A DNA stretch of 63,241 nt, counting the filler, from Kipferlia bialata (taxonomy: Eukaryota), in NCBI GenBank assembly GCA_003568945.1. It is 7 parts of 7 records of this genome, joined end to end, with 100 filler letters (N's around TTAATTAATTAA, not from the genome) between each part and the next. Parts side by side here need not be neighbours in the genome. Positions count along the whole stretch, not along the records: positions 21,500 to 32,141 come from BDIP01001387.1; 6 more parts are not named here. One strand, given 5' to 3'. Numbering within the stretch: the stretch's first letter is position 1; every line of letters begins with the position of its first letter. The position numbers and the translations under genes were made by a program. Of this stretch, positions 1-63,241 are shown piece by piece. Below the pieces are notes generated by a model. The model made no database searches. It saw only the letters and a program-made list of their open reading frames with translations, and was not told the DNA's origin.

Positions 1-3000
1 AACCCATGACCCTGACGCTTGACCCCTCTTGACTCTGGTCTCCGTTGGTCAAGGTAGTGGCATCTGAGTGAAGAGGTTGGTACTCATTGGAACCTGCATC
101 AGTATTGATATATATTATCAAAGCACGCACGAGTACATTTCCTCACTTAGTATACTATTGATATACAGTTACTCATTAACAGCAGATAAATATAAATATA
201 TATATATAGTCCATATATATCTATATTAGAATATATATGTACTATTCCTCGCCATACCCTTGAGAGAGGCCTTGTTGGGGTTCGGTGTGACCTCTCCGCA
301 CAGGACCTTGATCAAGGTGCTCTTGCCTGGAGGTAGCCTTGTATATATGGTATATATATATATATTATACTATATTATATATTAATACATGTCTATATAT
401 ATAACCTTGATCAAGGTGCTCTTGCCTGGAGGTGACACGGATATATATATGTGTGAGTGTGGTATATATATATATGGTATACATAGAATATATATATGGT
501 ATATACATATGAATATATACATGTAATATGAGGTACACTAGATCTATACTATATGTATATATTAGCTAATATTTATATATATATGTACCTGTCCCATTGA
601 TGCCGCATAGTGCATGTACGACACCAGTGTATGTATTAGTACATGTATATATTACAGATACACTATACTATATACTATATATATGTGTGTATACATGTAC
701 CTGCCCCATTGATGCCGCACAGTGCATGTACCACACCATTGTATGTATTAGTACATGTATATATATAACGTATATATATATATTACAGATACACTATACT
801 ATATATATACATGTGTATGTATGTATATATACCTGCCCCATTGATACCACACAGTGCATGTACCACACCAGGGTCAAGGGTCAGATCAGCACCCTGGAGG
901 GCAAGGACCTGTGGTAAGGTGTATATATGGAGAGAGACAAACATACTATACTATATTTGTATATACAGAGAGAGAGAGAGAAAGGGAAGATCAGCACCCT
1001 GGAGGGCAAGGACCTGTGGTAAGGTATATATATATACATATACATATGTAATAATTTCTATATATATAGAGAGGGAGAGAGAGAGGGAGAGAGAGAAAGA
1101 GGGAAACTCAGCACCCTGGAGGGCAAGGACCTGTGGTAAGAGGTATACATACATATACATATATATAGAGAGAGAGATAGGGGAGGGAGGACCCTGGAGA
1201 GCAAGAACCCAGAATGAGTCAGATTGTGTGTATAGATTGAGATACTATAATTCACATAATGAGACACCGCATGTATACTATTGTATATAGTATATATATA
1301 GCCTCTAAACATCGTCAGAGTCACATGTACCCAGGCCCCCCATCTCAGCAATGATGTATGTTGGGTATACCTATATATGTATATATATGTGTGTGTGTGA
1401 CTTACAGTATCAGCTAATATATATAGACACTTTCGCACCTTATCCCCCTTCCTCAGGTTGAATGTCTTATAGACATTGGAGCATTGTATCAGGTTGGACC
1501 TGTCAGGCCGCTGGTGCATAGCGGAGTAGAAGCTAGAAGTAAGTATGTCTATACATATATCTATATTGGTATAGCACAATGTGGAATACTATTACTATAT
1601 ATATGTGTGTATTATGGTAGACTTGTCAGGCCGCTGGTGCATGGCGGAGTAGAAGCTAGAAGTAAGTATGTCTATACATATATCTATATTGGTACAGCAC
1701 AATGTGGAATACTATTACTATATGTATGTGTGTGTTTAAGATAGACTTGTCAGGCCGCTGGTGCATGGCGGAGTAGAAGCTAGAGGTCAGTTGATATATA
1801 GATTGAATACTTCTGATCTGGGGGTACCCATAGGAAAGATACAGATAGTTAAAGAGAAATGGATCTGTGCCACAACAAATAAGGTAAATAACATACCGTT
1901 TCATGAACGGGAACAGCAGTGGCAGCCCACGTGAACGGGGTCCTACGGGTGAGAGGATTTGTGTGTGGTCCGAGAGAGTATTAACGTGTATATACTTGAT
2001 CAGAAGACTACTACAGAGATGGATGTATACATATGTGTACATATTGTACTGGACTGACATGTGCGATGAACACGGCCAATATATATATATATGTGTATCG
2101 AAATCTACATGTGCAAATGGAACAAGAGACAGTAACACCTGTCCATACAATATACACACACACACACACACACACAGATATATACATATATATATATATA
2201 GGTACCTGGGCTGACATGTGCGATGTACACAGCCACTAGGGGCAGAACGAGACTCTGGAGGGCAGGAAGTACAAGAGCTGCAGTGAGATATGTGCCAGAA
2301 CACTATATTCATATGTAAATATATAAATGTATGTATATGTTGTAAGCAGTGCACATATATATGGACAGGAAGTACAACATCTGTGGTAAGGACACTTCAC
2401 TATTCTTATGAATACACGTATAGATAACTAAGAGATGCTGGCCGAAATGTGTATGTAGTATCTATCGTTCCGGCAATGCAGCGTAACACAACTTGCTAGA
2501 ATACAATCAGTATCAAGGATACATATACACTACAGAGTATATGTTCGAATCAGGGTATATTTGGATATATCCAAGAGCAGGATAAGACGTAAATGTATGA
2601 TGATGCACATAGATAGTGAATCACATATACCGCGAGATACACTGCGAGAGATGCCGCCAGATATACCTGTGTACCCTAGGTATGGCACAGTGTATGTGCA
2701 GGGTGTCGGTATGGGCTCGCCTGGGTATAAGTCAAGACAATACTTATACACGCCAGAAGAGAAAATGCATCACTATGATAAGAACACAATATTTTCCAAT
2801 ACTAATGTGTATTCAGTCGATGGGTATGGTATCATCGGGGGTTTGAGGTGGAAAGGCATCGACACTGTGCAACTGTATACTCCTACAATAGAGGTATATG
2901 GAGCATATGTATAGTTTGTGACTATGTACTGTACATAGATACCCCTACAGTAGACGTATATGAAGACAATGAAAACACTGACCTCGCCGTACCAGCTGCT

Positions 3001-6000
3001 GCTGGTAACACACATATATATATATTCCATTGAATACATATACATATATATATGTATACTTATACATGTGTATATACATTAATATGTATATACATATGTA
3101 TATAATATACACACACATATTTATATATATACATAGATTATATCACCTCTCTGGGGCAGCTGCTGCTGGTAGCAGTATCTCTTTGTGGTTGTGTAGTCAC
3201 TGACATCTGTGAAGTAGACAGAGTCGTCATAGAAGGGGCCGGAGGACTCACCCCATACATCCTACAAGTGAGTACACAGCGGGTATCTTACACACACACA
3301 CACACATAGAGAGAGAGAGAGAGAGAGAGGATGTGGTCATAGAAGGGACCGGAGGACTCACCCCACACATCCTACCAGTTAGTACATATTTCAATACATT
3401 ATATAGTTATACATATATATATGTATATGAGTGTATATTCAGAGAGTATATACATACATAATGGTAACCACACATGTGAGTGTATATAGAGTACACATAC
3501 ATACTGGATACCTTTGGAAGTAGCACTGTGAGTGTGGTGTAACTCTCAACCAGGGTGAGTGGGGGGAAGACAACACCCACGGCCCAGACTGGGGTGAGAC
3601 ACATATACCATAGAGACACGTCAACCTATAAACATATATAAGCACATATACTATACATTAGGATAGCATAGAGTACATACTATCTATATACCTAGAGGCC
3701 TTGGTAGGATAGAAGGGTCCCACACCCCTCCCTCCTGGAACATCTGCTGGAAGGCATACTGTAATACAGCTGGAGTGAGTGGAAGGATCAGTATACACAC
3801 TGTGTATATCTATATACTTATATGTATGTATGACTGGACCATCTGTTGGTAGGTATACCGAAACACAGATAGAGTGAGCCGATATGCGTACGTATGTAAC
3901 TCCACTGCATATGGAGCTAGAGGTAAAGTGTCACAACAAGTACAACAAGTACAATAGAGGAGGATATACAAAGAGAGTCATGACTAAGTAATTATGGAAG
4001 ACACCTGAGAGTATGCCAATGCCCACTGCCCATGACACAGCTCGTACTCTACATATATATATACTAATATATATATATATAAATATACTATATACAAACA
4101 GTGCCTCTAGTAATGTACCTGACAAGATGCCTATGCCCACTGCCCATGACACTGCCCTGGACAGAGTGTGGCACAGGGCACTCAGGATGATGGCAAAAGC
4201 ACAGTACGAAGAGGCCTAGGGTCAGTGATATTGAGTAACATCAGTATAATATGAGTAGAAGAGAGAGAGAGAGAGAGAGAGAATAAGAGAGAGAGAGAAT
4301 AAGAGAGAGAGAGAGAGAGAATAAGAGAGAGAGAGGCAGATGATGATGATGATGATGGCAAAGGCACAGTACGAGAGGCCTAGGGTTAGAAGAGAGAGGG
4401 TGGGATAGAGAGAGACGGGATGATGTGCCTGAAGCCCGAACATAATAAGCAGCACATCCACTGGCCTTTCACCCTCTCTCTCTCCCCCGTTCTCTCTATG
4501 TATGTGGGCAGCGTATCAATAGTATCTGCAACTGCGTGGTTATGAGAGCCAAAGCGATCAATAGTAACTGCAACTGATTGTACATGTCAGCCAAACTGGC
4601 TGATGAGCCATCATTCTCTCTCTCTGTGTATATACAATGTATTTCGTATCAATATGGTGTATATACTGATACCTGTAACCCGTAGAGACTGATGAACATA
4701 TCATCTAGCACCACTATATATACTACATACCATATACCATACACAATACACTATATACTATGACATATGTACCTGCAATCCAAACAGACTGATGAGCACA
4801 CCCAGTGACAGATATATATACTACATACCATATACAATATACTCTATACTATATACTATGCCATATATACCTGTAACCCGTACAGACTGATGAGCACACC
4901 CACTGACTGGCACCACTATATATATATACTCCATACCATATACCACATACAATATACTATATACTATGTTATACTGATACCTGTAAACCGTAGAGACTGA
5001 TGAGCACACCCAGTGACAGGTTGATGTCGGGGGTGATGCCAAGGAGGTATCTGATAGTTAGAGAGGGGGAAGCATAATGTAGAATATGGATATATATATA
5101 GTATATATGTAATGTATGTATTATACTATATACAGTATATGCTGATGTCGGGGTGATGCCAAGGAGGTATCTAAGAGTGAGACATAGGTTAGAAGGTATA
5201 CATATACTATATATACTATATATGCAATACTATATATACACTGAAGATATACAGGTTGATGTCCGGGGTGATGCCAAGGAGATATCTGGTAGTTAGAGAG
5301 GCATATTGTAGAGAGTCTACACTGTAAGTATGGGGGTGATGCCAAGGAGAGAGCTAGACGGTAAGACAGAGGTGAGTAGGTATCAATGCAGTAGACATCT
5401 GACTAGGCACATATATACTACATTGTTGTGGCAGTGTATATATATACATATATATATAGTATACAGTAGTATATACTCACCCAGATACAACCATCAGAGC
5501 TGTTGACACCAGACACAGTGGCAGTGTGACCAGCCACCAACCAATGTAGTGCTCCCACTCCTTGAGGCCTGGGAAGTGAGAGAGTATATATATAATGTCC
5601 TATACACTTCCTTGAGGCCTCGGAGAGAAGTGCGGATGTACGGAAGGAGAACAGAACTAATACACAGTATATCTAATACATGGCTAGATACTCGACACAT
5701 ATATATACCTAGAGCTCTCATGCTAACCAGTCTGAGGCCACGTATATATACTAAAGGTATTACATAATTAACTATATGCACTACATATTTGTATATATAC
5801 CTAGGGCTCTCATGCTAACCAGCCTGCCCCTCTCCGCTGAGGCCATATATATACTAGAGGTATTGCATAGTATATTATATTCACTTAATATGTGTANNNN
5901 NNNNNNNNNNNNNNNNNNNNNNNNNNNNNNNNNNNNNNNNNNNNNNNNNNNNNNNNNNNNNNNNNNNNNNNNNNNNNNNNNNNNNNNNNNNNNNNNNNNN

Positions 6001-7086
6001 NNNNNNNNNNNNNNNNNNNNNNNNNNNNNNNNNNNNNNNNNNNNNNNNNNNNNNNNNNNNNNNNNNNNNNNNNNNNNNNNNNNNNNNNNNNNNNNNNNNN
6101 NNNNNNNNNNNNNNNNNNNNNNNNNNNNNNNNNNNNNNNNNNNNNNNNNNNNNNNNNNNNNNNNNNNNNNNNNNNNNNNNNNNNNNNNNNNNNNNNNNNN
6201 NNNNNNNNNNNNNNNNNNNNNNNNNNNNNNNNNNNNNNNNNNNNNNNNNNNNNNNNNNNNNNNNNNNNNNNNNNNNNNNNNNNNNNNNNNNNNNNNNNNN
6301 NNNNNNNNNNNNNNNNNNNNNNNNNNNNNNNNNNNNNNNNNNNNNNNNNNNNNNNNNNNNNNNNNNNNNNNNNNNNNNNNNNNNNNNNNNNNNNNNNNNN
6401 NNNNNNNNNNNNNNNNNNNNNNNNNNNNNNNNNNNNNNNNNNNNNNNNNNNNNNNNNNNNNNNNNNNNNNNNNNNNNNNNNNNNNNNNNNNNNNNNNNNN
6501 NNNNNNNNNNNNNNNNNNNNNNNNNNNNNNNNNNNNNNNNNNNNNNNNNNNNNNNNNNNNNNNNNNNNNNNNNNNNNNNNNNNNNNNNNNNNNNNNNNNN
6601 NNNNNNNNNNNNNNNNNNNNNNNNNNNNNNNNNNNNNNNNNNNNNNNNNNNNNNNNNNNNNNNNNNNNNNNNNNNNNNNNNNNNNNNNNNNNNNNNNNNN
6701 NNNNNNNNNNNNNNNNNNNNNNNNNNNNNNNNNNNNNNNNNNNNNNNNNNNNNNNNNNNNNNNNNNNNNNNNNNNNNNNNNNNNNNNNNNNNNNNNNNNN
6801 NNNNNNNNNNNNNCATATATATACACTATGATACACAGGCCCAGCATGACAGCCATGGACTCAACCCTCATGTTTAGTTGTACATATGAAAATATATATG
6901 ATACTAATATGTACAAGGATATTAATACTATGACTTTACCTCATCGCGGGGGCTGCCGTGCTCTTGAGCTCTGGGAAGCCCTGCTATCAATATCAGTATA
7001 AGTGTCTACATAGTATGTATATGATATATAGTTATGATATACCCATATGATATGTAAAATGATATCTTGAGCTCTGGGAATCCCTA

Positions 7087-7118
<32 letters not shown>

Positions 7119-7469
7119 GACAACGCTATAATATATACTTGATACTGATACTGATACGAATACTGATACGTGAAGCCCCTGGTATCAGTATCAGAATCAC
7201 TTGTGAATTCAGATAGTGATACTGGTACAAAATTAGTAGATAATTTGTATTTGTACTTAATAACACACATGATACCTGGAACTCAGCGTCTATCCTGATG
7301 GTGTATAGATAGATATATAAAAAAATATGTAATATGATACTATGTATATGATGAGTATATGATATACCTGGAACTCAGCGTCTATCCTGACATCATGATA
7401 TGGTATATAGACATACATGTGATATATATATGATATACCTATATGAGATGTATAAGTATATATACAATA

Positions 7470-7512
<43 letters not shown>

Positions 7513-8216
7513 ACCTGGAACTCTGCGTCTATCCTGACATTGCCGATCACTCTGGCAATGGAGGACTCAATGGCAGTCTGGGAGTGAGCGATACAGGTAT
7601 AGATAGTATATATATATATATATATATATGTAGAGAGAGAGAGAGAGAGAGAGAGAATCCTAGCAATGGAGGACTCAATGGCAGTCTGGGAGTGAGGGTA
7701 CGTATATATGTATAGATAGTATGTATGTTTATATATATATATATGTATTTGTATATATATATGGAGAGAGAGAGAGAATCCTGGTATTGGCGGACTCAAT
7801 GGCTGTCTGAGGTGGGTACGTGATTGTATAGAAAGAGAGAAAGATAAAGAGAGGAAGATAAAGAGAGAGAAAGTGGATCTTAAGGTGGGGTGAGGTGATC
7901 TTAAAAGTGGATGTTGTATACGTCCTGGATATATGATATGCGTAACGCATGGATGTATCCACGTGCACTTGCATGCCTCTAAGACGAGCAGAAGAACACT
8001 AGAAATATATATTTATATGCTTACAAGTATAAAGAGTCTAAGAAGACATATATATGCATACTTATAGAGAGATAGAGGAACAATAGAATATGTAGTATCA
8101 CAATAGTATATATAGCACCTGTATCTGCATGCCCCGCCCTGTGTAGTGGTCTGGCCTTCCCACAGCCTGGGGGTCAAAGGAGATGCATATATTCACATAG
8201 GATGTGTATAAAGTAT

Positions 8217-8266
<50 letters not shown>

Positions 8267-10393
8267 CCTGTGTAGTGATCAGGCCTTCCCACAGCCTAGG
8301 GGTCAGAACAGAGTGGTATAGATGTCTACCACTAAGCCATGTCACATAACTACACGTTGACACTTCCACACAACAGAAAATGAATCAGATATGGCATTCA
8401 ACCCAAGCAATTCACGCATTGAAAAGTATACATTTGTATTCATATACGTATAGTATAATTGTATTCATATATTGCTGACCTAGAGCGTATCCTGAGTATA
8501 CTGCTGAGGTATAACAATCAAATGCGCAGTAAGTACACGTGTGTATACTAACATGTATGTACATATATATGGAAAGAGAGAGAGAGAGCACATACCTTGA
8601 TGAAGGGATCAGTCTCTGGCACCAGCACAGTGCTGGGGGTGAGAGTGGGTGATATATTTATATATATATATAGATAGATAGATAGATATAGATATAGATA
8701 TATATGTGTGTGATAATGAGTCTCTGGCACCAGCACAGTGCTGGAGGTGAGACACACACACATATATATATATGTACTGTGAGAGTGGGTCAGAGATATA
8801 TATATATATACTGTACTACTTGATATATACACACACACATATATATATATATATAAATATATAATGAACGTCTCTGGCACCAACACAGTGCTGGAGGTGA
8901 GGGAGATAGGGGTCATATGGGGATACTTATATATACACACATATATATACCCTCAATCTTCTATATACAAAACGAATACAACATGTGTAGAGTATAAATG
9001 AGTTGTGTAATCCCATATATACTATATATGACATACACTACAATTTACCTGTTGAATATTGCCGTGTATGACACCGAATGGTCACAATGTATTCATGTTT
9101 TCGATATATATGATCCCTTCCACATTCGTATTCTCACTAACTTCCATTTACAACATAATGTGAATTCACCATAATATACCTATTGAACTTTGCCGTGTAT
9201 GCGACTGAGTGGTCACTGTCGATGTCAAGGTGGACAGTCATCAGAGAGGGCAGCCAGGAGGGGGAGTGCTCCTAATATAAGGGGGGAGAGAGAGACCTGA
9301 GAGAGAGAGAGAGAGAGAGAACGATCATCAGAGAGGGCAGCCAGGAGGGGGCATGTGCCTGTGGTATGAGAGAGGGGGTGATGGGCAACATAGAATATAT
9401 ATACATTACACCACATCAACAATGAATCTTAGTCTTTACGACTCACATACCCCTATACTATTCTATGTGTGCATAATATAGTACGCAAATGTGTGAATGT
9501 TTATACTATATACCTCATAATAGTCACTGTTCATGCCGTATCTGGCCAGATTGACATAGACATTCAATTATTATATATTAATATATATATATATATATTG
9601 GTGAATACATATACTATCTATATATATACTATCTCTATATATATATACCTCATAGTACTCACTGTCCATGCCGTATCTGGCCAGATTGACATCAGTCTGC
9701 TCTAGGGGCATGTTGGGGTTGGTACCTGTCAATGAGATGGTATATATAGTATATGTAGTATATGTAAAATACACAGGATATAATTGGAGGGAACAAATGG
9801 TACGCACCCCTTGTCACTAACCGGAGAAATACATAGGTAATCATACAATACAATCAATAATGCATATAGGTTGTATTCAAATGGATGAATCTCAGTACGG
9901 TATATTGTACATATTATAATCTCCCTCAGTGACACATGGCATAATATTAATTATATTATATAATTCATATATATATATATATTTATATGAAATACATATT
10001 AGTGACTCCTCACCCTCAGTCACAAACAGGCCAATGTTGGGGTAGCGGTCAAGGTCATACTGATGGGTAAGGGAGAGGGGAAAGGAGGGAGAGGCATAGA
10101 GAGACTAGTAGTCTCATAATACATTGATATATATCACACAGATGTGTGTAATATCTATCCCAGTCAAGATGCAGCATGGTGTATATATTGATAGTATATA
10201 CAAATATATATACAACCACATACCACAAAAGTGTATATATATAAAACTATACCTGATCAAGATGCAGCACCGTGCCCTCCTCCCACCCGTTGTTCTGGAT
10301 CATGTCGTTGATGATCTGGACACCAATACCCTCTCCCTCTCCCTCTCCCTCTCCCTCTCCCAGTGTGTGGTCGTATATCTGGGGTCAGAGAGA

Positions 10394-10437
<44 letters not shown>

Positions 10438-10503
10438 CCTCATAGGCCATGGTCAGACAGGGATGGCCGGGGGCGCCTGTGATGGTATCTTGCCAGTGGT
10501 CTG
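1..10503 (-). CDS. ABCA-family ABC transporter, multi-exon, partial at both ends (extracellular domain, TM segments, start of NBD1)
   Basis: Hand-spliced minus-strand GT-AG exons: LIQCSNVYKTFNLRKGDK (~1437-1535) | VLALQGADLTLDPGVVHALCGINGAG (~831-910) | KSTLIKVLCGEVTP (~257-327), giving Walker A GINGAGKST, then ...GSSVRVMG (1-93). Upstream TM exons IPPWHHPDINLSLGVLISLYGLQ | ASSYCAFAIILSALCHTLSRAVSWAVGIGILS and the ECD exon QTAIESSIARVIGNVRIDAEFQ resemble the ABCA layout. Interrupted by an N gap at 5897-6813. Confidence 0.8.
587..1210 (-). repeat. Exon-fragment array around the ABCA Walker-A exon (3 upstream 5' fragments, full exon, 2 downstream 3' fragments)
   Basis: Plus-strand 'tcagcaccctggagggcaaggacctgtggtaag' at ~886, ~991 and ~1108, decayed at ~1190; 'acctg(c/t)cccattgat(a/g)cc..(t/c)agtgcatgtac' at ~587, ~699 and ~831. 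Confidence 0.9.
4670..5350 (-). repeat. Exon-fragment array of the ABCA TM exon IPPWHHPDINLSLGVLISLYGLQ
   Basis: Full exon ~4980-5050. 3' fragments with a GT donor at ~4672, ~4771 and ~4870; 5' fragments 'gggtgatgccaagga' at ~5150, ~5266 and ~5333. Confidence 0.85.
5897..6813. other. Internal scaffold gap (917 N)
   Basis: Run of N without the TTAATTAATTAA linker. Confidence 0.99.
7275..7810 (-). repeat. Exon-fragment array of the ABCA exon TAIESSIARVIGNVRIDAEFQ
   Basis: Full exon ~7514-7578; 5' fragments ~7660 and ~7780; 3' fragments with donor 'acctggaactc(a/t)gcgtctatcctga' at ~7275 and ~7366. Confidence 0.85.
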
Positions 10504-10601
10504 GAATGAGATAGGCATACAGGAAGAGAGAGCGCGAGAGAGAGAGAATAGTCAGAGACCGGTGATGGTGTCATGCCCGTGGTCTGGAGTCAGATCTATG
10601 C

Positions 10602-10655
<54 letters not shown>

Positions 10656-10755
10656 NNNNNNNNNNNNNNNNNNNNNNNNNNNNNNNNNNNNNNNNNNNNT
10701 TAATTAATTAANNNNNNNNNNNNNNNNNNNNNNNNNNNNNNNNNNNNNNNNNNNN
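10656..10755. other. Artificial contig linker N44-TTAATTAATTAA-N44
   Basis: Exactly 100 bp with stop codons in all six frames; the identical unit recurs six times in the window. Confidence 0.99.
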
Positions 10756-11089
10756 GTAAAATTCATTTTACTATATAGTAACTGCATTTTACTATATTTT
10801 TGAAACCCTAATTTGAAGTGTTGACTGTGTCTGTCACCGCGGATCGTACAGTCAGCTGGTAGTTATATCACAAGTACTATTCCAATGGCACTCTCCAACA
10901 TCTATTCATCTTCTGCAAACACAAAGAATCTATTCTAAAAATCTCGTTGCTAAACAACGGCAAACCAAAGAAACTACCACTCTACCAAAAGAACGCAGAG
11001 TAGTAAGAACAGAACAGAGTACTGTCATCACATGACTGATAGGAGCCATTGACACTCTCTCCGTCCTGCCTCTACCATCAGCTCCCCTC

Positions 11090-14000
11090 TCACCATGCCT
11101 CTAAGACCATGAGGCCCCTATCGGACAGGTGCCTGTACCTCTCCTCTGCCTCTCCCTCTGATAGACCACCCTCGGAGACAAGGGCACCCTTGATGATGGC
11201 AGTGATGTCCTGGGGGGTGCGGCCTGGTCGCGTAAGAAAGGAGTAAGAAGAAGAACATCATATACATGTACTACGCGGTAAGACATACCTGAAGGGCCAC
11301 AGTACCCGAAGAACCCGTCCTCCTCCCCAAGTCCCTTCCAGAGGTTGGCAGCGTCCTCCTTCATACGATGTGTCACATATATCTTCTGAGGCTGGTCCCT
11401 GGAAAAGGCTGGAGTCAGAGAACATGATGAGTAGTACAGTAAAACACACATTGCAACCACATTGTACCCACCTGTGACGTAGCGCAGCAGACCCTGCTTC
11501 TCCCAGGCCTCAAACTCATCTATGCACAGGGCGTCCTCAGCCCTCTTCCTACGCGGTTAGAGACCGGTGAGAGCTGACCACACACGCAACAAATAGAGTA
11601 TTGAGTGTAAATTACCCTACCTCGATCCAAAGTACATGGTGCATGCCCCCTGCTGGACCCCTTCTTGATGGAGTGCCTGTCTGTGCTGCATGAAGGCCCT
11701 GAGGTCAGGGGCTCAGTATACTATATATGCGATATGTAGTATATACATAGTCTATATAGTAGTTAGTGTGTCTGCCTACCTGAACGGTGCCACCCCGCAC
11801 CCCAGCCCCACCAGGGCCATGGGTGTCATGGGGTCTGGGGGGGGCTGGAGGGGGGAGGGGGTGATCTGGACAGCCAGCATCGGGTTGTCCTCAACCTGGA
11901 TGTGGGAATATGGTTGTAAGTATAGGACCACAATGGTATGTTCATGAACACAGCCTCATGCTTTCCCATAACGATATATATACATGTGCCTATATATGTG
12001 CTAACCTTGAGGTCCGCGAGGTACCCTGTGCACAGTCCCTGCTTCACCTTGCCAGAGGGGGTCTCCCACCCTAGGGTACGCACCACCAGCTGGACCTAGG
12101 GGTTAGGCAGAGACACACTGTAATCATGTAGATACACACATAATATGATATATACACTGACCTCTCTTGGGTGCAGCAGGGGCGAGGAGGCAATGGAGTA
12201 TAGCCTGGCCCTGGTGGTAAGGTAGTTATGGAAAAATACGACACACAAGATGCCCAAGTAGATGTGGAGGATGGGACATCAGTACCTGTTTGCAGGTACC
12301 AGCTCTATCAAGTGCTCCAGGGGCACAGAGACAGATGGGAACATGCGGCACAGCTCAAAACACTGCACGGACTCCTCGATGATCTCAGTGTGGAACCTAG
12401 AGATAAGACGGGTTACCTAACGCGATGGTCACAGAAACAATGTATGGGGCGTATGGTACCCACCTCTCTGCCCCCTCCTTGGATGCCATGTGCATGAGGG
12501 TATCCTTCTCAGTGGCATCTGAGGCAAAGGGGATAAGACCCTTGAGGAAGGACTGGGGGTTAGTGGCATGTCACAGAGTGTACACACAATACAGGAACAA
12601 ACTATACCTTTGTGACAGGTGCAGCGATGTCCAGGTAGAGACCCAGTACATCGCGTAGTGTGTGTGGCTCTGAGAGTCCCTCTGGCACTGCAGTTGTGGA
12701 TGTTGCCTGCACAGTGATGTATGAGTCGAGGTCGAGGTCCAGTCTCTTGGCCAGACACTGGGGTGAGGGGGTCTAGAGGAACTAGTAATATCACATATAT
12801 ACATGTATATATACGTGAAGAGTGTAGAGTGATATGGGTATGTGTACCTGGACAGCTGTATCTGGCATCCTAGGAAGGATACGTAGGTGGTACCCTGTCT
12901 GACAGTTAGGGATGCTCCATTATGTAGTATGGCAATACTATGTATATGCAATGCATAATGCATATCCCTCATACCTCATACTCGAGTGACGTCTGCCCTA
13001 GGTCCATGTGGAACATGTATGCAGGTCTCTCTGTGGCTGTGGCTGGGGTAATGACCTGGGAGTGAGTGAGTTGTTACAACTGTTGTACACATATATAGTA
13101 TGAGTATCACTATTCATACATATGCATACCTCTGAGTGTGTGAGCTGTACATACTCATAGCCAGGCGGGGGAGCATCCACAGAAGGAGCCTCACAGGGGG
13201 TACAGGAGAACACAGCATCTGGGGTATCATCGCCTCCCTTGTCCTGGGGTGAGAGGCATATAGTATAGGTGTTAGACTATGTGTTTATATGTGTATATAT
13301 GTATATACCTGGTGAGGGGTCTACAGTGCACCACCACTCTCTCTCTCTTCCTATACTGGTATATGTATGTGACTATACCTTGGCGCCCAGTGCCTGCCAG
13401 AGGCCCTCCAGCCACAGGGCCAGTGCAGCCTCTATCCCTTCCTCATGGTCCTCATCACCCATGCCCAGGGGGAGGAGGGGGGTGGCGCCTAGGTCCCTGG
13501 GGGTAAGCCATATAGATATCCACTAATGAGAAGATGAGAGGGAGTGAGAGAAGGAGCGTTGCCTTGGTCCCTGGGAGACACTCATATCGATAAGCTATTA
13601 TATATAGTATTTGTGTGTACCTCAGTCTCTCGTCCACCTGCACTGCACTCTCACAGAACATGGAGAAGGAGGAGTCACCGAGGCCAAACACGCCTAGGTA
13701 TCAGTGTCAGTAGCATCAGTATCATTATACATATGATATGTAACTTATCAGGGACCTATATATCAGTCTATAGCAGTCACCGAGGCCAAACACACCTGGG
13801 TGTCAGTATAACAAGAATCAGAGCAGTATATACATAGATACTGATATACTTGTGTAACAGTGTCAGAATATAACTGTGTACATATTGGTCACCCAACCCA
13901 AACACACCTGGGTGTCAGTGTCAGGATCAGTATACATAACAGTGTAAATACTCATACACCTGTATACCAGTGTCAGTATATAGCAGTGTATATACTGGTA

Positions 14001-14147
14001 CACCTACGTACCTATGTGGCTGTTGGCAAATAGGGTCGAGGGTCTGTCACCATCCTGGGGAGTGAGAGAGTGAATAGAGTAAGAGAGTCTACCTCCAACC
14101 ATTCCCAGAAGTCCTCTGCGTCCTCTGTATTCATATATGTATACTTG

Positions 14148-14187
<40 letters not shown>

Positions 14188-15154
14188 AATATCATATGAT
14201 ACCCACCTCCAGCCACTCCCAGAAGTCCTCTGCGTCCTCTGGGTGCTCTCCGTCTCCATATGTGGATGTGACATAGACCAGGTGGGAGGAGAGAGGGAGG
14301 GTGTCCACATCCACATCAGCCACAGAGGTGACAGAGACGGAGATGGGGATGTCCTGGGGGGTGAGAGATATAATGGAGGGTTGAGAGTACATAGTAATCA
14401 AGGATACATATCAGAGTCTGATATGTTATCGGACAGAGGGAGAAATGGGAGTGTCCTGAGCGGTGAGACGGAGAGGGATATGTATATACTGGCACTGAGA
14501 CTATGTATAGTAGGATACATGAGTGACGCTATATGTAAAACATCCTGTACCTTACTCTTTGCCTCTGACTCTATCCTCTTGGCAACCTCCTTGTAACAAA
14601 CAATGTATATATCTATATAGATGATAGTGTATATATGCTATTCAGTACCTTACTCTTTGCCTCGGACTCTATCCTCTTGGCCACCTCCTTGGAGTTACCG
14701 GTCACAGTGGCGTAGACCACGGTCAGGAGGAGAGAAGAAGACACAGTCTGGGGTGGGGGGGGAAGGATGAGAGAGGGAGGGGGGGGGGGGTAAGGTAGAC
14801 ACAGTCTGGGGTGAACATGAGAGAGAAGCATGCATATAGACAGGGTGTGTGAAAGTCCAGTCACCATATAAGATGAGGGGGGGGGGGATGAAGTGAGAGA
14901 GCTCAGAGAGAGGCAGATCATGCGAGGAAGAGATAGAAGGTAGTGAGTCACTACCAGTGACAAGTTATAAAGTAGAGAGACGCTTGTAAAGGATAAGGAT
15001 GGGATAACGCATCATACACATACAAGTGTAAGGGACACTGTCACTCTGTGTAAGGGTCACACGTGACAGGAATATAGTACCAGTAGTAACACTGCTCTAT
15101 ATAAAAATCGGTGTGGATCTGACACCGATTTGGATACACCATGCCACTTACCAT
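11090..15154 (-). CDS. Diflavin (FMN/FAD/NADPH) oxidoreductase, CPR / CysJ / PNO C-terminal-domain-like, multi-exon, apparently complete
   Basis: Flavodoxin motifs VVYATVTGNSKEVAKRI (14650-14747), VYVTSTYGDGEHPEDAEDFWEWLE (14205-14280) and VFGLGDSSFSMFCESAVQVDERL (13620-13693). FAD motif RLYSIASSP (~12175-12210), then GLCTGYL and LVGLGCGVAPFR. NADPH domain AFSRDQPQKIYVTHRMKED..YCGPSG. Ends RGLMVLEAW* (TGA at 11090-11092). Probable start is a 3-nt exon ATG|gtaagt at 15152-15154. Confidence 0.88.
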
Positions 15155-15418
15155 TGCAATGCTCAGTATCGGTGTGAGATTGTGCTACTTGGGTCAGTTG
15201 GTACAAAGGCGATGTCTGTTCCAGTTCGTTGGAGCCGATGACGCCATCTACCCCTCTTCAATGCGGCATTGCGGGTATCAATTGAAGTAATCAATAGACT
15301 GTGCAACAGGAGCCATCAGTTCGAGATCCGACTCACCGCACCCTTTTTCTCATTGATTCAAGACAAAAACCAAAAATCCAAAGTATACCGAAGGGTGTAG
15401 GTCTATTCTTACACGATG

Positions 15419-16702
15419 TCACTGCAGTGTGACGTAGTTGTCTGGAATGAGCCCCTCCTTCCCCTCTGCGTCTCTGGCCATGTACCACCCGCCCTCCTCG
15501 AATACCTCAATGACAGAGACTGTCTGGCCCTCTACTATCCCAAGCTCATCCTCGCCCTCTGCCTCCCTAGAGTACAGCACAGAGACAGAGAAGGGGACAG
15601 GGGGTAGGGGGGAGTCAGTAGTAGGGACAGGGGCTGTGTTGTGTGTATCATCAGCCCCCTCGAGGGCTATGAATGTACCTGGGACGTAGCATGGCTCTGC
15701 CCCCTCCTGCAGTATGACTAGTGACCACCCCTCTGGGTCATGGGTGACGATGGAGAGGGGCTGACCATGGGTCATGGACACTGCACCATCCTCAGAGGCA
15801 TAGTCAAACACAGCCACACCTGGCACAGTGGGGAGGGGGGCATCCTCCTCTGCACCCTCAATCTCTGCAACATCCCTCTCTCTCTCTCCGTCTGCCTCAG
15901 GCATAGCCTCCACACACAAGGCAGGTCTGGCAGGACCCATGGTGTCAGGTGGCATGTCCAGCCTGTTGGGTCCACTCTCTGCCACTGTGACAGGTACCTG
16001 TGGGGGTGACAGGGTGGGGGGGCCATCAGACAGCGAGGAGGCACGCTGGATCTGTCGCCTGACATGCCTGGGTGAGCAATGGGGGTAAATAGATGTATGT
16101 AGTGTCCAAGGGTTAGAAGTACACGATGAATTCAGATGATGTGTACATACATATGCGTATATATATATATATATATATACCTTGCCATGTCCCTGTACAT
16201 GGGTGGGAAGTACACTATGGATTCAGAGATAGGAAATACACTATTTATGAATAAACCCGATAATACAATCTAGTAGTGTTGTATATATACCTAGCCATGT
16301 CCCTGTCCATGGTGGGAATATCACTCTGTTTCAGATAGAATACACAATAGTCATTACATACACATTATGCTATCATATATCATATATATATTGATGTATT
16401 TCTACCTCGCCATGTCCCTGTCCATGGGTGGGAAGTGCATCATCATCCACTCCTCACTACCCTCAGCCATGCCAGAGGCATTGGAGGCAGAGGTACTGAC
16501 TGTTAAGGGGGGAGATATGCATAGAGAGCGAGGAAGAGAGAGAGAGATGAGTGTGCAGATACATAGTGGGAATGATAATGACCGACACTGAGAGTAGACA
16601 AATGGAAACAGACATAAACATATATACATATATACATACCTGACCATCTCAGAGTCTGCTATGACCTCATCCACTGGAGATATACTAATACACTTATGTA
16701 TA

Positions 16703-16751
<49 letters not shown>

Positions 16752-19700
16752 ATGAATCCCCACCTGACCATCTCGTAGTCTGCTATGACCTCATCCACTG
16801 GGGACAGGCCATCGATGAAGGCCTGGGTCTGGATGGCAGAGGCATACCTAGGGTGAGAGAGACGTGTAAACATGTACTACATCTGCTCACACTAATCCCA
16901 TGTTCCTCCAGCATGACCTAGTGAACAGTATTTACCTACAATACCTACATGCCACACATGTATATGTGAATACCACTCACCTAGATCTGATGTCCTCCTC
17001 CAGACACTTGACGTATGAGGCCACCCTGCTCTGCATGCCTAGGCATCAGGGAGAGAGAGGGGGGAGGGACAGAGAGAGAGGGGGGGAGAGAGACGAATGA
17101 CACAAGCAACTTCGATATCTGACATCTGTTTACCTCTCAAGTGTGCCAACTCTGCCTCCTCCACCTCAGCTGCCAGCTCCCTCCCCTCCCCCTCTGCCAC
17201 TGCACACTTGGTCAGGTAGGCACGGCGCTCAGAGAGGTAGGCGTCCCTGATAGTAAGTATTCTACACTCCACCTAAAAGAAGAGGTTGGTGCAACATGGT
17301 GTTGGAATTAATGATATAAAGGTAGGTAGGTACGGCGCTCAGAGAGGTAGGCGTCCCTGTCAGTGAGAACTGCACATTGTACTCGAGTAATGACGTAGAC
17401 TTGCTACAGTGGGATATCTTAGTGGTATACACATACCTTGCCTTTGTGTGCACTATACTCGAATTAATACGTAATCTTGCTAAGGTGTTGATACTTAGTG
17501 GTATATATATACCTAGCCTTAGTGTAGACTGCAGTCAGCTTCTCCAGAGTGCGTGTGTGTCTGGAGTGGTCGGCACTGGCAGGGGCACCTGGGCCTGGGG
17601 GGTCAGAAGAGATACACACACGAAAGATATACAGGTATCAATCACTGATGAACAAATGAGAAATTGGAATTAGAAGCAAACTAGATCAGACACTGCAGCT
17701 ATCGGCGATAGATCTATAATATCTATAACACACCTAGCTCTGCGATGGTGTCCCCACATGCCACCATCTCAGCCTCGGCAGACTGGGCCTGGGATATGAG
17801 AGTCATACTGCACATTATGATAATAATACACTACAAGCAATCCTTTACACAATGACATGAATACAATTATACCACTGAGTGTAACTAGACAGTTGACGCA
17901 GATATTGATATAGTGCATTGGGTGATACCTTGCCCAGCAGCATTGCCAGCCTCTGTGACCTCTGGGCATGCTTCCTCACAAGTCGGTCGGCCTGGGTGTA
18001 AGGACATAAAACTCGTATCTAACTTATGGAAAGGGTATCAGCTGATACAATTTCCAAGTCTAACAATTATATGTTGAGGTCGGGAGTGCTTTGTACCTTC
18101 TTGGACAGACTGGTACATGCAATAATTATACAATATTATATTGCATAGTCTACATATATATATATATACACAGACGGGGAGTTCTACCTTCTTGGACAGA
18201 CTGGTGCATGCGGCAGTGGCAGAGTCAGCGTCCTAGGGTGAGACATATCAGAAAGTACACATGCAAAGTATATGAGAGAGTAATTCACCAACCTTCTCCC
18301 ACTCTGCTGCCAGTGTGTGCATGCTCCTCCCCTGGTCTGCTGCCACCCTGCCCCTGCCCTCCACCTCAGAGGCGATGCTGTGCCACGTCTTCAGACATAT
18401 TCCCTAGGGTTAAGGTTATCTGTGTATCCATACATATATATATATATGGTATTTGTACTTATCAGAGGCGATGCTGTGTCACGTCTTGAGGCAGATGCCC
18501 TGGGGTCACGGATATATATCTGTATGTATATGCAGTGTATTCACACATCACGTATATATATGCACATTCACATTGGAGGCTATGGTGTGCCACGTCTTGA
18601 GGCAGATGCCCTGGGGTTAAGGGTATCTGTGTATCCATACATATATATATGGTATTTGTACTTATCAGACGCTATGCTGTGCCATGTCTTGAGGCAGATG
18701 CCCTGGGAGTGAGTAAGCATCATTTGGTATACTCATATTGTATATTTGTATATACTATATATGTGTATGCACCAGAGGCTATGCTGTGCCACGTCTTGAG
18801 GCAGATGCCCTAGCAGTTAAGGCTAGGTAACTATACAGAGAACATAGTAAATATCGAAGGGGCTGAAATAGTATGTACCACACCAGCCAGCCAAGAGACC
18901 AATCTACACACACCGCATACCTTCAGTGCTGGCATAGGGGGGCACTCCTTCCTCCCGTTGGCAAAGGCAGTGCCTGGGAGGTCAGGGACTAGCAACTACT
19001 CACATATATTTGACGCAATCAGCATTGAAACAATTTACGTTATAGCAGGTGAATCATGTAAATAAGGTTGCTGAATGTCAGGCAACTTGCACTTGCTGCG
19101 TAAATAGATATACCGTCTTTACCTGCCCCTGCTGCCGCCGTTGCATGTGCCTGTATGGTGTGTGCCATGGATGTCATCTCAGACACACGCTGCTTGTAGA
19201 GGGTACGGACAGAGTCAACACTCCCAATGCCTAGGGTGAGAGAATACATGTAGGTATATATGAATGCAGGTGAATAGGTATTAAGATACACATTTAGTAG
19301 ATGAAATATCCCTGTACCTGGGTCTGCGAGCTGTCTGATACAACATTCTATAACTAGATAAGATATATTTACTAGACACATATTTATCTATCATATATAC
19401 ACTATATATACATATCCCTGTACCTGTGTCTGCCAAGTGTCTGATGCCGTGTTTGGCCATGAGGTCAGGGTACATGGTCACAGTGCCATCCGCCTGGGGG
19501 AAGATACTAATTAGTAAATAGAATAATCCACTTAGAATTCCTCTTTGCATGTAATATATATCCTTTGTGTACCTGTATGATACTGGGAAGACAGGACAGA
19601 AAAGACACGTTCTGCCTGACTAGACACGATGGGTCACACGATCCCCTGTCACCCCTACCCCCCTGGGTGGCAGATGCCATGTCACTAGCCACGGAGTGGG

Positions 19701-20534
19701 TGGAGAGCATGTGACAAGCCAGCGAGTAAGGGTCACCCTCGCACATGACCCTCTCTGCGGCCTCTGCGGCTGCCCTGCCTCTCTTGTCAAGGGAGAGGAG
19801 CTCATCCCGCATCTCAGACAGGGACTGGGGGTGGAAGGGATACTACATACTATATCAAGTGTTGAAGAGAGTTTCCTGAAATTACACTCCTATGAAACTC
19901 AACAAATATGAGTGTATATTCATACCTGCAACTGATGCTGTGGTACTTCCAACATAAGTATACAAATGCATGAGGTCGTCTCTTCTTCTCTCTATATATG
20001 AGTGTATGTATACCTGCAACTGGTTGCTACATGCCACCGAGGCTGTGGTCCGGATGGTCTCCTCCCTCTGGTCCACAATCCTAGGGGGTGAGGATATCGT
20101 GTAGGAAATAGTACTAACCGTGCGACAGGTAGTAAATGAAGAGAGACAGAGACTATCCCACCCTACCTCCTAATCTCTGTGAACCTCTCCTCTATGCTCT
20201 CCATGGTTGATGCGTGGTGTCTCCTGCATGCATCTGTCAGCCTGTCTGTCTCCCCTATCCTCTCCCTCACTAAGGTGCACAGCTGGGTCTGGTCCAGGGT
20301 GGACTGACGATAAGAAACTAGATACTATTTATAGGCGCATTGTATGAACATATATTACGATTTAGTATAGGTGCACAGCTGGGTCTGGTCAAGGGTGGAC
20401 TGCGGGTCAATAATAGTACTAACAGAGGAAATATAGACACATATAAAGTATTAATAATATATACATGTGCAACGCTGGGTCTGGTCCAGGGTGGACTGGA
20501 AGTTAGGATGACTTCATATATATGTGTAGTATAT

Positions 20535-20573
<39 letters not shown>

Positions 20574-21360
20574 TGTATAAATGTGCACAGCTGGGTCTGG
20601 TCGAGGGTGGACTGGGAGTCATGGGTCAAGTATACATACACTACTAGTATAACATGGTATAATAATACAATATAAATGTAATATAAATATAAGCACTGAG
20701 ACACTGTTACACAGGTTGATTGCCATGCTGCTCACCTGTCTGACTATCCGTGATATCCTGTGCTTGGCGTCTGCCAGGGTCTGGATCTCATGGTCCATCC
20801 TGGTCAGCATGTCTGGAGTGAGGATAGTTACATATACATGTTACAAGTTATACAACAACAGCCACGGATTCAATACGATCTGGGTGAGAAGTAATAGTGC
20901 CCCGACAGTATCCTATGATACACTCATACTTGTCATGCATCCCACCTATGCTGCATATGACCCTGTTGTCTGTCCAGTCGAAGAACTCAAGGGCCTTGCC
21001 ATGCTCAGGACACAGGGGGTGGGGCTGGTATAAGTACATATAATAATAGGATACATGATTGATACAGCATATAGAGTGAATGTGTATATACAGAACTTAA
21101 GTGCCTTGCTCGGGACATAGGGGGGGCAGCAGTCAGCATATATACGACCTGAGAACTGCAGCATTGAAGATATAACACAGATATATCCACTCAAACACTC
21201 ACATCTCTCTACATATACGTGACATGATGTAATTGCATAGATAATCATCGCATATAGATACCTCTATAGCAGTGCTGATATCCATACCTTCACACATATA
21301 TATAACATATTATATAACACTGATATACCTCCCCATCTGAGAAGTGTGGCAGGGGTGGGC
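15419..21360 (-). CDS. F-BAR (FCH) and tandem SH3 protein, probably with an N-terminal B-box-like zinc finger and coiled coil; 5' partial
   Basis: The last exon holds two SH3 domains (GVAVFDYAS..EGWSLV..CYVPGTFI; VSVLYSREAEGEDELGIVEGQ..GGWYMAR..KEGLIPDNYVTL*). Exons GIGSVDSVRTLYKQRVSEMTSMAHTI (~19122-19232) and GICLKTWHSIASEVEGRGRVAADQGRSM (~18290-18405) match FCH/F-BAR helices. CPEHGKALEFFDWTDNRVICS (~20945-21025) is B-box-like. Linkage of the B-box exon to the same gene is inferred. Confidence 0.72.
18290..18815 (-). repeat. Array of 5' exon fragments (GICLKTWHSIAS), each with its own branch point and acceptor
   Basis: Plus-strand 'tgtgccacgtcttgaggcagatgccct' variants at ~18475, ~18586, ~18678 and ~18785, plus the full exon at ~18290-18405. 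Confidence 0.9.
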
Positions 21361-21399
21361 TGGACTGTGAAACGAATCCATATATATATATACATATAT

Positions 21400-21499
21400 N
21401 NNNNNNNNNNNNNNNNNNNNNNNNNNNNNNNNNNNNNNNNNNNTTAATTAATTAANNNNNNNNNNNNNNNNNNNNNNNNNNNNNNNNNNNNNNNNNNNN
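21400..21499. other. Artificial contig linker
   Basis: N44-TTAATTAATTAA-N44. Confidence 0.99.
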
Positions 21500-21509
21500 A
21501 ATAAATAAC

Positions 21510-21545
<36 letters not shown>

Positions 21546-21640
21546 TCCAGGGGCTCTCTCTGACACGTGGATATTGAACAGTCTTGTTGTATCTTGTTAG
21601 GGTATGTGTTATATCAGTAAAATTATGTATTTGACCCCAG

Positions 21641-23130
21641 GGGCAGGAAGAGGCGCCATGACAGTGAGGAGGGGGCACCCTCATACCTCAAACAGACACT
21701 CGAGCTGTTCTTGAGAGGTACATACATATTTGTATTTATGGTGTATTATGTATTATTATTACATTCATTCTCACTTCAGGTCCCATGTGGCGTCTCCGTA
21801 TGTGCTCTCTGCTGGAGGTTGTCATGTGGATAGGTACGATGTATTCATATATCCATTAATGTATGTGATGTGTATAGGTATGTAGTCCCTAACGCCAGGC
21901 TCTGCCATCTCCCTTCAGCTAGTGGCAGATGGGGCAAATGTGTATAGGTTTACATATATGTGTATATATACCAGTATACATACATGCTATATACTAACCC
22001 CAGGCTCTGCCATCTCTCTGCAGCTAGTGGCAGATGGTGCCTATGAGAGGATAGTCACATTTGGGGAGGAGGACTTTGCAAGGTATGGATATATGCATTA
22101 ATATGTAAGTGCCTCTCTCTCAGTCTGTCAGTGTATTTATTATTCATAACAAGGTATGTATCTCTCTCTCTAGTCGATCTTCTCTCTAGTCTAACTCCCT
22201 GGGGCTGTGGCCTCCTCCCCTGCCGTACTATTCAGCTTTGCTCTATATCTATGATTTTCACCTCTGTGTCTCTCTCACGTGTCTCTCTCTAGTCTAAATC
22301 CCTTGAGTGGTTGCCTCCATGATCCTCCTTCCCAATAATAACTCTCTCTCCCCTCTAACTATATCTCCCTCATTTTCATTTATTCACTCTTCAGAGTGGT
22401 TGCCTCCATGATCCTCCTACCCCTGTATCATTATGTCTCTACATAATCTCATGTAGTCTCGCTCTCTATTTCTCTAGTCTAACCCTCCAGAGTCGTTGCC
22501 TCCATGATCCTGCTCCCCCTGTGCCTGGGTGGTGCAGCACTCACAAGGAGGATAAAGGCATTCTACAAGGTATGAATATATATGGCATCAGTTACTTGTA
22601 TATTGTATGTATATTGTTTGTATTACGGAGGATAAAGGCATTCTACAAGGTGGGAGAGTAACAATGTTAGTATATCATGTATATATATGTGTGTGTGTGT
22701 ACCTATACTCACAAGGAGGATAAAGGCATTCTACATGGTATGATATGAATATATACTACGATATGAATATGTAAGTACTTTGGATCACATAAATGTATGC
22801 ATGTACATGTATGAGTTTTTTGTGCTAATGCCCATGACACCCAGTCCAACAGGGCCTATGATGATGAAACAACAAGAGTATTGTACATATATTGTATATG
22901 TATATATATTAATGCATATATGTTAATCTCCAGGACTCTCTGTCCAACAGGGCCTATGTGGCACTGTCCTGCCAGTTGATAGACAGGTATGGGAGTGTAT
23001 ATACAGAGTATATACAGTAGACCAATATCATATAGTATAGACAGGTCCGATAGCATTTGTGGCACTGTCCTGCCAGTTGATACACAGGGGAGTATGCTTG
23101 GGCCCACTCCCACTTGACACCCTCTCTGTT

Positions 23131-23166
<36 letters not shown>

Positions 23167-24380
23167 TTCTGTGTAGACATACGATTATCCCATTTGTGTA
23201 TTGTATATTAGGTGTTATATTTACTTACCCTCAGGGTCCAGTCCCACATGACCCCCTCCCTACTGGGTGGTGACACACCCTCAGTCCTGAGACTGCTCTT
23301 CAACGATGTGCAAGTGGTCAAGGTACTCCTGAACTCTTTATGACTGTTTATATGTATATATATTGGAGAAATATGTTTCTGACTGTATGTGCAAGTGGTC
23401 AAGGTAATGGATTAACCTGATTATTATCCACTTGTCTTGGTATTCTATCTCTTATATTTATTTATATATATCCCTCTTCAACGATGTGCAAGTGGTCAAG
23501 GAAATGGATTAACCTGATTATTATCCACTTGTCTTGGTTTTCTTTATCCCTATATGTATTTTTATATATCCCTCTTCAACGATGTGCACGTGGTCAAGGT
23601 ATAGTTGTCCTTATGAATGTGTATACAGTTATATGGATTCATATGGTCAGTGACATGTTTCTCTTATTCATTTGTTCCCTTATGAAAGGAACACTTCCTT
23701 GCCCGTGCCCAAGCCATGTCCGACTGGATAGTACTCATCTTTGGAGCATTCTACATGGCCAGGGTCACTGGCCTGCTCAGCACAAGTCTCTGCATAGGTA
23801 AATACAATACTGATTGTACATATGATTGCTATACACACATATATATATTAATGTACTACTAGTATTTGGGGCATTCTACATGGCCAGGGTCACTGGGTTG
23901 TTGAGTACTAGTATATGCATAGGTATTCACTATTGATTCTCATTATATATGATACTGATGATACTTATACAATCTTCACGTACCTTCCTTTCTAACCCCA
24001 TGTCTGAGTGCACTCCTCCTATCTGTCAACCAGTTGCTGCACCGGTACGGGAAGAGACAGGTATATACTCATTCCCTGGAGTTCTTTACTATTCATTTTC
24101 CTGCTTTAGGTCTATATGTAATCACTTTATCAGCCCTCAGGGCTACTTCTCCATCAAATGTCTTCTATACTACACTATATTGATATGAGTAATATCTAAC
24201 CCCAGCGCTTCATGAAGGGCAAGGCAGAGAAGGCCAGGCAGAGCCTGTTCTCAGAGTCGGTGGAGTCACTCCAGAGTATTAGGTGTGTACAATGAATGGG
24301 TCTCGTATATATTAGTCTATATATATGTATACTTCTCCATACTCATGATACAGATTCTGGAGGATTTACTACCTGTATGA

Positions 24381-24413
<33 letters not shown>

Positions 24414-27400
24414 GGTGGGTGTGGGTGTGGGTGTGATAGTAATAGAAGCTATATGTGAAGTACAACCTGTATTTGTATGTTTAGTTGTAAATATATATAT
24501 ATATACTACTCCCACCCCAGGATGCAGAGTCTGGAGGATGACGTCCTGTCCCAGCTAGGACTGCTGTGGAGGAAGGAGGTACCACTAATGCAACATCTAT
24601 GTGTACTGGAGACCAGGCTCAGTATCAGTATCAGTGTATATCCATATCTGATATTCATCTATGTATTCCTTACCCCAGGGCAAGATTGTTGCCAAGACCA
24701 GACTGCGGGGTGGCATCTTTTCATATATATATACAAATATATATTAATATGCATTATTGTATATATATGACACCAGGGCAAGATTGTTGCCAAGACCAGA
24801 CTGCGGGGTGGCTTTGCCAGAGGGGGTGTCTCTGCCCTCGAGGCCGTCCTGATGCTGGTGTCGGTGTCTGTGTTTGTGTCCGTGTATGGAGACTTCCAGG
24901 CCTGGATCACACCAGGTACACTGGGTGTATTATTGATGGAAGCATAATTTACTCATTATTGAGATAGAGTGGCATATTTTAAAGCTCTGTACAGAATATG
25001 TGTGTGTCCGTGTATGGGGACTTCAAGGCCTGGATCACGCCAGGTACACTAAGTGCAGTATTGATAAGAGTACAGTATAGATATCATATAGAGATATGCT
25101 GGTAGTATATTAGTCCTGTCTCTGTGTCTATTGGGACTTCCAGGCCTGGATCACACCAGGTACCAACACGTCTACATGTATATTCATTAGTATACATTGT
25201 AGCATAACACCATAGTGTCTTGTATTACTCTAGGCTGAGACTGGAATATACATATGTGTATATATTCCTGACACCAGGCGCTGCCGGTGCCCTCTATCTG
25301 ATTGTGTCTGCTGTGAGGAGACCCCTGGCAGCACTGTCGCCAAGGAGACATCTCGCCAAGGTAACATCCCTGCCGATCTCTTTTATCCTGGTTCTCTCTG
25401 GCTCTGCATACTCATATAGTCATATCAGTGACTCACACCAAGGCATACACACAGTCCCTCCAGAGGCTGCAGCTCTTCTTCTCCGTGACTGACTCCCTAC
25501 CCCCTGCCGCTCTATCTGGCCATGCCACTAACCCACCCTCTAGACCCTTAAGGGAGAGAGAGGGGAGGAGAGGGAGAGAGAGAGGCAGGAAGGGTCCCAT
25601 CAGAGTGACTGCTGAGGGTGAAGTTGGGGCTGCCAGCATGGGTGGGGAGATGGGGGCCATAGGGGTATTCCCAGGTTGGTGTTTGTGTATTCCACAGCAC
25701 TAAAAGAACAGTAAAGTGTCGCTCTCTCCCTCTCTCTATAAGTATTTATTGATAATATTCATTGACTCCCAGGTGTTGGTTCCGTGGCTGACAGTATGAG
25801 ACCACAGAGAGAGGAGGATAGTGAGGAGGAGAGAGAGGACAGTGCAATCAGCGAGACAAGCGAGAGCTCAGAGGATATCGGGAGGAGTGGTGCTAAAAAG
25901 GGGACTCTTGCGTTGCGGAGAGGCAGAGAGAGGGAGGCAGAGAGAGAGATTGTGCTCGATATCAGACAGAGCAGGGCAGGGGTGGACCCCACAAACAGGT
26001 ACATTGTTTATAGTCAGCTCTTCTATGTCTCACTCTATGATGTACCATCTTACCATTCTCACCCGAGGAACCCCATTGCGTGTGGGTTTGACCTGACTGT
26101 GCGTAAGGGCGACAGGGTGGGCATAGTGGTGGGGGAGAACACCAAGCTCACACACAGAGAGGTATGGTTGATTGCCACTCATATTGTGCCCTCTCTAGTG
26201 ATATTTCAATTCCAATATATTCGTTATCCTCATACCATGTCATCATGTCTCTGACTCGCTCTGTCTCTCTCTATCTCTCTCTCTCTCTCTCTCCTTGTCC
26301 CTAATATCCTAGGTCATCATATCTCTGACTAGCGAGTACTCCCTCACTCTCTCTCTCTCTCTACCCCCCCCCCCTCCTCTTATTTCTTATGCCAGGTCAT
26401 CATGTCTCTGACAGGCGAATACTCCCTCACTGCTGGACCATCAGGGGGAGGCACGGACTTGGGGGATCCTAGGTATAAATAGGTCTATACATAATGCACT
26501 ATATGTGTTACTACTGTTATCGTTCTTGTAGTTCCTTTTTGTTATGCTCACCTTAGGACCCGAGAGCTGGCCATGAGACAGATATTCAATATTCTATACA
26601 AATCATGTATCTCTCTCTCTCTGTCTACACCCCTATTCTCTCTCTTACCCCAGGACCAGGGAGCTTGCCATGGAGAGAGAGAGGAGCAGAGAGAGAGAGG
26701 GTGGGTGGGAGAGCCAGTGGGCCAGGGGAATGCTCGGATCACCAACAGCATCTGGATCTAGACCCTCTTCACAGGTATATTTACATACTTCTTTATCGCG
26801 TAGGTTTTTGCTACTGTATTCGTCTCACCCCTCAGTACCACCGCGTTACTTCTGAGTCCATGCGTGACTCCTCGGCATCTCACTATGTCGGGAAGAGCAG
26901 TGTGGTGGTGAACCCGGCCAACCCATACATCCTCCCAGGTGATATATATACTATGTATATATAAATGAAGTGGTCCGATTAGTGCCTTGGCACTGATTGC
27001 TAAAAGCCTACAGATTCATCTATATACTAGTTATGTCACTCATCTTCAGGGACTGTCCTTGAGAATGTGTGCATGGGCCCCGCCAGTCTATAGTCATATG
27101 TATATATATATATCTTCATTTTATGCGTATGAATACAAACCCTATATACACATAACCAGTCTTACCAATAGGCACTGTGCTTGAGAACGTGTGCATGGGC
27201 CCTGCCAGTCTGGAGGGCATGGACATTGTGACACAGATCGGGAGGAAGCTGCACCCACACCTACACGTCAGAGACAGGAGGGACATTGCAGGTATATATG
27301 TTCTAGATATCTACATTCTTTGCTAATCATTTCACTTTGTATTATCTGACCCTCAGACTCAGATACACCATTACATGTACATATATCCGTTTATTTCACG

Positions 27401-30400
27401 GTTTGTAACATATGCATTCCGCATTAGTGTTCATTACTATCACTTGTCTTACCCCCAGACCCCATCGACCGCACCACCATCCAGCTGGCCCATACTCTCC
27501 TATATATATATATATATATATCGTATATACATATATACATATATATGTATGTATAATAATGTATGTATATATAGCGTGTCTCATACTCAGACCCCATCGA
27601 TCGCACCACCATCCAGCTGGCCCGTACCCTCTGCCACCGGCCTGACCTAGTGATAGTCAAGGCAGGGGACGGGTTCTCAAGGGAGATCCTTAAAAGGCTC
27701 CAGGTATAGCTAGAAGTATATATGTCCCAAGCTAGTATATAGTCAAGGCAGGGGACGGGTTCAGCAGGGAGATACTAAAGAGATTGCAGGTACATATAAC
27801 AATTGCCTATATAAATACTTACTGTATATATTCATGCAGTACAGAAGTATTAGGTATACCTAGTGATAGTCAAGGCAGGGACGGGTTCAGTAGGGAGTTC
27901 AGGCTCATAACTGTTGTTACTTACTCAATACTAATTAGTTGTTCTGTCTGTTCATCTATTAGTGGAAATATTGGATTGCTATTCTAATGACAGGCCGGCC
28001 ATTCCATTGGCCTAGTGATTGTTAACAATAGTTCTAGTTTTCATATTTTCTTGTTCTTATATCAAGGCCGGCCATTCCATTGGACTTGTGATTGTGGGCA
28101 CCAAGGCTGAGATTGAGGCTGAGCTCAAGGAGACTGGGGGTACTGATGCGTCAGACTCTTCTTACACTGGGGGTACTGGGGGAGAGGGAGAGAGAGAGTG
28201 GCGCTTCCTGGACTTCATGGAGTCCAGGGTCAGGCTGCCCCTGTCGCTCTCACTCGCTAGGTTAGTGTTTTACATCTTTACACTATATATAGGCTAGGTG
28301 GGTACTGTGGTACCATTAATTCTTCTTATCTAACATTTCATTCAGTTGCAAGGTGTATGTCCATGTGTTTTCCTACTTGTGTATCATTCATATCTTCCTC
28401 ATCCCAGGAAGTCCTCCATGTCTGTGCTCAGACTGTAATACTCTTTCCCANNNNNNNNNNNNNNNNNNNNNNNNNNNNNNNNNNNNNNNNNNNNNNNNNN
28501 NNNNNNNNNNNNNNNNNNNNNNNNNNNNNNNNNNNNNNNNNNNNNNNNNTATATTATGTGTCTATCCTCATCCCAGGAAGTCCTCCATGTCTGTGCTCAG
28601 ACTGGCACCCGTGTCCATGGAGCCAGAGTACAAGGTATACAATATACTTCTTTATATAGTATTGGTATTTATATAGTATATATAATGGATATTCATGTGT
28701 ATCCTTATATATATATTCGTATCGGTGTCCATGGAGCCAGAGTACAAGGTATAGACATATATATTATTATATATATATATATGTATAGATAAATATATAT
28801 AAATACATAAATGCAATGGTCTGGTGCCCGTGTCCATGGAGCCAGAGTACAAGGTACACAGTATGTCATATATTCATACTCTTATATATACTTCTATATA
28901 TGTATGTATATTCATGTGTACTCTACCAATTCTCATCCAGAGTACAAGGTAACATGTGCCTTTACTTCAACATCGTTTGACTATATTGTATACATGGTGT
29001 TTAGTTGTTCTTGATGGACATGGATATGCACTCACCCCAGAGTGTCCTGTCCCTCCACGTCACTGAGGACCCCCCTCTCTACTCCAGACCAACATCCATG
29101 CACTGCCTGACAGGCAGTGTCGAAGGGGGAGATGGTAAGTTATATATATATTAATATTTATACATTTACTGGTAGGAAATATGTATGTCACTAGCTGTGA
29201 GTTTGTGTTCCTATTCTCCAGCTGACTCAGGCCATGAGAGCATCGCCTCCATCCTAGCTAAGCATGAGGAAGCAGAGAGGGAGAGGGAGAGAGAGGTCCA
29301 GAGGGGGGTCATAGCAAGGTATGATTACACTGTCACCACACCTCTCTCTATGTATTGCGTGGTCTCTCCATCTCCTTTTGTCTGTATATATATACACTGT
29401 ATATATATACACTGTGTCTAACCCAGGCGCCGCAAGGGTCTCTATGGTGAGCTGTCTCTGGGTCATGATGATGACCACACAGTGCCAATGAGAGGGTGGG
29501 TGGATATACACATGACTACAAGGCCTAGCACAGTATCCATCACCCTTTGTGAATATCTTGTATGTGACCATATATATCCCCTCACCCCCAGGTACCGTGG
29601 TCAGACCAGGGAGGAGAGGCGGAGACAGAAGGAGGAGGCCAGGCGTCTCAAGCAGGTATGTATTCTGTAACACACACAAGCCGTATTGATTCTTAGCAAA
29701 ATTGGAACATATTATTGTCATATGCAATACAGTCTTGCCCTTTTGGTCGTTCAACTGTACCTCTCTATGTCTAACCCCAGCTGGAGTGGGAGAGGAAGGA
29801 CCATGCCAAGAAGGTTGCTGCCGGCCCCTCCTTCTCCTCTGCATTCAACCTCTCCAGCACATTAGAGATAGTGCTCATAGTGGGCATAGTGCTCAGTCTC
29901 GCACTGACTACTGTGGAGGTAAGATATATTAAGACTTGTATACACTTCTTTTGCTCTCTGGAGATAGTGCTCATTGTGGGCATAGTGCTCAGTCTTGCAC
30001 TCACTACTGTGGAGGTATGACTGGTTATGGCTATTATATAATAATTATATAATAGTAATTATTATATTATATATACCTCTCCAGCACCCTGGAGATAGTG
30101 CTCATTGTGGGTATAGTGCTCAGTCTGGCTCTAACAACTGTGGAGGTAAGATATATTAAGAGATGTATACACTTCTTTAGCACCCTAGAGATAGTGCTCA
30201 TTGTTGGTATTGTCTTGAGCCTGGCTCTAACAACTGTGGAGGTATATATGATACTCTATTCCCATATATATAGCACCTTAGAGATAGTGCTCATTGTCGG
30301 CATTGTGCTCAGTCTTGCACTCACTACTGTGGAGGTATGAGTGTTCTTTGTGATATACATATATTATATCCACATTTGCATTGACACCCAGGAAACAGCT

Positions 30401-32088
30401 CTCACAGGTTTTCATCCAATGTGATATAAGCCAGTATTGTCTATTAACTAGTACATTGACACCCAGGCCCTGAAGCAGCTGTCGGAGTGGTCACTGCCAC
30501 CAGGGGAGAGTGAGAGGTATCGGAATTATTGTATAGATGTAGATATCAATTCTATGATCAATGGTTCGTTCAGTGCACATATTACAGATCCTGCCACCAC
30601 GGGAGAGTGAGAGGTGTGGCATTTGCCGCATTTCACACAATATTGTAGATACCAGTACTAGTGAGCTCATTCTTGTTCTTCAGATTATATATGTAAGTAT
30701 ATATATCCCTAACCCCAGCATCACTGTCTACATGGCATCCTTCCAGGGCTATATGATTGTGGTAGGACTGCTGTTCCTGGCGAGAGACGTCACAATCAGC
30801 ATGACAGGTGTATTCATTATTATATATATATATACATGTGTGAATATATACATTCATTATATATGTATATATATATATTCATTATTCAGTATTATGTATA
30901 GTAGTGTACTATATTGTGTATTACAGTGTATATATGTGTTAACCCCAGGTGTGAGCTATGCCCGCAGTGTCTACAAGCGCCTTGTCCGTTCCACCTTCTT
31001 CGCCAGTCTCGACTCATACTGCACAGGTATTTACATTCATATACACACATGTATATATCCCAGTAGCAGTAGCAGTATATTCATGTGACTATACGTATAT
31101 AGTACTGACACGCTCCACCTTCTTTGCCAGTCTCGACTCATACTGGACAGGTATGAGAGAACGTATATGTACTACTATCAGTATCACCGTGGCAATATAA
31201 TTGGAGTAAATGTACCAAATATGTACTACATATAACACCAGGTGGGGGTGACCCCGATGCCTCCAAGCCAGAGAGGACAGTCAGGGGGATACCAATCAGG
31301 TATGAATGGTATTTGTATATATAGGCGTGATATTTGTATATATAGGCGTATGGAATGGTCCTATCAGGGATAGTGCACTGAATGTGTTCTGTCACAAATA
31401 TTCCTGGCTGACCCTTCAGGATCCTCCGCTTTGTCTCTGAGGACATTGCAGAGAACCTCGGCAGGGGACCCGGGCCAGGTACACATCTCTCTCTCTCTCT
31501 CTCTGTCTGTCTATGCATATCATCCCTCTCTATATTCATATAGTTCTCACCCCCAGCCTCCTCCGTCATCACAGCATGTCCTACTTAATGCCTATCACTG
31601 CAATATTTGGCCGTGCCTTTTATACAAATGTAATTATGTGTATGACTTACCCTTAGCCTACTCCGTCATCATTGCTGTCTCTAGGGCTGCTATCACGGCC
31701 TATCTCATCATCGAGTCCCTGCCATTCTGGAGGACGGCATCCCTGCTCATGAACCTCAGAAACAGGTACAGTTACCATACATATACAGTTCGGATGAACC
31801 TCAGAAACATGTATACTATATACTATATGTACTATTAGTAAGTATATGGTACTATTTGAGAGTACTATTGGAGGACTACATCCCTCCTCATGAACCTCAG
31901 AAACAGGTACATTTACTATATCTATTTACAGTATTCTTCCATATTTGGCAATAGTTCCTCTGTTGTTGCTGAGACTGTTTGTCCTTGTTTGTGTATGTGA
32001 CCTCACCTCCAGCCTTCTGTTTGCGGGTCCCATCACCATCCTCATGGCCATACCCCTGTACATTGCATCCAACACAGCACACAAGAAG
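21641..32088 (+). CDS. Divergent ABCC/MRP-type transporter (TMD1, degenerate NBD1, TMD2), partial at both ends
   Basis: Spliced exons: ARQSLFSESVESLQSIR | MQSLEDDVLSQLGLLWRKE | ... AYTQSLQRLQLFFS (end of ABCC TMD1). NBD-fold exons NPIACGFDLTVRKGDRVGIVVGENTK, PYILP|GTVLENVCMG and TIQLARTLCHRPDLVIVK. TMD2 exons GVSYARSVYKRLVRSTFFASLDSY and PIR|ILRFVSEDI. Confidence 0.75.
28405..28950 (+). repeat. Exon-fragment array of the exon KSSMSVLRLAPVSMEPEYK (spans an N gap at 28451-28549)
   Basis: 'gtgtccatggagccagagtacaaggt' at ~28611, ~28725 and ~28830, short remnant at ~28937; 5' fragment at ~28405. Confidence 0.85.
29581..29591 (+). promoter_or_regulatory. Representative fused branch point / 3' splice site (CTCACCCCCAG)
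   Basis: The motif YTNACC(C)CAG precedes most inferred exons (plus strand ~21631, ~24511, ~29417, ~29771, ~30709; seen as ctggggtgag/ctggggttag for minus-strand genes). Confidence 0.85.
29856..30336 (+). repeat. Five tandem copies of the exon 3' end (S)TLEIVLIVGIVLSLALTTVE plus GT donor
   Basis: Copies end at 29918, 30014, 30145, 30241 and 30334, each followed by GT. Confidence 0.95.
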
Positions 32089-32089
32089 G

Positions 32090-32141
<52 letters not shown>

Positions 32142-32241
32142 NNNNNNNNNNNNNNNNNNNNNNNNNNNNNNNNNNNNNNNNNNNNTTAATTAATTAANNN
32201 NNNNNNNNNNNNNNNNNNNNNNNNNNNNNNNNNNNNNNNNN
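32142..32241. other. Artificial contig linker
   Basis: N44-TTAATTAATTAA-N44. Confidence 0.99.
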
Positions 32242-32291
<50 letters not shown>

Positions 32292-32649
32292 GGTGATAGT
32301 AACTGGAATTGAGGGAGGGAGAGAGATAGGGATACAGAGATGCTTTGGGGTATCCCTAGTGTCTAGGGGTCAGTTATAGGGATATATTGATGTATAGACA
32401 TGCAGAGCAATGGGTCAGAGTGAAAGAGGACAACCAATGGATTGGATCCAGTCACATACAGTCTGACTCACTGACTGTTGGTTGTTAGGGGAGGGTATGT
32501 GTGCTCATCGGTGTATGGCTGCAGAGTAGAAGAAGGCTATACACACTATGCATCATGGCATGACACAGTACACCAAACAATACTGGCAGATGAGTGTGGC
32601 TCAATCGATGGGAGTCCCATTGAAGAAGAAGCAAGTATCACAAACCAAC

Positions 32650-33035
32650 CTCTCACATGATATGTACGAGCTCTAGAGACCACTAAAGAGAGGGCGGAAA
32701 GGTATACAGCCCTCGTACATAATTGATCCAGAGTGCCAAAAAGAAGACGCTGACAAACGACATGTAGCCAACCCACTTACCCTCACTGGCAGTGACCCTG
32801 TATAGGTCAGTCACGGATGTGGTGGCGCCCCCCTGTGTGTAGGCCTCTAGCTCCTGCCTAAGCACCGCATCCACGTCGTATCTGGGTGGTGAATAGAAAT
32901 CACATTTGAAAAGACGGTCAAAAGCATGGTATCGATGGTATAGACATATATGTACCACACTTACCCGGCTAGGGTATCAGAAAGAACGCCTGCAACCAGG
33001 AGAACTGCTACTAGCAGTGTTGATAGGCGAATCAT
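32650..33035 (-). CDS. Small secreted hypothetical protein (3' end unresolved)
   Basis: ATG at 33035, MIRLSTLLVAVLLVAGVLSDTLAG (signal-peptide-like) |gtaagt...ccacccag| YDVDAVLRQELEAYTQGGATTSVTDLYRVTASE |gtaagt...tttag| VVSRARTYHVR; splice phases are compatible. Confidence 0.55.
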
Positions 33036-33629
33036 GGTGGATACTCTTCAAAGAAGAAGGATCTCGACTGAGTGCTTGAGTTGGTCAATTTCTTGCTTTT
33101 CATTTTGGAACAGAGTTTTGATTCTGAAATCGCATCAACTTCCAAACATAAATGTCAAATCAAACGACCTTTCATTATATCAAAGAACGCAGCACACATC
33201 TCTTTACTACCAACAAGATACTTTCCTCATTTCAACTGATGTGTAGTATTCATATACTGTCTCGAGGAAGAGAGTCAAATCCATGAGGAGTCAGCACTGT
33301 GATACCACCTACACCCTTTTGTTGAATGAGAATCAAAAAATCGTCCTAAGGGGATAGGGTGCCTCATACAGATTGTCTCGTTAACAAAGAAGAATGGTGT
33401 GGTAGCCAGCCATAGGAGTAGGCACCACAATGGAGCACCCCAATGCAAAAATGGGCACTTGAGGGTGCAGAAAGAGACAATTTGCAAATATTATGTCTCT
33501 CTGTGTGTCTCTCCTTCTGTCTACCTCCATATAGTCTATGTAGGAGTCCGGTTGGCATGCATGGAGAACAAGTGGCAAAGCACTCTCCCTGTCTCCCTCT
33601 CTGTCTCTCTCTCTCTCTCCCTCTCCCCC

Positions 33630-36600
33630 TCAGTCTACATAGTCTAGATAGGACCCAGGCTGGGTTGACAGGGTGTCTCTGCCAAGGGCCCTGATATCAC
33701 ATGGACATGCATGTTATTATATAGGGAATGGTATAATGTATTGAGACAGAGAGAGAGAGCTTAGGCTGGGATGACAGGGTGTCTCTGCCAAGAGCCCTGA
33801 TATTAGTGGATATAGAGATATATATAGAGAGAGGGACAGTACCTCAATAGTGTCATAAGTGACCCATCTGTGTCACACCGGCCTATGAGGGTATTGTCCC
33901 TGACCTTCGGTGAGGCAGTGACGACACATGTTGAACATGAAATCCCACAATTGAATAGATATCCCCTCGCTCTCATGTATACTGTATATGTATATATATG
34001 TATGCTGTGGAAGAGCAGGCACGGGCATAACAATAAATTATTATGTATGTGTATACATAAGTATATACACGCAAGTGCATACACTATACCTCCACCACGG
34101 GTTCCCATCAATATAACACTGTCATACGTATATATAATAGCATACATATATATACTTTGATACATATATATATATATATATATACCCATACTATCACCAC
34201 GGGTTCCTTTCCCTGTGCCCTGTGAGACGCAAGTATGTATATATGTATATATATATATATAGATATACACCATACCTCCACCACTGACTCCCCTCCCTGT
34301 CCCCCTGAGACATGGCCTCTCTCTCGCCTGGGGGGTAAGAGGTATTCACATCAGTATATACAATATAGGCATGTATAATATATACTATATACATGAGTGT
34401 ATATATATATGTAGGAATATGTATATACATGTCCCCCTGAGACATGGCCCCTCTCTCGCCTGAGGTAAGGGGTATATGTATTACTATATACAGTAATATA
34501 GAGTACATCATATGGTATACATATATACGTGTATTACTACATGTGCCCCTGAGACATGGCCTCTCTCTCGCCTGAGGGGTGAGTAGAAGTACTACATGTA
34601 TAGGTATTCTGTAGGTATTCTATATACTAATGTATGCGTACATATATATGTAGGAATATGTATATTCATGTCCCCCTGAGACATGGCCTCTCTCTCGCCT
34701 GAGGGGTGAGTGAATGAATGTATACTAATATGTATTCACAGTATACATTCGCCTGATACGTGAGTATAGGTATACAGTATGTATACTATATACATATATT
34801 AATGAGTACATATATAGGTAGATATATGTATATACCTGTGCACATCTGCGGCTGTGTCCGTGGGTCTCCTCTTGCTGCCTGGGTATAAGGGTAAAGGTAC
34901 TCATAACTGGATCCAAATCATATACAGATACAGAGGAATCTGAGTGTATATACACATACCCGGTGGAAAATTCCCCTATTGCTAACATATATGAATAGAT
35001 AGACATCACTCAAACGTAGTAAATATTTATACATTTACATATATTCCTCACCTGGTGGTACAGTGAGCGAGTCCTGTATCCTACCCCTCTGTGCCAGTCT
35101 AACTACCCTGGTATCAACGTATAGTGAACGGAAGACCGTATATACATCAGGGGGTATATATACCTACTGAGCCGTCTCTCTATCTGTTCCTTGGAGTTGT
35201 TGGGGGGTAGGGACGCTATGCCCCTGTTATCGGAGGGAATGGCACGGCCTGGCCTGACAATAAGGGTGTAGAAGGAGAGAGAGAGAGAGAGATAGAGAGG
35301 TGTGTGGCTCCAGCACTCCAGCATATAGAGAAATACACTTACACTATATTATACACTCACTTGTATACATACATACTCTTATAGTATACGGCATACTCAC
35401 TTAAGAGGTATATATTCCTATACAATATGGATAGATATCTTAATATTTAAGTAAATACGTTACAATAATACATTTCAATACACTACATAGACACAATATA
35501 CATACTTTAGAGCTGCCACTATCCCCTGTATCTCCAGGGGCGTGGGTGCAGCACTCCGGGGCAGATATACATATAGGGTATATACATTTACGAATATACT
35601 ATATATATACAACNNNNNNNNNNNNNNNNNNNNNNNNNNNNNNNNNNNNNNNNNNNNNNNNNNNNNNNNNNNNNNNNNNNNNNNNNNNNNNNNNNNNNNN
35701 NNNNNNNNNNNCAATGCCCTGTATCTCCAGGGGTGTGGGTGCAGCACTCCAGGGCAGATATACATACACTATATATACATATATGCCTATACACTGTATA
35801 TATACTCACTTCAGAGCTGCCACTATGCCCTGTATCTCTAAGGGTGTGGGTGCAGCACTCCAGGGCAGGATGCAGACAGGGAAGCCAGACATCTCTACAC
35901 GCCTCTCGCCTATCGAGTAAGAAGAGTGGTATAGGGATACATTCAACTGGGTATACATGGTAAAATTACATGTATATATACTATACACGTGTATGATGCA
36001 CACGGGGAAGCCAGACATCTCCACACGCCTCTCGCCTATCGAGTAAGAGTAGGAATGCGAATAATGAGTATCGAATATTCATGTATACGTATACATACAT
36101 GAAGTAGATATAAAAGTCAGACATCTCTACATTAGAAAAGACAGAGAAACAGTTATTGATGGGATATCGCCTATCGTGTATGCATTTCTATATCCATATG
36201 TTTGTAGACATATTTACCTTGGAATGTATCCTCTGCCGACCTGCGCTCAGGTGACAGCACCAGTATATGTATACACCACTACCGTGTGCATATAGTGATA
36301 TATATAGTGATATATATAGTAATAGAGTACACACACCTTGGAATGTGTCCTCTGCCGACCTGGGCTCAGGTGACAGCACCAGTATGTGGGGTCTACTGGT
36401 GTGTGTGTCATGAGGGCTATTGAGGGCATCGGACATCTGGGGTGAGGGTATGTACATACAGACAGCACAGAATGTGTACACAATACCCCAATATTCATAA
36501 ATGTGAATGAGAAGTGGTACTTGAATGTGTAGGTATACATATATATACATATATGTATATATAGTATATACCTCCTGCTCCACCACTGACTGCAGCCACA

Positions 36601-37137
36601 GGTCCATGGCCTCTACACCCTTATTAAGGTCATGGCCTGAGTTAGTATAGACATTTTCATCTATATATATGAGAATGTATTAGAAACTGTCATGATACAT
36701 ACTAAAACATGCATATCGTCATGGATTCTACAGTATATATGAAAATAGTATAGTATATATATCATATCCATACCCATAGCAGTCTGCTCCAGCTGTCGTG
36801 GACATGCCCTCATGTGCACTACTAGCTCGGTCTTGCCACTAAAGGGTAAGAAATACTATCAATATACAAGTAGAGAGACACAGAGAGAGAGAGAGAGAGG
36901 GAGGGAGAGAGAGAGGTTCATGTAGCTCAGTCTTGTCACTGGTATAAGTATATTACATCTTACTATTAGTTAATGTCTATAGTATGGAGTGTAACACTAT
37001 ACATGTCTCACATGTGCACAACAGTCTTGCCACTAACGTGTAAGAAGTATGAGGGATGGGTAAAAACGTATATATAACACGTCCTCATGTGCAAAACCGT
37101 TAGAGCTTAGAAACTATATCACGGAATATCAATATAC

Positions 37138-37190
<53 letters not shown>

Positions 37191-37282
37191 CTCATGTGCA
37201 TCACCAGCTCAGTCTTGCCACTAATTGGTAGGGTATACTTCTAAGTATTATAATAGATGAGAGGATATGAAAATAAGGGTGT

Positions 37283-37320
<38 letters not shown>

Positions 37321-37761
37321 ACTGCCCTGATGAAGGTGTATGCCTCTCCAGAGTATTTATATTGTGTACATACATACATACACACTGGTATATATGTATG
37401 TGTATATATATATATACACATACACACCTGCTCTGGTGGAGGTGTCTGCCCCTCCTGAGTTCACACCAGTCAAAGGCTGGGGTCAGACGTCAAGTACAAT
37501 ATATGTATATATACATATATATACAAGTACAATATATACAATGTATATATATATTTATATGTATATATATGTATATGTATATAGTCTCCTGAGTTCACAC
37601 CAGTCAAAGGCTGGGGGTCAGACAACAAGTATTATTATACATATAGTATATATATAGTATATACATACACACACATATATATAGGCATCTGCTGAGTTCA
37701 CACCAGTCAAAGGCTGGGGGTCAGACAACAAGTATTATACAAATATAATTATATATATACA

Positions 37762-37792
<31 letters not shown>

Positions 37793-39156
37793 GGCATCTG
37801 CAGAGTTCACACCAGTGAAAGGCTGAGAGTAAGGGCATTACGGAATACATATTCACTGAAATAACAATACACGCATATGTATATACATATATATAATATA
37901 AACATAATTATATATAGGCATCTGCTGAGTTCAGGCTGGGGGTGAGGTCACTAAGGAGAAGGAACAGAAACAGAGCTTAGTGCATGTATATGGCGAACTA
38001 TCACGACAGAAGGTTAGATCCATAAAGTCACTATAGGCCATACTATGTACATCTCTCTAACAGTAATCCCTACCTCTGCTCCCCTCGTCTGCCGCCTTCC
38101 TTAAGGAGTTCATATATATCCATTTTACATATTCAATGGTATACATATACACATAGCAATGCCAAGTACCTCTGCTCCCCTCGTCTGCCGTTGGGACGTA
38201 CTGGGGCACCCTGAGGTGAATACAGATATATGTGTGTAAGGCAAATTATTATATGTATATATACACGACTATACAATACAGAGTATAGAGTATACTATAT
38301 GTTGGGACGTACTGGGGCACCCTGGGGGTGAGTATGTGTTGATATGTATTCACACACATATATATATATGGCTATATAGTAAATACGACCACGACCAGCA
38401 TAGGCCAGTAAATGTGTATATACATACACCAATCATTTATCCTACAATACCTCAGTACTCCTGATAAGGCAGTGTCGCACCTACATACAGAGCACATGAC
38501 AGGTGGGGTATATGTATATATACATATGATAACCAATGTATATACATACATATATATGAGTATATACTATGCCTAAGTACACCAGAGAGTGCTGCCTCAC
38601 ATCCTCCATACACTGCACATGACAGGTGGGGTATAGTATATGTATCAACGTATAAATAGTATATATGAATATATGAATATATACTATGCCTAAGTACACC
38701 AGAGAGTGCTGCCTCACACCCCCCATACACTGCACATGACAGGTGGGGTATAGTATATGTATCAACGTATATATATACATATAGTATATATACTATACCT
38801 AAGGACTCCTGATAAGGCAGCTTCACACCCCCCATACACAGCACATGACAGGTGGGGAATGGTATACATACTACGTGTATATAGTATATGTATGGTGGGT
38901 TTTACCTGAGGACTCCCGATAGAGCAGCTTCACATCCTCCATACACTGCACATGACAGGTGGGGTATTTGTATATATACATATGACAACCATTGTATATA
39001 TACATACATTAGTAGTATATATGAATATATACTATACCTAAGTACCCCAGACAGTGCAGCTTCACACCCCCCATACACTGCACATGACAGGTGGGGTGGG
39101 TGGGGGGTACCCTGGGGGGCAGACAGAAAGGCCTCTCTAGTGTGAATAAAGGGTGT

Positions 39157-39195
<39 letters not shown>

Positions 39196-40690
39196 GAGGG
39201 GTACCCTAAGGGGCAGACAGAAAGGCCTCCCTAGTGTGAAGAAAGGGTGTAGGGAGAGAGAGAGAGAGAGAGAGAGAGAGCAGGTGGGGGGTACCCTGGG
39301 GGGCAGACAGAAAGGCCTCCCTGGTATTAGAAAAGGGTGTAGGGAGAGAGAGAGAGAGAGAGAGAAGTTGACGGGTACCCTGGGGGGCGGACAGAAAGGC
39401 CTCCCTAGTGTGAATAAAGGGTGTAGGGAGAGAGAGAGAGAGAGAGAGAGAGGGCGGGGGGAGAGAAAACCCCACCATACAGAGGAATGCACATTGGAGA
39501 ACAAGTGCTATAGATATACCTAGCGAATGCGACAGCCGCTGTCAGTACGGTGTCCCTGGCTGGGAACTCTCTCTCCCTATAAGTATATGCACAATATATA
39601 AATGTACATACATGTACTATAGTTATGTATACCTTGCGAATGCAACAGCCGCTGTTAGTACGGTGTCCCTTGCTGGGAACTCTCTCCTGCTACCACCAAA
39701 GTAGACACAGTCCAGTACTAGTGTATTGCATTCAGCCTGAGGGTTAGAAGATGAATACTTATAATAATATATCTGCATACTTATGTATGTATATATATAT
39801 ATGTATACTAATTTGATAACGCCAAAGCAGACACAGTCCAGTACCAGGGTGTTACACTCTGCCTACTGGTTAGAACTCAAATACTACAGTCCAATACCTG
39901 TGTGTGTTATACACACACTCTCTACCATATATATATATATATATATCTATATGACTATAATACTCACCTTGACCACTTTCAGTGCCTCCTGGATGTGTGA
40001 TATGACCTGGGGGTGAGGGTAAGTATGGATCATGTATCTAACTCGTAATAACAAAGATAGTACCACAACAAGCAATACAAATATCATACATTCTAGTAGA
40101 ACACCAACCTGGCTGTCTCCGGCCAGGGATGGTGGCATGATATATGTATCAATGTCCATACCCATATATATGAATGCACGTATATGCATATACGCATGAA
40201 CCCACCTGGCTGTACATACTCATATACACATATATACATATATTAATCTAGGTGCACATACGCATGTACCCACCTGGCTGTCTCCGGCCAGAGAAGGTGG
40301 CAGGTACACACAGGCCTGGATGGTTAGATTGAAGTGTGTAAATGACAATATCACCATAAGTATAATAGTAATAATATATCATGTACACACAGGCCTGGAT
40401 GGTTAGGCTATGAAACACAGAACTGGACAAACACTAAGAGTATTGAGAGAAAGAGCAAATCATATAATATACCTGGTAATTGTGCCCTAATCTACGTGTA
40501 TCTGTCTCTCTCTCCCATAGTACAATCATGGCTGAGGCACCCAATACTACTATGTATATACTAATTATATATAAACATATATGTATGTATAGTACCTGAT
40601 AATTATGCCCCAGCCTCCTAGTGTCTGTCTCCCTCTCCCACAACACAACCATGGCAGAGGCACCAACATAATAAGAATAGTAAACTACTT

Positions 40691-40721
<31 letters not shown>

Positions 40722-41437
40722 TCATGTATACTATATAGTATATAGTACCTGATAGTTATGTCCTAATCTACGTGTGTCACTCTCCCTCTCCCATAATACA
40801 ACCATGGCTGAGGCACCAACAAAGGTGCGCTTGGCAGGTACACAGAGAACCTAAAAGTAAGGGCAGATACATATAATGTATAGAGAGAGAGAGAGAGAGG
40901 CAGAGGTCCGCTTGGCTGGCACACACAGGACCTTGGGGTAAAGAGAAGAGAAAGAGAGAGAAAGAGAGAGAGAGAGAGAGAGTGGTAGAGGCCCCGACGA
41001 CGGTACGCTTGGCAGGAAAGAACACATAAGACCATAAGGTTTGTGTGTATGTATATACAGATTCATATATGTATGAAGAGAGAGAGGGCGAGAAAGAGAG
41101 AGAAAGGTGTGCTTGATAGGGACACAATTCACCTAAACCCGAAACACTACATACACCATAGTCCATAGTATGTAGATATCATAAGTATACCTTGATAGTG
41201 TGTCTGCCCTGTGATATGGCCACTGGTATATAAGGTATTACTATTAAATATACACACTATATACAAGTACATCTAAAGTAATGTACAATACCTTGATTGT
41301 ATGTCTGCTCTGCGATATGGCCACTGGGGTTTATGAGCAGACACACACCANNNNNNNNNNNNNNNNNNNNNNNNNNNNNNNNNNNNNNNNNNNNNNNNNN
41401 NNNNNNNNNNNNNNNNNNNNNNNNNNNNNNNNNNNNN

Positions 41438-41471
<34 letters not shown>

Positions 41472-42060
41472 TCACCTTAATTGTATGTCTGCCCTGGGAT
41501 ATGGCCACTGGGGTGATGGGCTGGTGCAACCTGGGGGGTGAGGGATAGAGGGTATAAACAGGGACAGAGATAGACACGTTCAAACTAGGAGTGACCAAAT
41601 AGAAAAGACATAAAGAATAGCTACATAATTGTTGTGGGCTGATGCTTCCTGGGGTGTGAGATATATATACATTCCAAAAAATGAGATAGAGAGAGAGGTC
41701 ATATTCTAAGACCATATCTACCCAAGATGTTCCTCTTTATAGTGATATTTGGAGTAGAGAGTAATAGAGTAATATAGTGTAAACATATTGTACTGCATGT
41801 TCTATTAATATTGAGTATAACTGAACACTGGGGCAGCCTTGAGGTTCCCGTGTCTAATATATATATACATATTGTATATAGAATATATAGTATATATATA
41901 CATAAGTATGGTAGTATACTGCATACACACTAGGAATTAATGCTATATATAGTAAAAATACTATACCTGAACACTGGGGCAGCCTTGAGGTACCCGTGTC
42001 TCCCACCCATGTACTGCACTGCAAACTCAGGGATGACAACATCTCTTAGAGTTAGTATGA

Positions 42061-42097
<37 letters not shown>

Positions 42098-42149
42098 ATG
42101 TACTGTACTGCGAACTCAGGGATGACAACATCCCTAATGATAAGTAGGA

Positions 42150-42183
<34 letters not shown>

Positions 42184-42627
42184 AGAGAGAGACTATGTAC
42201 TGTACAGCAAACTCAGGTATCACTACATCTCTAGGGTAAGAGGTATTATATAGATTAGGAGGGGGAGAGAGAGAAAGAGAGGGATAATTCTGGGTACTGC
42301 ACAGCAAACTCAGGGATCAATACAACTCTAGAATAAGATATACGGATTTGGAGAAGAGAGTATAATGCTTCACTACATACAAATGTACCATTACATATAT
42401 ACATGTATATACGTATATACATATATATATACCTGTTAATATCCAGGTTTGGGCATGCCCTCTTGACCAGGGCGGCATCAGAGTACAGTACAAAGGCAGC
42501 ACCCTCCTCAGTCTGACAATAAGGGTGTAGAGGGAGAGGGAGGGAGAGACAGTGAGAGAGAGAGAGATAGAGAGAGATGGGTACAGAACAAAGGCAGCAC
42601 CCTCCTCAGTCTGACAATAAGGGTGTA

Positions 42628-42663
<36 letters not shown>

Positions 42664-42868
42664 CTCTGTGTCAAAGTCCATGTCCATCATGGAGTCTGTG
42701 GTACAGTGATAGAGTATAGAGTATAAATGATGCACTTTTTACTCATATATTTAGTATATAATAATAATACACTTGTATGTATATAATTGTGTATCAATAC
42801 CTCTGTGTCAAAGTCCACGTCCATCATGGAGTCTGTGGCATGGGAGCCAAGGGGGGCAGAGGGGATCT
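33630..42868 (-). CDS. SNM1/PSO2/Apollo (DCLRE1)-like metallo-beta-lactamase/beta-CASP protein with degenerate catalytic motifs, 5' partial
   Basis: Spliced exons in the expected order: SHATDS (HxHxDH position), AFVLYSDAALVK, IK|VLCVPAKRTFVGASAMVVLWE (ANHCPG position), NTLVLDCVYFGGSRREFPARDTVLTAAVAFAR (LYLDTTY..FP.Q..V) and VCILPWSAAPTPLEIQGIVAALK|PGRAIP (IPYSEHSS..EL..FV..L.P..IIP). The family call is by motif spacing only. Confidence 0.62.
37427..37940 (-). repeat. Array of 5' fragments of the exon AFDWCELRRGRHLHQS
   Basis: Plus-strand 'gagttcacaccagtcaaaggctgggggtcag' at ~37457, ~37591 and ~37694; variants at ~37803 and ~37927. Confidence 0.88.
38450..39412 (-). repeat. Nine-unit exon-fragment array (3 x 5' fragment, full exon, 5 x 3' fragment) of EAFLSAPQGTPHPPHLSCAVYGGCEAALSGVLR
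   Basis: Full exon ~39037-39138; 5' fragments ~39198, ~39285, ~39373; 3' fragments ~38904, ~38797, ~38689, ~38571, ~38450. Confidence 0.95.
40470..41135 (-). repeat. Exon-fragment array of the exon VLCVPAKRTFVGASAMVVLWERESDTRRLGHNYQ
   Basis: Full exon ~40749-40850; 3' fragments ~40594 and ~40471; 5' fragments ~40900, ~41000 and ~41105. Confidence 0.9.
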
Positions 42869-42879
42869 AGGAGTTAGAT

Positions 42880-42979
42880 NNNNNNNNNNNNNNNNNNNNN
42901 NNNNNNNNNNNNNNNNNNNNNNNTTAATTAATTAANNNNNNNNNNNNNNNNNNNNNNNNNNNNNNNNNNNNNNNNNNNN
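42880..42979. other. Artificial contig linker
   Basis: N44-TTAATTAATTAA-N44. Confidence 0.99.
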
Positions 42980-42993
42980 GAGGGTTGAGAGGA

Positions 42994-43041
<48 letters not shown>

Positions 43042-43049
43042 AATGGGTG

Positions 43050-44329
43050 TCAGCCTGCAGAGTCTCTCCGACGCTCCATCTCCTGAGGGTTAGTCAAAAG
43101 GAGAGAGGGAGAGAGAGAGATGGATGACGCTGACTATGATGTATATACCATTCCCTATCACTATAAGTACACCCTCCCCCTACCTTCAGCCTCCCCGGGG
43201 GTATGTGCAGTGCAGGCAGGGGGGCAGCAGGGCCCGAGTTCCGCCTCCTTGGCACACTCTGGCTGCCTGTCCTGCTCCTACCCGTGTAGTCCCCCCCTCC
43301 CCTGTGCCCCGTGTCCATGGCATACCCCCTGGGTAGGGTGGCCACCCCACCTCTACCCATACCCACCAGGTCCCTGCCCGACCCAGACCGGGCACTACTC
43401 CGGGCACTGCCCCCTGTCCCAGGCCTCTCTCTCTCCCCCCTGGCAGAGGGAGGGGGGAGGGGGGGGAGTCTGCGTCGGGGGCCCTTGGCCTTGTTTAGGG
43501 CAGCACGCTGAGGGGTCAGAGGGGGGGGGAGATGATATACATATAAAACTGCATATAATACCAAAGAAACATTCATCCATGAGGAGACAGACCCACAATA
43601 ATATCCACAATATGGGAAGGAGAGAACAGTAATGTACACTAATATCGAATAGGGGAGAGGGGGAAATAAGCAGTGTAATCATCAAGCTCGGAGAATGAAT
43701 ATACAACCGATATACCCATATGTATACATATATATATACATGTATATGACTCCGTCTGATACCTGCCCCATGAGCTGCGTGGCGTGCCACATCCCAAACA
43801 TGGCAAAGGGCTTCGGGGTGAAGTGCAGCTCGAAGGGGTCTCTGCACGGCTTGAGGTACCTGGCCGCAGTCACCCCCAGCTCCCCAGGCCCCACCTCCAT
43901 GGGCTCAGGCCTCTCCCTGTCCGCAAGACCCCCATCTGGAGCACCCTCAGACGCAGGGACAGGCGCCGCAACGTCCACAGCCTCCGTCAGGTCCTCTGCC
44001 AGCGCGGCGGCGTCTGGGGCGTCCGACCCCTTCTCCGACACCCCGTCGGGAAAGAAGTCCTGGTCCTGGTTGGACCCTGAGCCTGAGGGGTCAGACCCGG
44101 GCACAGCGCTAGCACCCCCGGGTCTGTGCACCAGAGTCGGGTCTACGTCATCCAGTAAACCCTCCCCCAACCTCAGCTCGTCCTGGAGGGTGGAGGGGGG
44201 CTGGATGTAGAGGTCCTCCTCCCTCAGCGGCAGCCATGGCATAGGCGCCACCTCAGAGTGCGCGGCATAGAACAGAGCAGCCTCTCGCTGCCGAAACCGC
44301 GTCAGAGCGGCCTGGTGATAGCGGTACAT
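43050..44329 (-). CDS. Hypothetical protein, 3 exons, complete; low-complexity acidic region then Arg/Gly/Pro-rich region
   Basis: ATG 44329 ...QLMGQ |gtatca..tgacccctcag| RAALNKAK...GRLK |gtaggg..taaccctcag| EMERRRDSAG* (TGA 43050-43052); all junctions phase 0; GC3-rich. Confidence 0.7.
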
Positions 44330-44544
44330 ATCGTATCCACCGTACCCTCACACACCACGCTCACAATCTCAATAGTATTCAAGAGAGTGCAAATATAGCT
44401 TGATTCTTGAAGGAACAAAAACGTTGATCTGGACCCCTATGTGACACAGCTTGATATTGCATTTTCTGCCCTCCATACTACATACACTGGAATACACGCG
44501 TGCTGCACTCCAGCGGACTGCTAGCGTAGCGTGCAGGTGGTGCG

Positions 44545-45049
44545 ATGTCCCGTGTGCAGCGCCTGTCTGGGACTGCTCGGCTGATCTACTCCACCGACGA
44601 CAGCGACGGGGATGAGGGTGACCTCGACCCGAGCACAGAGGCCAGTCTCCTGAGGGACATACTCACAGGACAGGAGGCAGAGACACTCGACCTCAAGTTC
44701 CGGCACATGGGCATGTCTGCTGTGGCCGCCCTGTGCCGGGCTGTGTCAGCCTCCACGACTCTGAGGAGCATCGACCTGTGGCAGTGCCAGCTAGGGGATG
44801 AGGGGTGCTCTGCCCTGGCCCGTGCCCTGCGTGGCAATGACACCCTGGTCTCTCTAGATCTGGGCAACAACGGCATAGGCGATAAGGGGTGCAGGGCCCT
44901 GGTGGAGTGCATGGACTCAGAGACAGCACCCTCCAGACTCACCACTCTCTGTCTCGCCAGGTAGGGACACGGTCCCTCTCTCTTAGTCTCTAGCAGTTCG
45001 TGCAGTGGTTTATATACTTCCTCCCTTATAGTCGCACCCTGTGTCCGTC

Positions 45050-45090
<41 letters not shown>

Positions 45091-46368
45091 TCTCTCTGCC
45101 TCAACCCTTACCCCCAGCAACACTTCTACAAGCCGTGTGACTACCCCACCATTCCTAACAAGTTGCGGCAGGTGTCCCCCCTCTTCTGGGCAGAGCTCCA
45201 CAGGTATATACGTCTCTCCTTAGCAGTATTCTGTAAACAGTGAATATGTGTTGTCTTTGTATTTGCAGTATCCCACTACTCTCTCTCTCACCATAGGATT
45301 GCCTGTGGCTATGGAGATGACCCTCTGGCTAGACAGGGTGCCTCCAAGAGTGTGGGTAGGGGTGGCAAGACTAGGCCTACCCCAACGCCAAAGAGGAAGG
45401 AGAGAGAGAGAGAGAAGGAGAGAGACAAGTCCCGAGGGAGGTCGATCCCTCTGCCGCGCCCCCACTTCTCCCTGTCCACCTCCCCACCCCCTGCCCTCCC
45501 TACCCCCTACCCCGCTGCCAAGAGGGGCGCACAGGAGGCAGAGAGGGAGAGAGAGAGAAAGGCTCAGACCATACGGGAGATGACCACCTCGCCTCTCCTC
45601 TCCTACCTCCCCCCCCCTCCTGGTGTCTCTCCCTTTGCCTCCCACATGGATGCCCTACCCCCCTCCGCTGGGGTGCCACCCCCTATTAGGCCAGTGCTAC
45701 CCCCCTTCCCAGGCTCCCACTCTCTCTCTCTCCCTCGGTCCGAGAGTGACAGGGACGGTGGCATCGAGAGGGAGAGGGATCGCAACTCTCTCTCTCTCGC
45801 CAATCAGTACCGCGCCTCCACACCCACCTTTGGGCAGGGGAGGCTGGAGGGGATGGGGTCCCTAGACCCTCTGGGCGCAGAGGGTGGGGACGGGTATGCG
45901 TATGGGTACAACCCCCACGACCTGATGTCCACCCCCCTCTGCCACACCCCCTTTGCAGGGTCCCCCGTTGACATGAACAGACTGGCCAGGGCGTCATCAC
46001 CCACCCCTACCAGTAGGGGCATAGATACGGGGGTCACCCTCCCCAGCGCATTCCCCTCCCATCCTATGGGAGGGTCCATAGAGCTAGACCTTGACCTCGA
46101 CCTTGGTATCAATGGGAGTAGTGTGCAGTGCTCGACATTTGAGGATATGGATATGTATGAGGGGGTGGGGGGGAGGGACCATAATGACCTGCCCCTGCCC
46201 AGTGGGTCTGGTGCCCAGGGTGTAGGCAGTGCCCTGGATGGGATGGAGCATGGCCAGGCAGTGGGTATAGGGGTCAGACCCAGCCAGGAGTCACCGGCTA
46301 AGGGGAAGGACCCTCTAGCCGCCCTGCTCGATATTCAGGTATATATATATAGTGTATCCCAAAGTGTA

Positions 46369-46405
<37 letters not shown>

Positions 46406-46516
46406 ATACACACTAATCCCCAGGTCTCAGTTATGGATGGCAGGGGCCATGCCAGGACCCAAGCCCAAGAGGCAGAGGATGAGTACGAGGCTAAGGTATG
46501 GGAGGGTATTGGTTAG
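44545..46516 (+). CDS. RNI-like leucine-rich repeat protein with a long disordered C-terminus
   Basis: Exon 1 has LRRs TLRSIDLWQCQLGDEGCSALARAL and TLVSLDLGNNGIGDKGCRAL. Later exons ~45118-45203, ~45297-46338 and ~46424-46516 (..VWEGIG*). There is a phase mismatch between exon 1 and the best frame of exon 2 (see findings). Confidence 0.75.
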
Positions 46517-46754
46517 TGTGCTAGTGAGATTGAGTGCCAGTCTCATCCTAGGAATGACCCCTTTCCTATGTACTCACGCCAACTCACCACGATGGTTAGG
46601 TGTTTTAGAGACACCACATGACTTATGCGGTGTTGCCAATAGAACCCCTCTGTTTCACTCCAAGTATCGTTTGACATGTTTGATTGCGCAAGCATCTATT
46701 AACTATATCTTCTCCACCTCTACACACATACTGTACTGCCAAGCGGCTCCTATC

Positions 46755-47128
46755 TTACACGAGCATCTTGGGGAGGCCTCTGAGCTTGATCATGGCAAAC
46801 CTGGGGTTAGCGTACTACTATAAAGACACAGTGTTGAATATCATGATCACACTAGAGGTGTCAACATCTCCCACACTGACAACTACATACTAATATGTGG
46901 AATACTGTACTGTACCTAATGGACTCGTAACCAGGTGACCTCTTGAAGGAGAACTGGGTGCACAGCTCATTGACACGCCTGACAGTAAGACAGATACAAT
47001 ATTGAATAGCTCTGGAAGACCAACGTCAGCTGCAACATATGTATGTGCAATGTTCCCACCTGTTGTCCCTGTTGGACAGTGCCGTGGCATAGTCATTCAG
47101 GAAGTCGAGGGCATCCTGGGGTGAGGAG

Positions 47129-47170
<42 letters not shown>

Positions 47171-48897
47171 AGATACCTGGGGGATGGCGCCTGAGTCCAG
47201 GTGGGTCATGAGGTCTCCGAGGGCCTTGGCGGTGTTGACGAAGAGGGGGGAGGCGCCTCTAGAGGGTGAGAAGGGGATAACATTGGTATAAATAATCATA
47301 TTCATAGTGTAAAAGATACCTTGGTCCCCTAGAGATGTGGTCACATGCATCGATGATGGTGGCCCTGACCCTCACAGCCACTGGCTCGGTGGAGGAGAAG
47401 GGCACGCCCTGCAGTCAGAAGAGGTGACAGAGACACATGGGTATACTACTATGACTGTATATATATCTAACCACAACACTCACATTGAGTGCCTCTATTG
47501 GAGATAGATACATACATGTATACATGTCAAACTATACATACATATACACACACATATATATATATATACTCACCTTGAGGGCCTCTATTGGGGACAGACT
47601 CTCATCATACGCTGGCTTGGGAGGGGGTGCCTTGACCACAGGGGCAGGGGCAGCCCTAGGGGCGTTGTTGAGGGGAGAGGGGCCTCCACTCAGAGGGGCC
47701 ACAGCTGGGGTGTACACACTCACCTGGCATAAGACCCCTCGGTCTGGTATATATATATGTATGACTATGTACTAATCATCGTACCTTAGGAGGTGGGGGC
47801 ACTCCGCTGCCATTGCTCCCTGCCATTGATATGCCGCTGGTCATGGGGGTCATGCCCTGGGTGGGCTGCAGGGGCTGCATGGCTCCCATGGCTAAGGTGA
47901 GAGAGGCGAGGGAAGAGAGTATGTGGACATATATATATATATATATACACAACATCTAGTACCTGCCCCGAGTGGGGGTGCCATGTTCATACTGAACACC
48001 TCAGGGGTGGGGGCAGGGGCAGCCTGGGCAGGCTGGGGCTTGGTGTTGTACATGTCCCTCTGGGGCTGGGGTGGCTGGACCGTGGCCTGGGGGGGAGGGG
48101 GGGCCTGACCGTAGGCAGACGTCATAGGGGGAGGGGCAGCAACGGTCTGGGGAGGGGGAGGTGCATGCACCTGGGGCTGTGTCTGTGTCTGGGGCATGGC
48201 AGGAGGTGCCATGGTGAGGGGGGCGGGGGAGAACACAGTCATGCCAGCTGGGACCATGGCTGGGGGGTCAGGTTGGCATCATATATGTATATGTATATAT
48301 AGTCCTTGCCCTATACTCCTACCTGGTCCAGTGCTGGTGCCCATGGGCTGCTGGGCAGGGGCCTCACGCCTCATCTGAGAGGGGGGAGGGGGGACCTGGC
48401 GGTGAGGTGTGAGGTGACGCATATTTAATAACACACTCTATACATGCACTCACCTGTGGGGGTGCCATGGTCATGGGGGGTGGCATGTAGCGAGAGGGCT
48501 GCATCACGTTGGGCTGAGGGGTGAGAGAGGACAAAGAACGAATAATTTTGATACATGTATTGTGAACAACACATACTCATAGATACCTGGCTTGGCTGCA
48601 TGGGTGTGGTGTGTGTGGATGCGCGCACTGGCTGTGTGTGGTAGCCACCCTGGGGCTGCCTCTGCACCTGGGGCTGGGCCATAGGCTGGGGGGCAGCCTT
48701 GGTCTGGCAGTGAGAGGGAGAGAGAGGAAAAAAAAGGGACAGTAAGGTACCGGTATATATATATATATATATGTGTGTGTGTATACCTGGGGCAGTGGGG
48801 ATGGTGCCTTGGTCTTGGGGATGGCTATGCCCCCCTGGGTCCAGTACCACTCGGCAAGGTCCTGCTCGCCCTGGGTTAGATATATAAATATATACAT

Positions 48898-48928
<31 letters not shown>

Positions 48929-50347
48929 CATATATAGAGAGAGTGTGTGAGGGAGAGGGAGGAAGTACCCAACACCAACCTGGCTGGCGAGGATGTCTCC
49001 GTATCCCCTGAGCAGCTCCTGGGCAGGGCCCTCCCTGGACAGGGTGTGTCTGGAGAGGACAGCCAGGGAGGTGACCAGCAGGGCAACGGTGTCAGTCATG
49101 GCCTGGGGTGAGTAGACATATATATAAACAGTAGGCGATGGGATATGCGCCATGATATATATGCGTACCTGGAGGCCTGTGGACTTTGTCTGGCTGTTCC
49201 AGAGGGTGACGGCAGAGTCGAGGTCTCCGATGATGAGGGCACACAGAATGAGGCCTGGGGGTAGGGAAGGAGACACACTCAGCACATACACTATATATAC
49301 ATATGTACTATAGCACCCACCTCTGGAGTACAGCCTGTCCTGTGTCTGTGTGTATGCCTTCTGCAGTCTCTCCATCACAGCCCTGACGTGTCCATCGAAG
49401 GAGGCCTCGTCACTGTAGGAGCAAACCGCAGCTAGCAGCTGGGTCCAGCCTGATAGATAAGATAAATACTCTAATCGAGAGAGAGATAGAGGACAGGGGG
49501 AGAGGAAGCAGGTGACCTAGCGCTACCTGCGATGGGGCTCTGTGCGAGGTATGTCTCGAGGGTGTCAGCACCCACGGAGCATACTAGAGAGAGGGCGGCG
49601 TGGTCGCCGGGCCTCTCCTCCTTCAGAGATGCCACATACAGGGTCCTGACGGCCTTGTAGGCAGCCTCGGAGTGGGAGGCAGAGAGCACGAGGGCAGTGG
49701 CATACTCGCCAGCATCCAGGCACTGCTGCACAGCGAGGGGGATGTTGCCACAGAGAACGGCAGTGCCTGGGGGTTAGGGTATAGGTGGAAGAGTGTATAG
49801 TACGTGTATATACATGTGATGCTTCGTACCGAGCTGTGATACTGGGGTAGGCTCGTCCATCTGCACTGTCTCCAGCACAGCATGCACAGCAGGGGAGGGG
49901 GTGGGGGTGGGCAGGTCGGGGGAGGGGGCACGCTCAGGCTCCTGGGGGGTTAGGAGGGAGATAGGTATATTGGATAGAAGCAGCACCACCCCACCTCCTC
50001 GACTGGCACCTCCTCCTCATCGAAGAACCCAGCACCGTCATCCTCTGGAGTCAGAGGGAGAGAGAGAGAGATAGAAAGAGAGAGAGAGAGGAGATATGTA
50101 CTCACCCATTCCCATGTCTCCCATGTCCATTCCCATGTTGTCAAAGGCAGCTCCGTCACTGAGCTCCTCCTCCTCCTCCACCTGTCTCTCCCTCTCTGCC
50201 ATACCCCCTGTGGGTCTGACTGGGGACTTGGCCTCAGCCTCAATCTCTACCTCCTCCTCCTCTGCCTCTGGCTCCTGTCCGTCCCTCATGAAGGCGAAGG
50301 AGGACACGTCCTGGTCCTAGGGGTGAGAGGCAGGTATGCACATACAC

Positions 50348-50394
<47 letters not shown>

Positions 50395-63241: not shown

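What the first reader, a model, noticed from the sequence alone, without database searches (positions are those of the whole stretch)
587..42868. Candidate new system: polarised exon-fragment arrays that diverge at synonymous sites although they look unspliceable
SEEN: in the five main genes of the first four contigs (ABCA, reductase, F-BAR, ABCC, SNM1-like), many exons sit in tandem arrays. Copies of [acceptor + 5' part of exon] lie upstream and copies of [3' part + GT donor] lie downstream, separated by poorly conserved microsatellite spacers. A fragment lacks one splice site, so it should be neutral intron DNA, yet its differences from the full exon are overwhelmingly synonymous. KNOWN: neutral pseudo-exons accumulate mostly non-synonymous changes, because about three quarters of random coding changes are non-synonymous. 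INFERENCE, four models: (a) deletion or unequal crossing-over between the direct repeats repeatedly rebuilds an intact chimeric exon, so every fragment passes through selection; (b) fragments are captured from synonymously diverged alleles; (c) fragments reach mRNA by non-canonical, repeat-guided joining; (d) the assembly stacked several haplotypes in tandem. I am not aware of a description of this pattern but could not search the literature.
Basis: partly seen in the sequence, partly recalled or inferred. Interest (0 to 1): 0.92.

Follow-up and report, generated by a model that had tools for sequence, protein, structure and literature searches.

The report
Half-exon arrays archiving other alleles
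In a free-living protist, about half the exons of five genes are flanked by dead half-exon copies that the assembled mRNAs of two genes skip, yet the copies differ from the working exons mostly at silent positions, likely because recombination with very divergent working alleles keeps rewriting them.

Summary
Confirmed. The organism is Kipferlia bialata. I found 137 half-exon copies; 59 of 113 exons in the five genes carry them, and all 137 are polarised. They differ from the full exon at 27.8% of fourfold sites but 3.6% of zero-fold sites (dN/dS 0.14, CI 0.10-0.21). A neutral copy beside a selected exon gives about 0.5, not 1. On contig 2, assembled RNA uses only the full exons, and one DNA contig crosses a four-copy array at normal depth. 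Polarity follows from duplicating a splice junction, as in human CBS 844ins68. The copies are decaying: they carry indels and stops, and their amino-acid changes look random. Their silent differences are mosaic, clustered and unrelated to spacer age. In simulations, exchange within one lineage never went below 0.43. Exchange between chromosomes in a population with about 15% neutral diversity gave 0.13-0.16. Best reading (0.55): arrays refreshed by unequal exchange and conversion from divergent working alleles. No second isolate was available, so the diversity is untested. The scan met this geometry before in a sea urchin, without the excess.

The parts
3..10595 (-). ABCA-like transporter gene (name from recalled motifs), interrupted by a scaffold gap; 34 half-exon copies on 16 of 22 modelled exons
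583..1209 (-). Exon 833-908 with three 5' copies (981-1025, 1108-1140, 1188-1209) and two 3' copies (695-738, 583-630)
4667..5349 (-). Exon 4981-5050 with three 5' and three 3' copies; two more decayed 3' copies below the threshold at about 4420-4625
11090..14813 (-). NADPH-hemoprotein (diflavin) reductase gene, P0002; 6 copies on 3 of 18 exons
13694..14011 (-). RNA-supported 318-nt intron that skips two intact decoy acceptors (copies 13772-13807 and 13888-13919); both score higher than the acceptor used
15419..21124 (-). B-box-like/coiled-coil/SH3 protein gene, P0001 (KIPB_005765 as named by the tool); 14 copies on 8 of 18 exons
18293..18822 (-). Exon 18293-18403 with four 5' copies. All four agree against the exon at four consecutive silent sites; one copy's spacer is nearly identical to the exon's. 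Crossed by one DNA contig and skipped by the RNA contig
21641..32088 (+). Divergent ABCC-like gene (name from recalled motifs), open for 1091 codons; 36 copies on 17 of 34 exons
29781..30340 (+). Exon 29781-29918 with four 3' copies, three sharing breakpoint 68 and one at 76; 36 silent and 7 replacement differences
33630..42866 (-). SNM1/Artemis-like gene (name from recalled motifs); 46 copies on 15 of 21 exons
38447..39416 (-). Largest array: exon 39038-39136 with three 5' and five 3' copies. The four inner 3' copies carry 25 silent and 0 replacement differences and are mosaics of each other; the outermost has 4 replacements and a 1-base deletion
41816..42329 (-). Exon 41967-42044 with three 5' copies (11 silent, 2 replacement differences) and one 3' copy
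47478..51877 (-). Sec31-like gene, low-density control: two copies (47478-47508 and about 51845-51877) among 33 exons
62436..63021 (-).

Best explanation
The half-exons are tandem duplicates of splice junctions that the assembled mRNAs of two genes skip, and they likely stay protein-like because unequal crossing-over and short gene conversion between different chromosomes would keep rewriting them from working alleles that are highly divergent at silent sites. Step 1 (geometry, shown): duplicating [intron end + acceptor + 5' exon part] always leaves the fragment upstream, and duplicating [3' part + donor + intron start] leaves it downstream. Step 2 (shown for the main transcript of two genes; mechanism inferred): splicing picks the acceptor and donor nearest the exon body even when a decoy is as strong. 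This is exon-definition-like, and it makes such duplicates tolerable. Step 3 (shown): a fragment decays neutrally once dead. Step 4 (inferred): a seeded unit is amplified, lost and patched by mispaired exchange with the exon or fragments of another chromosome. Incoming exon sequence has passed selection, so it brings silent differences and erases replacements. Step 5 (inferred from simulation): this needs background neutral diversity near 0.1-0.15 and exchange several hundred times the per-base mutation rate per array. Fornicates lack NHEJ and Rad51A and keep two Dmc1 paralogues, which may favour exchange between mismatched sequences (lead only).
For: Fourfold 27.8% against zero-fold 3.6%; a neutral copy passed through the same pipeline gives a ratio of 0.51-0.58. 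Fragments differ from each other in the same way: 159 of 422 against 73 of 1432. Two phases are visible. Zero-fold changes lean GC-to-AT (32 vs 13) while fourfold changes are symmetric (53 vs 56; p=0.013). GC at fourfold sites is 0.600 in fragments, 0.605 in exons and 0.37 in introns. Replacements are not conservative (p=0.80), and 12 of 137 fragments have indels. Silent divergence is uncoupled from unit age: in the 23 of 195 unit pairs with recognisably related spacers, spacers differ by 10.3% but fourfold sites by 27.4%, and rho is 0.00 over 117 pairs. Silent differences cluster (86 adjacent pairs vs 68.2 +/- 5.2), and units are mosaic. Breakpoints are often shared within arrays, and outermost units are the most decayed (zero-fold 6.9% vs 3.8% proximal, p=0.019; middle 1.8%). 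Copies co-occur on both sides of one exon (25 vs 18.2, p=0.003) but not within one intron (19 vs 18.6). A simulation with exchange between chromosomes and theta 0.15 gives 26.4% and 3.8%, ratio 0.13-0.16 in 4 of 4 seeds. It also gives, without being fitted to them, 10.6% young-spacer pairs with 24.9% fourfold divergence; observed values are 11.8% and 27.4%. Precedents: junction duplication skipped in splicing and proposed as a conversion template (PMC2630376); crossovers prefer exons in a hypervariable fungus (PMC4209137).
Against: No divergent allele was seen. Neither run shows other letters on contig 2, and no second copy of P0001 or P0002 turned up (all weak searches). No second isolate was found. 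The required diversity is at the level of the few most polymorphic species known (PMC9187340). Theta and exchange rate were chosen by me to fit two numbers. The fitting run does not reproduce the clustering (ratio 1.03 vs 1.26 observed; the sister-only runs gave 1.17-1.24). It also misses the higher fourfold divergence near the splice site (26.0% vs 29.6% near the break; observed 34.7% vs 21.6%), and it shows only a weak proximal-distal contrast. The predicted rise of zero-fold divergence towards the breakpoint is in the right direction but not significant (2.6% to 4.5%, p=0.11). The 23 young pairs were selected for similar spacers, which lowers their spacer figure. Reading frames are RNA-checked for two of the five genes only.
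Confidence: 0.55

Rival explanations
1. Same exchange process, but the donors are diverged copies inside one lineage (homeologues of a hybrid or polyploid, or long-separated homologues of an asexual diploid) rather than alleles of an outcrossing population.
For: It needs no extreme population diversity. A few deep donor lineages would give the clustered tracts seen. K. bialata is reported as likely diploid, with 51 Mb and 17,389 genes against 24 Mb and 8,300 in Carpediemonas membranifera.
Against: No second copy was found for two genes. 17 of 63 variable fourfold sites in multi-copy arrays show three or more states, more than two donors plus 3-4% decay should give. The largest array has at least three sequence classes.
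Confidence: 0.17
2. Fragments are under direct selection because a minority of transcripts or non-inherited DNA copies use them, through non-canonical joining or frequent local conversion, as with silent donor cassettes.
For: Zero-fold divergence is lower than spacer divergence even between fragments (2 of 95 vs 29 of 300). Most splice dinucleotides are intact (AG 54 of 62, GT 50 of 59). 25 of 40 joints were not displayed, and contigs drop rare forms. The spliceosome is reduced and no snRNA candidates were found (PMC6679479).
Against: The main RNA contigs equal the full-exon models to the base and show no other letters. Switch points are at chance level and replacements are not conservative; fragments carry 2 stops and 12 indels. 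About 34 of the 40 joints are expected introns (my count from the models).
Confidence: 0.12
3. Recycling within one lineage: deletion or sister exchange between the repeats rebuilds the exon often enough that all fragments pass through selection.
For: Shared breakpoints and mosaic units show that units do exchange. Sister-only simulations reproduce the clustering.
Against: The ratio was 0.43-0.79 in all 12 sister-only runs, and 0.65-0.77 with exchange between chromosomes at low diversity. Fast turnover erases silent divergence too (5.8% fourfold at the highest rate).
Confidence: 0.06
4. Working exons mutate several times faster than their intronic copies (break-prone, error-prone repair), selection keeps only silent changes, and fragments are snapshots.
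For: Some differences are exon-only, such as four consecutive silent changes at 18392-18403. Fourfold divergence exceeds spacer divergence in young units.
Against: There is no ladder with distance (fourfold 29.5% proximal, 35.5% middle, 31.0% distal). Only 11 of 63 variable fourfold sites are exon-only. Clusters of purely silent random hits are improbable.
Confidence: 0.06
5. Assembly artefact: haplotypes stacked in tandem.
For: The assembly has many gaps, and one repeat pair is identical across a gap (28396-28435 and 28565-28604). X1 may be the source of the window, so it is not independent.
Against: One 3829-nt DNA contig crosses 16760-20522 with 0 other letters at depth 451; its neighbours are at 320-464. 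Up to five mutually divergent copies with unique spacers, stops and indels exceed what two haplotypes can supply.
Confidence: 0.03

Closest known systems
Human CBS c.[833C; 844_845ins68] (PMC2630376, passages read)
   Same: A duplicated intron/exon junction. Splicing uses the distal site and skips the upstream exon piece, giving normal mRNA. The dead piece is proposed as a gene-conversion template between chromosomes.
   Different: It is a single polymorphic event whose dead piece carries a missense change. Here there are 136 copies on 59 of 113 exons, up to 5 per side, biased to silent differences.
Internal gene duplication and tandem-duplication intron gain (Gao and Lynch 2009; Rogers 1989; seen only as cited in PMC4974935)
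   Same: Short tandem duplications inside genes that end up as intron sequence.
   Different: No new intron is made, and AG|GT switch points are at chance level. No silent-site bias is described in the passages seen.
Concerted evolution of tandem copies by interlocus gene conversion and unequal crossing-over (general knowledge; reviews seen as search listings only)
   Same: Mosaic units, shared breakpoints and decayed outer units.
   Different: Only one copy is expressed, the unit is half an exon of about 33 bases, and exchange appears to diversify silent sites rather than homogenise them.
Tandem mutually exclusive exons such as Dscam (search listing only; otherwise recalled)
   Same: Tandem exon-like copies with low dN/dS.
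   Different: Those copies have both splice sites and are expressed. 0 of 137 copies here span an exon.
Exon-biased crossing-over in hypervariable Schizophyllum commune (PMC4209137, passages read)
   Same: Recombination between genotypes 14% apart falls in exons; events here are exon-centred.
   Different: Those are allelic, equal crossovers, and no fragment arrays appear in the passages seen.
Silent donor cassettes of antigenic variation (recalled, no call)
   Same: Unexpressed partial copies that keep coding character.
   Different: Targets here are housekeeping genes, the variation is silent, and flow appears to run into the dead copies.

Membership tests
Skipped splice-junction tandem duplication (CBS 844ins68 type) | Copy holds one splice site plus the adjacent exon part, in tandem | tested here: met
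   69 of 73 upstream copies reach the exon's 5' end and 61 of 64 downstream copies its 3' end; AG kept in 54 of 62 and GT in 50 of 59
Skipped splice-junction tandem duplication (CBS 844ins68 type) | mRNA skips the copy and uses the site next to the full exon | tested here: met
Concerted evolution by gene conversion / unequal crossing-over | Mosaic, tract-like sharing of variants among copies | tested here: met
Concerted evolution by gene conversion / unequal crossing-over | Copy-number and sequence polymorphism among chromosomes | not testable with these tools
   one sample only; no second isolate
Capture from divergent alleles | Working alleles about 20-25% apart at fourfold sites exist | tested here: inconclusive
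   none seen on contig 2, but contigs drop variants and there is one sample
Mutually exclusive tandem exons | Each copy has both splice sites and is found in mRNA | tested here: not met
   0 of 137 copies span an exon; none in the main RNA contigs
Rogers-type intron gain by AGGT duplication | AG|GT inside the duplicated exon part, used as new splice sites | tested here: not met
   10 of 137 against 7.4% by chance
Silent donor cassette system | Directed transfer from silent copies into the expressed site, with selected protein variation | tested here: inconclusive
   replacements look random and decaying; rare transfer cannot be seen in contigs
Neutral pseudo-exon | dN/dS to the parent exon of 0.5 or more | tested here: not met
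   0.14, CI 0.10-0.21, against 0.51-0.58 simulated

The most novel reading that the evidence does not exclude
Kipferlia introns hold a genome-wide archive of other individuals' alleles: Dmc1-only, mismatch-tolerant exchange confined to exons continually writes working allele sequence into skipped half-exons and back, so that one genome records cryptic sex and hyperdiversity, and exons with arrays are more polymorphic than exons without.
Probability: 0.4. Interest if true: 0.88.

Novelty: new variant of a known kind. Interest (0 to 1): 0.72.

Why it matters
If right, one genome gives a read-out of exchange between chromosomes and of population diversity in a free-living fornicate, a group where sex is argued mainly from gene inventories (recalled). 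It would place K. bialata among the most polymorphic eukaryotes. It also shows a protist with introns of about 75 bases passing over intact, equally strong decoy splice sites, which points to exon definition in a reduced spliceosome. The arrays are a ready-made test set, since every copy is barcoded by silent variants. In practice, such copies can mislead gene finders: my first models took several as exons. A low dN/dS in an intronic copy also need not mean hidden expression.

Tried and rejected
Insertion of a whole exon into the middle of the old one, which would make 5' and 3' fragments abut: 5 of 25 exons abut within 3 bases against 2.5-3.4 expected (p=0.08-0.22); rejected as a general rule. 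Detection bias as the cause of the silent excess: simulated neutral copies through the same pipeline stay at 0.51-0.58. Weak decoy sites as the reason for skipping: the decoy scores at least as high as the used site in 31 of 62 acceptors and 29 of 59 donors. Search for a second gene copy: none; the 50%-cluster library cannot show one. No whole genome was held, so no genome-wide count was possible. No listed run is on record as RNA; X2 is treated as RNA because its 15 displayed joints all have intron ends. Simulations: one search used too small a population, so fragments saturated; the conversion runs had a slicing error and crashed on it; only one search is used. Literature searches that found no description of this pattern. 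Supplements were not opened, and subscription papers are not in the library. Look-ups of earlier findings by place and by sequence were empty.


Full report
Setting. The window joins seven scaffolds of an intron-rich eukaryote. Two exons match database proteins named Kipferlia bialata at 100%. The genome paper for this species reports 51 Mb, 124,912 GT-AG introns and two k-mer peaks read as diploidy (PMC5874029; I read parts 1-2 of 6 and passages). Its main text has no hit for 'duplicat'. No whole genome was held, so all counts come from this window.

Gene models. Fifteen RNA-supported introns trained a simple exon finder, which I then curated by coordinates. All frames are open: reductase 580 aa, SH3 gene 738 aa, ABCA-like 196 + 341 aa either side of a gap, ABCC-like 1091 aa, SNM1-like 483 codons. 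The first two equal P0002 and P0001. The other three are unverified by RNA, and the ABCC-like model needs one intron ending in AT. 127 of 140 exons end in AG.

The observation. 138 copies passed the threshold, and one was dropped as a gap overlap. All 137 are polarised, median length is 33 bases, and 59 of 113 exons in the five genes carry copies. Fourfold sites differ at 27.8% and zero-fold sites at 3.6%; dN/dS is 0.14 (0.10-0.21), and the pN/pS ratio is 0.08-0.26 in each of the five genes. The correct single-lineage null is about 0.5, and simulation through my pipeline gave 0.51-0.58. The excess survives that correction.

Real DNA, not in the main mRNA. On 11000-20900, run X1 has long contigs with 0-1 other letters at depths 320-464. 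One of them, 3829 nt long, crosses the four-copy array at 18293-18822. X1 may be the window's source, so this shows consistency rather than independent support. Run X2 behaves as spliced RNA: all 15 displayed joints (of 40) have intron ends and no other letters are listed. Its record coordinates leave exactly the modelled exon length, 1360 nt in the reductase and 932 nt in the SH3 gene. Thirteen copies lie in those stretches and are skipped. Contigs cannot show rare isoforms, and contigs 1, 3 and 4 have no read-level check.

Why polarised, and why tolerated. Duplicating a junction can only leave a 5' piece upstream or a 3' piece downstream; other internal duplications would damage the mRNA (inference). 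The decoy sites are mostly intact: AG in 54 of 62 and GT in 50 of 59. They score at least as well as the used site in about half of cases, including 8 of 19 in the two RNA-checked genes. Position decides, not strength: the pair closest to the exon body is used. I read this as exon definition; removal of mis-spliced RNA by surveillance is an untested alternative. Human CBS 844ins68 is the same geometry as a single event (PMC2630376, passages).

Two phases of divergence. Replacement changes look like decay. They lean GC-to-AT, are no more conservative than random, and come with 2 stops and 12 fragments with indels. They are highest in the outermost units. Silent changes look as if they arose in working exons: they are symmetric, keep exon-like GC at fourfold sites, and are as frequent between fragments (37.7%) as between fragment and exon (35.9% at the same sites). 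They are clustered, mosaic and unrelated to how alike the neighbouring spacers are. Arrays often share one breakpoint, so the units diverged after truncation, when none of them could be translated. Sequence that had passed selection must therefore have been written into them later (inference).

Which process can do that. I simulated one selected copy plus 1-3 dead copies with mutation, unequal exchange and conversion (four seeds each). Exchange within a lineage gave ratios of 0.43-0.79. Exchange between chromosomes at theta 0.02 gave 0.65-0.77, at theta 0.1 gave 0.16-0.40, and at theta 0.15 gave 0.13-0.16 with 26.4% and 3.8%. The dead copies act as a reservoir and raise diversity in the exon above background (0.23 against 0.15). 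I chose theta and rate to fit. The young-spacer figures were not fitted and agree; the clustering and the fourfold gradient are not reproduced. Diversity above 0.1 is known in few species (PMC9187340, passages), and in one of them crossovers favour exons (PMC4209137, passages). Fornicates lack NHEJ and Rad51A and have two Dmc1 paralogues (PMC8516963, passages). Dmc1 residues stabilise mismatched base triplets (PMC6719624, abstract only). That link is a lead, not a test.

Against. No divergent allele or second copy was seen, and no second isolate was found. The donors are inferred. A hybrid or polyploid source and a hidden minor use remain open.

Earlier findings and print. A note on a sea-urchin gene reports the same geometry with 43 of 107 silent differences, which fits the single-lineage null (e1-9861148; not checked by me). 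The present case differs in exceeding that null. Seven paper searches found no description of this pattern; supplements were not opened.

Verdict. The feature is real and statistically strong. It is a known kind of duplication at an unusual density, with a silent-site excess that ordinary decay does not explain. The best mechanism is refreshment from divergent working alleles (0.55), or 0.72 if in-cell divergent copies are counted as donors. Novelty: new variant of a known kind. Interest: 0.72.

Noticed in passing
window 23990-24060 (+): The ABCC-like frame stays open only if this exon starts at 24002 after a branch-point-like tract ending in AT instead of AG: a non-canonical acceptor, a recent lesion or an unmodelled micro-exon.
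   Followed up: partly
window 23688, 25442, 28066 (+), 42045, 33905 (-), 26067 (+): Several modelled acceptors end in AAG or GAG rather than YAG; not RNA-checked.
   Followed up: no
all modelled genes: 127 of 140 exons end in AG and 99 of 140 following exons start with G: an unusually strong AG|G junction context, with the branch-like motif about 5-9 bases from the acceptor.
   Followed up: partly
window 4420-4625 (-): Two heavily decayed copies of the 3' part of exon 4981-5050, below the score threshold; older copies are therefore undercounted.
   Followed up: partly
window 27739-27900 (+): Both 3' copies carry an AGY serine codon where the exon has TCA, a multi-step silent switch.
   Followed up: no
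window 38567-38749 (-): Two neighbouring copies share a GC in place of the GT donor and are nearly identical on the donor side, while each resembles a different unit elsewhere.
   Followed up: yes
window 28396-28435 and 28565-28604: Identical 40-base pair on both sides of a scaffold gap; probably an unmerged overlap, excluded from counts.
   Followed up: yes
window 21641-32088 (+): The ABCC-like protein has a degenerate first nucleotide-binding motif region (recalled consensus) and may be catalytically altered.
   Followed up: no
window 46755-53273 versus contigs 1-4: Array density differs strongly between genes: Sec31-like 2 of 33 exons and reductase 3 of 18, against 15 of 21 in the SNM1-like gene; GC-richer contigs have fewer.
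   Followed up: partly
window 54500-60100 (+): A long intron-bearing region with different composition and no self-repeats; gene not identified.
   Followed up: no
window 13305-13345 (-): An exon-like stretch ending in a strong donor inside RNA-supported intron 13244-13378 matches no neighbouring exon; possibly a relic.
   Followed up: no

What the first reader, a model, noticed from the sequence alone, without database searches (positions are those of the whole stretch)
29856..30336. Five copies of a TM-helix exon end: 12 of 19 codons vary, all synonymously
LEIVLIVGIVLSLALTTVE is encoded five times. Variants include Leu TTA/CTG/CTA, CTC/TTG, Ser AGT/AGC, Val GTG/GTT/GTC and Thr ACT/ACA, with no amino-acid change, and each copy keeps a GT donor. 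Copies 3-5 start at an internal AG|CACC, which would give a 61-nt frameshifting exon, so ordinary inclusion or mutually exclusive splicing does not explain the conservation. The spacers after copies 1 and 3 are homologous (gtaagatatattaaga..tgtatacacttcttt), showing a higher-order duplication. Copies 2 and 5 share their 3' end.
Basis: seen in the sequence. Interest (0 to 1): 0.82.

Follow-up and report, generated by a model that had tools for sequence, protein, structure and literature searches.

The report
Introns hoarding silent-variant exon ends
In the protist Kipferlia bialata, one exon end is followed by four spare copies that the RNA splices out, yet over 19 codons they differ only at silent positions, as do three-quarters of the changes in about a hundred similar copies nearby, likely because each was captured by recombination from a highly diverged allele.

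Summary
In detail: 12 of 19 codons vary and none changes an amino acid. The window is Kipferlia bialata. Copy 1 ends a real exon (29781-29918) of an ABC-transporter-like gene; an RNA contig splices out copies 2-5 in one 548-nt intron.

The pattern recurs across the window: 103 partial exon-end or exon-start copies lie in 56 of 151 introns, with 148 synonymous against 46 non-synonymous codon changes (dN/dS about 0.11). Non-synonymous divergence stays near 2% whatever the synonymous divergence, and all 36 states shared between copies are synonymous. The copies therefore diverged mostly while coding and decayed only briefly as intron.

Their intron flanks are mostly unrelated, arrays are mosaic, and silent differences are sparser near the breakpoint. 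The best model (55%) is capture of exon ends from diverged alleles by unequal or aborted recombination, tolerated through exon definition. No allele data could be tested.

The closest known kind is the amphioxus "mirage". The scan found single cases before, in sea urchins and a fungus. Four literature searches found no account in Kipferlia. Verdict: new variant of a known kind, interest 0.72.

The parts
29781..29918 (+). Expressed 138-nt exon (phase 0-0) of ABC-transporter-like gene KIPB_005766; its last 57 nt (29862-29918) are copy 1, a hydrophobic predicted membrane segment
   Evidence: Annotated protein P0001 mapped to the window; RNA contig matches with 0 other letters; peak 19-residue hydropathy 2.46
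29919..30466 (+). 548-nt GT..AG intron holding copies 2-5
   Evidence: Joint in the RNA contig (table 5) and in the annotation
29919..29951 (+). Spacer 1: real donor plus truncated intron start, homologous to spacer 3
   Evidence: 28 of 30 bases match spacer 3
29952..30014 (+). Copy 2 (5 synonymous nucleotide differences from copy 1 in 19 codons; two edge codons read C-S), followed by GT
30075..30145 (+). Copy 3 (8 synonymous differences from copy 1 in 19 codons although its intron flank is nearly identical to the real one), followed by GT
30146..30178 (+). Spacer 3, homologous to spacer 1
30179..30241 (+). Copy 4 (13 synonymous differences from copy 1, 12 from copy 2), followed by GT
30272..30334 (+). 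Copy 5 (5 synonymous differences from copy 1 in 19 codons), followed by GT; shares a 36-nt exact end with copy 2
30378..30402 (+). Decayed copy of the next exon's acceptor and start in the same intron; seen by eye, not among the 103 counted
   Evidence: sequence printed
30467..30516 (+). Next exon, joined in frame to copy 1
27739..27789 (+). Same kind of copy in the same gene: 6 changed codons, all synonymous, including Ser TCA versus AGC
38451..39097 (-). Second large array: an exon end plus five intronic copies; four keep the same 19-residue peptide with different codons and the farthest has decayed
   Evidence: frame from my ab initio model
18366..18809 (-). Exon-start array in KIPB_005765: four intronic copies share four synonymous differences from the exon; one has a 94%-identical flank but pS 0.65

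Best explanation
Copies 2-5 are unexpressed partial duplicates of the exon end plus splice donor, lying in one intron, and they likely came from other, highly diverged working alleles of the same gene through unequal or aborted homologous recombination. Shown: copy 1 is the exon, the copies are spliced out, and differences are mostly synonymous across the window. Inferred steps: (1) a short tandem duplication or a break near the splice site creates a repeat of the exon edge. (2) The exon-derived part is the only stretch still homologous between alleles, so it recombines with the exon of a diverged homologue. The copy takes on that allele's codons and the start of that allele's intron, and stays more like its own allele near the breakpoint. 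(3) A partial copy has only one splice site, so a spliceosome that pairs sites across the exon would ignore it and the event is nearly neutral. (4) Copies last only about 0.02 substitutions per site before deletion, overwriting or collapse into the exon, too short to gather many amino-acid changes. The silent differences are then old allelic differences and the intron is a short-lived archive of other alleles.
For: RNA contig joins 29918 to 30467 with no other letters. 103 copies carry 148 synonymous and 46 non-synonymous changed codons, against 27% synonymous expected if neutral and 42% if only the exon is constrained (P 6e-22). The result holds with annotation frames alone (53:18) and without the finding (131:46). 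pN is flat across four pS bins (0.021, 0.023, 0.014, 0.022; rho -0.03). States shared by two or more copies are 36 synonymous and 0 non-synonymous; changes private to one intronic copy are 32:16. Copy-versus-copy differences are 62:20, and two copies carry stop codons. Only 13 of 91 flanks exceed the 95th percentile of unrelated flanks, yet 92 of 103 copies keep their splice dinucleotide and score like real sites (6.5 vs 6.1). Two copies have 90-94% identical flanks with pS 0.40 and 0.65, which point mutation in place cannot give. Four-gamete conflicts occur in 7 of 15 site pairs here and 6 of 10 in the second array. pS is 0.21 in the breakpoint half and 0.33 in the splice-site half (permutation P 4e-4; 0.009 with one copy per family; simulated control 0.31 vs 0.30). 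No copy spans more than 71% of its exon. Context from passages: metamonads lack Ku-based end joining and fornicates lack Rad51A (PMC8516963); k-mers suggest diploidy (PMC5874029); in yeast, under 150 bp of homology at the second end makes capture inefficient (PMC7407515), and the exons here have medians of 59-110 nt.
Against: No allele or second strain was seen. Each annotated protein stands on one contig with one member sequence, and two metagenome scans found no relative. The diversity needed is extreme: mean pS 0.24 and up to 13 differences at about 16 silent sites. A diploid holds only two alleles, so a large recombining pool must be assumed, and none is documented for this species in what I read. 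One unlisted RNA record was laid within 30253-30315, over copy 5 (table 2), and I could not identify it. The breakpoint gradient also fits homology-guided use in place. Direct RNA evidence covers only two copy-bearing introns, and 63 of the 103 copies use frames from my own gene models.
Confidence: 0.55

Rival explanations
1. The copies work in place as silent cassettes. Frequent homology-guided DNA switching in the cells, or polymerase template switching, joins the exon's 5' part to any copy, so selection keeps each copy protein-identical.
For: Zero amino-acid changes in the 19 codons. Splice sites are as strong as real ones. Copies that lost their splice dinucleotide have far more amino-acid changes (8:12 vs 141:34, Fisher P 2e-4). 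Identity is higher near the free end. An unlisted RNA record lies over part of copy 5.
Against: The contig carries pure copy 1. pN does not rise with pS. Two copies have stop codons. Twelve silent changes between copies 2 and 4, inside a block whose spacers differ at 2 of 30 bases, still need an outside donor. If collapse were frequent enough to select, the arrays would not persist long enough to diverge (inference). No such mechanism is known to me.
Confidence: 0.13
2. The same capture process, but the donors are paralogues or sub-genomes of past hybrids rather than alleles.
For: Divergence is at the level of separate species (pS up to about 0.8 raw; flanks unalignable).
Against: The exon query found only the gene itself among 37 candidates, and the second gene likewise among 1752; both searches are weak for absence. 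The pattern spans unrelated genes, and there are three or more flank types per array.
Confidence: 0.12
3. The copies are snapshots of one exon lineage whose silent sites change much faster than intron DNA, for example through error-prone RNA-templated repair limited to exons.
For: Two cases of near-identical flank with high pS; 12 sites where the exon differs from all its copies, all synonymous.
Against: A ladder of snapshots should give few four-gamete conflicts, but 7 of 15 pairs conflict. Most flanks are unrelated even at pS 0. The breakpoint gradient is not predicted.
Confidence: 0.08
4. Assembly artefact: haplotypes or mixed strains were strung together by a short-read assembler.
For: The published draft is a short-read SPAdes assembly of a probably diploid culture, with many short scaffolds discarded (PMC5874029). 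One copy (28408-28435) sits beside an N gap. An amphioxus mirage was reported as mis-assembled in a draft genome (PMC3087553).
Against: The longest exact repeat in the array is 36 nt, shorter than Illumina reads. Junctions from intron into mid-exon do not exist in normal alleles, so an assembler has no path to them (inference). Five versions exceed two haplotypes. Assembly size matches the k-mer estimate. The RNA contig matches the scaffold exactly across seven exons.
Confidence: 0.07
5. Ordinary tandem duplicates of the exon edge that have decayed neutrally since they arose.
For: Partial tandem architecture; 35 of 103 copies have no synonymous change; 46 non-synonymous changes and 11 lost splice sites show some decay.
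Against: Predicts 42% synonymous changes, observed 76% (P 6e-22). Predicts 27% synonymous among changes private to a copy, observed 32 of 48 (P 1e-8).
Confidence: 0.02

Closest known systems
Amphioxus 'mirages' (Adh3, globins BflGb6 and BflGb9, PGBD5, troponin C). Seen: passages and supplement 4 of PMC3087553, passages of PMC3902484; the original Adh3 paper (PMC117041) was not held
   Same: [quoted passage not shown]
   Different: Mirage units are minisatellite-like, 81-100% identical, and their intron parts align throughout (by eye). Here most flanks are unrelated while the coding part is conserved at protein level. The globin paper's main text never uses 'synonymous'. Reported there at a few animal loci; here in 56 of 151 introns of a fornicate protist.
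Intron gain by tandem duplication of an AG|GT site (Rogers model; PMC3265369, passages)
   Same: An intragenic tandem duplication is removed by splicing and leaves the peptide unchanged.
   Different: There the duplicated coding AGGT becomes the new intron's two ends. Here an existing splice boundary is duplicated, no new intron forms, and the copies sit inside the old intron.
Tandem-duplicated mutually exclusive or cassette exons (recalled)
   Same: Neighbouring homologous coding pieces with low dN/dS and conserved splice sites.
   Different: The copies cover at most 71% of the exon, lack a second splice site and are absent from the contig.
Silent-cassette gene conversion, as in trypanosome VSG or chicken immunoglobulin pseudogenes (recalled)
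   Same: Unexpressed partial coding copies beside or linked to an expressed copy, with mosaic sequences.
   Different: Those systems exist to change the protein; here the differences are silent and occur in unrelated genes.

Membership tests
Mirage repeats | Tandem repeat that spans an exon-intron boundary | tested here: met
   Five units of exon end plus GT; 103 anchored copies
Mirage repeats | Occurs at both 5' and 3' exon boundaries | tested here: met
   47 exon-end and 56 exon-start copies
Mirage repeats | Duplicated splice signals do not disturb regular splicing | tested here: met
   The contig skips the copies in two copy-bearing introns; rare isoforms cannot be seen in contigs
Mirage repeats | Minisatellite-like units that are homologous over the intron part as well | tested here: not met
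   13 of 91 flanks above the null 95th percentile. In the finding, pair 1/3 matches 28 of 30, pair 2/5 22 of 30 with gaps, and the other 8 pairs 9-18 of 30. It works like a mirage but is not filed as a typical member.
Mirage repeats | Length polymorphism between haplotypes and somatic instability | not testable with these tools
   No second haplotype, strain or DNA read set was available
Mutually exclusive or cassette exons | Each copy has its own acceptor and donor and keeps the frame | tested here: not met
   3 of 92 intact copies have a good partner site, 0 in frame. The in-frame 51-nt option in copies 2-5 has acceptor scores of -1.5 to -4.6
Recursive splicing (AG|GT ratchet sites) | The copy's terminal AG acts as an acceptor | tested here: inconclusive
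   Acceptor scores at the ends of copies 2-4 are -4.9, -6.7 and -6.7; lariat data are needed. It would not explain the protein conservation.
Intron gain by AGGT duplication | Intron ends coincide with a duplicated coding AG|GT | tested here: not met
   The intron runs from the old donor to the old acceptor; the copies are internal
Introner elements | Whole introns similar to one another at unlinked sites | tested here: not met
   The 10 distant self-matches that passed my filter, of 70, were simple-repeat-rich acceptor stretches; only this window was searched
ABCC subfamily (host gene) | ABC membrane and nucleotide-binding domains in ABCC arrangement | tested here: inconclusive
   No convincing Pfam or PDB match; Atlas hits at 0.94-0.96 are ABC-transporter clusters of mixed type

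The most novel reading that the evidence does not exclude
Kipferlia keeps protein-identical, codon-different spare exon ends and starts in a third of its introns as working cassettes. Homology-guided recombination swaps them into the expressed exon, bringing a new intron with them, often enough that selection preserves their reading. This would be a genome-wide exon-edge carousel that recodes genes and replaces introns without changing proteins.
Probability: 0.13. Interest if true: 0.93.

Novelty: new variant of a known kind. Interest (0 to 1): 0.72.

Why it matters
If the best model holds, one assembly carries a readable record of other alleles inside its introns. That would allow diversity and genetic exchange to be estimated in a free-living fornicate from a single genome, and it implies extreme silent-site diversity. 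It offers a testable route for rapid turnover of intron sequence in a species with 124,912 introns whose parasitic relatives have 3 to 8 (PMC5874029). The use of the outer splice sites despite equally strong inner ones points to exon definition in a protist, where intron definition is the usual expectation (PMC2397502, passages), and in a spliceosome whose snRNAs were not found (PMC6679479, passages). It also warns that low dN/dS in an intronic exon copy is not proof of alternative splicing, and that gene finders take such copies for exons, as mine did before masking.

Tried and rejected
No whole genome was held, so all counts come from this window. The run search listed one run, X1, and no holder on record as RNA; that is no evidence either way, though the spliced contig shows X1 contains RNA. 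Only 28930-30810 was laid with RNA contigs, so other introns rest on annotation or my models.

Two metagenome scans for relatives found nothing. Searches for the annotated protein of the first scaffold's gene failed (none; three hits, of which the one read, P0003, was an unrelated repeat protein). Pfam and PDB sequence searches did not classify the host protein.

A 51-nt in-frame cassette exon starting after the Glu codon's AG was rejected on acceptor strength and on the contig. An old intron at AG|CACC with later fusion was rejected because other copies start at arbitrary positions. Selection to diverge from the copies was rejected because it would speed change at all sites of the copies (inference).

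Twelve of 115 rows were dropped before counting: 7 not anchored at a splice boundary and 5 judged chance-like or in an uncertain model. With them the count is 170:60.

Literature searches for a prior account in Kipferlia: combined the name with intron, duplication or splicing terms and gave 1, 1 and 0 papers; one search listed 15 of 29 genome-related papers. None of the listings or passages read describes it. General searches gave the comparisons cited. The library lacks most subscription papers, and two wanted papers (PMC117041, PMC2791625) were not held, so the original mirage work may already note silent bias. The supplements of the genome paper were not read.

Full report
Observation. The region holds five homologous 63-69-nt units. 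Over the last 19 codons all five translate identically; 12 codons vary at 14 sites, 12 of them third positions and 2 Leu first positions. A random change here is silent 28-31% of the time, so 13 to 15 silent changes in a row has probability 2e-7 to 5e-9. Each unit is followed by GT, with donor scores equal to real donors. Spacers 1 and 3 match at 28 of 30 bases, and copies 2 and 5 share a 36-nt exact end. One correction: two codons further up, copy 2 differs in amino acid.

Setting. The exon that holds copy 1 matches at 100% a 1032-residue protein named KIPB_005766 of Kipferlia bialata, which maps as 32 exons to 21642-32088. A second gene, KIPB_005765, maps as 19 exons on the minus strand. The window is a string of scaffolds of about 10.6 kb joined by N linkers. 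The host protein resembles ABC transporters by language-model features; Pfam and PDB sequence searches gave nothing convincing, so the ABCC label is open. From the genome paper (PMC5874029; I read parts 1-2 of 6, section 12 and passages): short-read SPAdes assembly, 51 Mb matching the k-mer estimate, probably diploid, 124,912 introns. The word 'duplicat' does not occur in its main text.

RNA. One run, X1, was listed; it may come from the same culture as the assembly. Laid on 28930-30810, one 3583-nt contig of depth 55 matches seven exons with no other letters and joins the end of copy 1 to 30467 across a 548-nt GT..AG intron. Copies 2-5 are therefore intronic in the main transcript. The next intron, which holds one exon-end copy, is also skipped whole. 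Against a clean picture: one unlisted record was laid within 30253-30315, over copy 5, with no joint listed; it could be a chance match, another gene or a second allele. Contigs also drop rare forms.

The pattern recurs across the window. I searched every intron of seven gene models for copies of the flanking exons: two annotated genes and five from my own predictor, which recovered 30 of 32 and 17 of 19 annotated exons. There were 115 hits in 60 of 151 introns. After dropping 12 rows (7 unanchored, 5 chance-like or uncertain), 103 copies remain in 56 introns (counted from the list): 47 exon ends and 56 exon starts, median 31 nt, never more than 71% of the exon. The spread is uneven: 18 of 31, 14 of 22, 13 of 22 and 6 of 18 introns in four genes, but 3 of 17, 1 of 9 and 1 of 32 in the other three. 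Distinct changed codons number 148 synonymous and 46 non-synonymous; pS is 0.236, pN 0.022, dN/dS about 0.11. Neutral decay predicts 27% synonymous, and a constrained exon beside a neutral copy predicts 42% (P 6e-22). The result holds with annotation frames only (53:18), without the finding (131:46) and with the dropped rows restored (170:60). In my own models the longer, outer unit was chosen as the exon by construction, so use of the outer site is directly shown only in two introns and supported by annotation in 22 more.

Two phases of history. pN does not follow pS: it is 0.021, 0.023, 0.014 and 0.022 across four pS bins (rho -0.03). All 36 states shared by two or more copies are silent, while changes private to one copy are 32 silent to 16 not; two copies carry stops. 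Copies that lost GT or AG (11 of 103) have 8 silent and 12 amino-acid changes. My inference is that copies decay neutrally once intronic, but only for about 0.02 substitutions per site. That could supply at most about 0.04 of the 0.236 silent divergence, so most of it arose while the sequences were coding.

Where they were coding. They are not usable exons: 3 of 92 intact copies have a good partner splice site near the free end, none in frame. Their intron flanks are mostly unrelated to the real flank (13 of 91 above the null 95th percentile), even when the exon part has no silent change, yet the splice sites score as well as real ones. Each unit therefore looks like a working boundary from a different version of the gene. 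Conversely, copy 3 here and a copy at 18576-18610 have flanks 90-94% identical to the real one but pS of 0.40 and 0.65, and copies 2 and 4 differ at 12 silent positions inside a recent block duplication. Point mutation in place cannot do this; diverged coding sequence was imported. Arrays are mosaic (four-gamete conflicts in 7 of 15 and 6 of 10 site pairs). Silent differences are sparser in the half nearest the breakpoint (0.21 vs 0.33; permutation P 4e-4, or 0.009 with one copy per family), and a simulation with uniform changes shows no such bias. These tests treat sites as more independent than they are.

Mechanism. The simplest account is recombination between an exon-edge duplicate and the exon of a diverged allele, leaving a chimera: own allele at the breakpoint, foreign allele and foreign intron beyond. 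Short exons flanked by non-homologous introns should make clean repair hard (PMC7407515, passages), and metamonads lack Ku-based end joining while fornicates lack Rad51A (PMC8516963, passages). Partial copies would be tolerated if splice sites pair across exons; pairing across the intron would pick the inner sites and leave the copies in the mRNA, which the contig contradicts, unless the intron is removed stepwise. The weak point is the diversity required. High silent diversity is reported for some free-living protists (PMC11334263, passages without figures; the bioRxiv Paramecium tables were images), but nothing here measures it in Kipferlia. Each protein stands on one contig and no relative turned up in metagenomes. 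I give this model 0.55; use in place 0.13, paralogue or hybrid donors 0.12, fast exon-limited mutation 0.08, artefact 0.07, plain decay 0.02.

Comparison with what is known. They are tandem repeats across exon-intron boundaries at either exon end that leave splicing intact. This finding works like a mirage. It fails one defining feature, homology of the intron part across units, and the polymorphism feature could not be tested. The scale, the unrelated flanks and the quantified silent bias are what differ. The original mirage paper was not held and may mention silent bias. Searches combining Kipferlia with intron or duplication terms found no description; the Introner survey's main text does not name the species.

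Verdict. The feature is real, far beyond chance, and general in this window. It is a new variant of a known kind of repeat, with an unproven but testable population-genetic explanation. Interest 0.72.

Noticed in passing
window 23689-23797 and 24002-24060 (+): The annotation of KIPB_005766 skips two apparent exons in its 883-nt sixth intron. They join in frame only if the intron 23798-24001 ends in CAT instead of CAG, a possible non-canonical acceptor or a base error. The first has its own codon-different copy at about 23854-23925.
   Followed up: partly
annotated genes at 15422-21285 (-) and 21642-32088 (+): 47 of 49 exons before an intron end in AG, an unusually strict exon-side donor consensus.
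   Followed up: partly
window 30253-30315: An unlisted RNA record (mean depth 32.6 over the bin) was laid over part of copy 5 with no joint listed; identity unknown.
   Followed up: partly
window 28396-28435 and 28565-28604: An identical 40-nt acceptor-plus-exon start lies on both sides of a 100-N gap; this one copy may be an assembly duplication.
   Followed up: no
window 22836, 24347 (+) and 3868 (-): Three of the 11 copies that lack the canonical splice dinucleotide have AT in place of AG, the same change as the odd acceptor at 24001.
   Followed up: no
window 46755-53273 (-) and 11090-14805 (-): Two conserved-looking genes (Sec31-like and diflavin-reductase-like, names from recalled motifs, not from a call) have short introns (medians 74-76 nt) and few copies (1 of 32 and 3 of 17 introns).
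   Followed up: partly
window 258-10500 (-), 53940-54384 (-), 61077-63190 (-): Further genes by recalled motifs only: an ABCA-like transporter, the start of an SMC1-like gene, and a RING and TRAF-type zinc-finger gene (translations).
   Followed up: no
window 10700, 21444, 32186, 42924, 53661, 60962: Scaffolds are joined by N runs around a 12-base linker with stops in all six frames; this is a packaging feature, not biology. Neighbouring pieces carry consecutive locus tags and lengths of 10644 and 10642 bases.
   Followed up: yes
window 54400-60100: A 5.7-kb stretch with little simple-repeat DNA and no short duplications, unlike the rest of the window; its genes were not modelled.
   Followed up: no

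What the first reader, a model, noticed from the sequence alone, without database searches (positions are those of the whole stretch)
38450..39412. Clearest array: four acceptor-less 3' fragments with zero amino-acid changes, and a decayed distal copy
The full exon ends CCC CAC CTG TCA TGT GCA GTG TAT GGG GGG TGT GAA GCT GCA CTG TCT GGG GTA CTT AG|gt. The fragment at ~38904 reads ..TAT GGA GGA TGT GAA GCT GCT CTA TCG GGA GTC CTC AG|gt: 8 codons differ, all synonymous. The one at ~38797 reads ..GCT GTG TAT GGG GGG TGT GAA GCT GCC TTA TCA GGA GTC CTT AG|gt: 6 codons differ, all synonymous. The fragments at ~38689 and ~38571 are also purely synonymous but end in GC rather than GT. None has an AG immediately upstream. 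Only the most distal copy (~38450) has missense changes and a 1-nt deletion, suggesting an age or selection gradient away from the active exon.
Basis: seen in the sequence. Interest (0 to 1): 0.85.

Follow-up and report, generated by a model that had tools for sequence, protein, structure and literature searches.

The report
Introns that archive former exon versions
In the flagellate Kipferlia bialata this exon, like most of its neighbours, is flanked by tandem half-copies that the one transcript seen leaves out, yet they differ from it almost only at silent codon positions, so they are likely leftovers of once-working alleles dropped into the introns by misaligned recombination.

Summary
Confirmed and much wider than reported. 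The array lies on the minus strand of Kipferlia bialata gene KIPB_005768. Five 3' half-copies follow the exon (39136-39038). All 24 changed codons in 3' copies 1-4 are silent. By hand I annotated 128 half-copies at 58 exons of six genes: 4-fold sites differ 0.29, 0-fold sites 0.046. This rejects both neutral decay and the 'only the live exon is selected' null (silent 0.67 against 0.39). Changes private to copies are also silent-enriched. One RNA contig splices only full exons. A DNA contig joins the exon, the spacer and the start of copy 1, at a depth like the exon's own, which argues against stacked alleles. Silent changes show no AT drift and no positional gradient; replacements are private, AT-biased and weakly more distal. 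Best reading (0.5): young fossils of deeply diverged working alleles, fed in by misaligned, mismatch-tolerant recombination. It needs silent diversity near 0.25-0.3, above the ~0.20 record. The scan earlier noted dead exon-junction copies in sea urchin; the one-sided explanation given there fails here.

The parts
39038..39136 (-). Live exon (99 nt, phase 2 to phase 2) of KIPB_005768. It carries an in-frame 9-nt repeat at the point where 5' halves end and 3' halves begin. The public gene model omits it.
   Evidence: (RNA contig, 0 differences)
38906..38964 (-). 3' half-copy 1: 8 silent codon changes, GT donor, no acceptor
   Evidence: joined to the exon on a DNA contig
38799..38857 (-). 3' half-copy 2: 6 silent codon changes (7 nt), GT donor
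38690..38748 (-). 3' half-copy 3: 4 silent changes, GC donor
38573..38631 (-). 3' half-copy 4: 6 silent changes, GC donor; recent twin of copy 3 but shares two variants with copy 1 (mosaic)
38451..38508 (-). 3' half-copy 5: decayed, 4 replacements and a 1-nt deletion, GT donor
39191..39230 (-). 5' half-copy 1: acceptor, no donor; carries a stop codon; runs into a (CT)n tract
39281..39320 (-). 5' half-copy 2: acceptor, no donor; ends in the P-H-L codons with which the 3' halves begin
39365..39404 (-). 5' half-copy 3: acceptor, no donor; decayed at its free end
39633..39736 (-). Upstream full exon used in the RNA contig; has its own 5' half (start 39862) and 3' half (end 39520). The public model took the 3' half for an exon.
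38170..38210 (-). Downstream full exon used in the RNA contig; has its own 5' half (38321) and 3' half (38074) that abut with a 1-nt overlap
33525..42866 (-). Host gene KIPB_005768; 15 of my 20 exons have at least one half-copy. Protein is a weak SNM1/Artemis-like lead only.
29781..30334 (+). Second large array (KIPB_005766): exon plus four 3' halves, up to 13 silent and 0 replacement codon differences
18293..18809 (-). Array of four 5' halves before a full exon (SH3-ending gene)
4673..5353 (-). Array with three 5' and three 3' halves that meet with an overlap of about 4-5 nt

Best explanation
The half-copies are left out of the one spliced transcript seen and are likely young fossils of exon halves that worked in other, deeply diverged alleles, likely placed in tandem by misaligned recombination with a homologous chromosome. 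Shown: each unit is a half-exon with one splice site plus a piece of intron, median 107 nt. 5' halves lie only upstream and 3' halves only downstream of the one complete exon. Their free ends fall into (TA)n or (CT)n, and the transcript uses the complete exons. Inferred step 1: roughly 100-nt tandem duplications or patched breaks, joined by microhomology at microsatellite edges (Pol-theta-type end joining), seed the arrays. Only one-splice-site halves survive, because splicing pairs acceptor and donor across the complete exon. Inferred step 2: in crosses or fusions, a homolog's working exon pairs out of register with a half-copy. Dmc1-only, mismatch-tolerant strand exchange lets this happen, and it brings in a half that was under protein selection until then. 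This gives silent-only, mosaic, star-like differences with unalignable intron flanks. Inferred step 3: once displaced, a half decays neutrally (about 3-5%, AT-biased) until it is overwritten or deleted.
For: 0-fold sites differ 0.046 (113/2476) and 4-fold sites 0.286 (195/682), alike in the five genes with several copies. One-sided selection predicts silent 0.39; observed 316/471 = 0.67, and 100/141 for one copy per exon side in independently backed exons without the focal one. Changes private to non-distal copies are 29 of 42 silent against 0.24 neutral. Two clocks: silent changes are direction-neutral (68 GC>AT, 77 AT>GC), replacements are AT-biased (53 against 26, P 0.003). Replacements are private (29 private, 1 shared), and pS and pN are uncorrelated (rho -0.06, n 52). 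10 of 128 copies have lost AG/GT, in line with the 0-fold decay. Silent distance does not grow with rank (46 against 48). Four-gamete conflicts: 6 of 10 site pairs here, 7 of 15 in the 29781 array. Only 30 of 195 copy pairs have a recognisable intron flank. 3' halves differ less near the break and more near the donor (0.21 against 0.41), as crossing over inside a copy predicts. The RNA contig uses full exons only. Spacing is not biased to multiples of 3 (48/38/42). K. bialata is listed with PolQ, four Dmc1 entries, Spo11 and Msh2 and without Ku70 (PMC8516963 Suppl. Data 2); Fornicata lack Rad51A. Dmc1 residues help repair from templates 20% or more diverged (PMC6719624 section 17).
Against: It needs silent diversity of about 0.25-0.3 among recombining lineages; the highest in the paper I read is about 0.20 (PMC8270832 passages). 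No second allele or strain was seen: no other letters in the DNA contigs, one protein per cluster, no metagenome relative. Sex has not been observed in Metamonada (PMC8516963). In a few blocks the intron flank is nearly identical (2-3 of 34) while half the silent sites differ, which needs extra exon-limited conversion. The near-break gradient is not significant with one copy per exon side (P 0.19). Exons and copies were picked by hand from similarity.
Confidence: 0.5

Rival explanations
1. The halves are kept as in-cis repair templates. Breaks in an exon are patched from the neighbouring halves often enough that harmful amino-acid changes in them are purged, while silent changes pile up.
For: 5' and 3' halves tile the exon around one point (gap within 5 nt in 8 of 25 exons, 3.8 expected, P 0.024). 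The live exon has a 9-nt in-frame repeat at that point. Copies are mosaic. No Ku70 in the species.
Against: By my own arithmetic (inference), conversion slow enough to leave 0.3 silent divergence gives too weak a selection unless diversity is already extreme. Copies carry private stops, AT-biased replacements and broken splice sites.
Confidence: 0.15
2. The copies are snapshots of one lineage, and the live exon changes at silent sites several times faster than intronic copies decay (exon-focused error-prone repair filtered by selection).
For: Changes private to the live exon are 19 of 21 silent. In some blocks silent sites differ more than the adjacent intron (0.24 against 0.14). One array shows additive steps 4, 5, 6 over three copies.
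Against: It needs a live-to-dead rate ratio of about 5. It predicts more silent distance in distal copies, not seen (46 against 48) although 4-fold sites are below saturation. Most intron flanks are unalignable, so introns are not slow.
Confidence: 0.12
3. The halves are still expressed, through non-canonical joining of a 5' and a 3' half, a minor or stage-specific isoform, or programmed DNA deletion between the shared ends.
For: Amino acids and 118 of 128 AG/GT ends are kept. 5' and 3' halves share a 9-nt end here. The public model uses a 3' half as an exon.
Against: The only RNA contig laid joins full exons 8-9-10, and no RNA contig lay on copy 1. Free ends show no splice consensus. Spacing is not frame-biased. 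Contigs drop rare forms, so absence is not shown.
Confidence: 0.1
4. The assembler stacked alleles or strains of a mixed culture in tandem.
For: Short-read draft assembly with microsatellite-rich introns (PMC5874029 passages). No laid contig spans the whole array, and 38795-38926 had no cover.
Against: A separately built DNA contig (38938-39091, 0 differences) runs from inside the exon through the 73-nt spacer into 27 nt of copy 1. Its depth (436) matches the contig crossing the middle of the exon (433) and a copy-3-type contig (468). The run holds 0.94 of sampled words. Mid-exon junctions cannot be allelic forms. The run may be the assembly's own source, and depth is no copy number.
Confidence: 0.04
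5. Ordinary dead tandem duplicates, with the silent bias coming only from selection on the live exon.
For: The copies are dead in the RNA contig and decay. An earlier scan note (e1-9861148) explained sea-urchin copies this way.
Against: Predicted silent share 0.39-0.45 against 0.64-1.00 observed, P 1e-17 for one copy per exon side. Changes private to copies are silent-enriched.
Confidence: 0.03

Closest known systems
Internal tandem duplication of exon-intron junctions leaving dead partial exons (scan notes e1-9861148, e1-9980835; human F7 intron 7 repeat as named in that note, not read)
   Same: Head-to-tail units made of part of an exon, one splice site and a piece of intron; only the complete exon is spliced.
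   Different: Here it affects most exons of several genes, on both sides of the exon. The silent bias far exceeds one-sided selection.
Intron gain by tandem genomic duplication (PMC3443670, passages read)
   Same: Short tandem duplications inside genes that the spliceosome hides.
   Different: No duplicated AGGT becomes a new donor-acceptor pair. Existing introns lengthen; no new intron forms.
Mutually exclusive tandem exons (Dscam type; recalled)
   Same: Tandem exon paralogues under protein-level constraint.
   Different: Copies are halves with a single splice site, encode the same peptide, and were not seen in RNA.
Silent-cassette gene conversion (Borrelia vls, Neisseria pilS, trypanosome VSG pseudogenes; recalled)
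   Same: Partial, unexpressed copies next to one expressed locus, with mosaic sequences.
   Different: Those cassettes diversify amino acids of a few surface genes; these keep amino acids and occur in unrelated genes.
Ciliate MDS pointers and Giardia split introns (recalled; Giardia trans-splicing in the abstract of PMC6679479)
   Same: Gene pieces with short shared ends, or split gene parts; Giardia is a fellow fornicate.
   Different: An intact exon is present and used, and the free ends lack splice signals.

Membership tests
Mutually exclusive tandem exons | Each copy has its own acceptor and donor | tested here: not met
   one splice site per copy
Mutually exclusive tandem exons | Alternative copies appear in mRNA | tested here: inconclusive
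   one RNA contig, full exons only; contigs drop rare forms
Intron gain by tandem genomic duplication | A duplicated exonic AGGT serves as a new donor and acceptor | tested here: not met
   free ends are mostly AT/TA/CT/TC; the RNA uses the old sites
Dead exon-junction duplicates | Tandem unit of partial exon, splice site and intron piece, not spliced in | tested here: met
Dead exon-junction duplicates | Divergence fits selection on the live exon alone (pN/pS about 0.5) | tested here: not met
   pN/pS 0.13-0.21
Silent-cassette gene conversion | Cassettes vary in amino acids | tested here: not met
   1 shared replacement against 29 private
Silent-cassette gene conversion | Directed transfer from cassette to expressed locus | not testable with these tools
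   needs lines or populations
Ciliate-type programmed rearrangement | Short repeated pointers at joining ends | tested here: inconclusive
   9-nt overlap here; small overlaps or gaps elsewhere; gap within 5 nt in 8 of 25
Ciliate-type programmed rearrangement | A rearranged somatic form exists as DNA | tested here: inconclusive
   no joints in DNA contigs over 346 nt, part uncovered
Introner-type mobile introns | Families of near-identical introns at unrelated sites | not tested
   only a shared 10-mer was counted; no genome held

The most novel reading that the evidence does not exclude
Kipferlia runs a genome-wide exon-replacement cycle. Breaks inside exons are patched with a whole exon from a deeply diverged lineage or from the stored halves, using Dmc1-only recombination that tolerates one mismatch per codon. 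Each intron thus keeps a layered, still-recyclable library of synonymous exon versions, and one genome records the diversity of its whole population.
Probability: 0.2. Interest if true: 0.92.

Novelty: new variant of a known kind. Interest (0 to 1): 0.72.

Why it matters
If the best reading holds, a single genome gives evidence for recombination between very diverged lineages in a metamonad, a group where sex has not been observed. It would also give a direct readout of silent diversity at or above the known record. It is a natural test of repair without Ku and Rad51A, and of exon definition in a short-intron protist: the spliceosome ignores up to five spare donors and three spare acceptors around one exon. 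In practice, the halves mislead gene prediction: the public model of this gene drops the real exon and uses a half-copy.

Tried and rejected
No whole genome is held, so no genome-wide count. Reads could be laid only on 38795-39140; 38795-38926 had no cover in either run, which proves nothing. No listed run is on record as RNA; X2 is a guess, but its contig skips both introns. X2's share of words (0.09) matches 31-mers inside full exons (0.085) but is no evidence by itself. Read-through as extended exons rejected: spacing mod 3 is 48/38/42. Splicing at the free ends rejected: no consensus. In-genome paralogues as donors: none found, weak. Metagenome scan with P0002: 47 pattern matches, none confirmed. 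Protein identity: no Pfam hit for 10 exons, P0002 or P0003; PDB search gave one weak hit, E 0.007; the AlphaFold model had pLDDT 37.6, so no fold search was run. My frame for the last exon of the focal gene is probably wrong (absent from P0003); its one copy stayed in the totals and counts against the bias. Earlier findings by place and by sequence: none. Paper searches found no description of these arrays; the library lacks most subscription papers.

Full report
Setting. The window is a string of contigs of about 10.6 kb separated by N spacers. Three of its genes match public Kipferlia bialata proteins: KIPB_005771, KIPB_005766 and KIPB_005768, the host gene. The species paper describes a short-read draft with 124,912 GU-AG introns; 'duplicat' does not occur in its main text, and the passages I read do not mention such arrays (PMC5874029, passages).

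Observation. On the minus strand the exon 39136-39038 is followed by five 3' halves, each with a donor and no acceptor. Copies 1-4 differ in 8, 6, 4 and 6 codons, all silent; copies 3 and 4 end in GC; copy 5 has 4 replacements and a 1-nt deletion. None of 20,000 shuffles reached 24 of 24 silent. Three 5' halves with an acceptor and no donor precede the exon. Two end in intact P-H-L codons and the third in a decayed form; the 3' halves begin with P-H-L. The live exon has an extra in-frame 9 nt at this point.

Is it real and is it used? Reads were laid on 38795-39140 only. An RNA-type contig of 1977 nt matches the exon with no difference. Its loose ends match the full versions of both neighbouring exons, checked by eye. 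No RNA contig lay on the copies. A DNA contig runs from the exon through the spacer into 27 nt of copy 1; that last side is under the tool's 31-letter rule for bridging. Its depth (436) is like that of the contig crossing the exon's middle (433). The stretch 38795-38926 was uncovered in both runs. The two runs are one sample and may be the assembly's source, so this is not independent support. The public model omits this exon and repeats the 3' half of the previous one; the RNA contig contradicts it.

Extent. Self-comparison showed such repeats throughout four contigs, few in the Sec31-like gene and none in 53717-60917. I annotated 63 exons by hand, chosen mostly because they had copies; 58 have copies, 128 in all (69 5', 59 3'). 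In the fully annotated host gene 15 of 20 exons have one. 16 of 17 exons from two other genes and 17 of 20 of the host gene occur letter for letter in public proteins. Units are 68-304 nt, median 107, with no frame bias. Free ends fall mostly at AT/TA/CT/TC. Where both halves exist they meet within 5 nt in 8 of 25 exons (3.8 expected, P 0.024), but long exons leave large gaps.

Selection. pS 0.304, pN 0.049 over all 128 copies; 4-fold 0.286, 0-fold 0.046. An earlier scan note on sea urchin raised the right null: if only the live exon is selected, 0.39 of differences are silent. Observed 0.67 (316 of 471); 100 of 141 using one copy per side of 28 independently backed exons without the focal one. 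Changes private to a copy are silent in 29 of 42 (non-distal) and 19 of 40 (distal) against 0.24 neutral. So the copies' own lineages were under protein selection for most of their divergence.

Two clocks. Silent changes are direction-neutral; replacements lean to AT like the introns (53 against 26). Replacements are private, 29 against 1 shared, and include stops. pS and pN are uncorrelated. Damage is somewhat higher in distal copies (22 against 10, P 0.05; by arrays 10 against 6, P 0.45), while silent distance is not. Copies are mosaics. Only 30 of 195 pairs keep a recognisable intron flank. The reading is old silent divergence made while functional, plus about 3-5% recent decay.

Mechanism. 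Steps shown are anatomy, skipping in one transcript, and the two clocks. Inferred: microhomology-joined duplications of about 100 nt seed arrays, and misaligned exchange with diverged homologs feeds in working halves. K. bialata is listed with PolQ, four Dmc1 entries, Spo11 and Msh2 and no Ku70 (PMC8516963, supplement rows; one scanned supplement was unreadable). Fornicata lack Rad51A (section 8). Dmc1 residues aid repair from diverged templates (PMC6719624, abstract and section 17). Against: the implied diversity exceeds about 0.20, the highest in PMC8270832 (passages). No second allele was seen. Sex is unobserved in Metamonada. Some blocks have near-identical flanks with half their silent sites changed. 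The near-break gradient loses significance with one copy per side. Rivals are cis repair templates (0.15), a fast-evolving live exon (0.12), current use (0.10), artefact (0.04) and ordinary decay (0.03).

Comparison. It is built like dead exon-junction duplicates but fails their divergence test. It fails the defining tests for mutually exclusive exons, intron gain by AGGT duplication (PMC3443670, passages) and amino-acid cassettes. PMC6679479 (passages) covers the species' reduced spliceosome only. Seven searches found no account of these arrays (listings and abstract starts only). The host protein resembles SNM1/Artemis nucleases by language-model features at 0.90 with 162 shared features, a lead only; Pfam, PDB and folding gave nothing.

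Verdict. A real, pervasive and apparently undescribed gene architecture; new variant of a known kind; interest 0.72.

Noticed in passing
window 35262, 37275, 39149-39426, 42521, 42619, 36613, 33309, 15391: One 10-mer occurs 11 times (0.18 expected): after (CT)n tracts in four different introns of the host gene, antisense inside one exon, and in two 3' regions. It may mark copying of intron tails between introns.
   Followed up: partly
window 39038-39136 and 39520-39575: Public model KIPB_005768 skips the real exon and uses the previous exon's 3' half as an exon; the RNA contig disagrees.
   Followed up: yes
window 33525-42866: Host protein scores 0.90 against SNM1/Artemis/Apollo (DRMBL) clusters by language-model features; a possible diverged DNA-repair nuclease, unconfirmed.
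   Followed up: partly
window 46750-53270: The Sec31-like gene has only about two half-copies over many exons, while less conserved genes have many; copy density may track expression or constraint.
   Followed up: no
window 23689-23797: An open exon with its own silent-biased 3' half is missing from public model KIPB_005766.
   Followed up: partly
window 40473-40596: Both 3' halves share Thr where the live exon has Ser, the only shared replacement found; it may record a former allele.
   Followed up: partly
window 53717-60917: This contig shows no such repeats in the self-comparison and has few microsatellites, unlike its neighbours.
   Followed up: no
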